Part shown: piece after piece, positions 1 through 64,000 of the stretch
Layout of the letters: each line of letters starts with the position of its first letter
Position numbering within the stretch: position 1 is the stretch's first letter
Virus record (IMG/VR): IMGVR_UViG_3300035665_000004
Location: 32,001 to 96,000 of that record
From: a virus
Strand: one strand, 5' to 3'
DNA: 64,000 nucleotides
Position numbers and translations under genes: made by a program
Notes under the pieces: generated by a model
Database searches by the model: none
What the model was told of the DNA's origin: nothing
The model's input: the letters and a program-made list of their open reading frames with translations, nothing else

Positions 1-212
1 ATAGCATCCAACCCAGTAGCACTATAATTTAAATTTTCACTAAAAACCTTCCATCCACCGGATTCATGTCCACATTGGGCGATAAATGACGCTATTCGGT
101 TTGGTGTATTGATGTCATACTTAGGTAAAACCTCATTTAATGCCTCTACTAATGAATTTGAGGCAGTACCACATGATGGAAACAGTTGATTAAATTGTTG
201 TGTTGTTATCAT
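1..212 (-). CDS. GH19 (chitinase-like) endolysin, N-terminal part; runs off the window start
   Basis: Not in the ORF track. Manual translation from ATG at 212 (RBS GAGGAG) gives MITTQQFNQLFPSC...INTPNRIASFIAQCGHESGGWKVFSENLNYS, the GH19 AQxxHES...ENLNY signature. Confidence 0.85.
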   Translation of the reverse strand, partial: MITTQQFNQLFPSCGTASNSLVEALNEVLPKYDINTPNRIASFIAQCGHESGGWKVFSENLNYSATGLDA

Positions 213-972
213 TATTAACTCCTCTATTGTTACCTTTAATTAAATTATGTTGTTTCTTTACTTCTTTTATATGATGTATCTGTAATGTTATTTTGTTTAC
301 ATAATTAATGAGAATTTTAAAATTTTCATCAAAGGTTTTGTCTTTTATTGCATTTTTCAGTTCCTTTATTTCTCGTGATAAATTAAATAAAGGTGATGAT
401 ATAGTATGCTGTAAGTGATTGATATAAAAAATCAAATTATCATTTCCGATGGTAAGTTTATTATTGTTTTCCTTTAGATTTTTTATAGTATCCATGTAAT
501 AAGGAATTTTATACATAATAAAATCAACATAAATGACAAAAATAGTGACTACAATAAAAAAAATCATAAAAACAACAATAAAATCCTGTGAATCCAAGAC
601 AAAATATACTGGTTCATCATAATTTTCCATTGAAACCACAACATCAAAGGAAAAATCATCACGCATAGTTAAGATTGAATTACTGTAAACTGAATTCAAA
701 AAATGATGGTTGCTATTTTGATGTGAATTTATTTTTTTAGTATTTTTATCAAACTCGTAATATTTATTATTCTGGTATATACCCTTACAATTTAAAATTA
801 TACATAATTCCGATACATTCAACTTTTTATAAATTGTTCGTTCATAAATTAATTTATTATACATTTTATCATAATGATTAAACAAAAATTTAGAATATAC
901 CGTAGATGAACAGGTAGCAACAATCAAAAAAATACCAACCGCAGCCAACAATCGCATTTTAAACACCTGCAT
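190..972 (-). CDS. Membrane protein with sensor-like topology and a C-terminal DHp/HisKA-like helix; no ATPase domain
   Basis: Two hydrophobic segments flank a ~100-aa loop, followed by an H-box-like HLQHTISSPLFNL. ATG at 972 follows GGAGG. The 3' end overlaps the endolysin start by 23 nt. Confidence 0.6.
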   Translation of the reverse strand: MQVFKMRLLAAVGIFLIVATCSSTVYSKFLFNHYDKMYNKLIYERTIYKKLNVSELCIILNCKGIYQNNKYYEFDKNTKKINSHQNSNHHFLNSVYSNSILTMRDDFSFDVVVSMENYDEPVYFVLDSQDFIVVFMIFFIVVTIFVIYVDFIMYKIPYYMDTIKNLKENNNKLTIGNDNLIFYINHLQHTISSPLFNLSREIKELKNAIKDKTFDENFKILINYVNKITLQIHHIKEVKKQHNLIKGNNRGVNNDNNTTI

Positions 973-1012
973 TATTACCTCCAACAGTTTTAACTGTATA
1001 GTGTAAATAAAC

Positions 1013-1020
1013 TATTTATG
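1013..1020 (-). promoter_or_regulatory. Putative T4-type late promoter (CATAAATA)
   Basis: One-mismatch match to TATAAATA, ~40 nt upstream of the 972 start. Confidence 0.45.
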
Positions 1021-1057
1021 ATAGTTTGTTTATATGCGTTTGATTTTTACTAGTCTA

Positions 1058-1291
1058 TTATATTGCAAGAATTAACGCTGCATCATCTTTTCGTAAACTA
1101 ATAGTATAACCACGAATTTTAATTTCTATTGGATCACCCATTGGGGCATATCTAATTATTTCAAATTCAATTCCTCTTGTAATCCCCATTGCTAATAATC
1201 TTTTTCTATAGGTCTTATTGATCATTGGACAAAAACCAACAATCAATCCAGTAGTTCCAGGTAAAAACGTTGATAATGTTTTTTTTGTCAT
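1058..1291 (-). CDS. feoA: Ferrous iron transport protein A
   Basis: RKRLLAMGITRG...IRYAPMGDPIEIKIRGYTISLRK is the FeoA consensus; 77 aa. Confidence 0.92.
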   Translation of the reverse strand: MTKKTLSTFLPGTTGLIVGFCPMINKTYRKRLLAMGITRGIEFEIIRYAPMGDPIEIKIRGYTISLRKDDAALILAI

Positions 1292-1370
1292 AACTATTAT
1301 TTAATACCCATATATTTGTAGTATAATCAATATTTATTATACAAAAAAAGTTAAACGCGGAGATTAAAAA

Positions 1371-1856
1371 ATGAGATGTTACCATTTTAGCAATATGTAT
1401 CTTAGTTCAATACAACAAGGAATTCAATCAAGTCATACACAAATGGAGTTATTCGTCAAATATAAATCACCATCAAATAAAAAAGATATTTTATTTGATT
1501 GGGCTGAAATATACAAAACTACAATCGTTTTAAATGGTGGTTTTTTATCAACAATGCAAGAATTTTTAGGATTTCTTCAAGTGGAAGATAACCCATATCC
1601 TTTTGCGGAATTTTATGAAAGTGAAGAAGCACTCGGCGGTATCTTAACCAATATTGCTATTGTATTACCTGAAAAAATATATAAGTCCTCTGAATTATTA
1701 AGAAACAAAATAATTAATTCAGAATTTACAATAACCTCTGGTCTACCAAATGTGATTTATGATGAAACTGAAAAGTTACTCAATGAATTTGGTACATTAT
1801 CTGAATTTGAAAAAGAATTGTGTTCGAGATTAAATAATTTCAGATTAGCAAACTAA
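1371..1856 (+). CDS. Conserved phage protein, possibly peptidyl-tRNA hydrolase 2 (PTH2)-like fold
   Basis: GGAG RBS. NMYLSSIQQGIQSSH...WAEIYKTTIVLNGG resembles the PTH2 Q-x-x-H and W...K-x-x-V pattern. Confidence 0.4.
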   Translation: MRCYHFSNMYLSSIQQGIQSSHTQMELFVKYKSPSNKKDILFDWAEIYKTTIVLNGGFLSTMQEFLGFLQVEDNPYPFAEFYESEEALGGILTNIAIVLPEKIYKSSELLRNKIINSEFTITSGLPNVIYDETEKLLNEFGTLSEFEKELCSRLNNFRLAN

Positions 1857-1860
1857 CAAA

Positions 1861-1891
1861 AAAACCACATAATTTTAAATTATGTGGTTTT
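1861..1891. terminator. Bidirectional intrinsic terminator
   Basis: Inverted repeat aaaaccacataat/attatgtggtttt between convergent genes. Confidence 0.7.
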
Positions 1892-1919
1892 TTTAAAATT
1901 CACATTTGACCATTAATAA

Positions 1920-2501
1920 TTAAGTGAAGGTTTGATATGACGTTAAAACCTTAGAAACATAGTTAATGGTTTCGGGATATGGTGGTATCTTTCTATTATG
2001 TCGAATTACAGCATTTTCACCTGCATTGTAACCAGCTAATGCAAGTTTTTTATCATTGTTGAATATTTCCAACAGATGTTTAATATATTTTGTACCACCT
2101 TCAATACTTTGTACTGGATCAGTTCTATCAATAACTCCAAATCTTTCCGCAGTTACCGGCATAAGTTGCATTACTCCTACCGCACCTTTACTACTAATGG
2201 CGTATGTCTTGAACGAACTCTCAGTTTTAATAACGGCTTTCACTAACTTTGGATCGACACCATGTCGTTTAGCAGATTTTTGTGCTAAATACATAATCAT
2301 TTCTTGAGTATAAACAACAGTAAGTTTTTTCTTTACTGGTTTTAATGGTGCTACAACTGTTGTTACTTGAGGTTTTAACACTACCGCATGTGACTCATTA
2401 CTAAAGTATGCTCTCCCAGTATCATCATAATATCTGTAAATGTTTGCTTGTGTTGTTGTACTAACAAATAAACCAAATGATAAAATTATGGATTTTTTCA
2501 T
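1920..2501 (-). CDS. Soluble lytic transglycosylase (SLT domain) with signal peptide
   Basis: AVIKTESSF, GAVGVMQLMP, LALAGYNAG and YPETINYV motifs. ATG at 2501 overlaps the upstream stop (ATGA). Confidence 0.9.
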   Translation of the reverse strand: MKKSIILSFGLFVSTTTQANIYRYYDDTGRAYFSNESHAVVLKPQVTTVVAPLKPVKKKLTVVYTQEMIMYLAQKSAKRHGVDPKLVKAVIKTESSFKTYAISSKGAVGVMQLMPVTAERFGVIDRTDPVQSIEGGTKYIKHLLEIFNNDKKLALAGYNAGENAVIRHNRKIPPYPETINYVSKVLTSYQTFT

Positions 2502-2821
2502 TTTTGCATTCCACACGTAGAATTAAATTTAATAATTGCCGCATATTCAGTATTTGTTACATTAGTCAAAATATTAACAAATAATCCACTTGCACTATAC
2601 CACAGTGGTAAAAAAATAACTAAAATACAAACTACAACCCCAACCTGTATATGTTCTGGTAATTCTTTACCTAATATTTGTCGCCATCTATTCCAATAAA
2701 ATACAGTTAATCCTGTTACTAGACAGAGAATAAGAATCAACGTAACATCAGGGATAACTTCAATTAAAACCTGATTTTTCAATAAATCTACTGGCATGTT
2801 ACAAATGTTTTTAGTTGACAT
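2498..2821 (-). CDS. Two-TM membrane protein, translationally coupled to the transglycosylase
   Basis: Two hydrophobic stretches; stop overlaps the SLT ATG. Confidence 0.6.
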   Translation of the reverse strand: MSTKNICNMPVDLLKNQVLIEVIPDVTLILILCLVTGLTVFYWNRWRQILGKELPEHIQVGVVVCILVIFLPLWYSASGLFVNILTNVTNTEYAAIIKFNSTCGMQK

Positions 2822-2920
2822 AAAAATAAATTTCCTATATTAAAAAAATACATACAATATTATACTATATTTTTTTAAGTTTTACCAATTATTTTTTATC
2901 CTCCAAAAAAAAGTCGTAAA

Positions 2921-2960
2921 AAAACCGTTTCACTCACAAAATTATGGGTGAAACGGTTTT
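2921..2960. terminator. Intrinsic terminator
   Basis: Hairpin aaaaccgtttcac...gtgaaacggtttt immediately after the 2965..3174 gene. Confidence 0.65.
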
Positions 2961-2964
2961 TAAA

Positions 2965-3174
2965 CTATTTTGTTTTTTTATCAGTGTCCACTTCTACCTT
3001 AACACCAATTACAAAAGGTCTAATTGCTTGCATAATACCGGTATATGTTAAGAAAAAGTCGGGGTTTTGTTCATACCAACCAACCAATTTTCCATCATCA
3101 AAATCATACCCAGATACAAATTCGGCGTATTGCACAAATTGTTCACCGCTAGTGAATCTTTTACTTAAAATCAT
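2965..3174 (-). CDS. Hypothetical protein
   Basis: 69-aa ORF, co-directional with neighbours, GGGAG RBS. Confidence 0.55.
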   Translation of the reverse strand: MILSKRFTSGEQFVQYAEFVSGYDFDDGKLVGWYEQNPDFFLTYTGIMQAIRPFVIGVKVEVDTDKKTK

Positions 3175-3200
3175 AAGTCATCTCCCATGTTTAACTAATA

Positions 3201-3548
3201 TTATATAAAAATTTCCGGGTGTGACATCTTATAACGTTCTAATGATCTATTTAAATCAAAATAATCGCTAAAATACCCATTGGATAATTCTCGTATATAT
3301 TTATTAGTGTCATCAAAAACATATTTGGTAGCAGTTGCATAAGCCAATTCTTTATTCGAAAATACCAACCCACCCAAATCTACAAAATCTATTTCTAATA
3401 TAAGATCGTCATCATGTACAACTTTAAGTATTTTATGATACTCCAAATCATAACCAACACTAACAACCATCAATTTCAAAATTGCCACTGGGTTAGTTTC
3501 AACAACATATATCCAATCACCAACGTGTATATTATGAAATTCTACCAT
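3201..3548 (-). CDS. Hypothetical phage protein
   Basis: 115-aa ORF with GGGG RBS; ends HPEIFI. Confidence 0.6.
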   Translation of the reverse strand: MVEFHNIHVGDWIYVVETNPVAILKLMVVSVGYDLEYHKILKVVHDDDLILEIDFVDLGGLVFSNKELAYATATKYVFDDTNKYIRELSNGYFSDYFDLNRSLERYKMSHPEIFI

Positions 3549-3668
3549 ATTAACACCCCACCGGAATTAAAAAACACTTTTTTTGTAAAATTAATATTTA
3601 TACACCGCCAGCATATGATGAAATATGGTATAATCACTGGAAATTTTAAACAACGTGGAACTAAAAAT

Positions 3669-4241
3669 ATGAAAAAAAGAGCATTAATATGTATAATTGG
3701 AGGTTCTGGTTCAGGCAAATCAACATTAGAAGATGAAATCGTAATTCATGATGGATTTTCTAAAGTTATTTCAACCACAACTAGAAAAAAACGTGACGGT
3801 GAACATAATGGTCGTGAATATCATTTTGTGGACATTCAAACCTTTAAAAACATCGAAGCACAGAATGAATTGTTGGAATCCATTGAATTTTCAAACAATT
3901 TTTATGGTTTGACAAAAAGTGAATTTAACAAAACAACAGATAATTTGGTTTTTGTAGTTGAACCGCATGGGTTCGTACAAATTTCAAATTATATTGCTGA
4001 TAACAATTTAAACATAGAAACTATTGTAGTTTTTATGAATATCTCTGAAAAAGAAAGATTTAAAAATATGGTTAAACGTGGAGATAGCCCTATTTCAATT
4101 CAGGACAGATTACAAAATGAAAAAATAGTAGAGGATTTTAATAACTTTGGGATTATTCCAAATATTGCAGTTACTACTTTAAACGAAAATACACATAAAA
4201 AAATAATGAACTCAATAATTAAAATTATCGAACAATACTAA
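3669..4241 (+). CDS. gmk: Guanylate kinase
   Basis: P-loop GGSGSGKST and STTTRKKRDGEHNGREYHFV. True start taken as ATG 3669. Confidence 0.9.
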   Translation: MKKRALICIIGGSGSGKSTLEDEIVIHDGFSKVISTTTRKKRDGEHNGREYHFVDIQTFKNIEAQNELLESIEFSNNFYGLTKSEFNKTTDNLVFVVEPHGFVQISNYIADNNLNIETIVVFMNISEKERFKNMVKRGDSPISIQDRLQNEKIVEDFNNFGIIPNIAVTTLNENTHKKIMNSIIKIIEQY

Positions 4242-4310
4242 ATCAGCACAACGTACAAAAATTAGGTTTAAAACCACTAGACAACTAATGTTTAGTGGTT
4301 TAAATATTTG

Positions 4311-7300
4311 TTAATTTGTAGTTCCATCTAAATTTATCCAAACCCCGTTTTGATAACCCTGGAATTTATTCAATTCTGAATTGTATATAACATCTCCATT
4401 ACTCACAACCAAAGCATCTCTACCAGTATTGTCGAATGTTGGAAATTGAAAAGGAGCACCGGTAATTGCAACTCTTTCGGTAGATTTCAATGTTAGTGTT
4501 GTATTTTTTGCATTGATTACATCTTTAACTATTAATTCCCCATTAGAATTCAGCAACCCATCTATTCTTGTTTTTTCAACATCAATATTGTTTTGTAACG
4601 CAATATCAGCATTTGTTCTAGCGGTAATTTCTGAGGTTAAATTATTTGATAAAGTGGTAACTGTATCCGTTAATGTAGTATCTGCAGCTTTATATGCAGT
4701 ATCTAAATCAGAAATTGCTGCTTTTCTAGCGGTAATTTCTGAGGTTAAATTATTTGATAAAGTGGTAACTGTATCCGTTAATGTAGTATCTGCAGCTTTA
4801 TATGCAGTATCTAAATCAGAAATTGCTGCTTTTCTAGCGGTAATTTCTGAGGTTAAATTATTTGATAAAGTGGTAACTGTATCCGTTAATGTAGTATCTG
4901 CAGCTTTATATGCAGTATCTAAATCAGAAATTGCTGCTTTTCTAGCGGTAATTTCTGAGGTTAAATTATTTGATAAAGTGGTAACTGTATCCGTTAATGT
5001 AGTATCTGTAGTAGTCGACCCACCTGTCCCCAATGATGATACGGTATTTGATAAAGTGGTAATTGCATCTGTCAATGTAGTATCTGCGGCTTTATATGTA
5101 GTTTCTAAATCAGAAATTGCAGTAGTCAATACTGTTATTGCTGCTTTTCTAGCTGTAATTTCATCGGTTAAATTGGATGATAAGTTAGAATCCGCAGTTT
5201 TATATGCAGTATCTAAATCAGAAATTGCAGTAGTTAATGCGTTTACTGATGACGTCAGTGTATTATCTGCAGCTTTATATGCTGTATCTAATTCGGTAAT
5301 ATAAGATTGTAATGTAGTATCTGCCGCTTTATATGCAGTATCAAGAGCACTTACGGTATTAGTTAAGGTAGTAATCGCATTTGTTCTAGCTGTAACTTCA
5401 TTAGATAAATCGGTTTTTATTTTGGTATCTGCCGCTTTATATGCCGTATCAAGAGCACTTACAGTGCCAGTCAAAGTAGTGATTGCATCTGTTCTAGCTG
5501 TAACTTCATTAGATAAATTAGTGGTTAATGTAGTATCTGCTGCTTTATATGCAGTATCAAGAGCACTTACGGTATTAGTTAAGGTAGTAATTGCATTTGT
5601 TCTATCAGTTACCTCTGCCGACAAATTATTAGTTAATGTAGTATCTGCTGCTTTATATGCAGTATCAAGAGCACTTACGGTATTAGTTAGGGTGGTAATC
5701 GCAGTAGTTCTAGCTGTAACTTCATTAGATAAATTTGTGGTTAGTGTAGCATCTGCGGCTTTATATGCTGTATCAAGAGCACTCACTGCATTTGTTCTAG
5801 CTGTAACTTCATCAGATAAATTTGTGGTTAGTGTAGCATCTGCGGCTTTATATGCTGTATCAAGAGCACTCACGGTATTAGTTAGGGTGGTAATCGCAGT
5901 AGTTCTAGCTGTAACTTCATTAGCCAACGCAGTATTGTTTGATGTTACATAACCCGCAAAGGCGGTATCATTAGTAGTATCAACTGAATTGATTAAAGTA
6001 ACAATTTCAGCAAATGAATCTTTATCAGCAGATGATGCTGATAAAATTGCATCAATTCTAGTTTTTTCAGTATTGATAGCATTTGTTAATGTGGTGTTTG
6101 CAGATTGTCTAGTTGATACCTCGGAGGATAATGATGCCTCAATAGCAGTTTTGCTATTTTTAATATTGTTTTCAATTTTAGCCAAGGTATTATAATCTGC
6201 GGATGCGGTACTTATAATAGTATCCTGTGATGTAGTTATGGAATTAATAATGTCCGAATAGGATTTAGTACCACCACCAGCATTATTTGGATCTGTGAGT
6301 AAATATTTTGAACTATATACCCCACCATTATCTTTAACCTTTTGATATATATTAGCTAAAGTTATAGTAGAGCCACCATCGGTTAATGTATCCGCTTGAA
6401 CTGCTTTATCAACTTTAATAGCAACGATCGCGAGTTTAACTTTACTATTATCAAAAAAACCAGTTACTTCACTTTGAGTCAACCCATTAGCACCAGTAGA
6501 TTGACTAAGAATGCGTTGTCTAACAGTATCAACAATATTTTCTGGTGTTTGGTTTGCAACTGTTACTGCGTTTGAAGCAGTATTTACAGTGGTAGCTTTG
6601 ATACGGGCATCCAATTCAACCAAATTCACACTCTCTGTAGTAGAACCTAACCTCGTTGCTCTGTCGGCAACAGCAGCAGTTAATGTCGCTACTTTATCTT
6701 TTAACTCTGTATGGGCGATAATCCAACTTTTAAATTCATCACCCGTTTTTATAGGAGTCGTTACATCCGTAGTTATTATTCTTCTCGATTTATATGCCTC
6801 GACTGTTGAATCATCCTTAATAAAAGTGATTATATCTGCAAAAGATTTCAAACCACTATTAGATGTAAGTGCATAAGCTGATGACGATGCGTTAGTCAAA
6901 ACAGTTTTTAATTGATCCTGAGTAACCAGCCAATCTCGCAATTGATATAAATCATATAGATTTGCACCATTTCTTAATCTTGTGGCCTCATAAACTCGCA
7001 ATTCAGATTCCTTTAACTCGGTAGTACCATCATCAGATAATAATTTAGTTGCAATTCTTGCTTTTTCTACAACTAATTTACTAGGTAATGTATTTGCCAG
7101 TAACGTTGCATTATCTGCGGTTACTGCACGGGAAACATATAATGTTGATTCCAATTTACCACCCAGTTTTTCAGAATCAGCCACCGTAAAAGTATTGATA
7201 TTTTTTATTAAATTGGACATACTAAAAGGTATGTTTATAATACCGTTGTTATATCTGATTCGATTGGCTATATCAACTTCTAAATTTATAGAATCAACAC

Positions 7301-7601
7301 CATTTAACAGTTTAGAATTATAAACACTTAGTAAATTTTCTTTGATATAAACTGGGTCACCATTACTGTTTACTTTTGCATTACCACTACTATCAAAACT
7401 TTGAAGTAATCCAGTTTTTTCAGATAAAACCGATTTATTGACACTTAGTTGACTTTCAATCTTATACCCCAATTTAGATGAATTCAATACATCTAATTCA
7501 CTCATTCTTTTACCTTCTAATAAAAGAGAATCGCCGACTCTTTTAGTTCCAGCAAATATTTTGTTGAATTCAACTACAATTCGATTTACTAATATTTTCA
7601 T
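4311..7601 (-). CDS. Long tail-fibre-like protein with coiled-coil tandem repeats
   Basis: 1096 aa, Thr/Ala/Asp rich, with many SALDTAYKAADTTLTxNLSxEVTAR repeats. Confidence 0.7.
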   Translation of the reverse strand: MKILVNRIVVEFNKIFAGTKRVGDSLLLEGKRMSELDVLNSSKLGYKIESQLSVNKSVLSEKTGLLQSFDSSGNAKVNSNGDPVYIKENLLSVYNSKLLNGVDSINLEVDIANRIRYNNGIINIPFSMSNLIKNINTFTVADSEKLGGKLESTLYVSRAVTADNATLLANTLPSKLVVEKARIATKLLSDDGTTELKESELRVYEATRLRNGANLYDLYQLRDWLVTQDQLKTVLTNASSSAYALTSNSGLKSFADIITFIKDDSTVEAYKSRRIITTDVTTPIKTGDEFKSWIIAHTELKDKVATLTAAVADRATRLGSTTESVNLVELDARIKATTVNTASNAVTVANQTPENIVDTVRQRILSQSTGANGLTQSEVTGFFDNSKVKLAIVAIKVDKAVQADTLTDGGSTITLANIYQKVKDNGGVYSSKYLLTDPNNAGGGTKSYSDIINSITTSQDTIISTASADYNTLAKIENNIKNSKTAIEASLSSEVSTRQSANTTLTNAINTEKTRIDAILSASSADKDSFAEIVTLINSVDTTNDTAFAGYVTSNNTALANEVTARTTAITTLTNTVSALDTAYKAADATLTTNLSDEVTARTNAVSALDTAYKAADATLTTNLSNEVTARTTAITTLTNTVSALDTAYKAADTTLTNNLSAEVTDRTNAITTLTNTVSALDTAYKAADTTLTTNLSNEVTARTDAITTLTGTVSALDTAYKAADTKIKTDLSNEVTARTNAITTLTNTVSALDTAYKAADTTLQSYITELDTAYKAADNTLTSSVNALTTAISDLDTAYKTADSNLSSNLTDEITARKAAITVLTTAISDLETTYKAADTTLTDAITTLSNTVSSLGTGGSTTTDTTLTDTVTTLSNNLTSEITARKAAISDLDTAYKAADTTLTDTVTTLSNNLTSEITARKAAISDLDTAYKAADTTLTDTVTTLSNNLTSEITARKAAISDLDTAYKAADTTLTDTVTTLSNNLTSEITARTNADIALQNNIDVEKTRIDGLLNSNGELIVKDVINAKNTTLTLKSTERVAITGAPFQFPTFDNTGRDALVVSNGDVIYNSELNKFQGYQNGVWINLDGTTN
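4616..5008. repeat. Perfect 108-bp tandem repeat, about 3.6 copies (36-aa unit)
   Basis: gcggtaatttctgagg... recurs at 4621, 4729, 4837 and 4945 with identical sequence. Degenerate copies continue to ~5930. Confidence 0.95.
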
Positions 7602-7622
7602 ATATTTTTTGTCCTTTAATTA

Positions 7623-8273
7623 TTAAGATTTGTTAACATCATCAGACAAAATTGATTTATTGAATTCTGCAACTAATGACATATCAAAACTATTATCTCC
7701 ACTATCATGTAAATAATCATTGGTATAAGTAATAGATTCTGTTTTTGCGGTATTAACTAATTTCTTATATTCAGTTTGTATATCTAGTAAAGACCAATCA
7801 TTCAATTTTTTAGCATTAATCTCATTTGCAGTTTGGACGAGAATACCATCAACTTCTTTTTTCTTGTAATAATCACCAATAACATTACCACCCAAAATGT
7901 CTTTAGCAATATCATCGACATTTTTACCCTCTAAGGTAATAGCGTCAACAGCACTTAAATCAATAATATTATTCCACCAAAAATTACCAGATGAAGGTGA
8001 ATTATTTTGGTTTTGATTTTGTCGAGAAACATACACAACACCAGTAAATGCAACAATATCATTAACGTTATATTTGTAACCAGAATCCCATTCGGGAACC
8101 TTAACACCACCGGTAGATGATGTAGATGTACTAACTGCTGTACCAGGTGTTTGTGTTACTGCATTACCACCTTTATAATTATTATCGGAAACATACCATA
8201 TACCATTATCCCAATCAAGAATAATTTTTGCTTCACTCGTTGTCAAAACTGTCGAATTACTTGTCGTAGCCAT
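7623..8273 (-). CDS. Putative virion protein with a CBM5/12-like carbohydrate-binding motif
   Basis: WDSGYKYNVNDIVAFTGVVY...NFWW motif; directly upstream of the fibre gene; ATG 8273 with AAGGTG RBS. Confidence 0.55.
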   Translation of the reverse strand: MATTSNSTVLTTSEAKIILDWDNGIWYVSDNNYKGGNAVTQTPGTAVSTSTSSTGGVKVPEWDSGYKYNVNDIVAFTGVVYVSRQNQNQNNSPSSGNFWWNNIIDLSAVDAITLEGKNVDDIAKDILGGNVIGDYYKKKEVDGILVQTANEINAKKLNDWSLLDIQTEYKKLVNTAKTESITYTNDYLHDSGDNSFDMSLVAEFNKSILSDDVNKS

Positions 8274-8312
8274 GTTGTGCACCTTTGTTATTTTAATATT
8301 CAAACATATCTT

Positions 8313-8320
8313 TATTTATC
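8313..8320 (-). promoter_or_regulatory. Putative late promoter (GATAAATA)
   Basis: 40 nt upstream of the 8273 start of a virion operon. Confidence 0.45.
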
Positions 8321-8380
8321 ATTCACAATTTTTTTAGTAAAATATATTTTAAAACAAAATTACCAATTTGGAGATTTTAA

Positions 8381-9076
8381 ATGGCTGAAACACCAGATAC
8401 TACAAAAATTCAAAGTAAATACCATTCATTATTTATTGAACAAATTTTAGAATCAAAAAAGAAAAAGAAAGAAAAAAACACTTTTGAAATTAAACCAGCT
8501 CATTCCAAATTTAGAATGTTTATCGATTCATTTGCAGAAGATGAAAAAGGTTTACATGAAATTTTAAACATCTTGTGGGGAGCAAAAAAATATGATACTC
8601 TCGAATTACGAATAAATAGTGGTGGTGGTTTTATTAAAGAAGGGCAACAATTAGCAAATGTTATTCAGAATAAATTTCATAACAGAACAACCACAGTATT
8701 AGATAGTGCAGCATACTCAATGGGTGCGATTACTTTCTGTTTAGGTGACACAAGGGTTGTAACAGAAAACTGTGATTTGATGTTTCATGATTTCTCTATA
8801 GGATTATGTGGAAAAGGACAAGAAATTGAAGCACAAGTTGAGCATAATAAAACCCATTTACGAAATTTCTTTAAAAAAATATTAGTTCCATCAGGCTATT
8901 TAACAGAGTTTGAATTCGAACAAATGATAATTGGTAAAGATTTTTGGATGGATGTTACAGAAATGTGTGAACGAGGTATTGCAACGCACGTTTTGGTTAA
9001 AGGTGAAAACATAAAAGCAAAAAATTACTTAACTCAAATCAAAAATAAAAATGTCAAAACTAAAAAAAGAAAATAA
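8381..9076 (+). CDS. ClpP-like serine protease
   Basis: LRINSGGG, AAYSMG (catalytic Ser) and LMFHD (His). Confidence 0.8.
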   Translation: MAETPDTTKIQSKYHSLFIEQILESKKKKKEKNTFEIKPAHSKFRMFIDSFAEDEKGLHEILNILWGAKKYDTLELRINSGGGFIKEGQQLANVIQNKFHNRTTTVLDSAAYSMGAITFCLGDTRVVTENCDLMFHDFSIGLCGKGQEIEAQVEHNKTHLRNFFKKILVPSGYLTEFEFEQMIIGKDFWMDVTEMCERGIATHVLVKGENIKAKNYLTQIKNKNVKTKKRK

Positions 9077-9620
9077 AAATACGTTGCCGGTTACAAAAAA
9101 AGAAAAACCCATTAAAAAAATAAAAAGTATGCCTCAAACATATGTCGAGGATACATTTGATATTACTAATAATGTCAATACTACACAAATCATAATTGAA
9201 AATAAAGTTAACGTTAAAACTAAAAAAATTATAACAAAAGATGAATTATTACAAATGAATCAATTTAAAATGAAAGTTGATAGATTAGTAAAAAATATCA
9301 TGTTTGAAAAAAGTTTTAATGAATTACTGGATTTTGTTAATATCGGTAAAAGATACAAAACCTATATTATTGATGAATATACCGATGAAATTGACGTAAT
9401 GTTAGAGGTAATCATCCTAACATTTAAAAAGAGACTACCAAAGATAATAATGCACTATAATGATTATCAAAAAATATCAGCCTATTTTGATAGTTTAGCA
9501 TCATTATATTCGAGGTTTAAAAATTCTGAACAACTCATCAAGGATGATTTAAAACAGGAACGAGAAAAATTACTTTCAGCGGAACTGTATATGCGTGTAA
9601 ATTTTTTCAACCATCTTTGA
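9051..9620 (+). CDS. Hypothetical protein
   Basis: 189-aa ORF overlapping the end of the ClpP-like gene. Confidence 0.6.
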   Translation: MSKLKKENKNTLPVTKKEKPIKKIKSMPQTYVEDTFDITNNVNTTQIIIENKVNVKTKKIITKDELLQMNQFKMKVDRLVKNIMFEKSFNELLDFVNIGKRYKTYIIDEYTDEIDVMLEVIILTFKKRLPKIIMHYNDYQKISAYFDSLASLYSRFKNSEQLIKDDLKQEREKLLSAELYMRVNFFNHL

Positions 9621-9668
9621 ATATATTTTTTTAAAAACCTAAAATCGAAATACCCAAAAGTACATTAT

Positions 9669-9711
9669 CCACAGGATTTTTCAACCAGTGTTAATTGAAA
9701 AAATCCTGTGG
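9669..9711. terminator. Bidirectional terminator
   Basis: ccacaggatttttcaa...ttgaaaaaatcctgtgg between convergent genes. Confidence 0.7.
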
Positions 9712-9717
9712 CATTAG

Positions 9718-10029
9718 TCACAGCCAACGTTTTAATTTTTCAATTAACACCGATTTTAAAACCATACCGGTGATAGATTGTTCCATTTCACCTTTTTTAA
9801 AAATTAAAATAGTTGGTACACCTTTAATATTAAATTTTGTTGCTAACTCTTCATGTTCATCTACATCGACATTATAAAACGACACAATATCATCATATTC
9901 AATAGATAACTCCTGTAATATGGGTAATAATATTTTGCACGGTGAACACCAACTTGCGTAAAATTCAACTACAACTACACCTTTAGAAACTGCTTGATCA
10001 AAGTTTGATAAATCAACTGGTTTTATCAT
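9718..10029 (-). CDS. trxA: Thioredoxin
   Basis: VVEFYASWCSPCK...FNIKGVPTILIFKKGE; 103 aa. Confidence 0.92.
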   Translation of the reverse strand: MIKPVDLSNFDQAVSKGVVVVEFYASWCSPCKILLPILQELSIEYDDIVSFYNVDVDEHEELATKFNIKGVPTILIFKKGEMEQSITGMVLKSVLIEKLKRWL

Positions 10030-10121
10030 ATATTTTTTTCCTCAAAAATGAATATTTATGGGTTTTGTCGGTTAAATGAAAATAATAGTATAATATTCTT
10101 AATGAAAAAAAGGGATAAACA

Positions 10122-10406
10122 ATGAATGAAGAAAAACATAAAAAAAATAAGGTAATAAGTTACAATATACCTGAGATTGATAGTGCTATTAAAAATTTAG
10201 AAGATTTTCCACACATAATTAAAAATTTACAATTATTTTGGGGGACACAGGAATTTTACGAAATTGTTGATAATATTCTGTTTGCAAATAGATATGATAG
10301 AAATGGATTACCAAAACCTACATTCACAACATTATTAAATATTTGTGAGATACACAAGAAAAAATTTCCAAAAAAAGAAACAGTTGACATTTGGAATGGT
10401 AGATGA
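10122..10406 (+). CDS. Hypothetical protein
   Basis: 94-aa ORF with GGGA RBS and upstream TATAAT. Confidence 0.6.
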   Translation: MNEEKHKKNKVISYNIPEIDSAIKNLEDFPHIIKNLQLFWGTQEFYEIVDNILFANRYDRNGLPKPTFTTLLNICEIHKKKFPKKETVDIWNGR

Positions 10407-10444
10407 ATATCATTTTTCATCCACCATATTTAAAAAATTAATTC

Positions 10445-10861
10445 TCAACTAAGACATTCTTTGACTATTTTTGAAGTGAGTTGAGCATCTAGTGCACTAC
10501 CATAAGTTTCTTTTAATTGTGACATTACTTTACCCATCATTTTTACCGTTTTTTCATCTAAAGTCGAAATGATGGTTTCTACTGCAATTCGAGTTTCACT
10601 TTCTGTCATTACTTTCGGTAAAAAACTTTCACATACTTCAAACACAAAAGGATTAAATGGTGCACCCGAATCTTTAGATTGATGACCCATTTTTAATTCT
10701 TTTTTTGCCGCAGAAACAATGTCACTTTCAGTTACACTTCGATTGCCATCTTCTTTTGCTATCAACTGGACTAATGAAAAAATAGATGTCAATACCTTCG
10801 ATTTTTCAGGATTTTCTTTTTTCATTTTCATTAATTCGGTTCGTAACTCCTCAATATTCAT
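10445..10861 (-). CDS. GatB/YqeY domain protein
   Basis: YqeY-like features: EVCESFLPKVMTESE and KMMGKVMSQLKETYGSALD. Confidence 0.8.
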   Translation of the reverse strand: MNIEELRTELMKMKKENPEKSKVLTSIFSLVQLIAKEDGNRSVTESDIVSAAKKELKMGHQSKDSGAPFNPFVFEVCESFLPKVMTESETRIAVETIISTLDEKTVKMMGKVMSQLKETYGSALDAQLTSKIVKECLS

Positions 10862-10951
10862 TTTTTACCTCCACATTGTTTAAATATACATTTGGTATTA
10901 TACAAAAAACATTGTATAATAGTATAATGAATTAATTTGGAGGTAAGTAAT

Positions 10952-11752
10952 TTGAGTGAATTAGAGAAACTGATAAATGAATTAACCGAAGAAGATATTG
11001 AATACTTAGAAAAAACAGTATTTACTGAAGATGGAGGTATAATCCCATTAAATGAATTAGATAAATTAATTTCATATGAGGCAATGATGCATTCACAAAA
11101 AGATGCAGTGCAATATGCCTTAAAAATTAATTTAAACTCGGTTTATGGTGTACAAATTATGCCACACTTTAAATTTGCCGATGAATATGGTTCTTTGGGT
11201 GCAAGTACAACACTTAGTGGCAGAATACTATCTAAATTTGGGTTGATTGAAACTATTGAACAATATTTTAACCAAGATAGAGAAATTAGATGGGAATTTC
11301 CACTTTCAAATGATATTACAGTAGCTGCAGATGATATTTCGTTTTTTAAAAATCCAGAAAATCAAATGCTAAGAACAGCAGTTATTTCAGATACAGATAG
11401 TGTCTCTGGTGATTCATTGGTAAAAACTGATAGATTTGGTGACATTTCTCTTACCGATTTAGAAGAAAAAGCTGATAGAATTGAAATTAAGAACAACAAA
11501 GAGTTTTATTTTTTTGATTCTCCACTAAACATAACAAATTATATAGATGGAAACCTGTTGTTTGATACTGTCGAATTTATATACGCTCATAACATAGAAA
11601 AAGATATGTATGAAATAGAATTAGAAGATGGTAAAATTATTCGTTGTACAAGTGATCATAGCATTATGATTTGTAATGATTGTGGTGAACCAATCATCGA
11701 AAAGAAACCAAATGAATTAACATCCGATGATTTTTGTATGATTGAAGATTAA
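10952..11752 (+). CDS. Family-B DNA polymerase middle fragment (motif B to motif C) fused to the N-terminal half of a split intein
   Basis: Motif B QYALKINLNSVYG and motif C half VISDTD, then SVSGDS (intein block A, 11399) and IRCTSDH (block B TxxH), then a stop. TTG start after GGAGG. Confidence 0.9.
   Translation: MSELEKLINELTEEDIEYLEKTVFTEDGGIIPLNELDKLISYEAMMHSQKDAVQYALKINLNSVYGVQIMPHFKFADEYGSLGASTTLSGRILSKFGLIETIEQYFNQDREIRWEFPLSNDITVAADDISFFKNPENQMLRTAVISDTDSVSGDSLVKTDRFGDISLTDLEEKADRIEIKNNKEFYFFDSPLNITNYIDGNLLFDTVEFIYAHNIEKDMYEIELEDGKIIRCTSDHSIMICNDCGEPIIEKKPNELTSDDFCMIED
11399..11749 (+). mobile_element. Split intein, N-half (117 aa, Ser1)
   Basis: Block A SVSGDSLV and block B TSDH; no blocks F/G before the stop; 28 acidic versus 11 basic residues. 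Confidence 0.88.
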
Positions 11753-11782
11753 AAAAAGCCTCACTAATCAGTGAGGCTTTTT
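11753..11782. terminator. Intrinsic terminator after the PolB-IntN gene
   Basis: aaaagcctcact-aatc-agtgaggctttt. Confidence 0.8.
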
Positions 11783-11798
11783 CACATTTACCAAAAAA

Positions 11799-13121
11799 TT
11801 ATAAAACTCTTTTTGCATTCCAATCTGAGCCGTCAGTAGCATAACCACCAACATTAACACCCTCAACAACAATTGTAGCGGTACCACTCATTAATAAAAA
11901 CTCGGTTACATATGGAACAACATCAATATCGTTAAGAATAATATATTTGAATTGAATAAAATAACCTGATAAATCACCACCTGCAGAAATCCCTGGTAAT
12001 GTTTTTGCGTACGCACATGGCAACCAATCACTCCACACAGCACCATAATTTGCAGATACTTTAACTTGGACACTTACTTTCGAGTAATTGTTTGTTTTCC
12101 ATGTAGTAATCAATGGATGTGAAACATTAAAACTTCCTAAATCGAATACATCGGAAACTCTATCACCAAATGGTCTTATTGTTCTAATAAGTGAATTTGC
12201 ATCAAATGCAGCATAACCAAAAGTTTCTTGACCATGCAATCTTTCATTGTCAGTTTGTTGATCTTCTTCTGCATAAATTTTGACTAATTCTTTAGTCCAT
12301 GCACCTGCACCACGTGCCCAATAACCATCGGCACCATTCATTGACTGTCCTTTAACAACGATGTCTGGACGATTACTGAAACCAGATTTGAAATTAATGA
12401 TATTTTCTTTTTTGTTTTCTACCCCTGCATTAGTACCAGTATTAACAATACCTACCTCCCCTCTAACATCAGTTAAATGTCCTTTGCCAGACATTGGTTC
12501 GAAAGCAATCCAGGCAACAGTTTCATATGCTGATGCTTTTTTAGTTTCTGCAAATTCCTGTGCAATTTCAAACCCATCAGTAGTTACTTTTTGTACCATT
12601 GTAGTTGCGAATGTTTCATTTTTATAGGTATTTAAAGTGTGTAAAACTACTGGTGTTTGTGCGAATAATTTTACAAATTTTATATAATCGCCAGAAAAAG
12701 TTTCCATACCACCACGTCTACTATTTGCCGTGTTATGTAACCCAGCTTCAATTCGATAACCACCTAAAGTAATGTGTGACCCTGCTTCTATGACAATATA
12801 TGAAACTGTTTCAGTGCCATGTTTGCCATCACTCGGTTCTTCCATAAATAATGTACATTGTGTAGGAGTTACATCTTTAACTCTTACGTCGACAGATGAA
12901 TCTAAATTTCTAGTAACAATGTATGCAACCACAACCGGATTGTGATATTCTTTTTTAAATTTTAATATGGTTTGTGCAGACGCATCAATAGAACCAGTCA
13001 AATCGACTCTTCCAGTTTCACCCCTAACATCTTCTGTTAATGCGAGACCTAACCCAGTAACATTAGTACCAGTATGATGACCACTTCTTAACGCACTCTT
13101 AATTGTTGTAATATGTTCCAT
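11799..13121 (-). CDS. Putative virion protein with three H-type-lectin-like repeats
   Basis: Three repeats ending ETVSYIVIEAG / ETVAWIAFE / ETFGYAAFD; late-type motif upstream. Confidence 0.55.
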   Translation of the reverse strand: MEHITTIKSALRSGHHTGTNVTGLGLALTEDVRGETGRVDLTGSIDASAQTILKFKKEYHNPVVVAYIVTRNLDSSVDVRVKDVTPTQCTLFMEEPSDGKHGTETVSYIVIEAGSHITLGGYRIEAGLHNTANSRRGGMETFSGDYIKFVKLFAQTPVVLHTLNTYKNETFATTMVQKVTTDGFEIAQEFAETKKASAYETVAWIAFEPMSGKGHLTDVRGEVGIVNTGTNAGVENKKENIINFKSGFSNRPDIVVKGQSMNGADGYWARGAGAWTKELVKIYAEEDQQTDNERLHGQETFGYAAFDANSLIRTIRPFGDRVSDVFDLGSFNVSHPLITTWKTNNYSKVSVQVKVSANYGAVWSDWLPCAYAKTLPGISAGGDLSGYFIQFKYIILNDIDVVPYVTEFLLMSGTATIVVEGVNVGGYATDGSDWNAKRVL

Positions 13122-13159
13122 AAATATTTCTCCAGGATTTTTTTAATGAGTATTTCTCT

Positions 13160-13167
13160 TATTTATC
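13160..13167 (-). promoter_or_regulatory. Putative late promoter (GATAAATA)
   Basis: 39 nt upstream of 13121. Confidence 0.45.
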
Positions 13168-13263
13168 TTTTATTGTAAAATTTAGTTTTATCATATTTAT
13201 GCAAATTTTAAAGATTTATATTATAATATCATATGACATTTTAAAACAATCGCAAGGATTTGT

Positions 13264-13983
13264 ATGATATGCAACTGTGGAAAAAACTATGAAACAGAAA
13301 AAAAGTTTATCAACCACCAACGAACATGTAAATATGTAGAGTTAGATTTAAAAAAGGTATTGACTTTTGGGTATATGTTGGATGAAGTAGATAGACATTT
13401 ATTTCACGTTCCGTTAAGCACAATAAAAAAATATTCTAAAGATAATAATGTAAATATTGAAAATGCAAAAAAAGAGTTAAAACATGTTATTATTACACAT
13501 TATAAAAAATCGTTGTGGGATATTTTATTGGTTTGGGAACATGAACTACTCGTTAGTGAATATCGACAATTTGCGAAATGGGTATGGAAAACATATAAAG
13601 ATATTTCCCTTATTTCGTTAAGAAATATATTAAGTAATAAAAAAATAATTTATAAGTATCATTTAGAAAGTACCCCATCTACCATAAAAAAAAGAATTAA
13701 CGACAGTTTAATTTATATACATGAAATCGGAGAATTTCATAATGATTTTGAATTTGTAGATGTTCTTTTTTCTGGTAAAGTATCAATTTTCTATGTATTG
13801 TTTAACGATTGGTTAGCAACTCAGTGGTATGGTAGATTAGACAGTGATTTACAAAACGGTTTACTCGAAAATGTAAATTTGGCGAGTAAGATTATATTGG
13901 ATAGACTAAAACCCGATGAATTTGATATGCTACAAAAGTTAGCATGTTCGAATACACCAGTTATCCATGCGATAGATTTTTAA
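13264..13983 (+). CDS. Hypothetical protein with an N-terminal Zn-finger-like motif
   Basis: CNCGK...HQRTC at the N-terminus. Confidence 0.6.
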   Translation: MICNCGKNYETEKKFINHQRTCKYVELDLKKVLTFGYMLDEVDRHLFHVPLSTIKKYSKDNNVNIENAKKELKHVIITHYKKSLWDILLVWEHELLVSEYRQFAKWVWKTYKDISLISLRNILSNKKIIYKYHLESTPSTIKKRINDSLIYIHEIGEFHNDFEFVDVLFSGKVSIFYVLFNDWLATQWYGRLDSDLQNGLLENVNLASKIILDRLKPDEFDMLQKLACSNTPVIHAIDF

Positions 13984-13999
13984 TTTAAGGAACACAAAT

Positions 14000-14503
14000 A
14001 TGGGTATGTTTGACACATTTTTAGATAATAACGCAACAGTTATATGTCCCGCATGTGGGGAAAAACACAACATGCAAAAAGGAGTTCAGTCCAAACAATT
14101 TCAGAATATACTTGACTATTACTATGTTGGTGATATGGTTGATGATACTGAAAATATTTCAGTGATCGAAGATTGGGATTGGTGTCATGTTTGTAACGAA
14201 CAAATAACATTATTCTTTTCCTTCAAAAATAGCATTTTTTTAGGTATTTTCCAAACAGAAATTTCAGCAAAATTTGCAAATGATAATGCAAACATATATG
14301 AATTATATAAAAAATTATTTAATCAGAAGACAGAAATATCAACTCGGGTTAAAACATTAGAATCAAAAATCAGAGAAACGATATATGTTCATGGTGAAAT
14401 ACAAAAAAAGAAAAATTTTCAAATGTTTCATTTTAATCATAACAGATTTATTGATTTTGATATAATAAAAACCTTGAAAAATATTTTAATTGATGATGAG
14501 TAA
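14000..14503 (+). CDS. Hypothetical Zn-ribbon protein
   Basis: CPACG and CHVC pairs; AAGGA RBS. Confidence 0.6.
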   Translation: MGMFDTFLDNNATVICPACGEKHNMQKGVQSKQFQNILDYYYVGDMVDDTENISVIEDWDWCHVCNEQITLFFSFKNSIFLGIFQTEISAKFANDNANIYELYKKLFNQKTEISTRVKTLESKIRETIYVHGEIQKKKNFQMFHFNHNRFIDFDIIKTLKNILIDDE

Positions 14504-14530
14504 CCACCATCAATTTTTTCTGTGTTCCAT

Positions 14531-15658
14531 TCAATACATCTTTTTCAATCCTGTAGATTTCAATTGAATTTTCAATTTCATATTTGAAAAATCAGAGACA
14601 AATCCGGACATAATCCTATCATACGTTTCCAAAATTCCATTTTTAAGTATAGATTCGGAAACATCTTTGATATTAGTTCCAAACTTTGGTAACGATACAA
14701 ACCAATTTGATTGTTTTTCTTTAAATATGATTTTACCCATTTCACCACCCTTTAAATCTTTATCAAATTTAGTTATTGTATCGTTATCCAAAACAAAAAC
14801 TAATTTTTTATTTTGGAAATTGAAATGTTTCAAAATCTCCAACTGTTCAGTTGTTATATTTTTTGAAAGAACAGCCATACCATTTAAATGTATAGCATCA
14901 TTGATGGATTCGGTTACAAATATCTGTTTTACATCTTCAGTTTTAAATAATTTATCCAATCCATAGATTATTGTCCCTCTATTGTTGAAATTTTCATTAG
15001 ATGGTGGATATAAATATTTATTTTTAGTAGGAAATAAAGCTCTTGCTGCCCAGCTTACTAATTTATCATCAAAATAAATTGGAAAAATTAACCGATTATT
15101 ATATTCACCAACCATACAAATATATAAATCTGTGGTTTTGTAGATTTCACTCAACCCACGCTCTTTTAAATAAGCCTTAACCTTACTTTTATTATCTTTA
15201 AATCTTTTGCGATACGCAGGCGAAACTTTTGATGAATGTAAATCATATTTTATCGATACATCCGGTAATTCCACTTCTTTATAATTTATCAATTCAAAAT
15301 TATCAGAACCCACCTCGGATTTAATATCCTCTTGGTCTTTTAAACCGGAATTTAGAAATATTTTCTCTTTTTTTATTTCGAGTAAAATACTACCCATTTT
15401 TTTCCAAGCAGATTTTGATATGAAGGTTGCGAAGGTAGTAAGGTTATTACCATTAAAACGATGTTTTTTACTACAATTAAAACATTGCCAACCAATCTCA
15501 TCATTTGAAAATAAAAAATGTGATCTAGGATTTCTTGATTTACCATCATTACAATATGGACAACCAGTTAAATTTTGCCTCCAACCTTTCGATGACAATG
15601 TTCCCAATCGAAAATATCTGTCGACAAACGCTTCTTGTTTAAGGCCGTAATTTATCAC
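14531..15658 (-). CDS. DNA primase, T4 gp61-like
   Basis: N-terminal CPYC...CFNC Zn finger, RLIFPI, and TOPRIM motifs FVTES and LDND. Confidence 0.85.
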   Translation of the reverse strand: MINYGLKQEAFVDRYFRLGTLSSKGWRQNLTGCPYCNDGKSRNPRSHFLFSNDEIGWQCFNCSKKHRFNGNNLTTFATFISKSAWKKMGSILLEIKKEKIFLNSGLKDQEDIKSEVGSDNFELINYKEVELPDVSIKYDLHSSKVSPAYRKRFKDNKSKVKAYLKERGLSEIYKTTDLYICMVGEYNNRLIFPIYFDDKLVSWAARALFPTKNKYLYPPSNENFNNRGTIIYGLDKLFKTEDVKQIFVTESINDAIHLNGMAVLSKNITTEQLEILKHFNFQNKKLVFVLDNDTITKFDKDLKGGEMGKIIFKEKQSNWFVSLPKFGTNIKDVSESILKNGILETYDRIMSGFVSDFSNMKLKIQLKSTGLKKMY

Positions 15659-16004
15659 TTATTTCACCAAACCAATTACTAAGTTTTGTTCTAATGTTTT
15701 TTTTGTACATTTCTATTTTTGAATCTTTGATGAATTTATTTTTAATAACTTTGGATGCAGTTATATCAAATTTTATTTTTTCACCATTTATTTCATTTTC
15801 AAAAGTAATTATGCCAGTTTTAAATTGCCACCCACTGATTGAATATTTGTAAGTATTAATATAAAACCATCCAAACCTATTTAACGTGCCAGTTTCTTTT
15901 TTAAAATTTTCATGTGCAAATACATTGTTTGAGTCTATGCTCCAGGTTTTTAAACTGGCTATCAGTTTATCAAGATTAATAATATCATTTTTATCTCTTA
16001 ACAT
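15639..16004 (-). CDS. Hypothetical protein
   Basis: 121-aa ORF in the operon with the primase. Confidence 0.55.
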   Translation of the reverse strand: MLRDKNDIINLDKLIASLKTWSIDSNNVFAHENFKKETGTLNRFGWFYINTYKYSISGWQFKTGIITFENEINGEKIKFDITASKVIKNKFIKDSKIEMYKKNIRTKLSNWFGEISDKLRP

Positions 16005-16317
16005 TACTACCCCATATTTTAATTAGTTTTGAATTGGAATCACTTCCCATAATAGTTAAAGTAAGTTCAGGTCTATCATTTTCAAAATTAGATATTAACC
16101 TATTTTTCGCAAAATTATTTAATATATCGACAGAAACAGTTATTCTATCATCATTAATAATACTATAAAAATGATCATCCGTTAAACTTGACATGAGAAT
16201 TATAGCCAAAACCTTACCATCAAACTCATTATAAAATTTTGATATATTTTTAATTTCCAAACATTTACTGTGTGGTAAAGCATCTTTCTGTATTTCTAAC
16301 ACAAAAATAGTAGTCAT
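15991..16317 (-). CDS. Hypothetical protein
   Basis: 108-aa ORF, overlapping operon arrangement. Confidence 0.55.
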   Translation of the reverse strand: MTTIFVLEIQKDALPHSKCLEIKNISKFYNEFDGKVLAIILMSSLTDDHFYSIINDDRITVSVDILNNFAKNRLISNFENDRPELTLTIMGSDSNSKLIKIWGSNVKR

Positions 16318-16319
16318 GA

Positions 16320-16772
16320 TTAATACATTATGTTATGTTGAATTTTATGAATATCGATAATACTTTTTACTTTCCAATCAAACGAGGATAATTCCTTCTC
16401 TTTAGACTCTAATGATTTAATTGTAACATTAATTTTGTCTAATAATTTTTTATTATCAACATATTCGGGAAATTTTTTTATTTCTCTTTCATAGTCTTTA
16501 TGGGTTTTTAACAATTCGGGGAATCCATCATATTCACTTGCAACATTATGGATTTCAATGGCATACCAATTATCAAATGCTATTTCTAAATCAGCATGTG
16601 ATAATCGAAGTTTAAATATAATTTTCGTTAATTTGGCGTGGTGATAATTAGCTAGAGCAATTTTTTCTTGTATTTCCTCTAGTTTGACTTTTGGATCGAG
16701 TGAAAAATCTAAAATTTCTGTCAACTCGTATATTTGACTATCCGTTAAGATTTCTTTAAGAAAGGTTAGCAT
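16320..16772 (-). CDS. UvsY-like recombination mediator (tentative)
   Basis: All-helical 150-aa protein ending DWKVKSIIDIHK, reminiscent of the UvsY C-terminus. Confidence 0.45.
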   Translation of the reverse strand: MLTFLKEILTDSQIYELTEILDFSLDPKVKLEEIQEKIALANYHHAKLTKIIFKLRLSHADLEIAFDNWYAIEIHNVASEYDGFPELLKTHKDYEREIKKFPEYVDNKKLLDKINVTIKSLESKEKELSSFDWKVKSIIDIHKIQHNIMY

Positions 16773-16828
16773 TAAAATTCCTCATATTTAATTAAGATAT
16801 GAGGAATTTTACAATTTTTTTGCCGATT

Positions 16829-17164
16829 TTATTCTTGTGAGAAAAATGTTATTTGCAAATCATCCAACTCAAAACCATAAGCGGTAGATGCTTTTTCGAG
16901 ATCAAATAACGAATAATCGCTGCTCGACTTAATTCTTCTAATTTCTACCAACGCATTGTTTTTTAAATAAGTTTCAAAAGCACCAGCAAGGAACGAAACC
17001 TCAATACCATATTTTTCAGCAACGCCCGTAATTATATCAATATTTAAAAGTGCTGGTTTGTATTTCGTATTAATTTCAGTAACAGCATCTTGAAATTGTT
17101 TGGCTTCTTTGTGTAATTCAAGTGTTGTAGATACAACAGTTTCTTTTTTTCTAAACATAAACAT
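16829..17164 (-). CDS. Hypothetical protein
   Basis: 111-aa ORF followed by a hairpin at ~16774-16810. Confidence 0.55.
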   Translation of the reverse strand: MFMFRKKETVVSTTLELHKEAKQFQDAVTEINTKYKPALLNIDIITGVAEKYGIEVSFLAGAFETYLKNNALVEIRRIKSSSDYSLFDLEKASTAYGFELDDLQITFFSQE

Positions 17165-17283
17165 AGTTAAAACTCCTGAGTTTTTAATTATTAAGCATTT
17201 TTATTTATTTATTCGTTTTTTACATTTGTTTAAAAATTTTGTAAAATATACTATATACAGTAACAATCTTTAAAAGGAACATT

Positions 17284-18645
17284 ATGAGCCTCAATTCTTC
17301 TATTTTTGAAAAACCGAGTTGTAAATTTAAATTTTTGCAAAGAGAAGGTTTCAATACACCGAACTACTATGAGCTGTTAACATCAGATGATGTTTTGAGA
17401 GTATATCGGGATTATATGATTTCAAAAAGAGACACCCTGAGCTATGATATTGATGGATTGGTTCAAGAAATCGATGATTTTGATGCACAAAAAGAATTGG
17501 GATTTCAACCAAATGGGTTAATCCCAAAATTTGCAACATCAATAAAATTTGATAGTATGGGTGCAGTTACTAAATTAATAGATGTTCGGTGGACTGTAGG
17601 TATGACGGGCAAAATAATCCCTACTGGAATTTTTGAACCTATTGATGTTATGGGTGTTACTATTACCAAAGCATCACTTCACAATTTTGAATTATTGGAT
17701 ACTCTTATAAACAAAGATGGTTTGCGTATCGGTTCAAAAGTTTTAATTTGTAGAAAAGGTGATGTAATTCCTCAGGTTGTATCCGTAATACCTGACAAAG
17801 AAAAAAAACCTTATATCCAAATACCAGCCGAATGTCCCGAATGTGGAGAAACACTAAATAGATTTTCTGTTAATTTAGTTTGTGATAATATTGCTTGTTC
17901 TGCAAAAACAAAAGGCATTTTCACAAATATGTTTAGTACGTTAGATATTAAAGGGTTAAGTGATAAATTTGTTGAAAAAGCCACTGAAGTTTATGACATT
18001 ACAACCATCGATGAATTAATGAATTTAACAGTGGATGAAATTGAAAAATTGCCAGGGTTCGCAAAAAAATCAGCACAGAAGGCATATGATACTATCCACT
18101 CAGTTACGGATGTAACACCAGAACAATTCTTTGCATTATTAAATATACCAAATCAAGGAGTTCGAGTATTCGAAAATTTATTTTCGCAATTCCCAATGGA
18201 AAAATTACTAGATAACTCCTTCAAACCAGAAGATATTTTAGACACTAAAGGTATAGCTGAAAAATCTGCAAACGCTATTCACACTGGAATACAATCAAAC
18301 CTTGATAGATTGCGTGAAAACGCAAAATGGTTCACCATAATTAAAAAAGATGTGGTGACATCACCGGAAAATCACAAAGCCGCGATGATGGGTAAAAGTT
18401 TTTGTATTACTGGAACATTAAACTTAGGGACTAGAAAAGATTATGAAACCTTAATTTTATCTTCGGGTGGTAAAATATCAGCAGTTACAAAAAATTTAGA
18501 TTTCTTAGTTACCAATGATGCTGATACATCATCATCAAAAATGAAAAAAGCGTTAGAAATAAATTCAACCCTACACAATAACGGAGTTGATAAAAAAATC
18601 GTGATAATTGATGAAAATCAATTACGTAATATTTTAGAAATCTAG
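17284..18645 (+). CDS. ligA: NAD+-dependent DNA ligase, C-terminal part only (no domain Ia or KxDG)
   Basis: Has motif IV YDIDGLV, motif V-like SIKF, OB fold WTVGMTG/KASLHN, motif VI KGDVIPQV, a C4 Zn finger, HhH and BRCT. Starts at its own AAGGA RBS. Confidence 0.85.
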   Translation: MSLNSSIFEKPSCKFKFLQREGFNTPNYYELLTSDDVLRVYRDYMISKRDTLSYDIDGLVQEIDDFDAQKELGFQPNGLIPKFATSIKFDSMGAVTKLIDVRWTVGMTGKIIPTGIFEPIDVMGVTITKASLHNFELLDTLINKDGLRIGSKVLICRKGDVIPQVVSVIPDKEKKPYIQIPAECPECGETLNRFSVNLVCDNIACSAKTKGIFTNMFSTLDIKGLSDKFVEKATEVYDITTIDELMNLTVDEIEKLPGFAKKSAQKAYDTIHSVTDVTPEQFFALLNIPNQGVRVFENLFSQFPMEKLLDNSFKPEDILDTKGIAEKSANAIHTGIQSNLDRLRENAKWFTIIKKDVVTSPENHKAAMMGKSFCITGTLNLGTRKDYETLILSSGGKISAVTKNLDFLVTNDADTSSSKMKKALEINSTLHNNGVDKKIVIIDENQLRNILEI

Positions 18646-18671
18646 TTTAAATACCTTTATGGAGTTAAAAA

Positions 18672-19163
18672 ATGGAAAATCCCGAAGTATATGAAGCAGA
18701 ATTAAATTTGGATAATTTTAGTGTTACTGAGGAAAAATCAGATGATCAACAAATGACTGATTTACAAATTTATGGAATTAACTCGGCAACTGTTAGATTA
18801 TTAAGTAAATTGCGAAAATATATTATATTAATCCAACTACAAATAGATTTAGTTTCAAAACCTCAAAGTATTCAACCAGTTATGAGAGAAATCTATCAAT
18901 ATTCTGAAACTCAAATGATCATGGATATTAGAGAAGAATTGGATATGTATCGCGTGTATGCTTCAGATAGAATAGTAATCAAAAATGTAATGCATGTACG
19001 TGAAAAATTTGAACAGGCAATAAGTTATGTTACCGAAAACATGCAAACTGTAGAATCAGTAATCGATAAAAGTTATATCGAAATATTAGATACTTTCATA
19101 GATTCACTACATCAATTAACAGATAAATTAACAAAAAAATCCATTTTATCCGACCAGTATTAA
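18672..19163 (+). CDS. Hypothetical protein
   Basis: 163-aa ORF with GGAG RBS. Confidence 0.6.
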   Translation: MENPEVYEAELNLDNFSVTEEKSDDQQMTDLQIYGINSATVRLLSKLRKYIILIQLQIDLVSKPQSIQPVMREIYQYSETQMIMDIREELDMYRVYASDRIVIKNVMHVREKFEQAISYVTENMQTVESVIDKSYIEILDTFIDSLHQLTDKLTKKSILSDQY

Positions 19164-19223
19164 TTAAATTTATTTGGTATAATAAATTTTTAATTTTAAA
19201 AAAACAATCACAGGATTATTAAC

Positions 19224-20189
19224 ATGAGTAATTTGCGAAATAGATTATGGGTAGCAAAATATGCACCTACAAACTTTGATGATACTATCATGCCTATAGA
19301 AATAAAAGAAAAAATGCAAAATTTTGTAAAAACCCAGGATATTCCTAATCTATTACTTGCAGGACCGCCCGGAACTGGCAAAACCACATCTGGACATGCA
19401 TTATTACAACAATTGAAAGTTGATAAAGGTGATATTATGTTTATCAACGCTTCAGATATTAACTCAGTTGATGCAGTTCGAAATATTATAACTCCATTTG
19501 CAATGAGCATGAGTATTAATAATGAATTACCAATTAGATTTATTTTTTTAGATGAAGCGGATCATCTTAGTCCACAAGCTCAAGCTGCTTTAAGAAATTT
19601 AATTGAAGCAACATATAATAGTGCGAGATTTATTTTAACTGCAAATTATCCTAAAAAAATTATTCCGGCATTACACAGTAGAGTACAAACTTTTGTTTTA
19701 GAAAAACCTGCACTCGATTCAATTTTAGAAAGAGTGTTAAATATTCTCGAAAGTGAGGAAGTAGAAATAGAATCGGAAGATGATTTGGTTTCATTAATTC
19801 GAAATAATAGCACTGATATTAGAAAATTAATTCAACTGTTACAACAAAATACAATCATCAATGGAAAATCTAAGATTTTAAGAGTTAAAACTAAGCAAGA
19901 TGCGTGTAGTGAAACATTTGTAGAATATATTAACTTATTTAAAAAGAATGATGGTAAGGCATTACGAAATTTAGTATTCACGGCATTCACAGATAGTGAT
20001 TGTGACGAATTTTGGTCGTTATTCATTGATGATATTATCAAAAATAGCTCAACATATGAGAATATTGGAGCTGGTATAGATAATACCATTTATCATCTGA
20101 ATGAGGGACAAAAAAACCACGAAGTTGTTGCAAACAAACAATTAAATGTGTTAGGATTTACATTGGCGGCATTAAATGTTGGTGCATAA
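19224..20189 (+). CDS. Clamp-loader AAA+ subunit (RFC / T4 gp44-like)
   Basis: WVAKYAP, GPPGTGKTT, INASD, FLDEAD, AQAALRNLIE, FILTAN and SR motifs. Confidence 0.92.
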   Translation: MSNLRNRLWVAKYAPTNFDDTIMPIEIKEKMQNFVKTQDIPNLLLAGPPGTGKTTSGHALLQQLKVDKGDIMFINASDINSVDAVRNIITPFAMSMSINNELPIRFIFLDEADHLSPQAQAALRNLIEATYNSARFILTANYPKKIIPALHSRVQTFVLEKPALDSILERVLNILESEEVEIESEDDLVSLIRNNSTDIRKLIQLLQQNTIINGKSKILRVKTKQDACSETFVEYINLFKKNDGKALRNLVFTAFTDSDCDEFWSLFIDDIIKNSSTYENIGAGIDNTIYHLNEGQKNHEVVANKQLNVLGFTLAALNVGA

Positions 20190-20405
20190 ATGAATACCGA
20201 TTTGGTAAATACCACTTTAAATTATATACAACTTTTCTATGGTAATGGTCTTTTATTTTTTGTTTTTTCCGCAATAATAGTTATTTTTATTCGCAGATTT
20301 TTTTCTGTGAAGAAAGAAACAATAATAGTTTTAAATACTAAACGGATCGCACAGGAATATAAAAAAAAATTAGATGAAGAGTCAAAAATTAATAATAAAC
20401 CATGA
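20190..20405 (+). CDS. Small membrane protein
   Basis: One TM segment; starts immediately after the clamp-loader stop. Confidence 0.5.
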   Translation: MNTDLVNTTLNYIQLFYGNGLLFFVFSAIIVIFIRRFFSVKKETIIVLNTKRIAQEYKKKLDEESKINNKP

Positions 20406-20464
20406 TTTATCGATTCACAACTTAGAATTTTGACAATTTTAATAACCCAACAGGATTACAAACT

Positions 20465-21076
20465 ATGAAATATATCAGTATCGATTTAGAAACTACGGGA
20501 CTAGATGAAAATAACTGTCAAATTATTGAATTTGGTGCGGTTTTAGAAGATACCAATAATATTCTACCAATGGATGAACTGCCGGTGTATCACGCATATG
20601 TTACACACCCAGACGGTAATTTATTTGGCAACGTATTTGCGTTGAATCTCAACGCAGGAATTATTGAAAAACTGAAAAATCAAAAAGAATTACAAGATTT
20701 ACACAACTATGTTCCCATTGAAGATTTAGCATTTAGTTTTATGTTTTGGCTTTATGAACAGGGGTTTCAACTAAACACAAAAAATGAGGGATTAGAAACC
20801 GAATATAAAAGTGTTGAATCTATTACCGTTGCTGGAAAAAATTTTTCAGGATTTGATAAGTTGTTTCTGAATAAGGTTCCAAACTGGAACAAATACATCC
20901 GTATGAGAACCAGAGTTTTAGATCCTGCAATTTTATTCATCGATTGGAAAAATGATAATGCACCACCATCACTCGATGAATGTAAAATTAAAGCCGGAAT
21001 TCAAGGGGTTGTGACTCATCTTGCAGTTGATGATGCGAAAGATGTTATCAAATTATTGAGAACTAAATATGTCTGA
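20465..21076 (+). CDS. DEDDh 3'-5' exonuclease (DnaQ-like)
   Basis: IDLETTG, NFSGFD and HLAVDDA motifs. Confidence 0.85.
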   Translation: MKYISIDLETTGLDENNCQIIEFGAVLEDTNNILPMDELPVYHAYVTHPDGNLFGNVFALNLNAGIIEKLKNQKELQDLHNYVPIEDLAFSFMFWLYEQGFQLNTKNEGLETEYKSVESITVAGKNFSGFDKLFLNKVPNWNKYIRMRTRVLDPAILFIDWKNDNAPPSLDECKIKAGIQGVVTHLAVDDAKDVIKLLRTKYV

Positions 21077-21329
21077 AATTCCAACAGAAAACAATAACTA
21101 CTTTACATTTGCAACTCATAATTATTCTATTCTAACTGAAAAATTTTTACAGGAATTATATGAGTCTTATCCAGAAAAAATAGTTGTTTTGCTCAATGAT
21201 GAGTCTGGCAAAATTAGTAAATTGTCGTTGAACAATTATATAATGACATATTCTGTAACACCCGATAGTTTTGACCCATTATTGTTTAATAAATACATTT
21301 CGACAATCCGAGAAATATTCCGGAACTAA
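21069..21329 (+). CDS. Hypothetical protein, YPEK paralogue 1
   Basis: Shares YPEK...LxxY...SFxP..F with the next two ORFs. Confidence 0.6.
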   Translation: MSEIPTENNNYFTFATHNYSILTEKFLQELYESYPEKIVVLLNDESGKISKLSLNNYIMTYSVTPDSFDPLLFNKYISTIREIFRN

Positions 21330-21334
21330 AAAGA

Positions 21335-21547
21335 ATGAAACCCACAACTAGTTTAGATTATTTAGATGTTTTTATTTCAGATTTGAGTTTTCAATATCCA
21401 GAAAAATTACTACAATTAAATGAGTATATAGAGTACAAAGTTTCGTTAAATTATTTCATAATTAACAATTCAATTGATATTCATACTTTCAACCCAACAG
21501 TATTTAGAAAATATGTTCAAAGTTTACATAGAGATGGAAGAAAGTAA
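21335..21547 (+). CDS. Hypothetical protein, YPEK paralogue 2
   Basis: QYPEKL...LNYF...TFNPTVFRKY. Confidence 0.6.
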   Translation: MKPTTSLDYLDVFISDLSFQYPEKLLQLNEYIEYKVSLNYFIINNSIDIHTFNPTVFRKYVQSLHRDGRK

Positions 21548-21549
21548 CT

Positions 21550-21891
21550 ATGATAAGTAGTAGTAGTAATATTTGTCTAAATATAAATCAAAAAACTATT
21601 TTTGATGATGTTTTTGATAATGTGTTTATTCAAAACTTAGAAAATGTGTATCCAGAAAAGTTGGTATATCTTTTCGGATTAGTATTTACTCTAAAACATT
21701 TAGAGTATTTTTTAGAAAAAAACTCACTAACAATTGATAGTTTCAACCCAATTGATTTTGAAACATTTTTAAAAACTGGAATACCACTACCACCAACAGT
21801 TGGTGATGTTCGAATTGATTCTTACAAAAACATAGTATATGTCTATGCTAAGAATGATAAATCTAAAAATTATGAATGGGTTAAAATTTAA
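21550..21891 (+). CDS. Hypothetical protein, YPEK paralogue 3
   Basis: VYPEKL...LEYF...SFNPIDFETF. Confidence 0.6.
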   Translation: MISSSSNICLNINQKTIFDDVFDNVFIQNLENVYPEKLVYLFGLVFTLKHLEYFLEKNSLTIDSFNPIDFETFLKTGIPLPPTVGDVRIDSYKNIVYVYAKNDKSKNYEWVKI

Positions 21892-21923
21892 CGGTTGTGG
21901 ATTAAACTGAATCCACAACCGTT
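21890..21923. terminator. Bidirectional terminator
   Basis: aacggttgtggatt...aatccacaaccgtt between convergent operons. Confidence 0.75.
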
Positions 21924-21931
21924 AAAATAAA

Positions 21932-22660
21932 TTACAACCAGTTTGGTGTTTCATAAGATTTAATAATAAACCTAATGGGATGTTTTTCAGTTAATTGAAT
22001 CTTAACTCTATTTTCATCTAATAAAATTAAAGGAACAACATCTTTTTTCCAGTAATCGACACCCTCTACATCATCCAAAACATAAATTGTTGCATCAATA
22101 TCATAAGATCTCATATTATGTTGAATAATATATTCCAACTTTGGTATATCAGCCCCTAATACACCTACCGCAATAGAATTAAATTCTGCATCTAAATATT
22201 GTTGTAATGATCTACCAATATACTCATATACAGTAATAGTTACTTCACCGACAGGGGGTGTATTTTCAAATGATACTACCCCATTTGCATAATCAAATAT
22301 CCAATTAGATTCATGTGTGGTTGGAATTTTATCACCATTAATAAACAACTTCACAGTATAATTAATTCCGTAAGATGGTGGAATAAACCCTTTTATCTTT
22401 TCATTATTCTCATCAACAGCATACCATGATTTTCTACCTTGCACAGTTTTATCTTCAACCAATGATAAAAATACACGAGGATTGATAATAGATGTTTCAA
22501 CTGAAGGTGGTAAAACCGGAACTTTATCTACCCAAATTTCTTTAGCATGTTGAAAGAGGATAATTCCATCATCCTCTTCATACCATTTTTTACTATTCCA
22601 GGTATGCTGTTTTCCAGATAATTTCTTTTGAGAAAAATTAATTTTGGTACTATCTAGCAT
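21932..22660 (-). CDS. Putative virion structural protein
   Basis: Beta-rich (WIFDYANGVVSF); lies in a minus-strand late island. Confidence 0.5.
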   Translation of the reverse strand: MLDSTKINFSQKKLSGKQHTWNSKKWYEEDDGIILFQHAKEIWVDKVPVLPPSVETSIINPRVFLSLVEDKTVQGRKSWYAVDENNEKIKGFIPPSYGINYTVKLFINGDKIPTTHESNWIFDYANGVVSFENTPPVGEVTITVYEYIGRSLQQYLDAEFNSIAVGVLGADIPKLEYIIQHNMRSYDIDATIYVLDDVEGVDYWKKDVVPLILLDENRVKIQLTEKHPIRFIIKSYETPNWL

Positions 22661-22663
22661 GAT

Positions 22664-24646
22664 TTATCTCCAATTCTCAGAAATTTCTTCAATTTCAGTT
22701 ATTATACATTTATTCGTTTTCAATACAATTTCAATCAAATAACCAAAATCAGATTGTACGGTTGATAATGTTCCTACAGTCCAGGGACATTCGTATCCAG
22801 TTGTAGTTTTTGATATTGTGGCTGCACATCCAGTACCATCAACGGTAAATTCCTCTGTAAACTCAAGGGTATCAAACAATTTGTTAATATTCAACCAACC
22901 AGTAATACCAGGAAATTTAATATGTACGTCAAAATCAATACCAATTATATTTTCAGTAGTTATCTTCAATACACCGTTTGAATTTGGTTTATTATTAGCA
23001 TATATTCTTCTATAATAATACTGTGGACTAGTTGACAGTGATGAATAATCGGTGTTTATGTTATAATCGATAAAATTTGATTTTGCTCTTATTAACGAAC
23101 CCATATATTGTTGTGCATTTCCAGTTTTCAAGTTTGTGGTAGAATCCCACGTACCTACAGTGTTACTACTAACACTCGTAGAGTCATTTTGGTTAATCAC
23201 ATTAATGTTGATTCTATACTCCTCATCAACAAAAGTTTCTTTTAACGGTGTTGAATTGCCTGTCGATGGGTAAGTATCTATTAAAATTTTATGAACCAAT
23301 GTATCAGATGGACCCCATCCAGTGATAGGTTTACCAGCCTTAGCTGTAATGGTAACGTTATCAGCGAAAGTTGAAGGTGAATCATAAGAAATAGTATAAC
23401 CCACTAAACTAAATTCATGATTCCATAACGGAACTTTTAAACCTTTCATAGTTGACTTAGTGGAATTCCATTCAAGGAGATCGTGTGTTGACCCATCCAT
23501 TTTAATAGAAATTGGTTTATCCCAATAAGTATAAGTGAAAACATTTTTAGCCACATAATCAAATACAAATGAAATTTTAGTATTTAAAAAAGGAATTCCA
23601 GATAAAAATTTAGGTATTCCACTTTTTGAATTAAACCCATTAATTTTTGATGATGGTGGCACACTATTTGGATCATAAAACAACTCCATTGTATTTGTTT
23701 TGAACGGTGGGGTTGGTATCTCTGCATTAACATCGGTTATATCGTGCTCAACTCGAAAAGTGTGTCTTCCCGGTGAAATATTACAGTTTATAATTCCCGA
23801 ACCACATTGCCATCTTTTAAAATCATTATATCTTTCAATTTTAGTTATTATCAATGATCCAGTTGAACTCTTATATTTTTCTTTATTTGGATTTGCATTG
23901 ATAGATAGTGGATTACCATCAAAATCATGTGTGTCTTGCTTTATTGTGGGGTCATATCCCTGTGTAACACCAAAATAATCTCGGCTTGGTTCATTGAACA
24001 ATCCATATAAATCTACCCCTGCATCAACCAGAACTTCATCAGAATATACAACGATTTTCCCTTTATCTGCCTTACCAAATTGGCGTTGTAACTTCCCTTT
24101 AGTTACTGTACCGTCAACAGGTAATGTTGCCTTTACATTCGATGAACCAATAATATATGAAATCTCATCACCTGCGGAGACACCATTTAAATTTATTTTA
24201 TCAGGAGCTGTATCTGTCAGCGATGAGATTTTGCCAACATATTGTTTTTGTTCAATTAAAACCAAATCACCTCTAAGCATAGTTGCTGCAGGTGGTGCTA
24301 AATCTTTCAACGCCTCATTAACATCATCCATGGCATCTGAAATTTTAGTCTGTTCGGTAAAATCAAATAAGCCGTCGGGCCAATAACCACCATCCTTGGT
24401 TGGACCTAATGCGTCAACACCAACTACTCTAACTTCCATTTCTTCAGGTTTAACTGGTAAACCTGTTGTTTTATCCAATTTTAAAAAAACACCTTGTAAC
24501 TTTCCAATAGAGGTATTAAACCAAAAACGTCCTAATTTCCATTCTTTTTCTGCTGGAACAGTATCTAAATTTTCGGGAACAAGATTTTTAATTTGTGCAT
24601 TTGGACTTAACCGTAAATGTTGCTTCAATTTAAACTCAGCAGACAT
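22664..24646 (-). CDS. Putative virion structural protein
   Basis: About 660 aa, beta-rich; ATG 24646 after GGAG; exact TATAAATA upstream. Confidence 0.55.
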   Translation of the reverse strand: MSAEFKLKQHLRLSPNAQIKNLVPENLDTVPAEKEWKLGRFWFNTSIGKLQGVFLKLDKTTGLPVKPEEMEVRVVGVDALGPTKDGGYWPDGLFDFTEQTKISDAMDDVNEALKDLAPPAATMLRGDLVLIEQKQYVGKISSLTDTAPDKINLNGVSAGDEISYIIGSSNVKATLPVDGTVTKGKLQRQFGKADKGKIVVYSDEVLVDAGVDLYGLFNEPSRDYFGVTQGYDPTIKQDTHDFDGNPLSINANPNKEKYKSSTGSLIITKIERYNDFKRWQCGSGIINCNISPGRHTFRVEHDITDVNAEIPTPPFKTNTMELFYDPNSVPPSSKINGFNSKSGIPKFLSGIPFLNTKISFVFDYVAKNVFTYTYWDKPISIKMDGSTHDLLEWNSTKSTMKGLKVPLWNHEFSLVGYTISYDSPSTFADNVTITAKAGKPITGWGPSDTLVHKILIDTYPSTGNSTPLKETFVDEEYRININVINQNDSTSVSSNTVGTWDSTTNLKTGNAQQYMGSLIRAKSNFIDYNINTDYSSLSTSPQYYYRRIYANNKPNSNGVLKITTENIIGIDFDVHIKFPGITGWLNINKLFDTLEFTEEFTVDGTGCAATISKTTTGYECPWTVGTLSTVQSDFGYLIEIVLKTNKCIITEIEEISENWR

Positions 24647-24680
24647 ATGTAACACTCCATAATATTCAATTTAATTCACT

Positions 24681-24688
24681 TATTTATA
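24681..24688 (-). promoter_or_regulatory. T4-type late promoter (TATAAATA)
   Basis: Exact consensus 35 nt upstream of 24646. Confidence 0.55.
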
Positions 24689-24782
24689 CCACAACAAAAG
24701 TTAATCATAACTACTTTTTTAATTTTTATATTTTTTTGTGTATAATTTAAAATAACTAATTTAACTTTCAAAGGAAAATAAA

Positions 24783-25520
24783 ATGAACCAACAATTATTA
24801 GACAATTTGGCGATGTTACAAGATGGATTAAACGAATACATTACTAAAGATTGGAAAAACAATAGAACTGAATTAGATTTTATGATTTGCTCACATCAAG
24901 AAATGTCAGAATTAATTGATACCACTTGTGATGTTGACGGTGCTAAACATTCATTAGACTGGAAATGGTGGAAACAAAAAAGTGGTAGTGGTGCAAGAAC
25001 AATGGATACTGTTAAGTGGAATGAATTACACCAATCCGTAATTGATAACATTAAAATTGAATTAACCGATTTAGTTTTCTTCACATTATCACAACGCATA
25101 TTAGAAGATCTCACCGATCCAGATGAACCAGTGGTATTAAGTGAAAACGATTGGTTGAATTTTATGAGTATTACCGCAAATAACCTGTTACAACGACCAA
25201 GTATGTCACTAGGAATTGTATTGGAACTTTCCAAAAAAATTGATTTCAATATTGCAGCATATTACATTGTAAAACATCTTTTAAACTATTATCGACAAAT
25301 TTCAAAATACGGTGATGGTTACGAAAAAATTAAAAATGGTAAAGAGGATAATGAGTTATTACACGATATTATCAACGACATCACAGTTGAAAATTTAATT
25401 ATCGATTTTGATAACGCATATAATTTAATTGCATCGAGATTTTTTGAAATTTTTACTGCACCAAAAGAAAAAGAAATTACAATCGAATTTTGGAGAAACT
25501 TTCAACATCCTAAGAGTTAA
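24783..25520 (+). CDS. dut: Dimeric (all-alpha) dUTPase
   Basis: QEMSELID, WKWWK, IELTDLVFF, KHLLNYYRQ and YEKIKNGKEDN motifs. Confidence 0.85.
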   Translation: MNQQLLDNLAMLQDGLNEYITKDWKNNRTELDFMICSHQEMSELIDTTCDVDGAKHSLDWKWWKQKSGSGARTMDTVKWNELHQSVIDNIKIELTDLVFFTLSQRILEDLTDPDEPVVLSENDWLNFMSITANNLLQRPSMSLGIVLELSKKIDFNIAAYYIVKHLLNYYRQISKYGDGYEKIKNGKEDNELLHDIINDITVENLIIDFDNAYNLIASRFFEIFTAPKEKEITIEFWRNFQHPKS

Positions 25521-25526
25521 CTGAAA

Positions 25527-25814
25527 GTGTATCTTAAATTTCAAATTTCGGGAGTAAAAAAAAATAAAATTTCCACTGAGGAAGTAAGAATTGAAATTAG
25601 AAAAATAGAAGAATCCTTATATGGTGAATCAATGGATTATATTAAAATGATAAAACTGAACGATATTTTAAACCATAAAATTAATATACCTTTTAACTTA
25701 ATGATAAAAGCCGAATTAATATCAGGAAGCATAAAATTAGTTGGTTACACCGATGATTCTAAAGCAGTATTAGATCCAAACTGTGGAATAAATCACATTT
25801 CAAAAATACGTTAA
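25527..25814 (+). CDS. Hypothetical protein
   Basis: 95-aa ORF within the operon. Confidence 0.5.
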   Translation: MYLKFQISGVKKNKISTEEVRIEIRKIEESLYGESMDYIKMIKLNDILNHKINIPFNLMIKAELISGSIKLVGYTDDSKAVLDPNCGINHISKIR

Positions 25815-25828
25815 TTAGGAGTTTATAT

Positions 25829-26254
25829 ATGCAACATACGGAAAACTATACAATCACACATGAAGACATTGTTGATGGAGAATTTACAGAAATTCAACCA
25901 TCTATCAATGCAATGGAAAATGGTGATGAATTACGAGCTATGGGATTTAGAGATATTAGTAAAGCTGGTGATTATGAATCTCAAATAAGAGATGAAATAT
26001 TAAATTCTGTACAAATCCAACGGACATTACAAGATTATCAACGCAATTCATCCGATAAACGGTCGACTAGAGATTATTTAAAACAACATATTGATTTTTT
26101 GGTTAATGTTTCCCCAGGTAAAACAAAAAAAGATATTGTTTCCAAAATGACAATTGAACATGCGGCAGCCATTATGAAGATAGCTGCAAAAGCAGATGTT
26201 CCTGAAAAACTATTAAAGAAACATTTAAAACATCTCAAAAAAGAATACACATAA
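25829..26254 (+). CDS. Hypothetical protein
   Basis: 141-aa ORF, AGGAG RBS, followed by a hairpin at ~26266-26315. Confidence 0.6.
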   Translation: MQHTENYTITHEDIVDGEFTEIQPSINAMENGDELRAMGFRDISKAGDYESQIRDEILNSVQIQRTLQDYQRNSSDKRSTRDYLKQHIDFLVNVSPGKTKKDIVSKMTIEHAAAIMKIAAKADVPEKLLKKHLKHLKKEYT

Positions 26255-26393
26255 CATAACGTCTACACCCCACTACAAAAGTAAATTGATGTCAACTATG
26301 TTTGTAGTGGGGTAGAAATAATTGTAACACTGAAACATTTTTAGTATAATTTATTTGTAGTTGAAATTTTAATTTTTTATAAGGAAAAACAAA

Positions 26394-26708
26394 ATGATTG
26401 AATTCGATAATGGTCGAGTAACTGAAGTATTACGTGCATGTTTAATTATCGTTCAGCAGCAAGAAATGATTGATGAAGTAATTCCAGATATTGCTGATGA
26501 ATTTGGTGTTAGTAAAGGTTCAGTTAAGAAAATTTGTATGGCATACGCAAAAGATACATTGCAGAAAACACAGGAAAAATTAGAAGATGAACGGTCAATG
26601 CTCGCAAACATTGAATTATTGATAGAAGCGGTTGAAAACATATCACCTTCAGATATTAAAGAAGTATATGAAGAATCAGATTTAAAAAAACCAGATGTTG
26701 AAGATTAG
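26394..26708 (+). CDS. T4 DsbA-like dsDNA-binding protein (tentative)
   Basis: IADEFGVSKGSVKKICMAYAKD parallels the DsbA/GapR helical motif. Confidence 0.45.
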   Translation: MIEFDNGRVTEVLRACLIIVQQQEMIDEVIPDIADEFGVSKGSVKKICMAYAKDTLQKTQEKLEDERSMLANIELLIEAVENISPSDIKEVYEESDLKKPDVED

Positions 26709-26780
26709 TTACATTATTAAAAATTTTCTTTAGTTTTAACGTTAAAGAATTTATAAATTACTTTTTTTGGGAGATTAACC

Positions 26781-27188
26781 ATGCATTTCAAAGGAAACAT
26801 TATTATTACAGATCCATGTTATATTATTGATGAAGAAAATACTGACGATTGGGATGATTGTGAGTATGGTTGTAATATGGAAGAATTAGGTATCACCAAC
26901 TATATTTGTCGGGATACACTTTATGGTGATTGGTCTTGTACTGTATTCGATACTGTCAACGAAAACAAAATAGGAAATTTTTCTGCAGATGCTGGTATGG
27001 TTGCTGTTTTTTTACTTGATGAGGTTTTAAAATACAATCCACATTTCAACTATCATACCGAAAAACCAAATACCACAACACTTATTAAAAATTTTGATGG
27101 TGATGTAACTTTTGAGTTAAATGGAGATAATGTTCATGTAGTTGGTAAAGGAAACATCAATTTCAAATCAACACAAAATCAATTTTAA
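26781..27188 (+). CDS. Hypothetical protein
   Basis: ITDPCY...YGDW...ADAGMV; GGGAG RBS. Confidence 0.6.
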   Translation: MHFKGNIIITDPCYIIDEENTDDWDDCEYGCNMEELGITNYICRDTLYGDWSCTVFDTVNENKIGNFSADAGMVAVFLLDEVLKYNPHFNYHTEKPNTTTLIKNFDGDVTFELNGDNVHVVGKGNINFKSTQNQF

Positions 27189-27326
27189 TATAGAAGTAAA
27201 ATTTATTAGCTAAGTAGCAAAAAAAAATAAACCCAATTAAAATTAAAAACTTTAATTGGGTTTTTTAAAATATTTTTTTCAAATATAGAAAAGGAATTAT
27301 CTATGACTACTCAAAAAAGAAATTTA

Positions 27327-27359
27327 AACTACCTTATTCTTTAGGGTGGGGTAGTTCAC
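27327..27359 (+). mobile_element. IS200/IS605-family end-like hairpin relic
   Basis: aactacc-ttattc-ttta-gggtgg-ggtagtt-cac. The CTTTAG loop and the GGGGTAGTTCAC tail resemble IS200/IS605 ends. No transposase or nuclease is adjacent. Confidence 0.5.
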
Positions 27360-27538
27360 ATTTTCATCCCTTATATTGTATAATTACTTAATAGAAGTTA
27401 GAGAACAGTTGGTATTCATTCCACTATTTTCTCTAGTACGGTAAATACTTTAGATTACTTTTCTTCTTTCTTAGTTATACAACTTAAAACTTTCTTTCAC
27501 CAAATTTCATATTTTTAACGAAAATAACCGAGGCATAA

Positions 27539-28438
27539 ATGAGAAAAAAATTACACAAACATACATCACATGATACCGAATTGATTCCTCAAAATATTTT
27601 TCCAAAACAAAAGAATGTCTACGTTGGTGAGGACCAAGATAGAAATATAGCGATTGTACTAATATATGGTGTTATTGATGAACCCGATGAGTATGTTGAT
27701 GAACTATTAAAATTAAACTGTTTATCATCAAAATATGATGTTGTTGAAGTCACGTTAAATTCACCTGGTGGTAGTTTAAATACAACTGTTGATATGCTTT
27801 CAACAATTAATAAATTTGAGGTTGTTATTACTATTGGTAAAGGTGAGGTTGCATCTGCGGCATTTATGTTATGGGCAAGTGGTGATATTAGAGTAGTTAC
27901 AGATTATTCAATGTACATGGCTCATAGAGAATCGTATGGTATGTATGGAAAAACATCCGAACATAGAGATGCTGCTCAAACATTTGGTAAAGTGTATGAG
28001 GAGCTATTTGAGGAATGTTTTGGTGATTTATTAAATGATAAGGAAAAACTTATTGCTGAAAGATCTGAAACTTGGCTATCTTATAAAGATCTATTAGAAA
28101 GAGATAGAGTTATTAGTTATGATAAATATGTTGTTCCTACAAATCTTTATTCTGTTGTTGAATTGTTTGTTACCGATTCTGGTTCAATATTTATGAAGGA
28201 CCCTGATTCGGATTCATTCAGAAGTGTAACTCTACAATATGGTGACGAAGCTCTCGAAAATATGACCAACTATCTTTATGGTATTGCACCAATAACTAAA
28301 ATGCCAACTGAGGTACCTACAACAAAACCTAAAGCGAATATATCTTCAAGATTGAAAAACAAAAATGTAAAATCTACCGATGATACGACATCGACAAACA
28401 AAAAACCAAAAAATAAAACTGGAGAAAACAATGAGTGA
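27539..28438 (+). CDS. ClpP-like serine protease, second paralogue
   Basis: LNSPGG, VASAA (Ser) and YMAHR (His), plus a C-terminal extension. Confidence 0.75.
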   Translation: MRKKLHKHTSHDTELIPQNIFPKQKNVYVGEDQDRNIAIVLIYGVIDEPDEYVDELLKLNCLSSKYDVVEVTLNSPGGSLNTTVDMLSTINKFEVVITIGKGEVASAAFMLWASGDIRVVTDYSMYMAHRESYGMYGKTSEHRDAAQTFGKVYEELFEECFGDLLNDKEKLIAERSETWLSYKDLLERDRVISYDKYVVPTNLYSVVELFVTDSGSIFMKDPDSDSFRSVTLQYGDEALENMTNYLYGIAPITKMPTEVPTTKPKANISSRLKNKNVKSTDDTTSTNKKPKNKTGENNE

Positions 28439-29306
28439 TTTATCTGAATTAGAAATCGAAAGAGCATTAGAAATAGCAAATATACACAAAGAGGGTAATA
28501 ATATTACTCTGACTGATATTGACCATTATATAAAAAATGCTATAAGTGTTGAATTTAAATCTAAATTCCCAAATGACAATTTTGATGTATCGTGGCATAC
28601 CTACAAAGCTATTGGTTGTTTCCCAGCATTGGGAAATGCCTATGATATTGGTATTTCAATTGATAAACCAACTCATTATCTAATGCGATTAGTTGCTACC
28701 TGGCATATTGAAAAAGCATTGAAAGCATTAAAATTTGACACCGATAACGATCCAAATTTATTAAGTGAACCGGAATTTGCAAACATTGGTACTGCAGGTA
28801 GAATTGCGAAAATTTGGGCTGGTAGTAGTTTAGATCCAGAAAATATTAGAGAATATGGTGATGGTAGATGGGTAAAACCACCAAGATTAGCAACTTTCCC
28901 TGCAAAAGATGCAGATCGTGGAAGACCAGTTACAGTAGTTATTAATAATCCAGGTATTGGTAGTGTATGTTCACATCACTTTTTACCATACAGCATACAA
29001 AATTCTGAGAACAGCAAAATTGTTATTTCTTATATTCCCAACAAAAAATTATTGGGATTATCAAAAATTGGTAGATTTGTAGAATGGTGTTTAAATAGAC
29101 CTTCTTTACAAGAAGAAGCGACTGAATTAATCTTTAAAAAAATTAAAGAAATTGCCGAAACAGATGATGTTTATGTTGGGTTGATTGAGTTAGAGCATAG
29201 CTGTGAGACCACACGAGGTAGCAAACAACATAGCACAACCACTACTGAGGATTATAGTGGTGCGTATAATGATATTACATATCGAAATTCGATTCTTAAA
29301 TACTAG
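28431..29306 (+). CDS. folE: GTP cyclohydrolase I with an N-terminal extension
   Basis: SVCSHHFLPY, GLSKIGR, RPSLQE and HSCETTRG motifs; ATG 28431 after GGAG. Confidence 0.88.
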   Translation: MSDLSELEIERALEIANIHKEGNNITLTDIDHYIKNAISVEFKSKFPNDNFDVSWHTYKAIGCFPALGNAYDIGISIDKPTHYLMRLVATWHIEKALKALKFDTDNDPNLLSEPEFANIGTAGRIAKIWAGSSLDPENIREYGDGRWVKPPRLATFPAKDADRGRPVTVVINNPGIGSVCSHHFLPYSIQNSENSKIVISYIPNKKLLGLSKIGRFVEWCLNRPSLQEEATELIFKKIKEIAETDDVYVGLIELEHSCETTRGSKQHSTTTTEDYSGAYNDITYRNSILKY

Positions 29307-29367
29307 TTTGTCGACCACATCATATAATTCATATATGATGTGGTTAAAAAAATAAAGGTATCAAAAC

Positions 29368-29880
29368 ATGCAATACAATGAAAAATTATCGAATGAAAAA
29401 TTAGGTGCATTTCAACAAGTTTCATCTGGTTATGATATTGGCAATTTATCAACACAAAACAAATCATTTATAAAATCAAAAACTAAAAATCCATTATCGT
29501 TCAAAATTAAAGATATTGAAACTGTTGGTAACTCCAGTGAAATATTAAAAGTTTTATTTTCTAATGGATTAGTAGCAAGGATAATTAAATTCACAGATAA
29601 AGAAAATCGTGCCTCATCATCATTCGATATAGTTGATGAATTAAAAAAAGAAATCTTAGTCAATACCGATAAATCATTTACTGGTGGTACTGGTATAGCA
29701 GAATCATTATTCAAAATAAATTTTATATCTCAATGGGAGGTGCCAATATTTACAAAACTGTGTCGGGGTTTTATTTTAGGTGATCCAGAATCAATAAAAA
29801 AACTTATGTTTGACTACAACTTAAAAATAACAGAAGATACCGAATGGAAAATAAAAGAAATCATTGGAGTTAGCAAATGA
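29368..29880 (+). CDS. Hypothetical protein
   Basis: 170-aa ORF, coupled to the next gene. Confidence 0.6.
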   Translation: MQYNEKLSNEKLGAFQQVSSGYDIGNLSTQNKSFIKSKTKNPLSFKIKDIETVGNSSEILKVLFSNGLVARIIKFTDKENRASSSFDIVDELKKEILVNTDKSFTGGTGIAESLFKINFISQWEVPIFTKLCRGFILGDPESIKKLMFDYNLKITEDTEWKIKEIIGVSK

Positions 29881-30599
29881 AATATGCCCCCTATTCTTTC
29901 TCCAAGATTCAAACCTTTTTTGAATGTCAGAAAAAATTTGAATACACTTACGTTAATAAAATACCAATCGATTATGATTATGTTGACCCAATATACTTTA
30001 AAAGAGGTAGATTTTTACACGCCTATATAGCAGATAGATTAAATGGTGGTGATGGGCTAACTATAAGTCGACACAATATTGATATTGGTGAAAAACTAAA
30101 ATTAGTAGAATTTGCAGATGTAACATTAAACAATGAATATATCAGTCTAACTTATGATTTTAATACCAATAAGGTTGAATCATTCGTTGCACTAGATCAC
30201 GAATTAAAACCATCAAATAAAAAAAATAAATCGGCATTAAGTGGGTATATTGATTATTATGCTGTTCATGATGATTATGGAATGATTGTAGATTGGAAAT
30301 CAGGAAAATATCATAGTACCCCACACTACTTTCAACTCGAACTATATGCGATTTGGATCTTCCAAAAATACCCAGAGGTAACAGAATTAGATTTAGTGTT
30401 TTATTATGTTGAGCATAATAAATTTCAAGTCAAAACAATAAATCCCAATGATGTTTTTGAATTAAAAACCACCCTTTCTGCAAAAATAACTATCATTGAA
30501 AATACAAACACCTTTGAGGTAAACAAATCAAAAAAATGTACATCCTGTCAATTTTTTAATGTGTGTAATTCTGAATTTGGTGTTGTTGGTGATATTTAA
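29877..30599 (+). CDS. PD-(D/E)XK exonuclease, Cas4/AddB-like
   Basis: GYID, VDWKSGK and QLELYA motifs; one N-terminal Cys plus CxxC(5x)C at the C-terminus. Confidence 0.8.
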   Translation: MKYAPYSFSKIQTFFECQKKFEYTYVNKIPIDYDYVDPIYFKRGRFLHAYIADRLNGGDGLTISRHNIDIGEKLKLVEFADVTLNNEYISLTYDFNTNKVESFVALDHELKPSNKKNKSALSGYIDYYAVHDDYGMIVDWKSGKYHSTPHYFQLELYAIWIFQKYPEVTELDLVFYYVEHNKFQVKTINPNDVFELKTTLSAKITIIENTNTFEVNKSKKCTSCQFFNVCNSEFGVVGDI

Positions 30600-30650
30600 A
30601 AAAATGTATTTTTAAATCCTATATAATCATAGGATTTAAATACGAAAATA

Positions 30651-31091
30651 TTATGTGATAGTTTTATAACCACCACCACTTTTATTAATACTACTATAAA
30701 CTGAACCAATGTCAGTAGATATAGGTTTAGTTGCCACAGATTCGTTAGATGTATTCTGCTCGTTCATAATTTGAATAAGTGCTTTCTTTATAGCTTCCTC
30801 ATATATAAAATTTGATACTTGACCAGCAATGTTTGCGTAAGGTTTATTATTTTTCATAATCACCATTGCTGGAACGGTACTCATCAAAAAATACTGTGCC
30901 AATTTACCTGTTTCCTCATCTATTGCACAGGTATATATGTCAATTTTTCCACAAAATTTTTCATCAAAATTATCAAACATCTTGAAAATATTTTCTAAAT
31001 TTGGGAGTTTATTAGAATAAAATAAAATCATAAATGTTCGACCATTAAATAAAACATCATCGATAATATCATCGGTTATCTTAGCAATCAT
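30651..31091 (-). CDS. Thioredoxin-fold protein lacking CxxC
   Basis: ILFYS...LAQYFLMSTVPAMVIMKN matches the Trx fold, but there are no active-site cysteines. Confidence 0.6.
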   Translation of the reverse strand: MIAKITDDIIDDVLFNGRTFMILFYSNKLPNLENIFKMFDNFDEKFCGKIDIYTCAIDEETGKLAQYFLMSTVPAMVIMKNNKPYANIAGQVSNFIYEEAIKKALIQIMNEQNTSNESVATKPISTDIGSVYSSINKSGGGYKTIT

Positions 31092-31433
31092 ATTTTTTCT
31101 CCTTGGTATTATTAATCTACAGGATTATACAAAAAATATTTCTTAGTAATCTTTGAATTTTGTAGTTAAAGAATAAGATTTACTAGAATATGATAGTGGT
31201 GTTAAAACTATATATTAATAAGGTGTTTTTTTGCACATATTCCAACAAAATTTATTTCATATGTATATTCGTATATTATTATCAAATCTGAATTTAATTT
31301 TGGTTTTTGTTATTGCTGAAAGCAATTATTCCTCAGAGGCTCCTCTTTAATATTCTTTAATATCTATTCTTTAGGAAAATATTTTTCATTTTTATGCTAT
31401 ATTAATAAAGTGTTTTAACTGGCAAGATGTGAA

Positions 31434-31552
31434 AAATCCATTTTAGTTTTGGTTGTGGTGGGAAAAAATCAATTTTAGTTTTGGTTGTTTTGACATGAAA
31501 TCCATTTTAGTTTTGGTTGTGGTGGGAAAAAATCAATTTTAGTTTTGGTTGT
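31434..31552 (+). repeat. Four 23-bp iterons with exact 32-bp periodicity (putative replication origin)
   Basis: aaatc(c/a)attttagttttggttgt at 31434, 31466, 31498 and 31530, ~110 bp upstream of rep, with AT-rich flanks. Confidence 0.9.
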
Positions 31553-31662
31553 TTGCTAATTGAAACAAATTTTGCAAGTATATTCAAAATTGATAAAAAA
31601 CAATTTTTTTTATATAATAAAAATGTATAATATGATTATGAAATAATCTTTGAGGTAAAAAA

Positions 31663-32859
31663 ATGAAAACTCCCGATAAAATAAATACGGATCGGTATGA
31701 AGTAAACAAACCATCAGAACTGTGTCAAGTAATATTCATCAAGAATTTTAAAAATGATTTTGAAATTTACAAAATTAGTCCTATGCAATTGGATCTAATA
31801 AATGGTATAATTTATAAGGTTCGGGAAATCATAATTAAGGAAAATTTAAACATCGATGATGAAATTCCATCTACATTATTCGACATAAAACTAAATGATT
31901 TTGCAAATATGTTTTCCGCTTATACTAATAACGACTATAAGGTTTTACTTGAAAAACTTATAGAATTGTCAGAAATGAAAATTATTATAAATGCCCTAGG
32001 TAAAAATAAAGATATTGATGAAACAATCATGACTAGGTTTATTCATGAGATACGACTATCAAAACATAAACATCAAAAAAACCAAAGAATTAGAGTTGCG
32101 ATTTCTAATATTATAATTAACAGGTTTATTAACGTAAAAAAATATTTTTCCAAAATGTTTTTTACAATCCAATTTTCGATGGTATCAAAATACTCAAAGT
32201 TATTATATGAATTATTGAAAGATTATGAAAATATTAAAAAAATAGAATTGACTGTAAATTCATTGCATGATTTACTAAATGTTGTTGAACCAAACCAACG
32301 CAAATGGACATTATTTAATCAAAATATTTTGAAAAAAGCTGTCAATGAAATCAATGAAAAAGCAGATATTAAAGTTTTTTACGAACCTATTAAAGAAAGA
32401 CCATCATCAACTGAAAGATTGCAGGTAACAAAAGTTAAATTTGTTATCGAGAAACAAACGGAGTCAAGACTACAATCACTAGGGTTAATTCATGAATCGA
32501 TAAAATCCAATAAGTTCTATAATAAGTCGAAAAATAAATTAGACAAATTATTGAAAACTGGGTACAAACTAATCGATGAAGAAAAATGGATTGAAACCGA
32601 CATCAAAAACAATGCTGTCCGATATGATGCTGAAATAAGAATTGATAACTGGTTGAAAAATACACCACAAGATGATAAAAATAACATATATGCAATGCTT
32701 GCAAAAACACTTGATGATTGTGACGAACAATTTATTTATATTGATGGATATTTAATTAGAGGAGTTTTTTCGAATGATTCATATACTAGAAACCCAATGG
32801 AAACTATTTCTGTAATGAATGAGTTGATCAACCAAATTTCTTCAAACTCAACCAATTAA
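31663..32859 (+). CDS. Plasmid-type replication initiator (Rep_3 / RepB family)
   Basis: SKYSKLLYELLKDY, LHDLLNV and NILKKAVNEINEKADIKVFYE winged-helix motifs; GAGG RBS; TGTATAAT at 31624. Confidence 0.88.
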   Translation: MKTPDKINTDRYEVNKPSELCQVIFIKNFKNDFEIYKISPMQLDLINGIIYKVREIIIKENLNIDDEIPSTLFDIKLNDFANMFSAYTNNDYKVLLEKLIELSEMKIIINALGKNKDIDETIMTRFIHEIRLSKHKHQKNQRIRVAISNIIINRFINVKKYFSKMFFTIQFSMVSKYSKLLYELLKDYENIKKIELTVNSLHDLLNVVEPNQRKWTLFNQNILKKAVNEINEKADIKVFYEPIKERPSSTERLQVTKVKFVIEKQTESRLQSLGLIHESIKSNKFYNKSKNKLDKLLKTGYKLIDEEKWIETDIKNNAVRYDAEIRIDNWLKNTPQDDKNNIYAMLAKTLDDCDEQFIYIDGYLIRGVFSNDSYTRNPMETISVMNELINQISSNSTN

Positions 32860-32915
32860 AATGAACTTCATTATTTTTTTGTAAAATTAATAAAAAAACA
32901 TGGAATAATAATATT

Positions 32916-35429
32916 ATGCTAAAAAATCCAAATCCAAATCAAGAAGTGATTGATTTTTATAATTTACTCAAAACCAATCCAGACAAACAGTGGTATGAAT
33001 ACGAGGAATACAAATTTGTATTAATTGCAGAAAAACCTAGTCAAATAAAAAGTTTAAGAGCCGTACTTCCTAAAGGGAAACATATCAAAATAATTTCTTT
33101 AGCAGGGCATATCATGAGATTAAAAAATTTTGAAGAGTACGATTTATCTTTAAAAGATAAATCCTGGTACAAAATGGTAAAAGATGATAATCTACCATTC
33201 ATACCCAATGAATTTGAATCAGTAGTAAAAGAAAAATCCACAGGTAAATTCAGAACAGATTACAATGAAATGTTTTTATCGTTGAAGCGTTCGACAAAAG
33301 AAGCAGATTTCATTATTTCGGTAGCAGATCCAGATAATGAAGGGTGTTCATTGATGTATCAACCAGTTGATTATGCTGGTAATAGTCAAAAAATTCTTGG
33401 TCAAATCAATATGTCGAAGTTAGATTTTTTCTCATTACAGGAAGAAATTAAAACATTTGATACAATCGATTATTTTAGTATGGCACAAGCAGGTATTGCG
33501 AGAAGTGAGTTTGATTGGACTTTTGGATTAAACAATACCATATTAGCATCCGTTCTATTAGGTGGCGGTCAAACATATCATATCGGAGGTGTTAAATCAC
33601 CAGTATTGAGAATGGTCTATGATAGAATCAAAAGTATTGAATCATTCAAACCTGAAAAATATTGTCAGTTTTTAGGTGAAGCAAAACATACAAAAACTGG
33701 AGTAGATTTTAAATACATTGTTAAAGTTAAACAAAATGATACCGAAATTATCAACACTCAGGATAAAATTGATATATTGGAAATGAAGATAAATGGTATG
33801 GACAAAGAAAACCCAGAAATATTGGGTGAAATAGGTAATTTATATGTGGAATTGGGAAAATTGCGATGGAAACTCAACGAATTAATTAAAGATTATGAAT
33901 CCTCGGAACGAGACATTTACAATAGAACTATACGTACCAAAATAGAAAATGTAATCAAAGATGGTATGAAATTTAAAATATCAAATTTTGAGACTAAAAA
34001 AGGGTTAACTCAAAATCCACCTTTGGCATACTCATTAACCGATTTACAGGCTGAGGCTGGTAACAGTCATAATTTTACACCAGCCAAAACATTAGAAATC
34101 GCACAGAAACTTTATGAAGGTCAATGGCAGTCTTATCCTCGAACGGATAACAGATATTATGCAACTGGTGAGATGGCAAATATAAAGAAAATAATTCCAA
34201 ATTTATTGGGATTAACAACTTTTTCTAATGTTAAAATACCTGTACCTTATAAGGTTAATACGGGAGTATTCAACTCAGCAAAAATTTCTGCTCATACAGG
34301 GTTATCACCAACAACCAAGGAAATAAAAGATTCATCATTAACTGGCGAAATGAAAACTATATATGATATGGTTTCAACAAGGTATCTAATTCAATTTATG
34401 GACAAATTTGAATACTACCAGGTAAAGTTGGATGTTGATGTTGATGTTGACATTTATATCACTACACATCAAAATATAGAAGTTAAAAAAGGATGGCGAG
34501 AATTATATAATCCTGCAAATATGTATGGTTTCAATTATGTACAAAAACAAACATTACCAAATATGTTAATTGGTGATGAAATTGAAATACTATCTATCAC
34601 TCGTGAAGATTTACAAACAAAACCATCACCAATGTTTAACGATTTTTCATTGTTGAAAGGTATGGAAAATATTGGTCGAATTTATTCAGAATTGGAGGGA
34701 TTAGAAAAAGGCATTGGTACACCGGCCACAAGAGCCAGTATCTTGGATCAGTTATTTAAGGCAAAATATTTAATTAAGAAAGGAAAAATTGTTGATTTGA
34801 GTCCAAAAGCTAAAATGCTCATTAAATTATTACCAGATGAAATGACATCACCAAAATTAAGAGCTGATATGGAAGCAAAGTTAAATGATATTATTTCCAA
34901 TAAAATAACCAAATTAGATTATGAAACTGAATTTAAAGAATTGATTTCTGACCAAACTAAATCTTTATATGAAATTTCAAAAAATAACAAAATAGAAGTC
35001 ATTGATAAAGCAACATTACCACCTTCAGATGCCCAAATAAAATTTGCAAATCAAATCGCAAAAGAATTAAAATTATCCATACCTAAAGAGGCTTTAAAAT
35101 TAAAAGACGAGATGATGCAGTGGTTGAAAAAAAATGAAAAAAATATGCCTCAACTTTTAAGTGAAAAACAGTATTTATTCCTTAAAGAATATGGTAGTGA
35201 CGATGAAAAAATTGTTTCGATCTTAGAGGCTCAAGATAATAGAACAATGACAAAAGAACAAAAGTTTGAAGCAAGTAAATGGTTAGGTTCGTTCATCAGA
35301 ACTAGCAAATATCAAAAATTACGTGCCGCAAAAGGAGCAGCTACTAAAAAAAGAAATAGAGAGGAAAAAATGAAATCTTTAGGTGTTGTTGTACCTGATG
35401 TAAAGTTGAAATCTTTAAAAAAGAAATAG
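32916..35429 (+). CDS. Type IA DNA topoisomerase (Topo III-like)
   Basis: TOPRIM AEKPS and ADPDNEG, catalytic SYPRTD, GIGTPATRASI, and C-terminal PSDAQ/SEKQ repeats. Confidence 0.9.
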   Translation: MLKNPNPNQEVIDFYNLLKTNPDKQWYEYEEYKFVLIAEKPSQIKSLRAVLPKGKHIKIISLAGHIMRLKNFEEYDLSLKDKSWYKMVKDDNLPFIPNEFESVVKEKSTGKFRTDYNEMFLSLKRSTKEADFIISVADPDNEGCSLMYQPVDYAGNSQKILGQINMSKLDFFSLQEEIKTFDTIDYFSMAQAGIARSEFDWTFGLNNTILASVLLGGGQTYHIGGVKSPVLRMVYDRIKSIESFKPEKYCQFLGEAKHTKTGVDFKYIVKVKQNDTEIINTQDKIDILEMKINGMDKENPEILGEIGNLYVELGKLRWKLNELIKDYESSERDIYNRTIRTKIENVIKDGMKFKISNFETKKGLTQNPPLAYSLTDLQAEAGNSHNFTPAKTLEIAQKLYEGQWQSYPRTDNRYYATGEMANIKKIIPNLLGLTTFSNVKIPVPYKVNTGVFNSAKISAHTGLSPTTKEIKDSSLTGEMKTIYDMVSTRYLIQFMDKFEYYQVKLDVDVDVDIYITTHQNIEVKKGWRELYNPANMYGFNYVQKQTLPNMLIGDEIEILSITREDLQTKPSPMFNDFSLLKGMENIGRIYSELEGLEKGIGTPATRASILDQLFKAKYLIKKGKIVDLSPKAKMLIKLLPDEMTSPKLRADMEAKLNDIISNKITKLDYETEFKELISDQTKSLYEISKNNKIEVIDKATLPPSDAQIKFANQIAKELKLSIPKEALKLKDEMMQWLKKNEKNMPQLLSEKQYLFLKEYGSDDEKIVSILEAQDNRTMTKEQKFEASKWLGSFIRTSKYQKLRAAKGAATKKRNREEKMKSLGVVVPDVKLKSLKKK

Positions 35430-35520
35430 ATGAAATAAGTTGATCTGAAAAAGAGAGGATTTAAAATTAATTTAAAAAAATAATATATTAATTAGACAAT
35501 ACAATCTATTAAAAATCAAA

Positions 35521-35551
35521 ATGGTGTGGAACAGAGATGTTTCCACACCAT
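35521..35551. terminator. Hairpin between convergent operons
   Basis: atggtgtggaa...ttccacaccat. Confidence 0.65.
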
Positions 35552-35666
35552 ATCAATATAAAAAAATTCACATAACACAATCAATTTAGTTAATTCTTTA
35601 GTTTAAAAAATTTACATCACAAAATGAAAAATCTACAAATGTAAACTCATAATTGATATTTGTGTA

Positions 35667-36746
35667 TCACGCAATGAAAGTTATTTTTATATACCCTTCA
35701 TAATCATTAAATGTGCCGATATTGGATATATTTGAACCATTAAATACGGTAGAATCATCAAACTTACCATCGCTAGTTGCAATGGAAGTGGCTGTATTAA
35801 TTATAAATGAACCGCCACCAATACCTGAAAGATAAGAACCACCCATACTTGTTTGACCACCTAAACCGCCAGAATAACCTCCACCTCCGCCACCAGAGTT
35901 ATTACCCGAATGTCCACCACCACCGCCACCAAAACCACCTTGTGCAGCATTAGTTGTCGAGTTTCCTCCGGTACAATAAAATGGTCCTGAAGCAGATGAA
36001 ACAGCCCCACCAACAAATGCTGCCCCGTGTGTGTATTGTTGAGCTGATGAATCAGTAGCCATTGCCGCAGAATTAGTATAACCTGGATAATCTTCACCAC
36101 TACCAAACCAACCACCTCCGCCACCACCATGATAACCTCGACCACCATAACTTAATGTTGGGTGTGTTCCAGATACCGATGGAGAATAATTGTATCCTGT
36201 AAACAATGGTTGTCTTCTAGTTTGACCATTTATATATTCTTGTGTAGTCATACTACTGTAAAATCCAGCACCACCACCAGCAACAATAATTGGTGTGTTT
36301 GTACCATAAAGACAAATAAATGAACCACCACCACCACCAGAATATGATGTTCCAGGTGCAATCGAACCTGTATCACCAGGTACTTGACCAACAACCATTT
36401 CTAACTTATCAGTTGTAGTAAATGGTATTCTTGCTCTAATTATTGCACCTTTACCATTAGTAGATGGCGTAGTATATTGGCCTCTTGCACCTGCGATTTC
36501 AATCTCATAAATTCCAGTTTTGGGAATTTGAAACACCTGATACCCCTGTGCTCTCCCTTGATAGAAATAATTGGTATTTGATGCCCATGTTTGACTACTA
36601 TATGTGGATTGTAATTGTGCTAATGTTGGACCGTGTCTACCAACTTTTCCACCAGGCGTAAATGTATGAGTCGTAAACCCAGTATATAATGTTGCTCCAC
36701 CACCTGAAGATGTATTACTTAAAAAAGATAAATTAATACCACTCAT
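35667..36746 (-). CDS. Glycine-rich-domain virion / fibre-associated protein
   Basis: GYQVFQIPKTGIYEIEIAGARG plus multiple GGGGG runs. Confidence 0.65.
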   Translation of the reverse strand: MSGINLSFLSNTSSGGGATLYTGFTTHTFTPGGKVGRHGPTLAQLQSTYSSQTWASNTNYFYQGRAQGYQVFQIPKTGIYEIEIAGARGQYTTPSTNGKGAIIRARIPFTTTDKLEMVVGQVPGDTGSIAPGTSYSGGGGGSFICLYGTNTPIIVAGGGAGFYSSMTTQEYINGQTRRQPLFTGYNYSPSVSGTHPTLSYGGRGYHGGGGGGWFGSGEDYPGYTNSAAMATDSSAQQYTHGAAFVGGAVSSASGPFYCTGGNSTTNAAQGGFGGGGGGHSGNNSGGGGGGYSGGLGGQTSMGGSYLSGIGGGSFIINTATSIATSDGKFDDSTVFNGSNISNIGTFNDYEGYIKITFIA

Positions 36747-37612
36747 GACACATTACCTGTAATTATACCAGTATTTGCATTATAAAAAAGAACAGTACAT
36801 AATCCGCGTGAAGCGAGTGTTAAAGATGTTTTTGTTGTATTTGAACCAGCAACATATGTTGTGATTGCAGAACAGGTAATTGTTAATGTGCTGGCAGTAT
36901 TATTAAATATTGTGATAATATCACCAGCAGCAAAAACATTTGCGGGTACTGTTATTGCCCCATTAGTTCCTAAACTTACAAATTTACCGATATCAGAGGT
37001 TGATAAAGTATATGATGATGTTTTATCTGTACCAGATAAAGGCATATTTCTATATCCAATATCTACTAAATCAATTTTACAATTCACTAAATTACCTGAA
37101 ACTGGCGTTCCAAGTGCAGGATTTGTTCCAAGTTTAGAATTAACAGTATTTGTCAATGACGTGATTGCAGCATTATTAGATGTTACATAACCTGCGAATG
37201 CATTATCATTAGTTGTATCAACTGAGTTAATCAAAGTAACAATTTCAGCAAATGAATCTTTATCAGCAGATGATGCTGATAAAATAGCATCAATTCTAGC
37301 TTTTTCACTTGCTAAGTTATTGGTTAATGTTGTATCCGCAGCTTGTCTAGCTAATACCTCATTAGTTAAATTAGTGGTTAATGTGTTATCAGCATTTGTT
37401 CTTGAAGTTGCTTCAGAAGCAAGATTATTAGTTAATGTTGTGATAGCTGTTTCTCTAGATGTAACCTCAGTATTAATCGCAGCTTGTCTAGCTGTTGCTT
37501 CATTAGAAATTGCAGCAGTTAAAGTAGTAACTGCTGCTTGTCTGGCTGTAGCTTCATTGGTAACTGCTGTAGAAACTACACTACCCATTTTTTTAAAAAT
37601 TGAATCAGGCAT
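36743..37612 (-). CDS. Short fibre-like protein with coiled-coil repeats
   Basis: NEATARQAA repeats; shares a 45-aa block with 4311..7601. Confidence 0.65.
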   Translation of the reverse strand: MPDSIFKKMGSVVSTAVTNEATARQAAVTTLTAAISNEATARQAAINTEVTSRETAITTLTNNLASEATSRTNADNTLTTNLTNEVLARQAADTTLTNNLASEKARIDAILSASSADKDSFAEIVTLINSVDTTNDNAFAGYVTSNNAAITSLTNTVNSKLGTNPALGTPVSGNLVNCKIDLVDIGYRNMPLSGTDKTSSYTLSTSDIGKFVSLGTNGAITVPANVFAAGDIITIFNNTASTLTITCSAITTYVAGSNTTKTSLTLASRGLCTVLFYNANTGIITGNVS

Positions 37613-37652
37613 TTTTTATCTCCTTTTTTGGTTTGAAAGTATAAGTTGATGT

Positions 37653-37660
37653 TATTTATT
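37653..37660 (-). promoter_or_regulatory. Putative late promoter (AATAAATA; a second copy GATAAATA at 37682-37689)
   Basis: 41 nt upstream of 37612. Confidence 0.4.
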
Positions 37661-37695
37661 TTTTACTAATAACACTAATTATATTTATCACTCTT

Positions 37696-37732
37696 GCCAC
37701 AAGACATCAACCTTTAGGTCGTGGATTCCTAA
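37696..37732. mobile_element. Second IS200/IS605-like end hairpin relic
   Basis: gccac...cctttaggtcgtggattcctaa: CTTTAG loop with an interrupted ccacgacc/ggt...gtgg stem. Confidence 0.35.
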
Positions 37733-37765
37733 CCAATTTTCAAAAATACAATATTTTCCCAATAA

Positions 37766-38809
37766 TTATTTTTTTGCCGGATTTTTAATCGGTTCAATAA
37801 TTTCTTTAGCATACCAACCTATTTGAAATTCTGTAGAATTTCTTTCTAATTGTTTAAGAGTGTTTTCACTACAATTCACAAAAATTGGGCAACCGTTATT
37901 TTTGTATGATTCAGTTAATTTACGTCTTGAGAGTTTATGTTTTTTGCAGAAATCATCAAAATTTCCATATGACGTACCAAACAAAGTACCATCCACACGG
38001 TAAACTGAAATCTTTTTAGAATTAGGGGAAACGTAAAAATCATAAGCATCAAACTCACGTTTGGTCACTACCTTATTTTTTCCATCTCTAATATCCAAAA
38101 CAGTTACTCTATCCTCAGATACATGTTTAAAAAATTCATTTTGTTCATATTCCATCTTAGAAACTAACTTGTATTTTTCAGCAATAACATCAAAAACTAA
38201 AACACACCCCTTATTTTGTCGAACATAATAATCGAATTCGTAAAATTCTTTAGTTGTTACCTGAACTGTGGTTCCATTTCTAATATCAATAACAGAAACT
38301 TTTCCAGTAGCCGCAGTAATATATTGATCCGACGAATTATATTCATTAACACTTATACTTTTGATAACGTTGTCTTTGGTATCAAAAACAGTAACGAACC
38401 CTTTTGTACAATGTTGGTAAAAATCAGTATTTTTTAATTCCTCTTTCACCACCAACTTTGTTAACCCAGTTCTCACATCAATAACTGGAACTAATCCTAC
38501 AGTAGTGAAACCATTACTAATTGATTTAACTTTGTTATAATATTCGGTGTTTCTTGAAACATCATACAATTCGTGTAATCTTATTTCTTCATTGAGTGCA
38601 TATTCTCTTGTTTCCCAAACTGATAATATTTCTTTTTTAAAATTTTCAATTCCACCAAATTTAATTGCATTCTTTAAAGGTGTAGAAGACCCCATATATT
38701 TCACATCTTTTTCTGGAGAAACTTTTGATGTTCTAACACCTATATAATATTTTTGGTTATCGATAGGGACAGTATTAATTATTTTGTAAACATAATGATA
38801 TTGTTTCAA
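37766..38809 (-). CDS. Free-standing GIY-YIG homing endonuclease (Seg-like)
   Basis: YVYKIIN...YYIGVR, YMGSS and EEIRL..YN motifs, then about six VxD(x)4-5VxxxE(F/Y) repeats. Confidence 0.85.
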   Translation of the reverse strand: MKQYHYVYKIINTVPIDNQKYYIGVRTSKVSPEKDVKYMGSSTPLKNAIKFGGIENFKKEILSVWETREYALNEEIRLHELYDVSRNTEYYNKVKSISNGFTTVGLVPVIDVRTGLTKLVVKEELKNTDFYQHCTKGFVTVFDTKDNVIKSISVNEYNSSDQYITAATGKVSVIDIRNGTTVQVTTKEFYEFDYYVRQNKGCVLVFDVIAEKYKLVSKMEYEQNEFFKHVSEDRVTVLDIRDGKNKVVTKREFDAYDFYVSPNSKKISVYRVDGTLFGTSYGNFDDFCKKHKLSRRKLTESYKNNGCPIFVNCSENTLKQLERNSTEFQIGWYAKEIIEPIKNPAKK

Positions 38810-38899
38810 ATTTTCTCCCTGTGCTAAAAATTATTAATTTCCTAACCATTATACAAACTATTGTATAATATAATATATTCTTATTAATTGGTAAAAAAT

Positions 38900-39019
38900 A
38901 TGTTGAAAAAAGTTAAAGTTAAATCGGTTAAAAAAATTGATTATTCTGGTAAAGTATATGATGTAGTTATGAAAAGTAACCCACATACATTTTTTGCAAA
39001 TAATATTTTGGTACATAAT
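38900..39019 (+). mobile_element. Split intein, C-half (40 aa)
   Basis: Blocks F/G end in His-Asn before Ser+1 (39020-39022); 8 Lys versus 2 Asp. Confidence 0.9.
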
Positions 39020-40045
39020 TCCTGTTATTTCAGAGTAATGGAGGCAGAAAACTTAGAACAGGCAGAAAAAATAAGTAGAGAGGTAGTTGACGCCTGTGAT
39101 AAAAAATCTATCCCATCAATAGTTACCAATATTTTTAATGGTAATGACATTATGCGTAGTGATTTTGAAGCAATTTCTCGATCAACACTGTCGTATGGTA
39201 AGAAAAAACAATACGCATTTCTTAAAGCCTGGGAGGATGGAGAAACCTTACCAACTCCAAAATTAAGCATCACTGGTTTATCAATTAAAAGAAGTGATTC
39301 ACCAAAACAGTTATCTACTGAAATGAAACCATTCTTTACCGAAATTATGAAAGGTTTAACAAAAGAACAGATAAAAATCGCAATGGATAAAATTGAAAAA
39401 GATTATGATGCTCTACCAACATATGAATTGGCAGCTAAACGTTCAGCGAATAACTTATCAAAATATTTAAGGGCATTTAACTATGAATTAGTTAAAAAGG
39501 ATAGACCATACAACATCGAAAAATTAGATGAGGCAGTTGAAAACGCTTGTGATGGGCGAGTATCCATCGATGATAAAATTTATGATGATTTCATGAGAAC
39601 AGGCAAAGGTGTTTATTCCATCGAAAATAATAAATTGGTTAAAGATATAAAAGGTGATTTAATCATAGAGGCAAAAGTTAAAATGGTTATTCCATTTCAT
39701 ATCAAAGCATCGATACTTTATAATTATTTGTTAGAATTATACGATTTAAATGATTTCAATCCAATTTTAGATGGTGAAAAAATAAAATTATTTTATATTC
39801 AACCACAAAAATTTAATATAAAATACACGGATCTAGATGGAAACAAATATGATATGATACAAACTTTTGATTGTATTGCGTTCCCATCAAACTCAAAAAA
39901 AATACCAAATTTTATCAATACATTTACACCAGACAAAAAAAGAATGTTGGATACTTATTTCTTTGGTAAAATGGAAACAATTTTTGATGTTATCGATTTT
40001 AATAAAGAAAAATTAGAAAATATATCAATGGATTTATTGTTTTGA
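38900..40045 (+). CDS. C-terminal half of the split intein fused to the family-B DNA polymerase C-terminal fragment (palm/thumb)
   Basis: A 40-aa IntC ending VYDV...FFANNILVHN is followed by SCYF; PolB motifs KKKQYA, ITGLSIKRSD and HIKASILYN follow. Confidence 0.9.
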   Translation: MLKKVKVKSVKKIDYSGKVYDVVMKSNPHTFFANNILVHNSCYFRVMEAENLEQAEKISREVVDACDKKSIPSIVTNIFNGNDIMRSDFEAISRSTLSYGKKKQYAFLKAWEDGETLPTPKLSITGLSIKRSDSPKQLSTEMKPFFTEIMKGLTKEQIKIAMDKIEKDYDALPTYELAAKRSANNLSKYLRAFNYELVKKDRPYNIEKLDEAVENACDGRVSIDDKIYDDFMRTGKGVYSIENNKLVKDIKGDLIIEAKVKMVIPFHIKASILYNYLLELYDLNDFNPILDGEKIKLFYIQPQKFNIKYTDLDGNKYDMIQTFDCIAFPSNSKKIPNFINTFTPDKKRMLDTYFFGKMETIFDVIDFNKEKLENISMDLLF

Positions 40046-40115
40046 TAGAATAATGTCTACAAAAGTGAAAAAAATACTAATTAATCAACATTTTTGTAGT
40101 TTCTATTACAGGGGG

Positions 40116-40123
40116 CATAAATA
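40116..40123 (+). promoter_or_regulatory. Putative late promoter (CATAAATA) before the hybrid kinase
   Basis: About 32 nt upstream of ATG 40155. Confidence 0.4.
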
Positions 40124-40154
40124 TATTCAATACCAACAATGATGATTAATTATT

Positions 40155-42647
40155 ATGCCCACTAATATAAAAATTGATACCCTGACTATTGATATTTTGA
40201 ATCATCTCAATATAATTGTGACCGACGCTAATAATAATATAACCTTTATTAGTGACAACTATTTAAATGCGTTGGAATATACTATCGATGAGGTTATTGG
40301 AAAAAATCCTATAATTTTTAGACATCCAACAATTAATAATCTACCAATATTAAATTTTGTAAATAAAAATGGTGGACATTGGAACGGATTATTAAAAAAT
40401 ATTACAAAAAGTGGAAAAACTATATATTTCAATGCCGATATTTACAAAGATTATGATGAAAATGGTAATCATATTGGGTATCATTCAATACATACTGACA
40501 TAACTACAACTATAACAAACCCCCATAAATTTATTTTTGATAATGAACTTTTATCAATTATATTTTCAGAAAATATAGAATACCTAATCATCTGTTTGAG
40601 TGACGAGTTCGATGAAAATAAACACGAAATTATCAAGATTAGTCACCCATTACTAGAATTGATAGGTATTGAAGCCGATAAATTAGTTGAGCAACACGCA
40701 AGTTTTGTAGATTTAATATCACCAAAGTCAATTTATTACAAAAATTTAAAACTGTTAATGCATGATCTTAACAATGAAAACCCATTACCGGTTGATATAA
40801 AAACGAAAAATAGGGATGCAAAATACAGAGTTTCATACACCCCTTTCAAATTCAATGATAAAGCAGCTCAATTATTTACGATGATTGACATAACCACCGA
40901 AATATCTTTTTCCGATCAACTCCAAAGTATAATAAAATCAAAAAATGAATTTTTGGCAAATTTAGCCCACGAAATTAAAACTCCATTGAATGCAATTAAT
41001 GGTTTTATTTCACTACTACAAATGCGTGAAACAAATAAAGAAAAACTAGACTATATTGAATTAGTGTTGGAAAGTGTTAAACATGTAATAAACATTTCCA
41101 ACGATACCATCGATTTTATTGGTATGGATAATAGTAAAATAGAGATAAATCCTAGAGAATTTACACCAAAAGATATTCAGTCAACCATAGAAATATTTTT
41201 TGCAAAGAGTTTAGAAAAAAACATTGAATTGACTGCATATATTTCACCACAATTACCAGAAATAATGTTTCAAGATATTTTGCGATTAAAACAAATCATA
41301 ACCAATCTTATCAGTAATGCATTAAAATTCGTTAATGTTGATGGTAGAGGAACTATAGTGATAGAATGTCATTTCAACAATGACAAATTTTATTTTACTA
41401 TTGTCGATAATGGAATTGGAATGTCCACAGAACAAATAGAAAATATATTTAATCCTTTTTATCAGGCATCAAAAGATACAAAAATGGTTTATGGTGGTAC
41501 AGGGTTAGGATTGGCTGTTGTTAATCAAATAATTGAACTTATGGGTGGTAGTATTACTGTAGAAAGTGAACTCGGTGTAGGTTCAACATTTTCAGTTATT
41601 ATACCAGTAAAATCAGTTAAAGAGTTTCAACATACAATTGGTCGAATGGATATACCAAACATTTACATTTATGCCCCATCATTTTCCAATACAAAACATG
41701 AAATTTTAAAGAAATATCTGTTCGATTTTACAACCGCAAAGATCAATAAAGTTGCAGAAATTGATACATTGAATTCAATAACGGATAGTGTGATACTACT
41801 TTATGTATGTGATACAGATATAAAAACTATACTCCAATTAAGTAAAACAAATAGAATTATTGTAGTTAAAAAAATGGACATGGTTATCAACAATTTTACA
41901 AATTCGTCCGAAATAATAGAAATAAATTTACCCATTTTAGGATCAAAAATATATGATGCACTAAATTTACTAATATCCGGTAGAATGGAACAATTCTATA
42001 AAAATAACTTCTTAGATATGACAATATCTGGTAGAATATTGGTGGCAGATGATCAAGAATCGAATAGACTACTAATAAATCGATTATTATCATGTTATGA
42101 TGTAACGATTGATGTAGTATGTGATGGTAGAGAGGCAGTTAATTATTTTAAAAAGAGTATAATAGAAAACAAATCGTATTACGACTTAATATTGCTTGAC
42201 GTCAACATGCCAATATTAAACGGCGTTGATGCCGCGAGAGAAATAAGACTTTTCGAAAAAATGAATAATATTACTAGAACTACAATAATATCATTAACAG
42301 CGGATAGATATACGGACAAAAATGATAGTAGATTGGTAGATATGGATGAATATATACCCAAACCTATTAATTTAAAACGGATGTTATATCTAATTGTGAA
42401 ATACACAACTGATCTAAAATTGGTTGATGAAAACTTGTTATACGATGAAAAAATTAAAAAATTGAAAGAGATACGTGACGAATTTTTAAAACCAAATAAT
42501 GAATTTAAAACAATGATAGACAATTATAAAAAACATTTTGATGGTTCGGAATTACCAATTATTGAAGGTTTAAAAGATTTAACTAATAAAAATGAATTCA
42601 CTGCAAACTATAATAAAATTATGAAAATTTTTAGGAAGCACGGATGA
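40155..42647 (+). CDS. Cytoplasmic PAS-domain hybrid histidine kinase / response regulator
   Basis: PAS (IGKN..RHP, W.G..KN), H box AHEIKTPLNAI, N box NLISNALKF, DNGIG, F box, GGTGLGL, and receiver ADD...LLDVNMP...LTA...KP. Confidence 0.95.
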   Translation: MPTNIKIDTLTIDILNHLNIIVTDANNNITFISDNYLNALEYTIDEVIGKNPIIFRHPTINNLPILNFVNKNGGHWNGLLKNITKSGKTIYFNADIYKDYDENGNHIGYHSIHTDITTTITNPHKFIFDNELLSIIFSENIEYLIICLSDEFDENKHEIIKISHPLLELIGIEADKLVEQHASFVDLISPKSIYYKNLKLLMHDLNNENPLPVDIKTKNRDAKYRVSYTPFKFNDKAAQLFTMIDITTEISFSDQLQSIIKSKNEFLANLAHEIKTPLNAINGFISLLQMRETNKEKLDYIELVLESVKHVINISNDTIDFIGMDNSKIEINPREFTPKDIQSTIEIFFAKSLEKNIELTAYISPQLPEIMFQDILRLKQIITNLISNALKFVNVDGRGTIVIECHFNNDKFYFTIVDNGIGMSTEQIENIFNPFYQASKDTKMVYGGTGLGLAVVNQIIELMGGSITVESELGVGSTFSVIIPVKSVKEFQHTIGRMDIPNIYIYAPSFSNTKHEILKKYLFDFTTAKINKVAEIDTLNSITDSVILLYVCDTDIKTILQLSKTNRIIVVKKMDMVINNFTNSSEIIEINLPILGSKIYDALNLLISGRMEQFYKNNFLDMTISGRILVADDQESNRLLINRLLSCYDVTIDVVCDGREAVNYFKKSIIENKSYYDLILLDVNMPILNGVDAAREIRLFEKMNNITRTTIISLTADRYTDKNDSRLVDMDEYIPKPINLKRMLYLIVKYTTDLKLVDENLLYDEKIKKLKEIRDEFLKPNNEFKTMIDNYKKHFDGSELPIIEGLKDLTNKNEFTANYNKIMKIFRKHG

Positions 42648-42651
42648 CGAA

Positions 42652-42659
42652 TATAAATA
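42652..42659 (+). promoter_or_regulatory. T4-type late promoter (TATAAATA)
   Basis: Exact consensus ~20 nt upstream of the holin-like gene. Confidence 0.55.
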
Positions 42660-42679
42660 TCATAAAAAGGGGGTTATAG

Positions 42680-43069
42680 ATGCATATTTTGCTTGATTTA
42701 GATGTTTCACTATATATACTATTATTTTTTATCGCAGGTACGATAGGATTAGTAGTGCGTATAGATCAATGGGTCGAAGGAGATTTTTCACATCCAATCA
42801 AAGAAAACGGTACATTAGATATCCTCAGATCGTTTTGGTCGTATGTATTAACATTCTTATTATCGGGATTATCGGGAGCAATTGTATCGATAGGGACAGG
42901 TTATATTTTAGAAAATAAGGATACAAACATAATGATCTTCACTGCTGTAATGATTGGTGCAATTGGAAAACTCATTTTTTATAAACTTGTGGAATGGGTA
43001 CATTTTAAAGTTGATGATGTGTTGACACCTAAAAAAAATAATAACCAAGCACATAGAAGAGGGAAATGA
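42680..43069 (+). CDS. Three-TM holin-like membrane protein
   Basis: 129 aa with three hydrophobic Gly-rich segments and a basic C-tail (class I holin architecture). Confidence 0.55.
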   Translation: MHILLDLDVSLYILLFFIAGTIGLVVRIDQWVEGDFSHPIKENGTLDILRSFWSYVLTFLLSGLSGAIVSIGTGYILENKDTNIMIFTAVMIGAIGKLIFYKLVEWVHFKVDDVLTPKKNNNQAHRRGK

Positions 43070-43467
43070 TTATGGTTAACGATTTAATTGATTCTGTTGA
43101 TTTAAATACTTCTGATGAGTGGAACCAAAAAAAAAGTGTTAACCTTATTCGCCACACAGAAACTATCGATAAACTTGTTGTCCAAAATAAAACATTACAA
43201 AGAGAATTGCGTGAACTTTCAATACACGCGGAACAATTACAAAATAAATTATATGACAGCAATGTTAGAATTTCTAAAAATTTATTTTATATTGGATTAT
43301 TTGCACTCGCTTATTTTGTTTACAGTGTAAATAGCAACCTAATAATGTTAAACGATAAGTTAATTGAGATAAATGTTGTAGTTGCACAATACAAAGATAT
43401 AACTGAAAAAAATAAGTTATACAATCAAATTATGACAGAACAAAATGGTATTAATAAAACCAAATAA
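43066..43467 (+). CDS. Coiled-coil protein with one TM segment (possible antiholin or lysis accessory)
   Basis: ATGA overlap with the holin-like gene; coiled coil followed by LFYIGLFALAYFVYSV. Confidence 0.5.
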   Translation: MIMVNDLIDSVDLNTSDEWNQKKSVNLIRHTETIDKLVVQNKTLQRELRELSIHAEQLQNKLYDSNVRISKNLFYIGLFALAYFVYSVNSNLIMLNDKLIEINVVVAQYKDITEKNKLYNQIMTEQNGINKTK

Positions 43468-43491
43468 TAATAGGGGAAAAGGGAGATAAAA

Positions 43492-44109
43492 ATGCTTAGT
43501 AATTTATTTGGTAAAAAAATTCGTAAAGTGGATTATCACAACACTAATAAATCTGAAACACACAACTTCACAAATATGCAGGATCAAATCACATGGTTGA
43601 CAGATAATGGTTGGGTAAATGGAAATACTTTCAATAAAAGTAACAAAAATATCCTGATAATGGATGACAGACAAGATATAATTTCCGCAGTCATTGATGA
43701 TTTAGAAAGAATGGACGAAACTGAAATAATAAATCTAAATCATTTTAACCTGATAACTGTTTCATCAAAAAATGCAGGTTTTCACGTATTGGATATTTTA
43801 GAAAAAGCACCAAATATAACCATAGATTATGCACTATTAGATATTGTATTAGGTGGAAAAAAAATAGTAGATGGTGTAAAACAAATGGTAGATGGTGTTG
43901 ATGTTGCAATACAAATATGGGAACGGTTTTCAACAGCACAGATACTTTTTTTTAGTGGTTGTATCATTGAAAATTCTAACGACCGTGATGATTTTAAAAA
44001 CAGATTTACTAGTTATACACAAGAAGATATATCGGATTATTTGTTGCCAAAGGACATTGATTTTGATTCCGAAATCGATCAACTAGCAACATTTTTCAAC
44101 GGTTTTTAA
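43492..44109 (+). CDS. Stand-alone receiver-domain response regulator
   Basis: ILIMDD, LLDIVL (phospho-Asp), FFSG and PK motifs; no output domain. Confidence 0.8.
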   Translation: MLSNLFGKKIRKVDYHNTNKSETHNFTNMQDQITWLTDNGWVNGNTFNKSNKNILIMDDRQDIISAVIDDLERMDETEIINLNHFNLITVSSKNAGFHVLDILEKAPNITIDYALLDIVLGGKKIVDGVKQMVDGVDVAIQIWERFSTAQILFFSGCIIENSNDRDDFKNRFTSYTQEDISDYLLPKDIDFDSEIDQLATFFNGF

Positions 44110-44117
44110 AATTATTT

Positions 44118-45401
44118 ATGGCTATCGATTTTAAAAATATAGCTATTAGTAGTTTAACAATAACTGGGGTAACATTTGCGTCTGTGCTTTGCATAACAAT
44201 TACTGTAAATTTATATACCACATTTACAATATCAAATGAATTCGAACCATCAATAAATTTATTAGCTAGAAATTATATCAATTCAAAAAACTCACCAACA
44301 TTATTGACGGATAATTTTACCGATTCTCAAATAAATGTAGTTATATTTGATGAAGAAAAAAACAAAATATTTAAACTTAATAATAATTCTTTAATTGACA
44401 TTAGTGATTCATCACCATTTCCAAAATTAATTAGTGTACCATTTGATGTTTATATTTCTTCTATGACAACGTTTGAAATGTCCACACTTGCAACTATGTA
44501 TAATGTAGACAATTTAAAAATAAAACTAGATATATATGATAAGAAGCATATAGCCGCCGATACATTTATAATGTTACTAATAACTAACAGTCTTATTTCT
44601 CATATTTTATATTTTAAATTAGTTGCTAGAAATAAACTGATATTGAAATCACTGATTAAAGTTGAACAATACGAATACGCTCTTTCACAAAGAACAACAG
44701 CAGATTTGGTAAGTATAACACATCATAAATTGAATACGCCCCTAAAGGTTTTAAATACAAAATCCAGAATGTTGATTGATATAATAAAATCACAGGATAA
44801 CATTTCACAAAAAACATTAGATAAGGCTTTGTTGGATTATCATAGTATTGAATCTTCATTAACCACAATTTCTGAGGTTACTGATACATTAAAATCATTT
44901 AATGATTTGAGTAAACATGAATTGAATTTATATAAATTGTTTAACGTTGCGAAAGAAACTACCAATGTATTGAATGATGATGAATTTGAAATTATATTAG
45001 ATGAAAAAACTAAATTGTTCAATATTGATAAATCATATATAAATTCACATGAAATGATTCAAATTTTTATAAATCAAATAAATTTTTCATTGTCAATGTT
45101 AGCAGATAAAATTCATATAAAAGTATTTAATACCTCAAATAATGTTATGATATTATTATATTCTGATAATGGGAATATAATTACCGATGATATGATCGAT
45201 GATCTAAATACCAATAATGAAATATTTGTAAATGCAGATACCAACCATAAAAAAAATACACATTATGATTTAACTTTAAACTTTATTATTTTAAATTCGA
45301 AAGATTTTTCAAATATAAAAATTCTCTCATCTAATAGAAATGGAAACATATTTGAGATTAAACTACCTGTTGTTCGAGCAGATGAAACAAAAAAATTTTA
45401 A
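44118..45401 (+). CDS. Membrane histidine-kinase-like protein with a degenerate ATPase domain
   Basis: Two TM segments, H box HHKLNTPL, altered N box QIFINQINF, DNG, and no recognisable GxGLG G2 box. Confidence 0.7.
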   Translation: MAIDFKNIAISSLTITGVTFASVLCITITVNLYTTFTISNEFEPSINLLARNYINSKNSPTLLTDNFTDSQINVVIFDEEKNKIFKLNNNSLIDISDSSPFPKLISVPFDVYISSMTTFEMSTLATMYNVDNLKIKLDIYDKKHIAADTFIMLLITNSLISHILYFKLVARNKLILKSLIKVEQYEYALSQRTTADLVSITHHKLNTPLKVLNTKSRMLIDIIKSQDNISQKTLDKALLDYHSIESSLTTISEVTDTLKSFNDLSKHELNLYKLFNVAKETTNVLNDDEFEIILDEKTKLFNIDKSYINSHEMIQIFINQINFSLSMLADKIHIKVFNTSNNVMILLYSDNGNIITDDMIDDLNTNNEIFVNADTNHKKNTHYDLTLNFIILNSKDFSNIKILSSNRNGNIFEIKLPVVRADETKKF

Positions 45402-45402
45402 A

Positions 45403-45747
45403 TCATTGGTTTTTTAAACTATCCATAAGATCATCAAACATAGGTCTTATTTCATGTAATGGTGTGCCTTTTCGAAGTTCTAACTCCATATCTTGACAAA
45501 GATCACTTTCATAATAAAAATCACCATACAATAGTAGATTTTTTACTGAGTGTAACTTAGTAGAAACAGCCGATATATTGTTAATATCATCATTGAATAA
45601 CATAGTATTGATTTCCAACAAAGTCTCTTCAATATTGTCTACCATTAAAGTTGCTTTTATACTAACCTCATCACCATTTAGAGTTTCACATAAAAAATCA
45701 TATATAGCATCGTAAAATTTAATTCTATCAATTGATGAGTTCATCAT
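45403..45747 (-). CDS. Hpt (histidine phosphotransfer) domain protein
   Basis: Helical ~114 aa with KLHSVKNLL and LCQDMELEL, matching the Hpt HxxKG-type pattern. Confidence 0.7.
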   Translation of the reverse strand: MMNSSIDRIKFYDAIYDFLCETLNGDEVSIKATLMVDNIEETLLEINTMLFNDDINNISAVSTKLHSVKNLLLYGDFYYESDLCQDMELELRKGTPLHEIRPMFDDLMDSLKNQ

Positions 45748-45810
45748 AGTTTCCCCCAAAATACCACTTATATCTAAAAATTTAACACCAATATTAAAAC
45801 TTCAAAAAAA

Positions 45811-47019
45811 TCAAATGAATGAATTGTGGGTTGATATATAACCAACCAAAAACTCAAAAGAATTTTTATCAGGTTGTTTATACACCATATCTAAACATAA
45901 ATTCAATAATAAGCCGACATCTTTACCACTAAAACCCATATTAATCAAATCGACACCATTAACTTTTAAATCTTTTATCATAATTGGACAGTTGGAATTT
46001 TTAATTATATTTAACAACTCTATATGGTTATTTATTGCGTTACCATGAAAATATCGATGAAATTCCAAAATAATCTCTGTCAACTCAAAATCTTTTGAAA
46101 CATTACTTAATACTTTTTTAATTTCAAAAGGAGTAATATCCTCGATAGAATCTAAAAATTTTAATTGACTAACTATCTTTCTAAATGATATAGGTAATTT
46201 AAATTCTGGACACCAACCATTATGATATACCAAAGGTATTAAACTATTAGTGTTTATCATATCGGTCAAAATAATATTCGACATTTGTTTATTATGATTT
46301 ATAAAATCAAAATCCATAACATCACACAGTGAGTTTATAATGAAGGTTTTATCATCTGAGGTCAACTCAGGCAATGAAAAAATATTATTCAATTCACTAT
46401 ACACCCGTTCAAGTGACAATTTAGAAACATCAAACACTGTTTTTGCGTCAATCACTGTTTTTTCATCAAAACATAACCCCAACTTTAGTTTAAATCGCAC
46501 AAACCTTAAAAACCTAAGATTATCTTCTCTGATTCTATCAATAGTATTTCCAACAAATCGTAATTTCTTATTATTAATATCATCTAGCCCACCCATAACA
46601 TCGACAAATTCGTTAGTAAGTGGATTAAACGCCATCGCATTTATAGTAAAATCTCTGCGAATTAAATCACCAGTTATAGAATCAGAAAATTCTATAGTTG
46701 CTCGTCTACCATCGGATGAAACATCATTTCTATACCTGGTTATTTCATAATTTTCTCCATTCAAGTGAATGGTCAAGGTTCCATGATCTTCCCCAGTGCA
46801 GATAACATGATCAAACAATGTTTTAGTTATTTCTAATGGGCAATTTGTAGTAAAATCAATATCTTTGGGTTTTAAACCAAATAACAAATCTCTTACTGGT
46901 CCACCAACAATCCAGCATTCATATCCCAGGTGTAAATATTTTTCGATGATGAACACTATATCATCACGCATATTTTGTGCTATATTATCATTAAATGACT
47001 TTTGTAAATTATGATGCAT
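45811..47019 (-). CDS. cca: Class II CCA-adding enzyme / poly(A) polymerase family nucleotidyltransferase
   Basis: VGGPVRD, DIDFTT, RRDFTINAMA, EDNLRFLR and SLERV motifs. Confidence 0.88.
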   Translation of the reverse strand: MHHNLQKSFNDNIAQNMRDDIVFIIEKYLHLGYECWIVGGPVRDLLFGLKPKDIDFTTNCPLEITKTLFDHVICTGEDHGTLTIHLNGENYEITRYRNDVSSDGRRATIEFSDSITGDLIRRDFTINAMAFNPLTNEFVDVMGGLDDINNKKLRFVGNTIDRIREDNLRFLRFVRFKLKLGLCFDEKTVIDAKTVFDVSKLSLERVYSELNNIFSLPELTSDDKTFIINSLCDVMDFDFINHNKQMSNIILTDMINTNSLIPLVYHNGWCPEFKLPISFRKIVSQLKFLDSIEDITPFEIKKVLSNVSKDFELTEIILEFHRYFHGNAINNHIELLNIIKNSNCPIMIKDLKVNGVDLINMGFSGKDVGLLLNLCLDMVYKQPDKNSFEFLVGYISTHNSFI

Positions 47020-47105
47020 GTGATGTCCAATTTAAAATATAAGTTGACATATTATACTAAAATCCCCAAATATTACAAAAAAATAATTGGGGATTTTAAA
47101 TTATT

Positions 47106-47693
47106 TTAAACCAATCGCAAATATTTTCTTTCCAAGTATTTTATTAAACCAAATTCAAATCCTTGAAAATCATCAATTTTTATAAATTCGTTTTCTTTTC
47201 TAATATCATTGATTATATTTAAATCATGTTGAATTTCTATTTCTAATCCATCAGTAACAGGCATAATCATAGTAAATGGATTTATAAGTTCATCCCTAGA
47301 ACTTTTTTTACAGGTTGTTAATCTCCATAATGGGAATCGCACCATTTTTTCGCTCATGTCATCATTAAAATGAATGTACGCGTGAGCCAAACCATCATCA
47401 ATTTCATATTCGGCATCATATATTGTAGTAAATGGTGTATTTACCGGATATTTTGTTGTTTTATCTAATAAATCATCAAAATTAATATTATCATCGATAT
47501 GCCAATCACGCATAAAATAATCAAGTGGAAAATCCTTGTAAGAACTCCCACCCGTTTGACATTTTACACTATCATCATTAAAGCTTATAGGACTAACAAC
47601 ATAATTAAATAATCGATTATGCCTACATACCTTACCAATAAGCGATGCTATTGAAATGTTATTAACACTCACAAACTTACTCTCCACTAGCAT
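47106..47693 (-). CDS. Hypothetical protein
   Basis: 195-aa ORF overlapping the upstream gene. Confidence 0.55.
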   Translation of the reverse strand: MLVESKFVSVNNISIASLIGKVCRHNRLFNYVVSPISFNDDSVKCQTGGSSYKDFPLDYFMRDWHIDDNINFDDLLDKTTKYPVNTPFTTIYDAEYEIDDGLAHAYIHFNDDMSEKMVRFPLWRLTTCKKSSRDELINPFTMIMPVTDGLEIEIQHDLNIINDIRKENEFIKIDDFQGFEFGLIKYLERKYLRLV

Positions 47694-48675
47694 TTTTTAA
47701 TGAATCATCCCGTTTAACCTCCTGATTGCCATCTTTAAATGCCCATTTATCATATAAATGTGTAGACATACCACGTTTTTTAATTTGTTCAATTGGTGCA
47801 TTTTTATATTTTTCAACTAAATGATCAACAAAAACATCAACCGCATCCATATTATCACCAAAACCATCACCTTTTTTAGCCATGTCAGCCATAACCTCCC
47901 GTTCAGTTTCTAAAAATGACATAATCTCAAATTGTACAAATGATGGATTAATTCCCAATTGTTCCAGCCATTCTTGGTTTGGTTCATTGATATAACCAAT
48001 TTGTCTACAACTTCTTAAAGATTGTAAAAAACATCTACGTAAATTATAGGTGACATCGGAGGTTTCCATATCAATTTCATCCCAATTTTCTAAACCAAAA
48101 TGTTTAACAATATCATCATACGCATCCTGATACATACCAATTTCTTTAACCGCTTGTTCAATGTGTACTCGACCATCGACCATTTTTGATTTGACTTCCT
48201 CTAATTCAATTTCAATTCGTTCTAAATCCAATTCCTTATAAACGGGAGTTGGATATTTTTTACCATCACCAACCTCTGCATCTAAAATTTCCTGTCTACG
48301 AAGTAATTTGCGTTTCAGATCATTTTGTTGTTTTAATAATCTGAATTGTGCTTCCGATAATGCACCACGTTTAGTTTCAAGTTGGGCGTGAATTTGACGA
48401 ATATTTCTTTCTGGGGTAGCTTCAGAAAGAGTTAATGCCAATGAAACAAACTGAGTATTTGTTTTCGCAAATGCGTTTAAGCCCCTATTGATTTCGGGCA
48501 TTCTTTCTGCAATTTCTTGCATTCTCGTATCATCAATAGTAACCATTGAAAAATCTTCTTGACCAGCTCTGGTAGCAATTTTATGAAATGCAGTAGTTGT
48601 GAATTTTTCCAATAAGTTATTTTCTTTAGTAGTCAAAGAATTTTCTGTTTCTTGTTTTGTTAACGATGTACTCAT
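47677..48675 (-). CDS. Coiled-coil phage protein of unknown function
   Basis: 332 aa; RQIHAQLETKRGALSEAQ and EWLEQLGINP. Confidence 0.65.
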   Translation of the reverse strand: MSTSLTKQETENSLTTKENNLLEKFTTTAFHKIATRAGQEDFSMVTIDDTRMQEIAERMPEINRGLNAFAKTNTQFVSLALTLSEATPERNIRQIHAQLETKRGALSEAQFRLLKQQNDLKRKLLRRQEILDAEVGDGKKYPTPVYKELDLERIEIELEEVKSKMVDGRVHIEQAVKEIGMYQDAYDDIVKHFGLENWDEIDMETSDVTYNLRRCFLQSLRSCRQIGYINEPNQEWLEQLGINPSFVQFEIMSFLETEREVMADMAKKGDGFGDNMDAVDVFVDHLVEKYKNAPIEQIKKRGMSTHLYDKWAFKDGNQEVKRDDSLKNASGE

Positions 48676-48707
48676 TTTATTTTCCCTTTAAATAGTGTTA
48701 AATAGTT

Positions 48708-50395
48708 TTAACTTATTATACATTTTTTCCATTCAAAAACAGCTATACCACAATCCCAAATACGATTATAACCATTATTTTTCAAGTTTTCCCAAACTGA
48801 TAGTTTTGAGGAATAGGTTACACAATGTGATTTCACCCAGTGATGTTCAATTTCATCGATAGATACCAAACCATCAAGAAATTTACCGAAAATGTGAAAA
48901 TTCGGTGGTGTGGTTTTAACTTTGGTGAATCCAACTAAACTCAATATTCGTTCGTCATCATACCGCATATTCAAAAAATATGTTATTTTTGAAACATCAT
49001 AGGTTTTTAAAAAATAATCCCACAGTTTTTTAAAACCACCATCGATTTCACAGTGTGTCTTAACACAAATTCGATTCAAAACAAAACTACCATAACTCCT
49101 TTTTGTGAACGTTATTACTAAAACTAAGTCATCATTATTAAAAAGACCAAATTGTACATTTGATAAATCAGAACCTTGTAGATGATTATTTTCTAAAAAA
49201 ACATCCTTTTCTTTTTTTGTTATTTCTTTTGCATCGCAGTGATCAACATCAATCAAGATGTTGAATTGATCAAGATACCGGTTAATCAAAGATAACACGA
49301 TATGTTTTTGTGAATTCCATTCAGTTTCGCAAATATGAATCAGCCGAATACCCTTTTCAGCACATTTTAGAGTTTTTTCTAAATGATATGATCTACCAAC
49401 TCCCATTTTCTCACTATGCCACCAAATACCATTAAACTCAATTGCTAATTTCTTTGATGGAAAGTAAATATCTAACTCTTTTCCATCAAGAACAGTCCTA
49501 TTGATTGATACTTATCTTCGATATTAATGCTTTCAAATAATTCAGTTTCCACCTTTGAAATCCCATTCAATTTTGGATTACAGTAATCACAAAATGGTTC
49601 ACTGTAGATAGTGCTATTAAACTCATTACCACAATCATTACATAACCACAAATAATGATAATCGATACCAATATAATCATCTGCTGAAAATAGTGGTTTA
49701 CATTTTGAAAAGTTTAATATCACAGTATCATAATAATTTTTCCTATGGGTTAAAAGACCAGCAGCACGTTTTTAGGATGCATTAATGGTGTTTTAAAACC
49801 AAATTTTTTTAAATTTGTTATCTCAGATTTACGTTTTACCGATTTTACCTGTTGTGGATTAGTCACGTTATGATGTTTGGCGAAATAGTTTTTAACTTTT
49901 TGTTGTATCAATTTTGATTGAAAAGGAAAATCAACACCGATATTTTTTTGGTTTGTTTCCTTGATTTTGTTTTGAATCTTACGGTCGTTAAAATGATTCT
50001 CACAACCATAATTGATAATATTAGTCTTTTTAATTTTTTCTTTTGTTTCGGTGAGGTGCATATGGTGTTCAACACCATAAGTATCCAAACATTTTACTTT
50101 TTTAGCGTGATCAACGGAACAACCAAGTGAATACACATTAACCGAGTTATTAAACATTCGATTATTGTTACATGATGGATAACCACATATAAGTGGTGAT
50201 AATATTTGATGTTTTAAAGAATATAATGCTTCTTTAGTAGATTTTGTCCAGGGAAATATTAGGTGCAAATCATCCAATAATTCCGGGGGTTTCAGTAATT
50301 TTTTTAATCCAACTACGGGTATTTACGATTTTGAGAAGAAAATTATATTTTGATATATTTGATTTGATTGAATTTTCACTGAATTTTGATACCAC
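48708..50395 (-). pseudogene. Hef/Vsr-like homing endonuclease gene broken by three frameshifts
   Basis: Joining the frames gives an N-terminal region, YG-x-x-x-P/H repeats, a CxxC Zn ribbon, NRTVLDGKELDIYFPSKKLAIEFNGIWWHSE, GIRLIHI.E.EW and a C-terminal WDCG domain. Confidence 0.75.
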
Positions 50396-50479
50396 ACTAT
50401 TTTCCCCACCTTATTTTTTTGTATTTCATTTTACAAAAAACTAAGATGGAGAAAATTATGTGTTTAAGTTACTTATTTT

Positions 50480-51217
50480 TTAAACGCCTCTATCAGCATT
50501 ATATGAATAAGCAGATGTAACAAATTGATTGATTTGTTCTTCTTTTTCAACAATTTCACTTATTGATTCAATGCCACCTTTTAAATCTGCTCTCATTTTC
50601 ACTTCATCAGATAATAATGTAGCTGTTAATTTATCCATAGAATTTTTTGATGGATTTGCATCTTTTTGTGCCTGTGTTCTTGTGTTCCATTCATGTGCAA
50701 AATAATAAAGTGCCATTTGAGTAGCAACTTTAGTATCAGCAATATCATCCTCAACGTCTACAATATTTCCTCTGATTTGATTTCTCAATACAGATTTAGC
50801 ATCAAATTTTTGAATCCACGCTTTTGCGTTTTGATAAGGAATAATATCTTCAGATGTAAAATTTTTCTGTGATTTATCATCTTTATAATCTAATGGTTCA
50901 ATTACTGTACCATCTTTTACTCCATCAACACCAACAATAACTTGACCTGGATTAAGTTCTAACCGAAGTTTATCGCCAAAACCATTTACATTATATGCAG
51001 GTGCATTATAAGCACCCTCATATCTAGGTCCGTTGATTGCAGCACTAAAATTATCATCAACAGGTTGTACATTAAACTCTTGAATAGATGAAATTGCAGA
51101 ATCTGATACATCAACAACTACCCAACCATTAATGTTACCAACAATATTGACATCTTGTACCTGTGGGGTTGTACCACCAAGTGTTTGAATGTCGTTAGTT
51201 TTTAAAATACCTTGCAT
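50480..51217 (-). CDS. Fibre partner / chaperone-like protein, paralogue C
   Basis: LRNQIRGNIVDVEDDIADTK motif shared with 52856 and 55600. Confidence 0.55.
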   Translation of the reverse strand: MQGILKTNDIQTLGGTTPQVQDVNIVGNINGWVVVDVSDSAISSIQEFNVQPVDDNFSAAINGPRYEGAYNAPAYNVNGFGDKLRLELNPGQVIVGVDGVKDGTVIEPLDYKDDKSQKNFTSEDIIPYQNAKAWIQKFDAKSVLRNQIRGNIVDVEDDIADTKVATQMALYYFAHEWNTRTQAQKDANPSKNSMDKLTATLLSDEVKMRADLKGGIESISEIVEKEEQINQFVTSAYSYNADRGV

Positions 51218-51228
51218 TTTTATTCTCC

Positions 51229-52842
51229 TTAGTTGCCAGATGTTGCGTCAAATTCTTGTCTAGACTGACCAATATTTCCAAAATAATTCGTATTACCTGG
51301 GGTATTTGCGTCAAAACTTCTAATTTGTCTCCAACCACACCAACCATAACTCCAACCACCAGCAATACTTATAGTTACACCATTACTTGATGATGCTGCA
51401 TGTGCCATATAATTACCAGTATTACCAAAATATGCTGAACCACCTGGCGTTGCGATAGTAAGGACTTCGATTGAACCACTAGGTGCCCACCAACCACCAA
51501 ATACAAACCCTTTAACACCGTTTGTATTGCCAGTGTTACAATATCTGTTCCACCGTAATTCACCAAAGTATGAACCGTTTGATGGTGTGGCAATAGTGAT
51601 ATAGTCCATACTAGAAAAAATATTCCACCAGTTGTAATAACCACCAGCATTCACACCTTTAGTACCGTCAGTGATATGAGTGTTTGACCAGAAACGACCC
51701 ACCCATGATGAACCAAAGTTTTTATAATTTGATGGTGTTGAAATAGTAACATATTCAACATCACTTCTACTCGCCCACCAACTATTCCAACCACCTGAAA
51801 ATACTCCTTTCGATCCATCAGAAACACCCTGTGCAGCTAAAGCACGGTAAACTGCTTCACCAAAATATCTACTATTACCTGGAGTTGAAAATGTAATATA
51901 TTGGTAGTTTGAAGACCAATTCCATCCAGGTCTTCCACCTTGATGCCATAAACCTCTACCACCACCAGTAACACCGATTGGATTTCCGTTTACACCACTG
52001 ATACTTCCAAAATCACGACCATTCATAGGCGTTGATAATTGTACGTATTCACTATCAACCCAATAACCGCACCACATATAGCCACCAGAATAAACCATTC
52101 TGTCACCCATAAACCCATAAACAGTTCTACCTAATCTAACAGCATTGTTCATGTCATAAATCAATTGTCCAAATTTTGCATTTGAAGCATCAAATGTTCC
52201 GATAGTTCTTTTTACAACTGCGATACCTGTTGATTTATTTAAAATAATAACACCTGTTGGGATTTTAGAGACATCATCTTCATTAGAATTAACAGCATAA
52301 ATGAATGAATCTTTGTTTATATGGTATTTACCTTTATCACCCAAATAGATTGATTTATCTCTAATATATAAAGTTCTAAATCTGTTACTATATGAACCTA
52401 AATCGTGTGTTTCATTTTTATCTGGAACAATGTTTCCAGATGTTGAGAATTTTTTCTCCATTACTACTGAACCAGTGATTGTACCACCAGATTTATCAAA
52501 CTTATCAGAAATATCAACATATGTTAATACCCATGTTTTGATTTCTTGTGTAGTTCTACCACCAATTTTAGAAACATTGTGTCCCCATTTAGTACCATTG
52601 AAAATTTTCAATGTTTTATCTTTTGTATTATACCACATTTGCCCTTTTAATGGGTCTTCTGGTGCCTTATCATATGCAAAATTTTCAAGGATTTTAACGA
52701 AGTTTTGGTTGAAATCCTCGATATATGATTCCGCACCTCTACCGATTAAAGCTGTAGAGATAACATCTTTTAAGACCTCTTTAGAACTAACATCGGCGAT
52801 TACCTCACCGCGAGTATTTTTTACTGTAATTACTGTTGTCAT
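51229..52842 (-). CDS. Tail fibre / receptor-binding protein with YxTIxTPxN...FG repeats, paralogue C
   Basis: N-terminal TALIGRG..KILENF..AP..GQMWY and C-terminal beta-repeat domain. Confidence 0.65.
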   Translation of the reverse strand: MTTVITVKNTRGEVIADVSSKEVLKDVISTALIGRGAESYIEDFNQNFVKILENFAYDKAPEDPLKGQMWYNTKDKTLKIFNGTKWGHNVSKIGGRTTQEIKTWVLTYVDISDKFDKSGGTITGSVVMEKKFSTSGNIVPDKNETHDLGSYSNRFRTLYIRDKSIYLGDKGKYHINKDSFIYAVNSNEDDVSKIPTGVIILNKSTGIAVVKRTIGTFDASNAKFGQLIYDMNNAVRLGRTVYGFMGDRMVYSGGYMWCGYWVDSEYVQLSTPMNGRDFGSISGVNGNPIGVTGGGRGLWHQGGRPGWNWSSNYQYITFSTPGNSRYFGEAVYRALAAQGVSDGSKGVFSGGWNSWWASRSDVEYVTISTPSNYKNFGSSWVGRFWSNTHITDGTKGVNAGGYYNWWNIFSSMDYITIATPSNGSYFGELRWNRYCNTGNTNGVKGFVFGGWWAPSGSIEVLTIATPGGSAYFGNTGNYMAHAASSSNGVTISIAGGWSYGWCGWRQIRSFDANTPGNTNYFGNIGQSRQEFDATSGN

Positions 52843-52855
52843 TATTTACTCCCTA

Positions 52856-53500
52856 TTATAGCTTTTTAGTAAGATAATAATTGTCAACTACTTTAGCAAT
52901 TTCAACTTCTAAATTGACAACGTCTTCAATTTTTTTCAAATCATTTTCGATAGTTGATAGTGCATCAATGTTATCAGCAACAGCAACATCTAAATCATCC
53001 AAAACTGTTTTAAATCTACTTTTACTTTTATCTTCATCAGATTTTACACGCCAATCATCAACAACAAAGGTGATTAAACTTTGAACAATTCTTTTTAAGT
53101 CGACTAAATCATCTTCAACATCTTTTATTTCTCTTACTTTCGCTCTAGTTATTATTTTGGATTCTAAATTATTTATAAACTTTTCAGCCAAATCCATATT
53201 TTCTTTATCTGTTTCTGATAAAGATATTTCAATTTCTAAACCAGCTGGAGCACCCAATTTACCAATATTTGGATCACTACTCAATTCAACATCTTCAACC
53301 AATAATCTATCCAATACTTGTAACCCTCTGACAACTTCGGAGGGAACTGCAATAAAATCAAATTCTTTGTAGAAATGTGCTTTTTCATCTGGACAATTTG
53401 CTAAATTCCAACCTTTATAGTAGGCTAACCCAACTTCAATACCCTGAGGATGAACACCACCGATGCCAGGAATATTATTTTCTTTATAAATTACATACAT
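52856..53500 (-). CDS. Fibre partner / chaperone-like protein, paralogue B
   Basis: TRAKVREIKDVEDDLVDLK; N-terminus GIEVGLAYYKGW. Confidence 0.55.
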   Translation of the reverse strand: MYVIYKENNIPGIGGVHPQGIEVGLAYYKGWNLANCPDEKAHFYKEFDFIAVPSEVVRGLQVLDRLLVEDVELSSDPNIGKLGAPAGLEIEISLSETDKENMDLAEKFINNLESKIITRAKVREIKDVEDDLVDLKRIVQSLITFVVDDWRVKSDEDKSKSRFKTVLDDLDVAVADNIDALSTIENDLKKIEDVVNLEVEIAKVVDNYYLTKKL

Positions 53501-53515
53501 TGTTTAAACTCCTTA

Positions 53516-55582
53516 TTAGTTACCTGAGAAATATGCTGAAAATCTAATTCCAACACTAGCATTTCCGAATGTTGTTGCCGAACCACCATTTGCATATGAT
53601 AAATAATCCAAAGTAGTTAAATATTGACTTCCACTAGCGGCTACCATTCTACTATCATTTGAAACTGGATCCGCAGTATGTCTAGAATAAGTTAATGTTC
53701 CGAAACTTGTTGAATTACTTGGTGTTGCCAATGTTAATTTTTCAACATTGTTGGTGATACCAGCACCATTATTACCTGCAGCCCATAAACCATGTGTACC
53801 ATTTGATGTAGCACCTGTCCAACCTCTAGAAGTTTGCATCTTACCAAAATAAATTGAATTGCTTGGTGTAGAAATAGTGACATATCTGTATTCTTGTGCG
53901 TTCCATGCAGCAGCACCTCTATCAAAAATAGCTTTAACACCATCAGAAACAGCAGCATTCCAGTAAGCAGATGTACCTAAATCAGCAAACTTAACAGCGT
54001 TCATTGGGGTTGAGAATAACACATAATATGAAGACCCAGCATCATTTCCACCACCAAAAGTAATTGCGGTAGTACCATCAGAAGCCGCTGCAGATGAATT
54101 ACCTGCATTATATGTACCAAAATCAACAGCATTGCCAGGTGTTGCGATAGTAACATATTGAATGCCACCATATGAATGTTGCCAGAATGATAAACCTCTT
54201 ACACCATCAGATGCACCCGCAGAATGTCCACCAGATCTACATGAGCCAAACTGAGTTGAATTTCCTGTAGTTGGAATTGAAACTGCTTGGATATACCCAT
54301 GTGACCACGAACCCATCCACAAACCTTTGTCACCATTAAAGTTATAGTTATTTCCACCAATAACAACACCGTATTTTTTATCACCAGATAATTTTTTAAA
54401 AGTATTATTATCTGTTGAACCAACAAATGATGCTTTTTTAACAATTGCTTCACCTGTAGCTCTATTCAAAATCAATGATCCCACTGGAATATTTGTTACT
54501 GAATCAGTTTCTTTTTCTACAGTGTAAACAAAAGAATTTTTGTTGAATGATTTACCATCACCCATATAAATTGAATTGTCTTCTGATAAATGTAATCTTC
54601 TGAAACTTTTATCAACTGTACCTAAATCTTGAATTTCATTACCTGTTGGTGCTATGCTATCTTTTAAAGTTACTGAACCAGAAAATACAACTGAACCATT
54701 AACTGTACCACCAGTTTTATCAAATTTAACAGATAAATCGATACCTGACAAAATATAACTTCTTAAAGTTTTTAAATCTCTACCATCAATAGTTTCAGAT
54801 GATGAACCCCATGTAGTACCATTCCAAACTAACAAATTATCATTTGTTGCGTTTGGAGATATTAATGATGTGTGAGGACTCATACCTTCAGTAGGTACTA
54901 ATGATTCAAATGATGCATGTGCGAATGCGTAAGTTTTAGCATCATAACCCTGTAAATCTTCTGAAATAATACCGAATTTTCCAGTACCAATTGCAGCATA
55001 TGGATAACGATTCACATCTTTAATTTTATGCCACGCTTGTGAACCCAATGCACCCATTTTAGTATTTAAATCTTTGTTTGTGCCAATGGCATCATACGAC
55101 ACCAAAACAAACATTTCCGATTCACCAACTGTGCCTAATTTAGATGCAAGTTGAGTACAGGCAGATGATGCACCATACACGTCATAATTAGTAATAGATT
55201 TAACTTTTGTTTTGAACGTATTGTCAAAAATCATAAGTGTTAAACCACGTTTAACAGGTACTTTCATATCTACACCATTAATATAGATATAGCAATCTGC
55301 CTTATAATTAGTTCCAGTACCTCTAACAGATACAATGTTTGAACCTTTTTTAGAATACCAAAGTTGACCTATTTGTGGTTTTTTCGGAGCAGTTTTTGAT
55401 GAGAAATTTTCTAATAATCTATAGAAATTTTCATTTACCTGCTTCAAATAACTTTCAACACCTTTAGCAAATAAGTTAATAGAAGTGCTGGTAGTGTCTA
55501 TAGCATTTGGTGTAGTAGTATTGATTGATGCCACCAACGCATTAGCTGTATTTCTGACTTCAATTTTAGTTTTTACCGTCAT
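53516..55582 (-). CDS. Tail fibre / receptor-binding protein, paralogue B, with an ILEI/PANDER-like insert
   Basis: Same N- and C-terminal modules plus an insert GLTLMIFD...YDVYG...VLVSYDA...YPYAAIG. Confidence 0.65.
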   Translation of the reverse strand: MTVKTKIEVRNTANALVASINTTTPNAIDTTSTSINLFAKGVESYLKQVNENFYRLLENFSSKTAPKKPQIGQLWYSKKGSNIVSVRGTGTNYKADCYIYINGVDMKVPVKRGLTLMIFDNTFKTKVKSITNYDVYGASSACTQLASKLGTVGESEMFVLVSYDAIGTNKDLNTKMGALGSQAWHKIKDVNRYPYAAIGTGKFGIISEDLQGYDAKTYAFAHASFESLVPTEGMSPHTSLISPNATNDNLLVWNGTTWGSSSETIDGRDLKTLRSYILSGIDLSVKFDKTGGTVNGSVVFSGSVTLKDSIAPTGNEIQDLGTVDKSFRRLHLSEDNSIYMGDGKSFNKNSFVYTVEKETDSVTNIPVGSLILNRATGEAIVKKASFVGSTDNNTFKKLSGDKKYGVVIGGNNYNFNGDKGLWMGSWSHGYIQAVSIPTTGNSTQFGSCRSGGHSAGASDGVRGLSFWQHSYGGIQYVTIATPGNAVDFGTYNAGNSSAAASDGTTAITFGGGNDAGSSYYVLFSTPMNAVKFADLGTSAYWNAAVSDGVKAIFDRGAAAWNAQEYRYVTISTPSNSIYFGKMQTSRGWTGATSNGTHGLWAAGNNGAGITNNVEKLTLATPSNSTSFGTLTYSRHTADPVSNDSRMVAASGSQYLTTLDYLSYANGGSATTFGNASVGIRFSAYFSGN

Positions 55583-55599
55583 TTTTAATCTCCCTTAAC

Positions 55600-56253
55600 T
55601 TATTTCAATTGATCAACGTAGTTAGATTTTACAATTCTAGCAATGATAGATTCATCTTTAATAATTGTAGTTATTTTATTAAGAATTTTGTCATTGTTGA
55701 TTCTCAAATCTTTACCACTTAACGATTCGACAAATGAATTCATTAAATCTTTAATTGGGTATTTTTCTTTCTCAGCATCAGTTTTCGTTGAAAAATCTTC
55801 TGCTATATAACCCAATAAGAATTCAACTAATAACTTTGTATCAGCCAAATCATCTTCAAAATCTTTGAATGTTCTAATTTTTGCTCTAGTGATGAATTTC
55901 AATTCCAACTTGTCTATATAATCCTTTGCTAACTCAGATAAAACTGTTTCTTCCTCAGTTAATGCTCTATTATGTTCTGCAGCTTCCACGGCAATACCAT
56001 TTGGAAGTACAGGAAGATCTAGTTCCGCTTGAATTTGAGTATATTTTGTTTTCCCCAATAATTTTAAACCAACCGCAATTGATTTGGAAATTGGGTATAA
56101 TTTGAATTCTGAAAATTTTACAAATTCATCTAATTGCATTGTACATAATTTCCAACCACGATATTCTGCCAACCCAATTTCAATTCCCGTTGGGTTTACA
56201 CCACCCACCAAAGGAATAATATTTTCTTTATATATTGCGTAAATAATTTCCAT
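55600..56253 (-). CDS. Fibre partner / chaperone-like protein, paralogue A
   Basis: TRAKIRTFKDFEDDLADTK; N-terminus GIEIGLAEYRGW. Confidence 0.55.
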   Translation of the reverse strand: MEIIYAIYKENIIPLVGGVNPTGIEIGLAEYRGWKLCTMQLDEFVKFSEFKLYPISKSIAVGLKLLGKTKYTQIQAELDLPVLPNGIAVEAAEHNRALTEEETVLSELAKDYIDKLELKFITRAKIRTFKDFEDDLADTKLLVEFLLGYIAEDFSTKTDAEKEKYPIKDLMNSFVESLSGKDLRINNDKILNKITTIIKDESIIARIVKSNYVDQLK

Positions 56254-56273
56254 TTTTTTGTTCCTTATAATTA

Positions 56274-57908
56274 TTAATTACCAGATACACTTGATGGTCT
56301 AGCACTTCTTGTTTGTGCCAATGATCCAAAGAATGTAGAATTGCCTGGGGTTGAAATAGTAATATATTCCATAGTAGTATTCCATAATGAACCAACTAAT
56401 ACCCCACGAATGCCATTTGATACACCTGCACCATCATAAGCGTTTCCAGTTAATTTACCAAATTGTTGTGCGTTACTTGTAGTAGCAATTGTAAAATATT
56501 CGATGTTATTCCAACCAGCTCTTGAATAACCACCCATAATAACACCTTTAATCGCATCAGTTACAGGTACACCATGTGCACCATAGTTGTATGTACATGA
56601 ACCAAAATAAGTTGAATTACCTAATGTTTGGATAGTGATGTACTCTAATACTGAATCCCAACCATTTCTGGAATATCCACCAAAAACTCCTCTAGTACCA
56701 GATGAAACAGCAGTACCCCAATACCCTTGTGCAACAGAACCAAATTTTGATGCGTTTCCTGGGGTTTCAATTGTAACATAGTTAGATATATTATGGTGGC
56801 CGGATGGTCCTGTACTTGTCGCATTATATGCTGGACCAATAACACCTCTAGTGCCATCGGATACACAAGATGAACCATAGTTTTCATAACCAATAGTACC
56901 AAAATTTGTCGCATTACCAGGGGTTGCAATAGTTACATAATCCATTTTACCATTATTTGCAGTATTATACCCCATCCAACCACCTTGGAATACACCACGC
57001 ACACCATTTGACATACCACAACCCATATGCGACCTACCATAAGTTAAATTGCCAAAATTTGATGAATTGGATGTTGTTGGGATACTAATTTTATCAATAG
57101 ATGCAGATGAATAACCACTTGATGGAGTATAACCCCCTGCAATCAAACCAGTATTACCTAAGAATGAGAATTTATTACCACCGATAACCGCAGAATTTTG
57201 TTTATCATCCGCTAATTTTCTGAATGTCGAATTGTTTTTCCCAAATGTACCAGTTGATTTTTTAATAATTGCTTCACCCGTTTCTTGATGTAAAATAATA
57301 GCACCAAGTGGAAATTTTGAAACATCTGTTTCATCAGATGCAACCGCATACACAAAATTATGAGGTTTGAATGTCAACCCCTTAGATTCATCACCTAATC
57401 TAATACCATCCTCTTGTAAATAGATGTTTCTAAATCTATTATTTTCACCACCCAATGAAACTGTATCAGTTGTACTTGGTAACATTGGTTGTTGAATTTG
57501 TACAGCACCGTTAACATTTATTTCACCTGTAACATTACCGCCAGTTTTAGATAATTTACCAGTAGTATCAATACCAGCCAAAGTATATTCTCTGATTCCA
57601 TCAAGAGTTTTACCACTTAATGTGGTTGAATTTGACAACCATGCAGTATCAGTTTTATAATTTATTTTATCATTTGCTGAATCATACCATACTTGACCGG
57701 CTACTTTTCCTGCATCAGTCGAAGCTTTTGGTGGTGCTACATCACCTGAAAAATTTTCTAACAATTTAACAAAATTGTTATTAATTACAAGCATGTAATC
57801 TTCGACACTTTCACCAATTAAAGCAGTATCGAATGTTGAGTTGATGGTTTTATCACCAACAGTTACAATATTCTGTCCCGCAGTATTCGTTACTGTAATA
57901 TTAGCCAT
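56274..57908 (-). CDS. Tail fibre / receptor-binding protein, paralogue A
   Basis: TALIG..KLLENF..AP..GQVWY plus about seven YxTIxTPGN...FG repeats. Confidence 0.65.
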   Translation of the reverse strand: MANITVTNTAGQNIVTVGDKTINSTFDTALIGESVEDYMLVINNNFVKLLENFSGDVAPPKASTDAGKVAGQVWYDSANDKINYKTDTAWLSNSTTLSGKTLDGIREYTLAGIDTTGKLSKTGGNVTGEINVNGAVQIQQPMLPSTTDTVSLGGENNRFRNIYLQEDGIRLGDESKGLTFKPHNFVYAVASDETDVSKFPLGAIILHQETGEAIIKKSTGTFGKNNSTFRKLADDKQNSAVIGGNKFSFLGNTGLIAGGYTPSSGYSSASIDKISIPTTSNSSNFGNLTYGRSHMGCGMSNGVRGVFQGGWMGYNTANNGKMDYVTIATPGNATNFGTIGYENYGSSCVSDGTRGVIGPAYNATSTGPSGHHNISNYVTIETPGNASKFGSVAQGYWGTAVSSGTRGVFGGYSRNGWDSVLEYITIQTLGNSTYFGSCTYNYGAHGVPVTDAIKGVIMGGYSRAGWNNIEYFTIATTSNAQQFGKLTGNAYDGAGVSNGIRGVLVGSLWNTTMEYITISTPGNSTFFGSLAQTRSARPSSVSGN

Positions 57909-57955
57909 ATTAAATTTCTCCTTAGATTTTCAGATATATTTATTTCATTTTTATT

Positions 57956-57963
57956 TATTTATA
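57956..57963 (-). promoter_or_regulatory. T4-type late promoter (TATAAATA)
   Basis: Exact consensus upstream of the six-gene fibre operon; a second AATAAATA at 57937-57944. Confidence 0.55.
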
Positions 57964-58017
57964 ATGGTTGAGTTAATTATTGTAAAATTACATCATCTTA
58001 AATAAAAAAGGAAAAAA

Positions 58018-59157
58018 ATGAAAAATTTACTTATTGATTTTGCAAATTTAACAGCCATCACTAGATTTGGTATAATGTCAAAAAATGCATCGACTCTACT
58101 AATGGAGGATGAAGAATGGGAAAATTACTTTTTAGATGCAATGTTAGTTTCACTCGCAAATTATATAAATGTTTTGAAAGCAGACAGAGTTATTTTAACA
58201 GGTGAAAGTAAATCATGGAGAAAAACATTTTATCCACTATACAAAGCGAATCGTGATGCAAACAAAGAAGCCGATGAAAAACTAGATTTATTTTATAACG
58301 CTGTGAATAAAGCAACTGCGTTTATGGAAGATTTTACCAACGCAAAAGTTATTAGAACCAGTGGTGCTGAAGGTGATGATATTATTGCAGTATTAACTCA
58401 AAAATTTTCAGCGGAAGGTGAAAAAACCGTAATCGTTTCGACCGATGGAGATTTTAAACAGTTGCTGCGATTCAAAGGGGTTAGAATTTTTCACCCCATA
58501 AAAAAAGCCTATATTACTGAATACTCACATTTAGAATATATCACTAAAATAATTAAAGGTGATGCAGGTGACAATGTACCAACAACTTATCCAAGAATAA
58601 AACCTGAAGTGTTGGAGTCAATCGCATTAGATGAAAAGCATTTGGAACATCATTTCGATATTGTTGATAAAACTATTGGCCGTCAAAAATTCTTCATTGC
58701 GAAATTTTTAGAAATTGATGAGATTCCATCAGATTTAACAACCGATGAATGGGAAGAAGTTATATCGATTGCAAAAGAAAAGAAAACAAAATTGCTCAAT
58801 GCAATCACACTAGCAAAAAATGATGATACTTATAAAACAAATACTGAGTTACAAAGAAAAGAAAAACGATTGAAAGATATTATTAAAATGGCTAAAAAAG
58901 AAAACATTACGGAACCTAGATTATTTAGTATAATAAATTCATTTAGAGATGGTTTTCACAGAAACAAAAAATTAATATGTTTGCATATTGACAATATACC
59001 TGAACATATTACCAATAATATACTTGATGAATACAACCGAGATCATAGTGCGTCAAAACAGTCAGAATTTCTAAAATTTGTTAGAAATCACAAATTAAAA
59101 GAATTTGCTTTTGGTTCAGAATGGAATACTTTAAAGGCAATACAAAAAAATATTTAG
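58018..59157 (+). CDS. 5'-3' exonuclease / T4 RNase H-like (FEN family)
   Basis: LIDFAN, WRK..YP.YKANR, EGDDII, STDGDFKQL and KGDAGDNVP motifs. Confidence 0.9.
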   Translation: MKNLLIDFANLTAITRFGIMSKNASTLLMEDEEWENYFLDAMLVSLANYINVLKADRVILTGESKSWRKTFYPLYKANRDANKEADEKLDLFYNAVNKATAFMEDFTNAKVIRTSGAEGDDIIAVLTQKFSAEGEKTVIVSTDGDFKQLLRFKGVRIFHPIKKAYITEYSHLEYITKIIKGDAGDNVPTTYPRIKPEVLESIALDEKHLEHHFDIVDKTIGRQKFFIAKFLEIDEIPSDLTTDEWEEVISIAKEKKTKLLNAITLAKNDDTYKTNTELQRKEKRLKDIIKMAKKENITEPRLFSIINSFRDGFHRNKKLICLHIDNIPEHITNNILDEYNRDHSASKQSEFLKFVRNHKLKEFAFGSEWNTLKAIQKNI

Positions 59158-59168
59158 GAATATTAATC

Positions 59169-60107
59169 ATGGTAACACCATTTAAAAACAAATTTGTAGT
59201 TAATTTTCACCACGCAGATTTTGATGGTGCAATAAGTGGTAGTTGCGTTAGTGCTGCTTTAGGTATCGACAACGTCATCAGTAAAGCATACAGCATTGCA
59301 AAAGTTGGCAATGCTGTCAACAATATTATAGGTGATACCGATTTGGTATTATTAACCGATATTAGCGTATATAAAGATGATTTATTGAAATTAGTGCCCT
59401 ATATGAAAAAAAATAAACTTATCATATATGACCACCACATAAACGAACATTCTAAAGAAACATTTTCAAAGTTTGAAACCGATACACACAGTATCCTTGA
59501 TCCAGACTTATGTGGTTCGACTATAACTTGGTATAAATTGAGTGAATATTACCCACACAATAGTAAATTACAAGATTTGGAACAAATAGTATATCTTAGT
59601 GATGTTTATGATATGTGGAGAACTAACAACCCAGATTTTGAATATGCCTCAACACTTAATGATTTACTAGATTATAAGATAGGTTATAACCCCGATACCT
59701 TCAGAGAAAGATTTTTGAAAAACCCGGATCCCTATAATTTATCATTCGATGAAAAAATGATCATAGAAAGAAAAAAACTTAAACATTATAGTAATTTGAA
59801 AATTATGGAAAAAAACGCTATAATTTTTGATTATAAAAAACATGTTTTTGTTATGGTAGAAGCAAATGCTACGGATTATACAAAAATGCATTTTATGAAT
59901 TTGATACTTGAAACTGAAAATGTAGATATGTTTATTTTTAAATATACTGGAACAACACAATGTTCAATAAGAATACCCAATAAACAGTCGAAAATTAAAG
60001 ATTTAAATGATTGGTATGAAGATTTTGGTTGTATTGGTCATGAAAAAGCCGGAGGAATATCAGTGAATGAATTCCCCCGGTTAAAAAAAGTTTTAGAAAA
60101 TATCTAA
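59169..60107 (+). CDS. DHH-family phosphoesterase
   Basis: HHADFDG, LTD, YDHH and GHEKAGG motifs; ATG 59169. Confidence 0.85.
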   Translation: MVTPFKNKFVVNFHHADFDGAISGSCVSAALGIDNVISKAYSIAKVGNAVNNIIGDTDLVLLTDISVYKDDLLKLVPYMKKNKLIIYDHHINEHSKETFSKFETDTHSILDPDLCGSTITWYKLSEYYPHNSKLQDLEQIVYLSDVYDMWRTNNPDFEYASTLNDLLDYKIGYNPDTFRERFLKNPDPYNLSFDEKMIIERKKLKHYSNLKIMEKNAIIFDYKKHVFVMVEANATDYTKMHFMNLILETENVDMFIFKYTGTTQCSIRIPNKQSKIKDLNDWYEDFGCIGHEKAGGISVNEFPRLKKVLENI

Positions 60108-60109
60108 AA

Positions 60110-60334
60110 TTATTTTGATTTCAATAACACTACAGATGCTTCAATAGCAAGATTCAACATATGTGAAGCATAATCTTCACTAATGCTTTTTGCTGCATCT
60201 AACACTTTTTCTCTTTTTTCTGAACCACTAAGAGTTTCATCAGTTGCAACTGTAGCAACCAACGATTGTATTTTACTGAATACGTCATGTCCAATTATAT
60301 AACGCATTGTTTGTATCAAAAACCACTGCCACAT
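60110..60334 (-). CDS. Small protein resembling LL-H-type holins (tentative)
   Basis: SGSEKREKV...LNLAIEASV; ATG 60334 after GGAG. Confidence 0.4.
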   Translation of the reverse strand: MWQWFLIQTMRYIIGHDVFSKIQSLVATVATDETLSGSEKREKVLDAAKSISEDYASHMLNLAIEASVVLLKSK

Positions 60335-60398
60335 ATTATTTTCTCCTTTATATTGAAAATTATCCCTGTGAAAATATAACTTCACAGGGATTTAAAAA

Positions 60399-63300
60399 CT
60401 ACATAGTTTTTGTTGCCTGAGCACCTAAGATAGCTGTAAGTTGTGTAACGAGCATAGTTTTAAAATTAACTTTACTATACGCATTAGTTGCAACCGCTTC
60501 AACTATTGGTGCACCAGCAGCAGTAGTATAAACCGTAGATTTTTTAGTTACTAATTCCTGCATCCACTTATCGATTTCAAATGAAGTAACTGTATCTAAA
60601 CCAGCTAAATAGTTAATACCATCTTTAAACATCGCATCGATTTGTGTTTTAGTATAATACGTAGGTGTTGTCATACTAATAGAAACATTAAGTCTTGACA
60701 CCCATTTATTAATATCCGCCGAACTTATTGGATCGATACCATTTGACAATTTTAAACCAGCTTTAACAATTTCAAATGCTTCTTCTTTGTTATAAGCACC
60801 ATTTGTACTAGGTATTGGTCTGAATTCATCCGCTCTTGCTATCGCATTACCAGTAGTCATATCGGGTTGTACTGTATATCCCAACGCAGAGAATTTACCT
60901 GGATTCACAACATCTTTATTATCAATCCAGTTTTCTAAAGATGTATGGAATGCTCCAAGTTCTGTATCATTGATAGCAGTTCCTTTTGTCAAAATATGAT
61001 CTCTGATTTTACTTAAACCACTAATCAATATCAATTTAGTTTCAAGTTTAGTGAAATAACCGGTTGCATCACCTTTAATGCTAGATGTTAATGATTTCAA
61101 TTTTGCTGCCCAATTATCTAAACGCATTTTAGTAATTTCTACAGCATTATCCATATTAGATGTAGTCATATACTTAATGTTAGCTTTATAATCGGTTGGG
61201 TTCCAACCTAATTGAACATAATGTCCACCATCACTTTCAGAATAAGCCAAGTCAATTCTATACCAACCAGATACTGCAAAATCATATGAATACGCAGTAT
61301 CTCTACAGCAATATTTATTTCTAGCAATAATCTCTTTATTGATAAACACTGCATGTGGATCATCACCATTCAATTTAACATTGTCAATTTTAAATGGTGT
61401 ACTAACAAAAATCCATGTGGTATAAATCGCATGGTAATTATGTACGTTACCCCAAACAGTTGGTCCAGCAATAAATCCAGAGTTGAATTCATTACCCAAC
61501 ACATCAGTGTATGTTTTTGTTAATGAGTTGGTTTTAACATTTTTAGTTGCAACCGGTGTTCTACCATTTTCTAAGAAATCTTGAACTAATTCAAGGTTTT
61601 TAGAACCTAAGAAACCAGCGTATCTAACACCTAACCACTCCCAATTAGTAACATTATCAGTTCCAACTGGAGGCAATACTCTAGCAGACGATGCTAAAAT
61701 AAACCCTTCGTAAATCAACTCCAATGTTTCCGCTCTTGAATAGAACTCGGCACTAACATCAACACCTAAATTTTTAACAGATAATCTCTTAATCCAACGA
61801 TCTAATTCAGTTGCAGATAACATAGTTTTACCTGTAACTGTTTTTAATACAGTAACTAAGAATTTCATGAATTCCAACTTAGTATATGGTCCTTCCATGT
61901 TTTCAACAAACGCAGTAATCATATCAGAGATATATACTTTATTTGGTCTTTGAAGAACTGCACCTGAAGTATCTTTCAACCCATAACCATTACCAGTTGA
62001 TGATCTCCAACTATCAAATGCATCATTATCCATATCACCAACGATACCATCAATAGTATCAATCAACAAATTTTTACTAATATCTTTAGTAAATACATTT
62101 GCAGATAAATCTGCTAAATGGGTATTTGTTGTTTCTAATCCCAATGTTAATACTGCATCTTGTGCATTCATATCTTTTCTAATTGCTGCCTCAGTTGTAG
62201 CAATATGTTTGTACAATAAATTTGCAGTAGTATTGATATAATTAGTAGTTTGATCGAATTTAATATGTGTTTCTTCAGTTAAATCAACCAATTTTTTATA
62301 ATTTTTATCAACCGCCAGTTCAAGATCTTCAATTCTTTTTCTTTGATCATTTGCATCAATTCTTAAATCGATAATATCCCTAGTGTTGATTTCATCATAT
62401 AATAACCCATCTGGTCTATAAGTAGTTTTTGATACCATAGAACCACCAGCTTTATAATCAATTGAGAATAACCAACGCAACATAACTTTGAATTTGGCTT
62501 TTCTATCTCTACCAACAGATGAAGTTTCCAATGTCGCATGACGTTCATCAACTAAAGTAAACCCTGTAATGTCATCTGCAAAATTAGGTTTATCTTCAGA
62601 TACATAGATACCATTAATAAAGAATCCAGTACCATTATCATTGAATTCTGGGTGGTAAACACCTTGGTTTCTTCTATTAATAATTGCAACTGGAATAGCA
62701 TGAACATAACCATTATATGATAAAGGTGTTTTTTCCTCAACTGTAAATAATGAATCATCATACAATTTACCTTCTTTATATAATAAAGAATTATGGCTAG
62801 ATGCAATAATTAGATTACCACCCGCAAAAATTTGAGCAGTTTCTAAAATAGGTTGACCAGCTTTACCTACACCATCAGCAGTTGTATATGTACCAATTTC
62901 TCTGGTTACTATTCTTGATGTAACGGGCGATTTACCTTGGAATCTCAACCCTTGAGACATGTAATCAGATGTACCTTTGAAATAGTTATTAAATAAGTTA
63001 AGAGCAACAACTCTTGTTCTATATCTAACTTGAATTAATGTTTCCCCACTATAATATAAATTATGGTCGGCATTTCTAAAGATTGTAGTTCTTTCAACAT
63101 CAGATAACGCAGATAATTTCCAGCCTTTACCCACCGTCGTATCTTCTACAAATGTACTATTGATATATTTTATCTCATCTGCATCAGCCGCTTCAAATGA
63201 TGTGCCACCATAATAGTTATATACGATGTCACCTTTTTGGAACATTTGACAGTATTTCTTAGCACCACCATCAATTACTGTAGATTCGCCAGAAACAGTA

Positions 63301-64000
63301 TCATAAAATACGTGGTCAAATACAGTTGTTGGTACGCCATCAGCAGTTGTTCCTTGATATTGTACGTTACCAAATGGGAAAATAAATCCTGTTTCAGAAA
63401 CATCTTCGTGCCATGTTTCAATGAACACTAAATCTTTTCTTTCCAATACTACGATGTCAATCAAATCAAACGCATCATTTCTTCTAACAACAACATTCTG
63501 TCCAACAGAATCAATCATTGATAATGTTAATGTTTGACCATCCTGGACATAATCATCCCCTTCAGACCAATTAATTTGTTCATGTACAACCTCAAATGGA
63601 ATTTCTGTACCATCATCATACTCGATATTGAAATCAATAGCAAATGTTAATTCTCCACCCTGTGATGCAACTCTTGTTGAAGTAAATACGTCTACACCAG
63701 AAGATAATAAACGAACAACAACCTCATCAGTTGCTTTAGTATGTAAAATAGTAAACGTTTTTCCAAATCTATAATAACCAACTTTAGATCCAGTAATATC
63801 TTCCCACATATTTAATAAAGGTGTTTCAACACCCGAAATAGTTCTTGATATAAACTGTACTTTGCCTGTAGTTGGATTTATTCCAGTTTCCACCATAAAA
63901 TTTCTAGTGTAACTGTATTCATAAATATTTTCACCATCTTCATTAAGAATAGGTTCGCCAAGTGCATCAACTTTTACTTTTTTCAATACAAACTGATCAA
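60399..64000 (-). CDS. Very large putative virion protein, 5'-truncated by the window end; includes a PA14-like segment
   Basis: The frame is open to position 64000 (...GAT CAG TTT GTA TTG); more than 1195 aa; NGDDPHAVFIN...GWYRIDLAYSESDGG..LGW. Confidence 0.6.
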   Translation of the reverse strand, partial: DQFVLKKVKVDALGEPILNEDGENIYEYSYTRNFMVETGINPTTGKVQFISRTISGVETPLLNMWEDITGSKVGYYRFGKTFTILHTKATDEVVVRLLSSGVDVFTSTRVASQGGELTFAIDFNIEYDDGTEIPFEVVHEQINWSEGDDYVQDGQTLTLSMIDSVGQNVVVRRNDAFDLIDIVVLERKDLVFIETWHEDVSETGFIFPFGNVQYQGTTADGVPTTVFDHVFYDTVSGESTVIDGGAKKYCQMFQKGDIVYNYYGGTSFEAADADEIKYINSTFVEDTTVGKGWKLSALSDVERTTIFRNADHNLYYSGETLIQVRYRTRVVALNLFNNYFKGTSDYMSQGLRFQGKSPVTSRIVTREIGTYTTADGVGKAGQPILETAQIFAGGNLIIASSHNSLLYKEGKLYDDSLFTVEEKTPLSYNGYVHAIPVAIINRRNQGVYHPEFNDNGTGFFINGIYVSEDKPNFADDITGFTLVDERHATLETSSVGRDRKAKFKVMLRWLFSIDYKAGGSMVSKTTYRPDGLLYDEINTRDIIDLRIDANDQRKRIEDLELAVDKNYKKLVDLTEETHIKFDQTTNYINTTANLLYKHIATTEAAIRKDMNAQDAVLTLGLETTNTHLADLSANVFTKDISKNLLIDTIDGIVGDMDNDAFDSWRSSTGNGYGLKDTSGAVLQRPNKVYISDMITAFVENMEGPYTKLEFMKFLVTVLKTVTGKTMLSATELDRWIKRLSVKNLGVDVSAEFYSRAETLELIYEGFILASSARVLPPVGTDNVTNWEWLGVRYAGFLGSKNLELVQDFLENGRTPVATKNVKTNSLTKTYTDVLGNEFNSGFIAGPTVWGNVHNYHAIYTTWIFVSTPFKIDNVKLNGDDPHAVFINKEIIARNKYCCRDTAYSYDFAVSGWYRIDLAYSESDGGHYVQLGWNPTDYKANIKYMTTSNMDNAVEITKMRLDNWAAKLKSLTSSIKGDATGYFTKLETKLILISGLSKIRDHILTKGTAINDTELGAFHTSLENWIDNKDVVNPGKFSALGYTVQPDMTTGNAIARADEFRPIPSTNGAYNKEEAFEIVKAGLKLSNGIDPISSADINKWVSRLNVSISMTTPTYYTKTQIDAMFKDGINYLAGLDTVTSFEIDKWMQELVTKKSTVYTTAAGAPIVEAVATNAYSKVNFKTMLVTQLTAILGAQATKTM

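Follow-up and report, generated by a model that had tools for sequence, protein, structure and literature searches.

A T4-like jumbo phage from lake water, uncultured and AT-rich, very probably keeps its replicative family B DNA polymerase (PolB) in at least three unlinked genes, two of whose products are rejoined by a split intein, in a layout that most likely derives from a fractured gene. Both genes lie in the window, the whole 64,000-nt stretch of DNA that was analysed (positions 32,001 to 96,000 of IMG/VR record IMGVR_UViG_3300035665_000004), which belongs to a 121,946-bp source contig (G000; ~48% complete). Two related phage contigs, G001 (290-kb, 87% complete) and G002 (172-kb, 61%), served for comparison. 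The features are listed below in window coordinates; a slash in a peptide marks the intein insertion point.

10897..10920, strand not assigned: perfect palindrome ATTATACAA-N6-TTGTATAAT, ahead of gene 1 in the intergenic space between divergent genes
10937..11752, + strand: gene 1, as called from the open frame
10952..11398, + strand: gene 1 N-extein, the middle part of a T4-type family B DNA polymerase (149 aa)
11399..11752, + strand: gene 1 IntN, putative N-terminal half of a class 1 split intein, plus stop codon (117 aa)
11753..11782, + strand: predicted intrinsic terminator hairpin after gene 1 (13-bp stem, 4-nt loop, then a T-run)
11799..37612, both strands: intervening block of ~30 genes, from profile matches and colinearity with G001
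37766..38809, - strand: free-standing homing endonuclease gene of the GIY-YIG type, SegE-like (PF19835 at 26.5 bits, cut-off 25; phrog_314, E 5e-20)
38848..38869, strand not assigned: second palindrome copy ATTATACAA-N4-TTGTATAAT, upstream of gene 2
38900..39019, + strand: gene 2 IntC, putative C-terminal half of the split intein (40 aa; ATG at 38900)
39020..40045, + strand: gene 2 C-extein, remaining palm and thumb of PolB (341 aa plus stop)

Gene 1 probably starts with the TTG at 10952, 7 nt past a GGAGGT ribosome-binding site, giving a protein of 266 aa. Its N-extein (residues 1-149) holds the fingers with motif B (KINLNSVYG) and the palm motif C as far as VISDTD, matches phrog_262 positions 499-564 and can be aligned with gp43B1 of phage Aes123; the polymerase motifs are unchanged in 21 homologues. 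IntN (residues 150-266) opens with Ser1 in SVSGDS, carries a histidine at the NX position and a block B CTSDH, and then meets the stop codon. The terminator that the first-pass annotation had assigned to gene 1 is borne out by folding against shuffles, where the hairpin (dG -18.2 kcal/mol, z -7.3) was equalled in 0 of 200, while a consensus terminator scanner made no call for it; with an A-run before and a T-run after, it could terminate transcription in both directions. In gene 2, IntC contains block F (VYDVV...H) and ends in block G (ILVHN). The C-extein opens with Ser+1 (SCYFRVME), includes a KKRY-type motif (GKKKQYAF) and closes with the tail ...MDLLF; the gene matches phrog_262 positions 597-851 (597-754 at E 3.5e-32), and Pfam DNA_pol_B scores 16.8 bits, below its cut-off of 23. 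The net charges, -17 for the 117-aa IntN (28 D+E against 11 K+R) and +6 for the 40-aa IntC, agree with the acidic and basic halves first described.

The proposal that these genes encode a family B polymerase joined in trans holds for motifs B, C and KKRY and for the thumb, and needs correcting in extent, for together they cover a PolB no further than its C-terminal 490 residues. Neither gene contains exonuclease motifs I-III or polymerase motif A (DxxSLYPS), so that the two alone do not make a whole polymerase; the enzyme is at least tripartite and requires a third piece with exonuclease and motif A. Searches of the incomplete G000, G001 and G002 with PF03104, PF00136, phrog_2062 and phrog_262 returned no exonuclease/motif A piece. 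Neither tblastn with the PTm1 and PA5oct pieces, nor an unfiltered search with an HMM built from seven phage N-terminal pieces, nor a motif A regular expression found an N-terminal PolB piece; none turned up in 17 metagenome loci searched as far as 10 kb from gene 1, and no gp43A equivalent was seen in the 43 kb before the halves or the 50 kb after them. The sole motif A-like string, VMGVDVASMYPSS, in a 155-aa ORF (G001 239346-239810), is probably a chance occurrence, having no PolB profile match and a weak match to a phiKZ internal-head protein, and a 663-aa ORF at 22664-24655 was rejected as PolB since it resembles a structural protein. With this piece not found in three incomplete genomes, a functional polymerase is not yet accounted for.

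Palindromic, promoter-like motifs precede both genes. Each is made of two extended -10 boxes set back to back, and in the whole 121,946-bp contig the perfect palindrome occurs at these two places only, where shuffles predict ~0.16 matches; in G001 a copy with one mismatch precedes gene 2 (25443-25466). The core 11-mer is present in 2 exact copies against 0.39 expected, and as 9 of 100 shuffles also reach two copies, its sharing is by itself weakly improbable. The palindrome may be no more than a pair of divergent extended -10 promoters. A broader reading would make it a private operator that times the two PolB halves, within a clade-wide strategy of building the replisome by unlinked split inteins (with an orphan half each for PolB, topoisomerase II and a gp41-type helicase in G000 or G001), with PolB completed by a divergent or fragmented N-terminal module missed by profiles; we regard this combination as speculative and rather unlikely. 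That each gene has a promoter-like palindrome of its own speaks for the plainer account, a PolB in at least three unlinked genes of which two are rejoined by a split intein; the two genes may be co-regulated.

For the intein itself, Pfam Intein_splicing (PF14890) aligns gene 1 residues 201-268 with profile positions 37-93 and gene 2 residues 9-44 with positions 121-155; by this coverage the two parts are complementary halves of a single domain. Each gene holds half a domain, and the scores are 33.6 and 20.6 bits against a cut-off of 35.8, which counts against the reading; a six-frame search gave 36.4 bits for IntN. A further PF14890 match at G001 252260-252532 looks false, as it sits in a paralog-family protein. 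The splicing residues are unchanged across ~45 aligned related metagenomic sequences: S150, H213, T233 and H236 are invariant in 21 gene 1 homologues, D21 (the block F Asp) and S41 are invariant in the gene 2 family, and H39 and N40 are present in 24/24 of its intein-bearing members. The family members compared for these class 1 residues are 50-80% identical, and mean identity is 57% for IntN against 74% for its extein. Charge complementarity likewise runs through the family, with IntN at -11 to -18 in 19/21 and IntC at +4 to +8 in 22/24. These features support assignment to the class 1 split inteins, Ser1/Ser+1 subgroup, as the phage PolB DTD/S allele resembling that of Aes123 PolB1.

The insertion lies after DTD, two residues past the pol-c site YGD/TDS (PMC549080) of archaeal PolI position III, Mimivirus and the Nanoarchaeum equitans split polymerase (Neq Pol), as originally pointed out, and so does not match the pol-c allele. 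A DTD/S site with Ser1/Ser+1 is not new, since it is already present in Aes123 PolB1, PolB16 OarG, PA5oct/MIJ3 and PTm1; contigs G003-G007 share the insertion site. That splicing would regenerate motif C is well matched by P0051, a natural 488-aa homologue without an intein, which carries ISDTDSCYFR, reads ...ASISDTDSCYFR... over the predicted junction and whose start coincides with that of gene 1. In structure prediction the IntN-IntC complex scored 0.84, whereas the best of 3 controls reached 0.00; the mark applied is attained by 58/80 solved complexes and 2/110 mismatched pairs. Contacts recur between runs in at least 95% of cases, with a partner pLDDT of 80. Because solved split-intein complexes exist, this pass may be taken as a likeness, not as proof.

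It is improbable that splicing has been lost and that the two fragments come together, by way of the intein halves or by other means, with the intein serving for non-covalent dimerisation or persisting as an inactive relic. Such a loss would fit the residue before the NX histidine, which is Ala or Ser where the published Ser1 motif has Arg/Lys (PMC10189870); the histidine itself (H213, ...IYAHN...) is invariant and aligns with the K-H of Aes123. Lost splicing would also fit the four non-catalytic cysteines of IntN and the observation that wild-type Aes123 itself splices only ~30% in vitro (PMC11923092). A docking role alone, however, would not need catalytic residues, and all of them, the terminal Asn and Ser+1 included, are unchanged over dozens of diverged sequences, which counts against a non-splicing intein.

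Slightly less probable still is that the PolB fragments are decaying relics, with replication left to the host enzyme or to a minimal split Pol III alpha of the phage. The exonuclease/motif A piece was indeed not found in three genomes, a Rep_3 initiator is present, and G001 and G002 encode a 169-aa Pol III alpha-like fragment, as do group 2.2 jumbo phages (PMC7824862). Against this, both ORFs are intact, and clustering of the proteins at 90% identity gave ~50 gene-2-like and ~70 gene-1-like clusters of conserved length, from which we conclude that the broken state is old and maintained. Motifs B and C do not vary, nor do the KKRY-like motif and the tail at the C-terminus; each of the three genomes is incomplete (48%, 87% and 61%); and Aes123 and PTm1, which are cultured phages, replicate using this tripartite set of genes. 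An uninterrupted polymerase elsewhere, which would have made relics of the two genes, was looked for as well: G000, G001 (87% complete) and G002 contained no uninterrupted PolB or PolA, and a gene 1 extein profile run against 1.84 billion representatives gave 9 matches, 0 of them a full-length PolB.

The halves lie as far apart as first reported, with 27,147 bp and ~30 genes from the gene 1 stop to the gene 2 start. The intervening genes include a primase, a truncated NAD ligase, clamp loader, DEDD exonuclease, dUTPase, ClpP-like protease, GTP cyclohydrolase I, the Rep_3 initiator and a type IA topoisomerase, and the block is colinear with G001 5258-24120 save for three insertions specific to G000. 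That the gap is an assembly artefact, from a chimeric contig or a collapsed rearrangement, is very improbable: the contig is a metagenome assembly and ~48% complete, yet two independently assembled relatives (G001 and G002) have the halves in the same order on one strand, 20.3 kb apart and gene-by-gene colinear, gene 1 has a stop and terminator and gene 2 its own start, and contigs from two other lake runs bridge the gene 2 start, spanning 38776-39099 without any difference. Read-contig joints that skip 35.5-38.6 kb or 35.5-40.2 kb were set aside, being single low-depth contigs with 21-letter sides. Homologues (P0023/P0106 and P0042) also occur on 347-kb and 496-kb contigs. Single-protein scans of the viral contig collection gave no matches, the genome contig collection held no relative, and an Rfam search of the window and L075 returned no matches.

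The closest characterized system is the PolB1 split intein of Aes123 (T4-like Aeromonas salmonicida phages, JN377899), for which trans-splicing has been proven biochemically (AesN 120 aa, AesC 39 aa; PMC11923092). Its genes run gp43A, gp43B1-IntN, VSR endonuclease, IntC-gp43B2, and it has in common with the present case the tripartite polymerase, the DTD/S site with Ser1/Ser+1, and the block B, F and G motifs; its halves are of similar size (120/39 aa, here 117/40 aa), and the Aes123 junctions read IDTD/SVVGDT and HN/SVYL. Identity is ~30% for IntN and ~49% for IntC, and the charge polarity is reversed, with Aes123 IntN at +8 and its IntC acidic, compared with -17 and +6 here. On these grounds the earlier suggestion of a new orthogonal pair is plausible. 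In Aes123 all the pieces sit side by side and a single VSR endonuclease gene parts the intein halves, whereas here 27 kb and ~30 genes intervene.

Among group 2 T4-like jumbo phages, PA5oct/MIJ3 and Tenacibaculum phage PTm1 share the site (YGDTD/SVDGST, HN/SCYF); PA5oct also shares the acidic-IntN polarity and PTm1 the three-piece polymerase. In these phages the halves lie 1.7-2 kb apart around a single endonuclease gene, which in the fractured polB of PA5oct/MIJ3 is Hef-like/HNH (PMC6892783), in contrast to the unlinked halves here. The only endonuclease gene near either half in the window is the GIY-YIG gene adjoining IntC; it is divergent from gene 2 over 90 bp and lineage-specific, being missing at the corresponding place in G001. 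A fractured gene as defined by Dassa et al. (2009) has adjacent halves with only an endonuclease gene between them, unlike the 27,147 bp found here.

A replicative polymerase encoded in two distant genes and rejoined by a natural split intein is also found in Neq Pol and cyanobacterial DnaE, which represent what Dassa et al. model as the final, 'uncoupled' state (PMC2677866). Neq Pol has a Ser1 intein like the present one, but at the pol-c site YGD/TDS, two residues upstream (PMC549080), and in a cellular genome; DnaE differs in being a family C polymerase with a Cys1 intein, likewise in a cellular genome. PolB16 OarG, from a sheep gut metagenome (PMC10189870), shares the SGDTD/S N-extein context, the PolB host protein, Ser1/Ser+1 and the NX histidine, but is split after 15 residues (15/168 aa), whereas the split here falls at the canonical endonuclease-loop position (117/40 aa). 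The intein type is not new; what is unusual is the unlinked gene layout. The matching palindromes ahead of both halves are a further difference from Aes123, PA5oct/MIJ3 and PTm1.

In the mechanism we favour, gene 1 would yield a fingers/motif B/motif C fragment with an acidic IntN, and gene 2 a basic IntC followed by the remainder of the palm and the thumb. After translation IntN and IntC would associate, aided by their opposite charges, into a single HINT domain and undergo class 1 trans-splicing through oxyester intermediates: Ser1 would attack the DTD-Ser peptide bond, Ser+1 would take over the N-extein, the terminal Asn would cyclise and an O-N shift would follow. The expected product is a 490-residue chain with an intact motif C (...ISDTDSCYFR...), which would join non-covalently a separate gp43A-like N-terminal subunit encoded off this contig. 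Trans-splicing we infer from the homology to a proven intein. The layout most likely descends from a fractured gene in which an N-half with IntN, a homing endonuclease gene and an IntC with the C-half followed one another, as in Aes123, PTm1 and PA5oct; its halves, already separate genes, would later have been moved apart by rearrangement, corresponding to step IV of the 2009 model.

If this reading is correct, the phage would provide a viral case of the end state of gene fracturing, with intein halves uncoupled, for which the literature consulted gives only cyanobacterial DnaE and Nanoarchaeum PolB, and the adjacent-half forms in related phages would form a ready evolutionary series. Split inteins with Ser1/Ser+1, catalytically independent of cysteine, are rare and sought-after tools of protein engineering, and despite the four non-catalytic IntN cysteines this family is a reasonable candidate for an orthogonal pair. 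For the biology of these phages, a whole clade may keep an essential polymerase spread over at least three unlinked genes, and one may then ask how expression and stoichiometry are matched among them.

The polymerase genes that carry the two intein halves, gene 1 (10952-11752, plus strand; middle piece and IntN) and gene 2 (38900-40045, plus strand; IntC and C-terminal piece), are laid out as follows.

10937..11752, plus strand: open reading frame of gene 1, probable product 266 aa from TTG at 10952
ATG at 38900, plus strand: gene 2, first 40 residues ending in ILVHN (IntC), then extein SCYFRVME

The length of the gene 1 product follows from a GGAGGT box 7 nt upstream of the TTG. Residues 1–149 contain PolB motif B (KINLNSVYG) and motif C as far as VISDTD, and IntN runs from residue 150 (SVSGDS, block B CTSDH) over 117 residues up to the stop codon, immediately 3′ of which lies a hairpin (13-bp stem between an A run and a T run; dG −18.2 kcal/mol, z −7.3). 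The Pfam intein splicing domain matches gene 1 at profile positions 37–93 and gene 2 at positions 121–155, and these matches are two complementary halves of the domain. Net charges are −17 for IntN and +6 for IntC. The gene details of the first-pass annotation were all correct (motif C break at VISDTD, acidic 117-aa IntN, basic 40-aa IntC followed by SCYF, a terminator of its own for gene 1), and the distance it had put at about 27 kb measures 27,147 bp, with ~30 genes in between.

The window covers positions 32001-96000 of its source, an IMG/VR viral contig (121,946 bp, 48% complete by CheckV estimate, GC content ~30%). It encodes T4-like replication genes, among them primase, clamp loader, RNase H and type IA topoisomerase, and near-identical DNA recurs across many studies, in metagenome runs of lake water and fresh water. 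Two related IMG/VR phage contigs likewise keep the halves apart, with 20.3 kb between them in each.

G001 (289,880 bp, 87% complete): halves at 4449-5240 and 25524-26630, same strand
G002 (172,404 bp): halves at 20156-20947 and 41222-42328, same strand

In a protein-by-protein comparison, 4.3–60 kb of the window is colinear with 1.2–52 kb of G001, and the extra 7 kb between the halves in the source genome corresponds to three insertions.

11799-13121: gene for an H-type-lectin protein, directly after gene 1
31663-32859, plus strand: gene for a Rep_3 plasmid-type initiator, whose nearest G001 homologue (34% identity) lies at another location
35667-38809, minus strand: three genes preceding gene 2

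Logan contigs from two other lake runs cover 38776-39070 and 38815-39099 without differences. Misassembly, which had been raised as a reason to doubt the distance, is thus ruled out by the separation in G001 and G002 and by these contigs over the gene 2 start. Given the shared layout, the colinear genes and the bridging contigs, the unlinked arrangement goes back to a common ancestor of phages that now share just 63–75% identity in their PolB pieces.

We further examined whether the intein shows signs of activity. The metagenomic families comprise ~50 gene-2-like clusters (381–404 aa) and ~70 gene-1-like clusters (mostly 264–280 aa), from which 25 and 21 members, respectively, with 45–81% identity to the window proteins were aligned. 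Ser1, the NX-position histidine, the block B T and H, the block F Asp, the terminal His-Asn and Ser+1 are invariant, so that every residue required for class 1 splicing is unchanged in the aligned members; charge complementarity between IntN and IntC is likewise kept across the family. Mean identity is 57% for IntN compared to 74% for the gene 1 extein, and such drift around invariant splicing residues is what a working intein selected for splicing only would be expected to show. The proposed restoration of motif C is supported by P0051, an intein-less relative of 488 aa whose start matches that of gene 1: it reads ...ASISDTDSCYFR... over the predicted junction and shows in natural form what the spliced product would look like. 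When IntN plus five extein residues and IntC plus six were modeled as a complex, three runs scored 0.84, whereas the best of three controls scored 0.00. Of 80 solved complexes, 58 attain this mark, as do 2 of 110 mismatched pairs; at least 95% of contacts agree between runs, with a partner pLDDT of 80. Since solved structures include a good number of split-intein complexes, this predicted docking shows likeness and is not independent proof.

Among cultured phages, tblastn matched Pseudomonas jumbo phage PA5oct and its kin, Tenacibaculum phage PTm1, Salicola phage SCTP-2, and T4-like Aeromonas salmonicida phages annotated with an "intein-containing split DNA polymerase precursor". PDB 9hth, which we take to be the structure of the Aes123 PolB1 intein (from a T4-like Aeromonas phage), was among the sequence matches of the window IntN. 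Unlike in the window, the halves are adjacent in PA5oct, where an N-terminal piece with IntN (803 aa) is followed by a Hef-like endonuclease and then by IntC with the C-terminal piece; a close relative, MIJ3, has a split intein that has been described (PMC6892783). In PTm1 and Aes123 the polymerase is spread over three genes, gp43A (N-terminal half), gp43B1 (middle piece and IntN) and, after a VSR endonuclease, gp43B2 (IntC and C-terminal piece), and the adjacent layout recurs in five further IMG/VR phages. All these phages with adjacent halves have an N-extein ending in DTD, Ser as the first intein residue and a C-extein starting S-x-Y. For the Aes123 intein (AesN 120 aa, AesC 39 aa), very fast trans-splicing has been demonstrated and the structure solved (PMC11923092). 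It shares ~30% (IntN) and 49% (IntC) identity with the window intein. Aes123 and PTm1 show the opposite polarity (IntN +8, acidic IntC), whereas in PA5oct and G004, another IMG/VR phage, IntN is acidic and IntC basic, as in the window. The first-pass annotation had placed the insertion two residues after the pol-c site (YGD/TDS), an offset that stands; that site is occupied in archaeal PolI, in Mimivirus and by the split intein of Nanoarchaeum (PMC549080). The site of the window intein is not new, however: DTD/S is already occupied in Aes123, PA5oct, PTm1 and the PolB16 OarG intein, the last in the context SGDTD/S (PMC10189870).

Gene 1 and all its relatives start ~50 residues upstream of motif B, as gp43B1 does, so the exonuclease motifs and motif A must come from another gene. 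Four profile families, tblastn, a custom HMM and a motif scan did not find this piece in the 122-kb contig, G001 or G002, nor did 17 metagenome loci show it at distances of up to 10 kb from gene 1; a PolA gene is likewise not present. The gene 1 extein has diverged so far that only its own clade was recovered from 1.84 billion representatives, and a gp43A-like piece may be undetectable; alternatively, it may lie outside the assembled sequence (contigs of relatives run to 347 and 496 kb). This third piece is what chiefly limits confidence in the overall reading. A separate exonuclease gene was detected between the PolB halves.

20465-21076, plus strand: stand-alone DnaQ-type DEDD 3′-5′ exonuclease (MKYISIDLETTG...; phrog_192 "DNA polymerase exonuclease subunit", E 1e-11)

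It adjoins the clamp loader, is conserved in G001 and is possibly a separate proofreader. A 169-aa ORF of G001 (142541-143047) scores above the cut-off for Pfam DNA_pol3_alpha at positions 19–96, with a counterpart in G002 (156933-157163) and none found on the source contig; this putative Pol III alpha-like fragment agrees with the "minimal split Pol III" that has been described from group 2.2 jumbo phages (PMC7824862). At 232–256 kb, G001 also carries two large paralog families, small ORFs with ...YPELWI-like tails and ORFs of 150–520 aa ending in ...LPxEVxDIFIF. The latter tail is similar to the ...MDLLF terminus of the PolB C-terminal piece, and the two may represent a shared docking peptide, perhaps for clamp binding.

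Other genes of these phages are also split or interrupted. About 18 kb past the window end, a topoisomerase II N-part (gp39/GyrB-like; source contig 113873-115540, minus strand) reads ...AFSEGD/CVKSDTLIHT...SENH... before its stop, an orphan Cys1 IntN of ~96 aa missed by the Pfam search and with no IntC nearby; the same gene occurs in G001 (176790-178418), and it is a predicted second unlinked split-intein gene of the source genome. In G001, a gene at 225480-226097 begins with an IntC (...CNGILTHN/SAAGDV...) that continues into an apparent C-terminal end of a gp41/DnaB-type helicase, downstream of unrelated genes, and a terminase-like gene at 279367-280167 begins inside an intein (...GLISHN/CDEMAF...), recalling atypically split TerL inteins. 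The clamp-loader ATPase gene of another relative (L074, 3022-3777) passes from the Walker B LDE straight into the N-half of an intein (FVFLDE/CLDENEK...NSKHPF); the window clamp loader (19224-20189) has no intein. On a 22.9-kb lake contig (L075, 1180-1440), gene 1 is broken inside motif B (KINLNSV / YGVQIM), a break also judged from many homologues of 66–78 and 196–216 aa in many relatives; gene 1 of the window is uninterrupted there. The ~250-nt interruption has no ORF, gave no Rfam match at gathering score and contains AATCAGCAGC and GGTTCAGAGACTA, which are similar to the Q and R elements known from group I introns. The gene for NAD-dependent DNA ligase (17284-18645, plus strand) lacks the first part of the adenylation domain, starting at position 177 of 253, and has neither the KxDG part nor an IntC; the gene upstream is on the opposite strand, no second PF01653 match was found in the 122-kb contig, and the G001 ligase (456 aa) is truncated in the same form. 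Two minus-strand ORFs (48708-49406 and 49750-50277) match the C- and N-parts of Hef-like/HNH homing endonucleases (phrog_559, E 6e-50; phrog_3339), the family found between the PolB halves in PA5oct, and are probably a broken endonuclease gene; they are missing at the same place in G001, which has a full 726-aa copy elsewhere.

Two elements next to the PolB genes bear on their arrangement.

Divergent intergenic regions upstream of gene 1 and gene 2: perfect palindrome ATTATACAA-N4/6-TTGTATAAT
90 bp from gene 2, opposite strand: free-standing GIY-YIG (SegE-like) homing endonuclease gene

The endonuclease gene sits where that of a fractured gene would, but G001 has none here, so it probably arrived later and did not cause the original break. 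The palindrome consists of two extended −10 boxes back to back; its perfect form occurs in the 122-kb contig only before these two genes, and G001 has a copy with one mismatch upstream of its gene 2, which fits co-regulation. Its 11-mer core is by itself only weakly improbable, and the palindromes could be ordinary divergent promoters. Endonuclease loss has been proposed to uncouple intein halves eventually, with only cyanobacterial DnaE and N. equitans PolB cited as examples (Dassa et al., PMC2677866). A literature search, limited in extent and not proof of absence, found no phage with unlinked split-intein halves. In conclusion, the split intein is real, very probably active and of a known phage PolB allele, and the uncoupled arrangement of its halves is unusual and clade-wide.

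Follow-up and report, generated by a model that had tools for sequence, protein, structure and literature searches.

The window analyzed here, a 64-kb stretch of viral DNA, belongs to a 122-kb contig that covers ~48% of the genome of an uncultured freshwater (lake) jumbo myovirus. Within it, a gene-free spacer of 571 bp (31092–31662) lies between a divergent minus-strand thioredoxin-like gene and the plus-strand gene rep (31663–32859), which is followed in the same direction by a Topo III-like type IA topoisomerase gene (32916–35429). No ORF of at least 50 aa lies wholly inside the spacer, the AT content of which is 62–93% in 40-bp windows, and its sequence is the same across independent assemblies, except for the number of iterons. 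Because the gene order around rep is also identical in independent assemblies, the locus is not chimeric; a chimeric assembly at the block borders was one of the refuting conditions named in the initial annotation.

The spacer contains four 21-bp iterons in direct orientation on the plus strand (31436–31456, 31468–31488, 31500–31520, and 31532–31552; span 31436–31552). All four match the pattern ATCMATTTTAGTTTTGGTTGT without a mismatch and start exactly 32 bp apart (at 31436, 31468, 31500, and 31532), against a chance expectation of 0.03 matches, and the pattern has no match elsewhere in the 64-kb window even when up to 3 mismatches are allowed. The array consists of a 64-bp unit with two iterons, duplicated exactly in tandem; a single unit is present in one independent assembly and in one contig of a 2016 run, and the duplication is very recent. 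At least three phased direct repeats of ~17–22 bp beside a rep gene characterize an iteron origin, and this is the arrangement found. A second AT-rich stretch (90% AT) separates the iterons from rep.

Just upstream of the iterons lies a conserved noncoding block (31309–31422, plus strand), to which an nhmmer profile derived from 8 origins gives its single match (E = 3e-22) within the 122-kb contig. In other Rep loci, the block is mostly found 215–350 bp upstream of a rep gene and in the same orientation as that gene, and some loci have a few additional copies elsewhere. At its 5′ edge is a mini-hairpin, TTGC-TGAAA-GCAA (31313–31325, plus strand), the counterparts of which at the same place in relatives read TTGC-GAA-GCAA or TCAC-GAA-GTGA; since the arms differ and are still paired (TTGC/GCAA, TCAC/GTGA), the stem co-varies. 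The block also includes a T-rich, near-invariant 36-nt core, CTCCTCTTTAATATTCTTTAATATCTATTCTTTAGG (31340–31375, plus strand), with three TCTTTA boxes ~10–13 nt apart, in a stretch of 85% AT; in the aligned origins it is found just upstream of the iterons, and in many relatives a terminator-like hairpin directly precedes it. Across 18 distinct origins that differ in their iterons and have Reps only 35–60% identical, the core hardly varies, and contigs from other phages of the same lakes align over the core alone (loose ends at 31335 and 31378). We regard it as a candidate DNA-unwinding or priming element; alternatively, it could belong to a small RNA or to a promoter.

Two further plus-strand motifs lie on either side of the core. 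The origin-specific motif M1, TATATTAATAAGGTGTTTT (31211–31229), is followed by a DnaA-box-like TTTTGCACA (31229–31237). The pattern TATTAATAA[AG]G occurs twice in the 122-kb contig, both times in the origin region, and an M1-type motif is also found upstream of the iterons in four other loci (L005, L008, L011, and L017). Motif M2, TATATTAATAAAGTGTTTT (31398–31416), is followed by an inverted DnaA-box-like TGTGAAAAA (31428–31436). The DnaA-box-like matches at 31229 and 31428 are to a relaxed consensus (TTWTNCACA) and are candidate host DnaA boxes.

Between the iterons and rep, the best sigma-70-type promoter (TTGATA-17-TATAAT, 31590–31618, plus strand) matches at 11 of 12 positions, and a second −10-like TATAAT (31626–31631, plus strand) falls within a stretch that is conserved in an alignment with two relatives. 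An inverted repeat of the 5′ half of the iteron, AAAATTGAT / AACAATTTT (31586–31607, plus strand), is also present, and its two half-iterons (31586–31594 and 31599–31607) overlap the −35 hexamer of the rep promoter. In 7 of 17 related origins, the stretch from the last iteron to the ATG contains an exact inverted 8-mer of the origin's own iteron, compared with 0.9 expected from shuffled sequences. The inverted half-iterons are thus a candidate autorepression operator.

The 398-aa product of rep matches both Pfam domains of Rep_3 initiators above cut-off (Rep3_N, corresponding to WH1: 39.9 bits vs. 22.4, residues 36–186; Rep3_C, corresponding to WH2: 37.6 bits vs. 21.1, residues 198–260), and PDB profiles of RepE and pi match at ~2e-9, although sequence identity to these two proteins is just 14–18%. 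The AlphaFold2 model (pLDDT 89) comprises WH1 (~17–170), WH2 (~172–266), and a clade-specific helical C-terminal domain (~267–398). The predicted fold resembles pi and monomeric RepE54 bound to iteron DNA, as seen with Foldseek (RepE54: E = 3.6e-12, TM 0.81–0.85 by target, ~256 columns) and VIA (pi: Z = 17.6, rmsd 3.5, 225 aligned; RepE: Z = 13.7). With WH1, WH2, and a predicted tandem winged-helix fold, Rep belongs to the Rep_3 (RepE/pi/RepA) family. The gene-free AT-rich region with four iterons and the Rep_3 initiator downstream of them, both proposed in the initial annotation, are therefore confirmed.

That annotation had also counted the topoisomerase gene as part of the replicon. The gene matches Pfam Topoisom_bac (9.5e-78) plus Toprim, and, in NCBIfam, NF005829 (Topo 3; 7e-99), topB (2e-86), and topA_bact (3e-39); the Topo III models thus score best, but the NCBIfam matches are all below curated cut-offs. 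A co-directional type IA gene is thus present, but its membership in the origin module was rejected for lack of linkage to Rep in the relatives examined: it is not adjacent to Rep in any related locus whose flanks were read, and is absent altogether from a 306-kb relative (G001; 85% complete). Judged from these comparisons, it is a lineage-specific neighbour outside the origin module.

The replication genes in the 64-kb window include a gp44-like clamp loader (phrog_168, 5e-67 in a profile search), pieces of a family-B polymerase (phrog_262 and phrog_1918, a weak match to Pfam DNA_pol_B, and an intein), an NAD ligase, and a DnaG-like primase. The T4-like replisome genes reported earlier are borne out by the clamp loader and the polymerase pieces, which together mark a replisome of T4 type; the replisome proteins are ~30–35% identical to those of cultured phages. 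The ORFs scanned in the 122-kb contig (~48% of the genome) yielded neither a portal nor a major capsid protein; those seen were limited to an endolysin, a head-maturation-protease-like gene, and tail-fibre-like genes. A DnaB-family helicase was found neither in this contig nor in the 306-kb G001.

Full-length relatives of Rep fall into ~100 protein clusters that form a distinct clade (35–65% identity) on contigs of up to 306 kb, and no homologue was found in GenBank phages. The contigs with clade Reps carry a T4-type portal (Portal_T4), gp15, sheath, gp5, gp13, rIIB, and a T4-type baseplate gene. Nearly every member of the clade has its own, differing iterons 50–240 bp upstream of rep: at least 3 copies of a 12-mer are present in 22 of 26 distinct rep upstream regions but in only 1 of 26 shuffled controls. 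The iteron sequence changes from origin to origin, and 32 bp is the commonest spacing, with 22 bp also found in some. Homing-endonuclease genes or fusions, including Pfam T5orf172 fusions, occur beside rep, an association that is typical of conserved, important phage genes. Several contigs have more than one divergent Rep/iteron pair (two in G001, L006, and L010; four in L011), and the two pairs in G001 are 119 kb apart with Reps that are 50% identical. Multiple pairs of this kind suggest that one genome has several protein-initiated origins that are orthogonal to each other. The initial annotation had raised the prospect that the block might be missing from close relatives and decaying; it is conserved across the phage clade, and the rep ORF is intact.

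Because this origin module is common to many related giant phages, it is most likely the phage's own replication start and not the sign of a plasmid. We consider that 31092–32859 probably represents an iteron origin with its own initiator for lytic replication of a T4-like jumbo phage genome. A Rep_3/iteron origin inside such a phage had been proposed at the outset, and the sequence, fold, and comparative evidence strengthens the proposal; between the two roles then suggested for it, Rep-driven initiation of phage replication is the better supported, the module being conserved across the clade and often present in several orthogonal copies per genome. We envisage that rep would be transcribed early by host RNA polymerase from the sigma-70-type promoter. 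By homology with RepE and pi, Rep monomers would bind two to four direct 21-bp iterons, and the 32-bp spacing, ~three helical turns, would place them on the same face of the DNA. The complex would then melt the adjacent T-rich core (31340–31375), where helicase and primase might be loaded, either host DnaB or phage factors, perhaps recruited through the C-terminal domain that is specific to Reps of this clade. Rep dimers on the inverted half-iterons over the −35 hexamer would shut off rep, as RepE does at its own operator, and later replication would probably proceed by T4-like, recombination-dependent initiation.

The other role suggested in the initial annotation was that of a phage-plasmid or carrier state, in which the Rep/iteron unit would let the jumbo genome persist extrachromosomally at low copy number in dividing host cells during pseudolysogeny, comparable to P1 oriR/RepA. 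Theta plasmids that are stably maintained, mini-F among them, canonically combine Rep_3, iterons, and an autoregulatory operator, and the phage locus has the first two together with a candidate for the third. The phage also encodes two-component sensor proteins, and, since the contig covers 48% of the genome, maintenance genes could sit in the missing half. Pseudolysogeny is proposed for some jumbo phages in section 3.4.10 of PMC7824862. However, the search for parAB and a repressor that had been recommended gave no match to ParB_N, CbiA/ParA, or Peptidase_S24 in this contig (48% complete) or G001 (85% complete), and the same holds for Tubulin and a tyrosine integrase (Phage_integrase); controls matched for ParB_N, CbiA/ParA, and Tubulin. 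The 64-kb window holds no extra control iterons, tblastn returned no homologue in 72,556 PLSDB plasmids, and no relative was found in 185,579 bacterial and archaeal genomes (GTDB species) scanned with one peptide pattern. Moreover, two to four different Rep/iteron pairs per genome fit a multi-origin virus better than a copy-controlled plasmid. The low-copy state thus receives no positive support, and we consider it unlikely. It is a shade more doubtful that lake T4-like jumbo phages in general persist as plasmid-like episomes, with orthogonal Rep_3/iteron pairs providing host-cycle-coupled carrier-state replication, possibly switched by the sensors, besides lytic initiation.

The varied genomic setting of the unit would suit a semi-selfish or competitive cassette, exchanged among co-occurring jumbo phages with no single copy essential, and persisting through a private initiation specificity for its carrier or through interference with rivals in mixed infection. 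The unit lies beside Topo III here. In G001 it is found immediately after the portal gene and also elsewhere, L010 and L011 have it next to rIIB/SIR2, and in L012 tail genes surround it; rep is often opposite in orientation to the neighbouring genes, and Rep paralogues within a genome are as divergent as the Reps of different genomes. This contig and G001 have just 22 ORFs in common (BLASTP), among which Rep (53% identity over the full length) is one of the best conserved, the remainder being mostly homing endonucleases and glycine-rich repeat proteins. On the other hand, rep is followed by no conserved element that could mark a cassette boundary, and the strictness with which the core and the iteron arrangement are conserved points to selection acting on the origin function itself. 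Exchange of this kind, which is compatible with a lytic origin, seems to us rather improbable as the explanation. Far less credible is that Rep is a transcription regulator alone, or the unit a decaying relic, with the repeats acting as operators and not as a replication start. Winged-helix Rep dimers do act as repressors in plasmids, and no trace of origin use is seen in cumulative GC skew, which tracks gene orientation in this contig and G001 and has no extremum at the Rep sites of either. Yet the ORF is intact, with a high-confidence predicted fold and full-length relatives across the clade, the origin-specific noncoding core is conserved across the 18 origins, and the iterons are direct and phased, with a separate candidate operator in inverted orientation.

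The phage Rep shares its WH1 + WH2 build with the initiators of mini-F ori2 (RepE), R6K gamma-ori (pi), and pPS10/pSC101 (RepA), and in its order of elements the locus agrees with mini-F, running from an AT-rich element through direct iterons and a candidate operator of inverted half-iterons at the promoter to rep. Here, however, the host replicon is a T4-like jumbo phage and not a plasmid. The plasmid repeats are roughly 22 bp, whereas the phage period is 32 bp (22 bp also in some relatives). The phage Rep has an extra helical C-terminal domain of ~130 aa, the clade has the near-invariant core, and neither a par locus nor incC-type control iterons were found. Functionally, the closest analogy is phage lambda O/ori-lambda (also SPP1 G38P/oriL), where a phage initiator on direct repeats beside an AT-rich stretch starts theta replication in lytic growth. 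Lambda O is of another protein family, with its iterons inside the O gene, and lambda has one origin, at which the P protein captures host DnaB; a P-like loader was not identified in the jumbo contig. T4 has the same general type of replisome (family-B polymerase and gp44-like clamp loader), and the relatives of this phage appear to be multi-origin, as T4 is with oriF(uvsY) and oriG. T4 origins fire via R-loops that RNA polymerase generates at middle-mode promoters; no origin-binding initiator is known for T4, in contrast to the dedicated Rep_3 protein and cognate iterons here. P1 (oriR/RepA), N15, and SSU5 are likewise tailed phages with a plasmid-type initiator and iterons. Such phage-plasmids also carry partition systems and immunity/repressor circuits and occur in bacterial genome assemblies, none of which was found for the jumbo phage. 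In layout only, the clade recalls Sulfolobus, with several origins per replicon (oriC1-3), each adjoining the gene of its own winged-helix initiator (Orc1/Cdc6 or WhiP), which recognizes it specifically. For multi-origin archaeal chromosomes and Rep/iteron phages alike, the presumed source is the capture of foreign replicons, although the archaeal initiators are AAA+ Orc proteins rather than Rep_3, in another domain of life.

Rep_3 or iteron origins are mentioned neither in a 2021 comparative survey nor in a 2026 review of jumbo phages, and full-text searches returned none. A Rep_3 match by itself is insufficient for calling a virus a phage-plasmid. The start of replication in jumbo phages is largely unmapped, and for an entire clade of phages that are abundant in lakes the locus offers a concrete origin open to test, with a defined initiator, co-varying binding sites, and a 36-nt core as the possible common element for unwinding or priming. 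These phages, whose genomes apparently each hold several initiator/origin pairs orthogonal to one another, also offer a natural set of orthogonal Rep/iteron pairs.

The initial annotation described a gene-free region of about 570 bp with four iterons followed by a Rep_3 initiator, and both parts of that description held. The spacer is 571 bp long (31092-31662), lies between a minus-strand thioredoxin-like gene (30651-31091) and the plus-strand rep gene, and has no ORF of at least 50 aa wholly inside it. Four iterons, ATCMATTTTAGTTTTGGTTGT, start at 31436, 31468, 31500, and 31532, all direct and with an exact period of 32 bp; nowhere else in the 64-kb window did this sequence match, even allowing three mismatches (0.03 expected by chance), and the window has no further incC-type clusters. 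The array consists of two identical 64-bp units of two iterons each. A single unit is present in an independent assembly of the same region and in one contig of a 2016 freshwater run, so either iteron number varies from 2 to 4 in nature or the repeat was collapsed by the assembler. The region's best match to a sigma-70-type promoter, TTGATA-17-TATAAT, lies between the iterons and rep; the 5′ half of the iteron recurs there as an inverted repeat that overlaps the -35 hexamer. Of 17 relatives, 7 carry an exact inverted 8-mer from their own iteron at this position (0.9 expected).

The rep gene (31663-32859, plus strand) encodes a 398-aa protein that scores above the curated cut-off for each of the two Pfam Rep_3 domains. 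When a profile built from its relatives was run against the PDB, it matched mini-F RepE and R6K pi (about 2e-9). The AlphaFold2 model (pLDDT 89) aligns in structure with the iteron-bound RepE54 monomer (Foldseek 3.6e-12, TM by target 0.81-0.85) and with pi (VIA Z 17.6). An additional helical domain, residues 267-398, is conserved in the clade; structural searches with it returned nothing convincing, the most being a weak helical-bundle likeness to pyrin or death folds (VIA Z 5-6), and comparison with the C-termini of other Reps yielded sub-threshold Atlas leads. In mini-F ori2/repE, an AT-rich element is followed by direct iterons, an inverted operator with promoter, and then rep, and the same order is found here. 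Both the protein and the DNA layout place the module among the Rep_3 iteron replicons.

The window belongs to one IMG/VR virus record of 121,946 bp (G000) that lacks terminal repeats and is 48% complete (CheckV), so the true genome size is probably about 250 kb. It encodes a gp44-like clamp loader, pieces of a family-B polymerase together with intein parts, an NAD ligase, a DnaG-like primase, and an SbcD-like nuclease, as well as a topoisomerase II large subunit, tail-fibre-like proteins, a head-maturation-protease-like protein, and an endolysin. Identity of its proteins to those of cultured phages is at most about 35%. Lake and freshwater metagenomes spanning 2016-2024 contain the stretch, and the public runs listed as containing it include no RNA run. 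The order thioredoxin-like gene, origin, rep, Topo III-like gene, glycine-rich gene, SegE is repeated in independent ENA and JGI assemblies (65 and 85 kb), parts of it recur on shorter Logan, ENA, and JGI contigs, and contigs from four further lake runs tile the origin region. Because independent assemblies agree on the order around the origin, a chimeric join at the block borders, which the initial annotation had considered, is excluded.

A conserved block of about 110 bp (31309-31422) immediately precedes the iterons on the rep strand; its profile has a single match in G000 (E 3e-22) and also matches in most related Rep loci. Within it, a T-rich core of 36 nt (31340-31375), containing three TCTTTA boxes spaced about 10-13 nt, is almost invariant among 18 distinct origins, despite their diverged Reps and iterons, and contigs of other phages of the same lakes align to G000 over the core stretch alone. 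The 5′ flank carries a co-varying mini-hairpin (TTGC-TGAAA-GCAA here vs. the GCGAAGC type in relatives), and the 3′ flank carries the motif TATTAATAAGG plus a T-run; G000 has two copies of this motif, both in the origin. In some related origins a second set of long tandem repeats sits between two TATTAATAAGG copies, upstream of the core (three of about 96 nt at 9366-9653 of L008, a 228-kb phage contig; two of 68 nt at 2978-3165 of the related locus L017). A loose DNA pattern for the core gave mostly chance matches in public collections; among the matches listed, 2/117 loci were true origin blocks, both of them Rep loci already known, a result that does not bear on bacterial genomes. The block could instead act as a small RNA or a terminator. 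Single-sequence folds place a strong, variable hairpin immediately 5′ of the core in roughly half the origins, though not in the window; an Rfam search of the origin region returned no family apart from one chance-level match, and poor alignment of the variable hairpin region left RNAalifold without a consensus fold for 18 origin blocks. No conserved element was found downstream of rep across the related loci.

The same architecture recurs in related phages. At least three copies of a 12-mer were present in 22 of 26 distinct rep upstream regions (1/26 in shuffled controls), located 50-240 bp before the start codon; among the 52 most frequent spacings tallied, 21 were 32 bp, the commonest value, with 30-34 bp and 22 bp next. 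Several genomes hold more than one Rep: two in G001, a 306-kb relative (119 kb apart, on opposite strands, 50% identical), two each in the related contigs L006 and L010, and four within 12 kb in L011, adjoining rIIB and SIR2. Such paralogs diverge as much as Reps of different phages (20-55% identity). The repeat sequence varies from origin to origin, even between the two origins of G001, as would follow from co-evolution of each Rep with its binding sites. The position of rep varies among genomes, its orientation is often against that of its neighbors, and T5orf172 homing-endonuclease genes or domains are often 3′ of rep or fused to it. Only 22 ORFs are common to G000 and G001 (BLASTP), with Rep among the best conserved. 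An IS605 OrfB/TnpB-type gene accompanies the four Rep_3 genes of L011 (1902-3089 and 7629-19422). The T4-type portal gene of G001 (63460-66627; 6460-9627 of the excerpt L063) contains an intein, and the second Rep gene starts 24 bp past the portal gene on the opposite strand. About 3 kb from the Rep origin of L008 lies a gene for an Acb2/Tad1-hairpin-type protein of the anti-CBASS/Thoeris sponge family (6814-7038).

Searches of 5.8 billion plus 1.84 billion proteins placed this Rep in a clade of about 100 clusters with 35-65% identity (22 representatives with E < 1e-30), parted by a wide score gap from ordinary Rep_3 proteins (E 1e-10 or weaker); its nearest relatives outside the clade are all metagenomic proteins that offer no host clue. 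Clade Reps occur on contigs of up to 306, 290, 228, 224, and 221 kb, and clade contigs bear T4-type portal, gp15, sheath, gp5, gp13, baseplate, and rIIB genes. No match was obtained in 50,697 GenBank phage records by tblastn with this Rep (empty even at E 5) and three divergent clade members, none in 72,556 plasmids, and none by pattern scan in 185,579 bacterial and archaeal species genomes. A recent plasmid insertion is ruled out by the lack of a plasmid homolog together with conservation of the module across the phage clade.

The co-directional type IA topoisomerase gene (32916-35429, plus strand; best scores to Topo III models, below curated cut-offs), which had been counted as part of the replicon, does not belong to it. 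A type IA topoisomerase is absent beside Rep at all related loci whose flanks were read and absent from the whole of G001; the Topo III-like gene is therefore a neighbor in this species only. We speculate that its product helps unlink replication intermediates.

The family-B polymerase is split (10937-11752 and 38888-40045): one ORF has weak Pfam DNA_pol_B and Intein_splicing matches, and another, 27 kb off, has the C-terminal part. Directly upstream of the latter, and divergent, is a SegE-type GIY-YIG homing endonuclease gene (37766-38809); other HNH or homing endonucleases are encoded at 48708-49406 of the window and at 112786-113841 and 120944-121837 of G000. Upstream of the origin (27539-30599) are genes for a ClpP-like protease, a GTP cyclohydrolase I-like protein whose ORF overlaps the preceding protease ORF, a small HTH-like protein, and a Cas4/PD-(D/E)XK nuclease. 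An 830-aa protein (40155-42647) has histidine-kinase-type PHROGs matches, and HisKA/HATPase plus receiver proteins are found near Rep in related jumbo contigs (L008 1396-2960). Glycine-rich (ALK_LTK_GRD/Gly_rich_2) proteins with long open antisense frames are encoded at 35667-37612 and at G000 102572-112118; their segments of 106-175 aa, 61-66% identical, are repeated across several ORFs and match the G001 ORF 141740-142555. For G001, only weak, fragmentary DNA polymerase III alpha and family-B matches were found (23737-23961, 257207-257293, 279573-279878), and tblastn with the G000 clamp loader, ligase, and primase returned no match; its replisome is highly diverged, fragmented, or encoded within the missing 15%.

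From the plasmid-type replicon, a phage-plasmid lifestyle had been proposed, and a search for parAB or a repressor suggested. ParB_N, CbiA/ParA, tyrosine integrase, Peptidase_S24, and tubulin had no match in G000 (48% complete) or G001 (85%), while control genomes matched. Together with the lack of incC-type iterons and of relatives in the plasmid and bacterial collections, this leaves the proposal without positive support, and we consider it unlikely for this jumbo phage. Lytic replication from a phage-encoded initiator has its nearest working parallel in lambda O/ori-lambda; T4, in contrast, has to our knowledge no origin-binding initiator. GC skew tracks gene orientation without a signal at Rep sites, which is neutral evidence given that this phage probably turns to recombination-dependent replication.

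In the mechanism that we consider most likely, Rep, produced early, would fill the phased iterons as monomers and open the adjacent T-rich core, where helicase and primase would be loaded for theta-type replication of the phage genome; Rep dimers on the inverted half-sites would restrain further rep transcription. The analysis shows family membership, fold, repeat statistics, conservation, co-variation, and synteny, from which binding, melting, loading, timing, and autoregulation are inferred. Plasmid Rep systems use host DnaB. No DnaB-family helicase was found in G000 or G001, which, in incomplete genomes, is no proof of dependence on host DnaB; the helicase loaded by Rep could be host DnaB or a phage protein encoded in the missing sequence. 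The literature searched contained no published description of such a Rep_3/iteron origin in T4-like jumbo phages. What distinguishes it is the T4-like jumbo-phage setting, the 32-bp phasing, the clade-specific C-terminal domain, the near-invariant 36-nt core, and the multiple, apparently orthogonal Rep/iteron pairs, several of which may serve as initiator and origin in the relatives and possibly, in the unseen half of its genome, in this phage as well.

Follow-up and report, generated by a model that had tools for sequence, protein, structure and literature searches.

A jumbo phage gene cassette that probably encodes the virus's own conserved His-Asp phosphorelay

The cassette described here belongs to a T4-like jumbo phage from lake water (freshwater), which has no deposited relatives. 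The window, that is, the whole stretch of 64,000 nucleotides that was analysed, corresponds to positions 32,001 to 96,000 of IMG/VR record IMGVR_UViG_3300035665_000004, and the cassette occupies its positions 40155-45759. Six proteins, A to F, are encoded, and every ORF was found where the first-pass annotation had placed it. The features are as follows.

1920-2821: candidate lysis pair, a 107-aa multi-TM ORF overlapping a signal-bearing SLT transglycosylase, 38 kb from B
40116..40123, plus strand: CATAAATA, late-promoter-like motif, 31 nt upstream of A
40155..42647, plus strand: A, cytoplasmic hybrid histidine kinase (Pfam, NCBIfam, PDB match, invariant catalytic residues)
42652..42659, plus strand: TATAAATA, exact T4 late-promoter consensus, 20 nt upstream of B
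42680..43069, plus strand: B, 129-aa membrane protein with three hydrophobic segments and a basic C-terminal tail (hydropathy)
43066..43467, plus strand: C, 133-aa coiled-coil/TM protein, its ATG overlapping the TGA of B (ATGA)
43492..44109, plus strand: D, 205-aa single-domain divergent receiver, recognisable by fold only
44118..45401, plus strand: E, 427-aa two-TM membrane kinase homologue (AF2, Foldseek, VIA, motif mapping)
45403..45747, minus strand: F, Hpt protein of ~114 aa, likely start ATG 45747, ORF extending to TTG 45759

Phage genes flank the cassette on both sides and the cassette is conserved in relatives. All five divergent metagenomic relatives (31-68% identity) share the gene order PolB-C, A, B, C, D, E, and each of these has an orthologue of F on the opposite strand, within ~2 kb or one to two genes away. 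A convergent Hpt gene had been noted earlier; its identity and its strand hold, but it directly adjoins E in the source phage only, two other genes lying between E and F in the relatives. The best conserved protein of the module is B, with a mean identity of 65% against 44-52% for the others, and the phospho-acceptor residues of A, D, E and F are all invariant across 31-50% divergence. A gene for a CCA-adding enzyme lies near the cassette, and in relatives an NMNAT-like gene is also nearby. In some relatives, genes for flagellin, FlaG and a canonical CheY-like receiver lie near the cassette; the source contig lacks those for flagellin and the CheY-like receiver. No description of a phage phosphorelay was found in the literature.

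Protein A is the intact PAS-kinase-receiver hybrid that had been proposed. It matches PAS_9/PAS, HisKA, HATPase_c and Response_reg of Pfam, all above the cut-off, and has no TM segment. The order of its domains is PAS (20-117), a second PAS-like region (~125-245), HisKA (H272), HATPase_c, an insert of ~140 aa (485-624) that is possibly a pseudo-receiver, a receiver (D682) and a conserved helical tail. The kinase boxes are invariant in six orthologues (H272; N box N384/N388; G1 D418-x-G420-x-G422; F box F432/F435; G2 G447-G448-x-G450-L-G452), as are the receiver residues D633, D682, T715 and K736-P737. The reading of the first PAS as an Aer-type redox sensor was not upheld, since its RHP motif varies among orthologues. 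The best genomic relatives of A are found in Campylobacterota (31-33%), and its best PDB match is ShkA (6qrj, 1.9e-40), with equal domain spacing.

F is transcribed with unrelated genes, in a transcription unit separate from that of A to E, and its ATG at 45747 is preceded by the RBS GGGGGA. The phospho-His is H70 (118-aa numbering), in the motif H-x-x-K-N-x4-G. F matched the Hpt of PDB 3myf (1.2e-4 as a single sequence, 2.1e-5 as a profile) and CheA P1 (0.049, with HTLKG aligned). Pfam Hpt was matched by 6 of 15 members of the family, the best at 5.5e-5; F itself falls under the threshold, and its H+4 residue is Asn instead of the usual Gly.

In Caulobacter, the hybrid kinase ShkA signals through a separate Hpt in the ShkA-ShpA-TacA phosphorelay (PDB 6QRJ; PMC6969517). 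The DHp-CA region and the C-terminal receiver of ShkA align with those of A, the insert between them is equal in length (~140 aa), and both hybrid kinases have a separate small Hpt protein as partner, presumably F in the case of A. ShkA lacks the N-terminal PAS domains of A, however, and the terminal acceptor of the Caulobacter system is a transcription factor, whereas the phage-encoded cassette has the receiver-only protein D. NCBIfam BarA appears split in two, A covering its positions 291-793 (2.8e-69) and F its positions 832-908 (9e-4); this is a likeness of architecture to the BarA/GacS-type unorthodox kinases, not orthology (234 against an equivalog cut-off of 890 bits). Unlike in those kinases, the phage Hpt is encoded separately, by a gene on the opposite strand, and the cassette has no GacA-like DNA-binding regulator. 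Searches of Pfam and NCBIfam detected no DNA-binding domain in any component, in agreement with the earlier claim that the relay has no such output.

Protein D had been called a stand-alone receiver, and this is borne out by its fold; no receiver HMM matched it. Its candidate phospho-acceptor is D117, accompanied by an acidic pair (D58/D59), S155 and K187; where receivers have the hallmark Lys-Pro, D has Pro-Lys-Asp. Residues 122-133 form an additional beta-hairpin, and the N-terminus is extended by a stretch in which Trp residues are conserved. In every phage examined D adjoins E, which consists of TM1, a beta-rich periplasmic domain (~60-140), TM2, a DHp domain (H203, T207) and a CA domain. 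The top Foldseek and VIA matches of E were histidine kinases throughout, and its motifs were mapped by hhalign to A and by a profile built from canonical phage kinases (28.7 bits). Compared with a canonical autokinase, E has Lys for Glu at H+1 and lacks both the G2 box and the second glycine of G1; N319 and D350-N-G-N are present in the CA domain, and His203 and the phosphatase Thr207 are retained. AF2, Foldseek and motif mapping thus agree with its description as a membrane kinase-like protein with a degenerate ATPase, and since the invariant N-box Asn and G1 Asp are kept, E may have retained ATP binding and kinase activity. Domain searches, folds and conserved residues together confirm that a hybrid kinase, an Hpt, a stand-alone receiver and a membrane pseudokinase are all present on phage DNA.

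Jumbo phages are known to encode divergent receiver-fold proteins that act with NAD+/RNA-repair genes, and the cRec type is defined as never co-occurring with histidine kinases (Iyer et al. 2021, PMC7824862). D could by analogy be a cRec-type phosphoesterase and the kinase-like genes decaying host-derived cargo without relay function, in line with the escape of D from receiver HMMs and with the CCA-adding and NMNAT-like genes mentioned above. A kinase gene follows D in 10 of 10 loci, however, which does not suit a cRec protein, and decay does not fit the invariant phospho-acceptor residues; this explanation is considered highly improbable.

Four more distant IMG/VR phages, one of them with terminal repeats (205 kb), retain an older core: a C-like protein, followed by a D-like receiver and a canonical kinase that is Pfam-positive and whose H-E, N, G1 and G2 motifs are all intact. 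Outside this core, three of the four records yielded no canonical receiver. The C-like proteins resemble C in architecture only, BLAST giving no sequence similarity, and B was not found in the distant loci examined. As the kinase of this trio is fully canonical, D and E form a genuine pair of receiver and kinase, in which E is a degenerate derivative lacking the three autokinase features. A and F probably became the phosphodonor branch.

As had been described, hydropathy gave three TM segments for B, for which we infer an N-out/C-in topology, and C is translationally coupled to it through the ATGA overlap. The 42 homologues of B (62-74% identity, long invariant blocks including cytoplasmic motifs) are confined to this phage clade. 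C has a conserved helical/coiled-coil N-terminal part (TETID..L..QN..LQ), a single moderately hydrophobic segment at ~72-95 and a conserved C-terminal amphipathic stretch. The T4-type late motif reported before B was confirmed; it shows positional enrichment and partial conservation. TATAAATA occurs 7 times in the window against 18+/-4 expected, and 6 of its 17 copies in the contig lie ≤60 nt upstream of a same-strand start, compared with 10% for all A5T3 octamers (rank 1/56). The NATAAATA core precedes B in four of six genomes and the NATAAATA motif precedes A in all six; the motif noted before the hybrid kinase is the related CATAAATA, which would act as the promoter of A. B to E are probably transcribed late from the T4-type late promoter.

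These features had led to the idea that the relay sets lysis timing, with B (and C) as a holin/antiholin-type pair triggered according to phospho-D. B is small like phage holins, with class-I-like topology, a basic C-terminus, probable late expression and a coupled second membrane protein, and the relay has no transcriptional output. The atlas scores of B were all <0.9; two of them, 0.85 and 0.81, point to clusters partly carrying Phage_holin_3 families and, being sub-threshold, serve as no more than a lead. About 1 kb away from the SLT cassette there is a tentative paralogue consisting of DHp alone (190-984), and T4 lysis inhibition by holin T and antiholin RI is conceptually similar in that a periplasm-sensing input could delay lysis. 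The topology of B is generic, however; it matched no family in Pfam, PHROGs or NCBIfam, those of holins included, and Phage_holin_T had no match on the contig. B is unusually conserved, down to its invariant cytoplasmic motifs, and does not lie beside a lysis enzyme: no endolysin or spanin was found in the cassette of the source phage or its five relatives, the conventional candidate lysis pair is distant, and in the distant phage loci examined the ancestral trio occurs without B. Control of lysis timing is a possible but speculative role, and we consider it unlikely.

The preferred reading is that of a phage-owned, branched His-Asp phosphorelay with non-transcriptional output, to which we assign a probability of roughly 0.55, the wiring being deduced as a whole from domain logic. 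A would autophosphorylate on H272 and pass the phosphoryl group to its own D682, from where F (H70) would carry it to D117 of D. E would descend from the ancestral cognate membrane kinase of D; as the three autokinase features are gone while His203 and Thr207 are kept, its most likely role is to drain or gate D~P as a phosphatase or phosphotransfer partner under the control of an envelope signal. Relays of the Spo0F/Spo0B and ChpT type use receiver-only shuttles and kinase-derived phosphotransferases that do not bind ATP. E differs from Spo0B and ChpT in being membrane-anchored with a periplasmic domain and in keeping the Asn of the N box and the Asp of G1; homology to either protein was not detected, and there was no evidence of E heterodimerising with A as in a GacS-RetS-type network. 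C, and B in this clade, may be membrane partners of the E sensor or targets of D~P. Small membrane proteins are likewise co-transcribed with a receiver-kinase pair in the LiaF-LiaS, YycH/YycI-WalK and BceAB-BceS systems, the Foldseek matches of E include WalK-YycH and BceAB-S complexes, and a C-like protein accompanies the pair in the distant phages; neither B nor C is related by sequence or by family to LiaF, YycH/YycI or BceAB.

Hpt proteins often serve several receivers. A and a promiscuous F might therefore feed or drain a host phosphorelay (e.g. motility or global regulation), with D and E as a buffer or sink. The kinase-receiver core of A is closest to cellular BarA/ShkA-type kinases, with its Campylobacterota relatives, F stands in a different transcription unit from A to E, and the flagellin, FlaG and CheY-like genes lie close to the cassette in some relatives. 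No host partner was identified, however, the flagellin and CheY-like genes are missing from the source contig, and the strict conservation of D beside E argues for an internal phage target, so that such hijacking appears doubtful.

In the branched relay, phosphorylation of D would combine a cytoplasmic signal (via A) with a periplasmic one (via E), and would act on a target in the phage or the host by way of protein-protein contacts. The cassette is probably the phage's own conserved His-Asp phosphorelay and, since the phage carries such a relay, the virus probably senses signals during infection.

All six open reading frames that the first-pass annotation had proposed at window 40155-45759 were recovered where it placed them. 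They encode a hybrid histidine kinase (A), a protein with three transmembrane (TM) segments (B), a coiled-coil/TM protein (C), a stand-alone receiver (D), a membrane kinase homologue with a degenerate ATP site (E) and an Hpt protein (F). The contig that carries the window, at its bases 32001-96000, is viral (IMG/VR), 121,946 bp long and ~48% complete (CheckV). The objection that this could be a host-chromosome contig end fails, since the cassette lies mid-contig amid phage genes: the C-terminal half of PolB (38888-40045) is found on one side and a CCA-adding enzyme on the other, past which lie conserved structural and tail-fibre-like genes. The polymerase feature is as follows.

Window 37766-40045 region: family-B DNA polymerase, C-terminal half, beginning with the C-terminal remnant of an intein (weak Pfam Intein_splicing match)

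A divergently encoded GIY-YIG homing endonuclease adjoins this fragment (window 37766-40045), and the corresponding polymerase fragment is found upstream of the cassette in all relatives. Synteny in other phages, which had been suggested as a check, was observed: five divergent metagenomic relatives (31-68% identity) keep the order PolB C-terminal half, A, B, C, D, E, and a trio of C-like, D-like and kinase-like proteins occurs in four distant IMG/VR phages. The latter were recovered from IMG/VR by alignment query only; single-protein scans of IMG/VR with D and with E gave no match. Near-identical copies are present in independent lake-water metagenomes of 2016, 2020 and 2024. In 50,697 deposited phage genomes, neither megablast nor tblastn detected anything related to the module, to D or to the conserved gene next to it, and A matched unrelated kinases only (≤33% identity). 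The best matches of A offer a weak lead to a Campylobacterota host; profiles of D and B had no match in 301 sampled Campylobacterota genomes, nor in five chosen genomes. Several of the alignments reported here involve AT-rich, low-complexity proteins with high compositional bias.

The description of A (40155-42647) as an intact PAS-kinase-receiver hybrid was confirmed, with PAS_9/PAS, HisKA, HATPase_c and Response_reg all scoring over the Pfam cut-off. The H-box is present (HisKA 54.3 bits, cut-off 26.9), and H272, within H-E-I-K-T-P-L, is invariant in 6 of 6 orthologues. The boxes of the ATP-binding domain (HATPase_c, 104.9 bits) are equally invariant in the six, namely N384/N388, D418-G420-G422 (G1), F432/F435 and G447-G448-G450-G452 (G2), as are residues D633, D682, T715 and K736-P737 of the receiver (Response_reg, 56 bits), including the phospho-Asp. 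In NCBIfam, A aligns to positions 291-793 of BarA. Its best solved relative is 6QRJ (1.9e-40), the Caulobacter kinase ShkA, in which an insert forms a pseudo-receiver and signalling proceeds via a separate Hpt protein, ShpA (PMC6969517). A resembles ShkA in that the DHp-CA and receiver parts align, while an insert of equal length (~140 aa) between them stays unaligned in both; the insert of A is a putative pseudo-receiver. The C-terminal tail of A (750-830) was considered as a degenerate Hpt and rejected, there being no conserved His in it.

The case for an Aer-type redox sensor in the first PAS of A did not hold. The 'RHP' motif reads RDK, RYP, KHY, SDN and RDH among the orthologues and the W-x-G-x-x-K-N stretch is usual for PAS domains, so that the argument fails. 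The hybrid kinase of one relative (L006:6452-8533, 693 aa) is without the entire second PAS-like region, equivalent to residues ~120-245 of the window's A, and this region is thus dispensable for core function.

The Hpt identity of F was upheld by several searches. The single sequence found the Hpt structure 3myf at 1.2e-4 and the BarA Hpt at 0.3, and in NCBIfam it aligned to BarA positions 832-908 (9e-4). With a 15-member family profile, the 3myf match improved to 2.1e-5, and CheA P1 was matched at 0.049 with H-T-L-K-N in exact register with H-T-L-K-G; the 3myf and BarA matches are likewise in register. Pfam Hpt (PF01627) gave no match for the window's own F and matched 6 of the 15 family members (best E 5.5e-5). 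H70 and K73 are invariant in the 15 sequences, with Asn at H+4 against the usual Gly; residues are numbered on the 118-aa ORF from TTG 45759, and the likely start is ATG 45747, downstream of a GGGGGA ribosome-binding site.

A convergent Hpt gene beside the cassette had been described. Its presence close by is conserved in all five relatives, but it abuts E in this phage only. In the relatives, the convergent gene directly after E encodes an unrelated protein, and the genes for the true F orthologues (40-53% identity) come one gene later, past a phage DnaJ. F is thus conserved near the module, yet as part of a minus-strand transcription unit. At L002:11313-12850 and the equivalent positions in L004, L005 and L007, E and the Hpt gene are separated by an unrelated gene of 115-132 aa (F') and by a complete DnaJ with DnaJ, DnaJ_C and Zn-finger domains; in L006, DnaJ is present and F' absent. 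F abuts E in this phage because F' and DnaJ are both missing.

That F serves to hijack the host would fit the flagellin, FlaG and CheY-like genes found near the cassette in some relatives. In L002, a flagellin (Flagellin_N and Flagellin_C, 267 aa), FlaG and a canonical stand-alone CheY-like receiver lie a few kb from the cassette (L002:13442-14930 and L002:16957-17346), and a CheY-like receiver is also encoded in a second relative (L007:15545-15916). None of these three kinds of gene is present on the contig of this phage, and host hijack via F is considered unlikely.

D passes the test for a (beta-alpha)5 flavodoxin-like fold and has the active-site quintet, with D58/D59 closing strand 52-58, D117 closing 113-117, S155 closing 150-155 and K187 following 184-186. 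Across 31 sequences, these residues show no or almost no variation, and the D-like proteins of the distant phages keep them as well. D gave no match to Pfam Response_reg (PF00072), no hhalign alignment with the receiver of A and no PDB match in single-sequence or profile searches; the assignment of D thus depends on its fold and on the conserved residues. It has Pro186-Lys187-Asp188 in place of the Lys-Pro cis-peptide that is a receiver hallmark (PMC9981736). The stand-alone receiver thus stood as to fold and active site but not as to Pfam recognition and the Lys-Pro hallmark, and D is a divergent receiver-fold protein rather than a canonical family member. The cyclic-phosphate-processing receiver of jumbo phages, cRec, occurs in linkage with NAD+/ADPr or RNA-ligase genes, never with histidine kinases (PMC7824862, Iyer et al. 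2021). D was tried as a cRec and rejected, since a kinase-fold gene follows it in 10 of 10 loci; that D is a cRec, or the cassette decaying cargo, is highly improbable.

E proved to be a membrane kinase-like protein with a degenerate ATPase, as proposed. A DHp hairpin and a Bergerat-fold CA domain are found (Foldseek 1e-9, every top match a kinase), and H-H-K-L-N-T-P-L is invariant, with a HisKA match that is weak but in register (E 0.02); a profile search of the PDB returned only SrrB (E 0.2). The autokinase motifs are not kept: the residue at H+1 is Lys throughout, G1 has the sequence D-N-G-N, and the segment opposite YGGTGLGL of A is YDLTLNF, the G2 box being lost. The N-box Asn (N319) and the G1 Asp (D350) are retained. 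Having kept the kinase fold without the autokinase motifs, E is a candidate kinase-fold pseudokinase or phosphatase.

The distant phages, one of which is 205 kb with terminal repeats, indicate where E came from. Their unit comprises a C-like protein (helical N-terminal part and one TM), a D-like receiver (30-35% identity) and a kinase recognised by Pfam (HATPase_c 50.6, 42.1 and 36.7 bits, plus HisKA). These kinases retain every motif: H-E at the H-box, the N box, D-N-G-x-G-I and R-G-x-G-L. The alignment of E to their profile runs end-to-end and scores 28.7 bits, to be read with caution given the high compositional bias. Since the distant kinases have all motifs and E can be aligned to them, E is, judged by its sequence, a derivative that lost the Glu at H+1, the second G1 glycine and the G2 box and kept His203 and the H+4 Thr. 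In established HisKA biochemistry, the H+4 Thr is a phosphatase determinant. A, B and F were not found within 10 kb of the trio, nor was a canonical receiver found anywhere in three of the four distant-phage records. We infer that an old phage receiver-kinase pair gained a hybrid kinase and an Hpt protein as a new phosphodonor, while its own kinase became a pseudokinase/phosphatase. In one distant phage, two canonical receiver-only genes directly follow the trio (L097:8174-8978; Response_reg 37.8 and 22.9 bits), a further relay variant without DNA-binding output. A weak HisKA match at contig position 16659 proved to lie in an AAA-type ATPase.

The best-supported reading of the cassette is a branched relay with post-translational output, to which a probability of about 0.55 is assigned. 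In the proposed wiring, the phosphoryl group would pass within A from H272 to D682, then to H70 of F and on to D117 of D. E would gate or drain D~P on a periplasmic cue, C (and B) would be membrane partners or targets, and the output would be post-translational.

The first-pass annotation had taken the relay to be expressed late and to set the timing of lysis through a holin-like B. As a T4-type late promoter, TATAAATA at ~10-50 nt upstream of a gene, without a -35 element, was sought, and an exact copy at 42652 was confirmed 20 nt before B. The motif is depleted overall, with 7 copies in the window against 18±4 expected. Of the 17 copies on the contig as a whole, six fall ≤60 nt upstream of a start on the same strand, a share of 35% against 10% for all same-composition octamers (rank 1 of 56), though the numbers are small and octamers containing TATAAT rank close behind. 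These sites, 20-47 nt upstream of gene starts, are the following.

Window 24681: TATAAATA upstream of a gene start
Window 42652: TATAAATA upstream of B
Window 57956: TATAAATA preceding the structural operon
Contig outside the window: three further upstream copies

The NATAAATA core is found ahead of A in all six genomes and ahead of B in four of them. The placement of TATAAATA would fit a late promoter of T4 type in this uncultured lineage, and late expression of the putative late-motif genes is plausible. A scan for sigma70 promoters and terminators performed no better than on shuffled sequence. The metatranscriptome X24 yielded just three exact 151-nt contigs, two within A and one at the start of F, which show neither expression nor timing because DNA carry-over is possible.

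B has 129 amino acids, with TM segments at 8-26, 56-77 and 86-104 and a net charge of +3 across the last 25 residues, and so has the form of a small membrane protein with a charged C-terminus looked for in a holin. Small size, a TM segment and a charged C-terminus are generic and common to many non-holins. C starts inside the stop codon of B, and neither protein matches any family in Pfam, PHROGs or NCBIfam, holin families included in the case of B; the atlas scores for B all fall below the tool's threshold of 0.9 and count as leads only. Phage_holin_T is absent from the contig, and no lysis enzyme is encoded in the cassette or in the five syntenic relatives. B is the best conserved protein of the module (65% mean identity, followed by D at 52%, A and F at 46%, and C and E at 44%), while neighbouring structural genes show 62-71%. 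It carries long invariant motifs in the predicted cytoplasmic loop and tail, and its homologues are confined to this phage clade. As soft evidence, this conservation favours an interaction under constraint over a generic hole-forming role. At the other end of the window, the following genes were found.

Window 190-984 (-): 264-aa ORF, candidate DHp-only paralogue
Window 1058-1291 (-): phage-encoded FeoA-domain protein (Pfam 1e-18)
Window 1920-2516 (-): SLT transglycosylase, 198 aa, with a hydrophobic N-terminal segment, signal or SAR-like (Pfam SLT 4e-29; classed in PHROGs as endolysin or lytic tail protein)
Window 2498-2821 (-): 107-aa multi-TM ORF overlapping the SLT start

SLT is the only muralytic gene found on the contig (~48% complete). 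A multi-TM ORF overlapping a muralytic gene is the usual holin-endolysin layout, and the pair at 1920-2821 is a candidate conventional lysis pair, 38 kb from B. FeoA is an iron-uptake accessory domain, unusual in phage. The 264-aa ORF, ~1 kb from the SLT pair, is laid out as TM, periplasmic domain, TM and an H-box-like H-T-I-S-S-P-L, without an ATPase domain. Its periplasmic motif L-C-x3-N-C-K-x-I is common to the sensor domains of the distant-phage kinases, and it aligns weakly but in register to the DHp of E (hhalign E 0.018) and at 12.8 bits to the distant-kinase profile.

The holin reading of B is not supported, given the lack of a holin family match and of a linked lysis enzyme and the separate candidate pair 38 kb away. 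Beyond the topology of B and the late motif, nothing positive points to a role in lysis timing, and a lysis switch, against which the conservation of B also speaks, is quite improbable. Very doubtful, too, is a decision circuit of a virulent jumbo phage, in which cytoplasmic signals (A) and envelope or superinfection signals (E, perhaps with the 190-984 paralogue) would set the phosphorylation of D, and D would act on B/C to advance or delay lysis. If true, this would be a phosphorylation-controlled holin/antiholin system, for which we know of no precedent.

Signalling by two-component systems and phosphorelays is seen as belonging to cells; known phage roles are interference with it or eavesdropping via single receptors. 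The parts of the cassette are ordinary two-component domains, and unannotated kinase families already exist in PHROGs. In the searchable literature, which leaves most subscription journals out of scope and is no proof of novelty, no description of phage- or virus-encoded histidine kinases or phosphorelays was found; a jumbo-phage survey mentions only cRec, which is unrelated (PMC7824862). Three aspects appear to be new: a multistep relay that is complete, conserved and owned by a phage, with a receiver and membrane partners specific to phages; the origin of this relay in an older phage receiver-kinase pair; and the transition from kinase to pseudokinase.

Read as a branched relay, the cassette would be a complete phage-owned system of two sensors, an Hpt protein and a dedicated receiver without transcriptional output, conserved across a clade of abundant lake phages and built on an older phage-specific receiver-kinase pair found in other jumbo phages. 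It adds three unannotated protein families (B, C and D) and would show, in a natural case, how a kinase becomes a pseudokinase as a second phosphodonor branch is recruited. If the proposed function is true, a lytic virus would measure its host inside and outside during infection and respond post-translationally.
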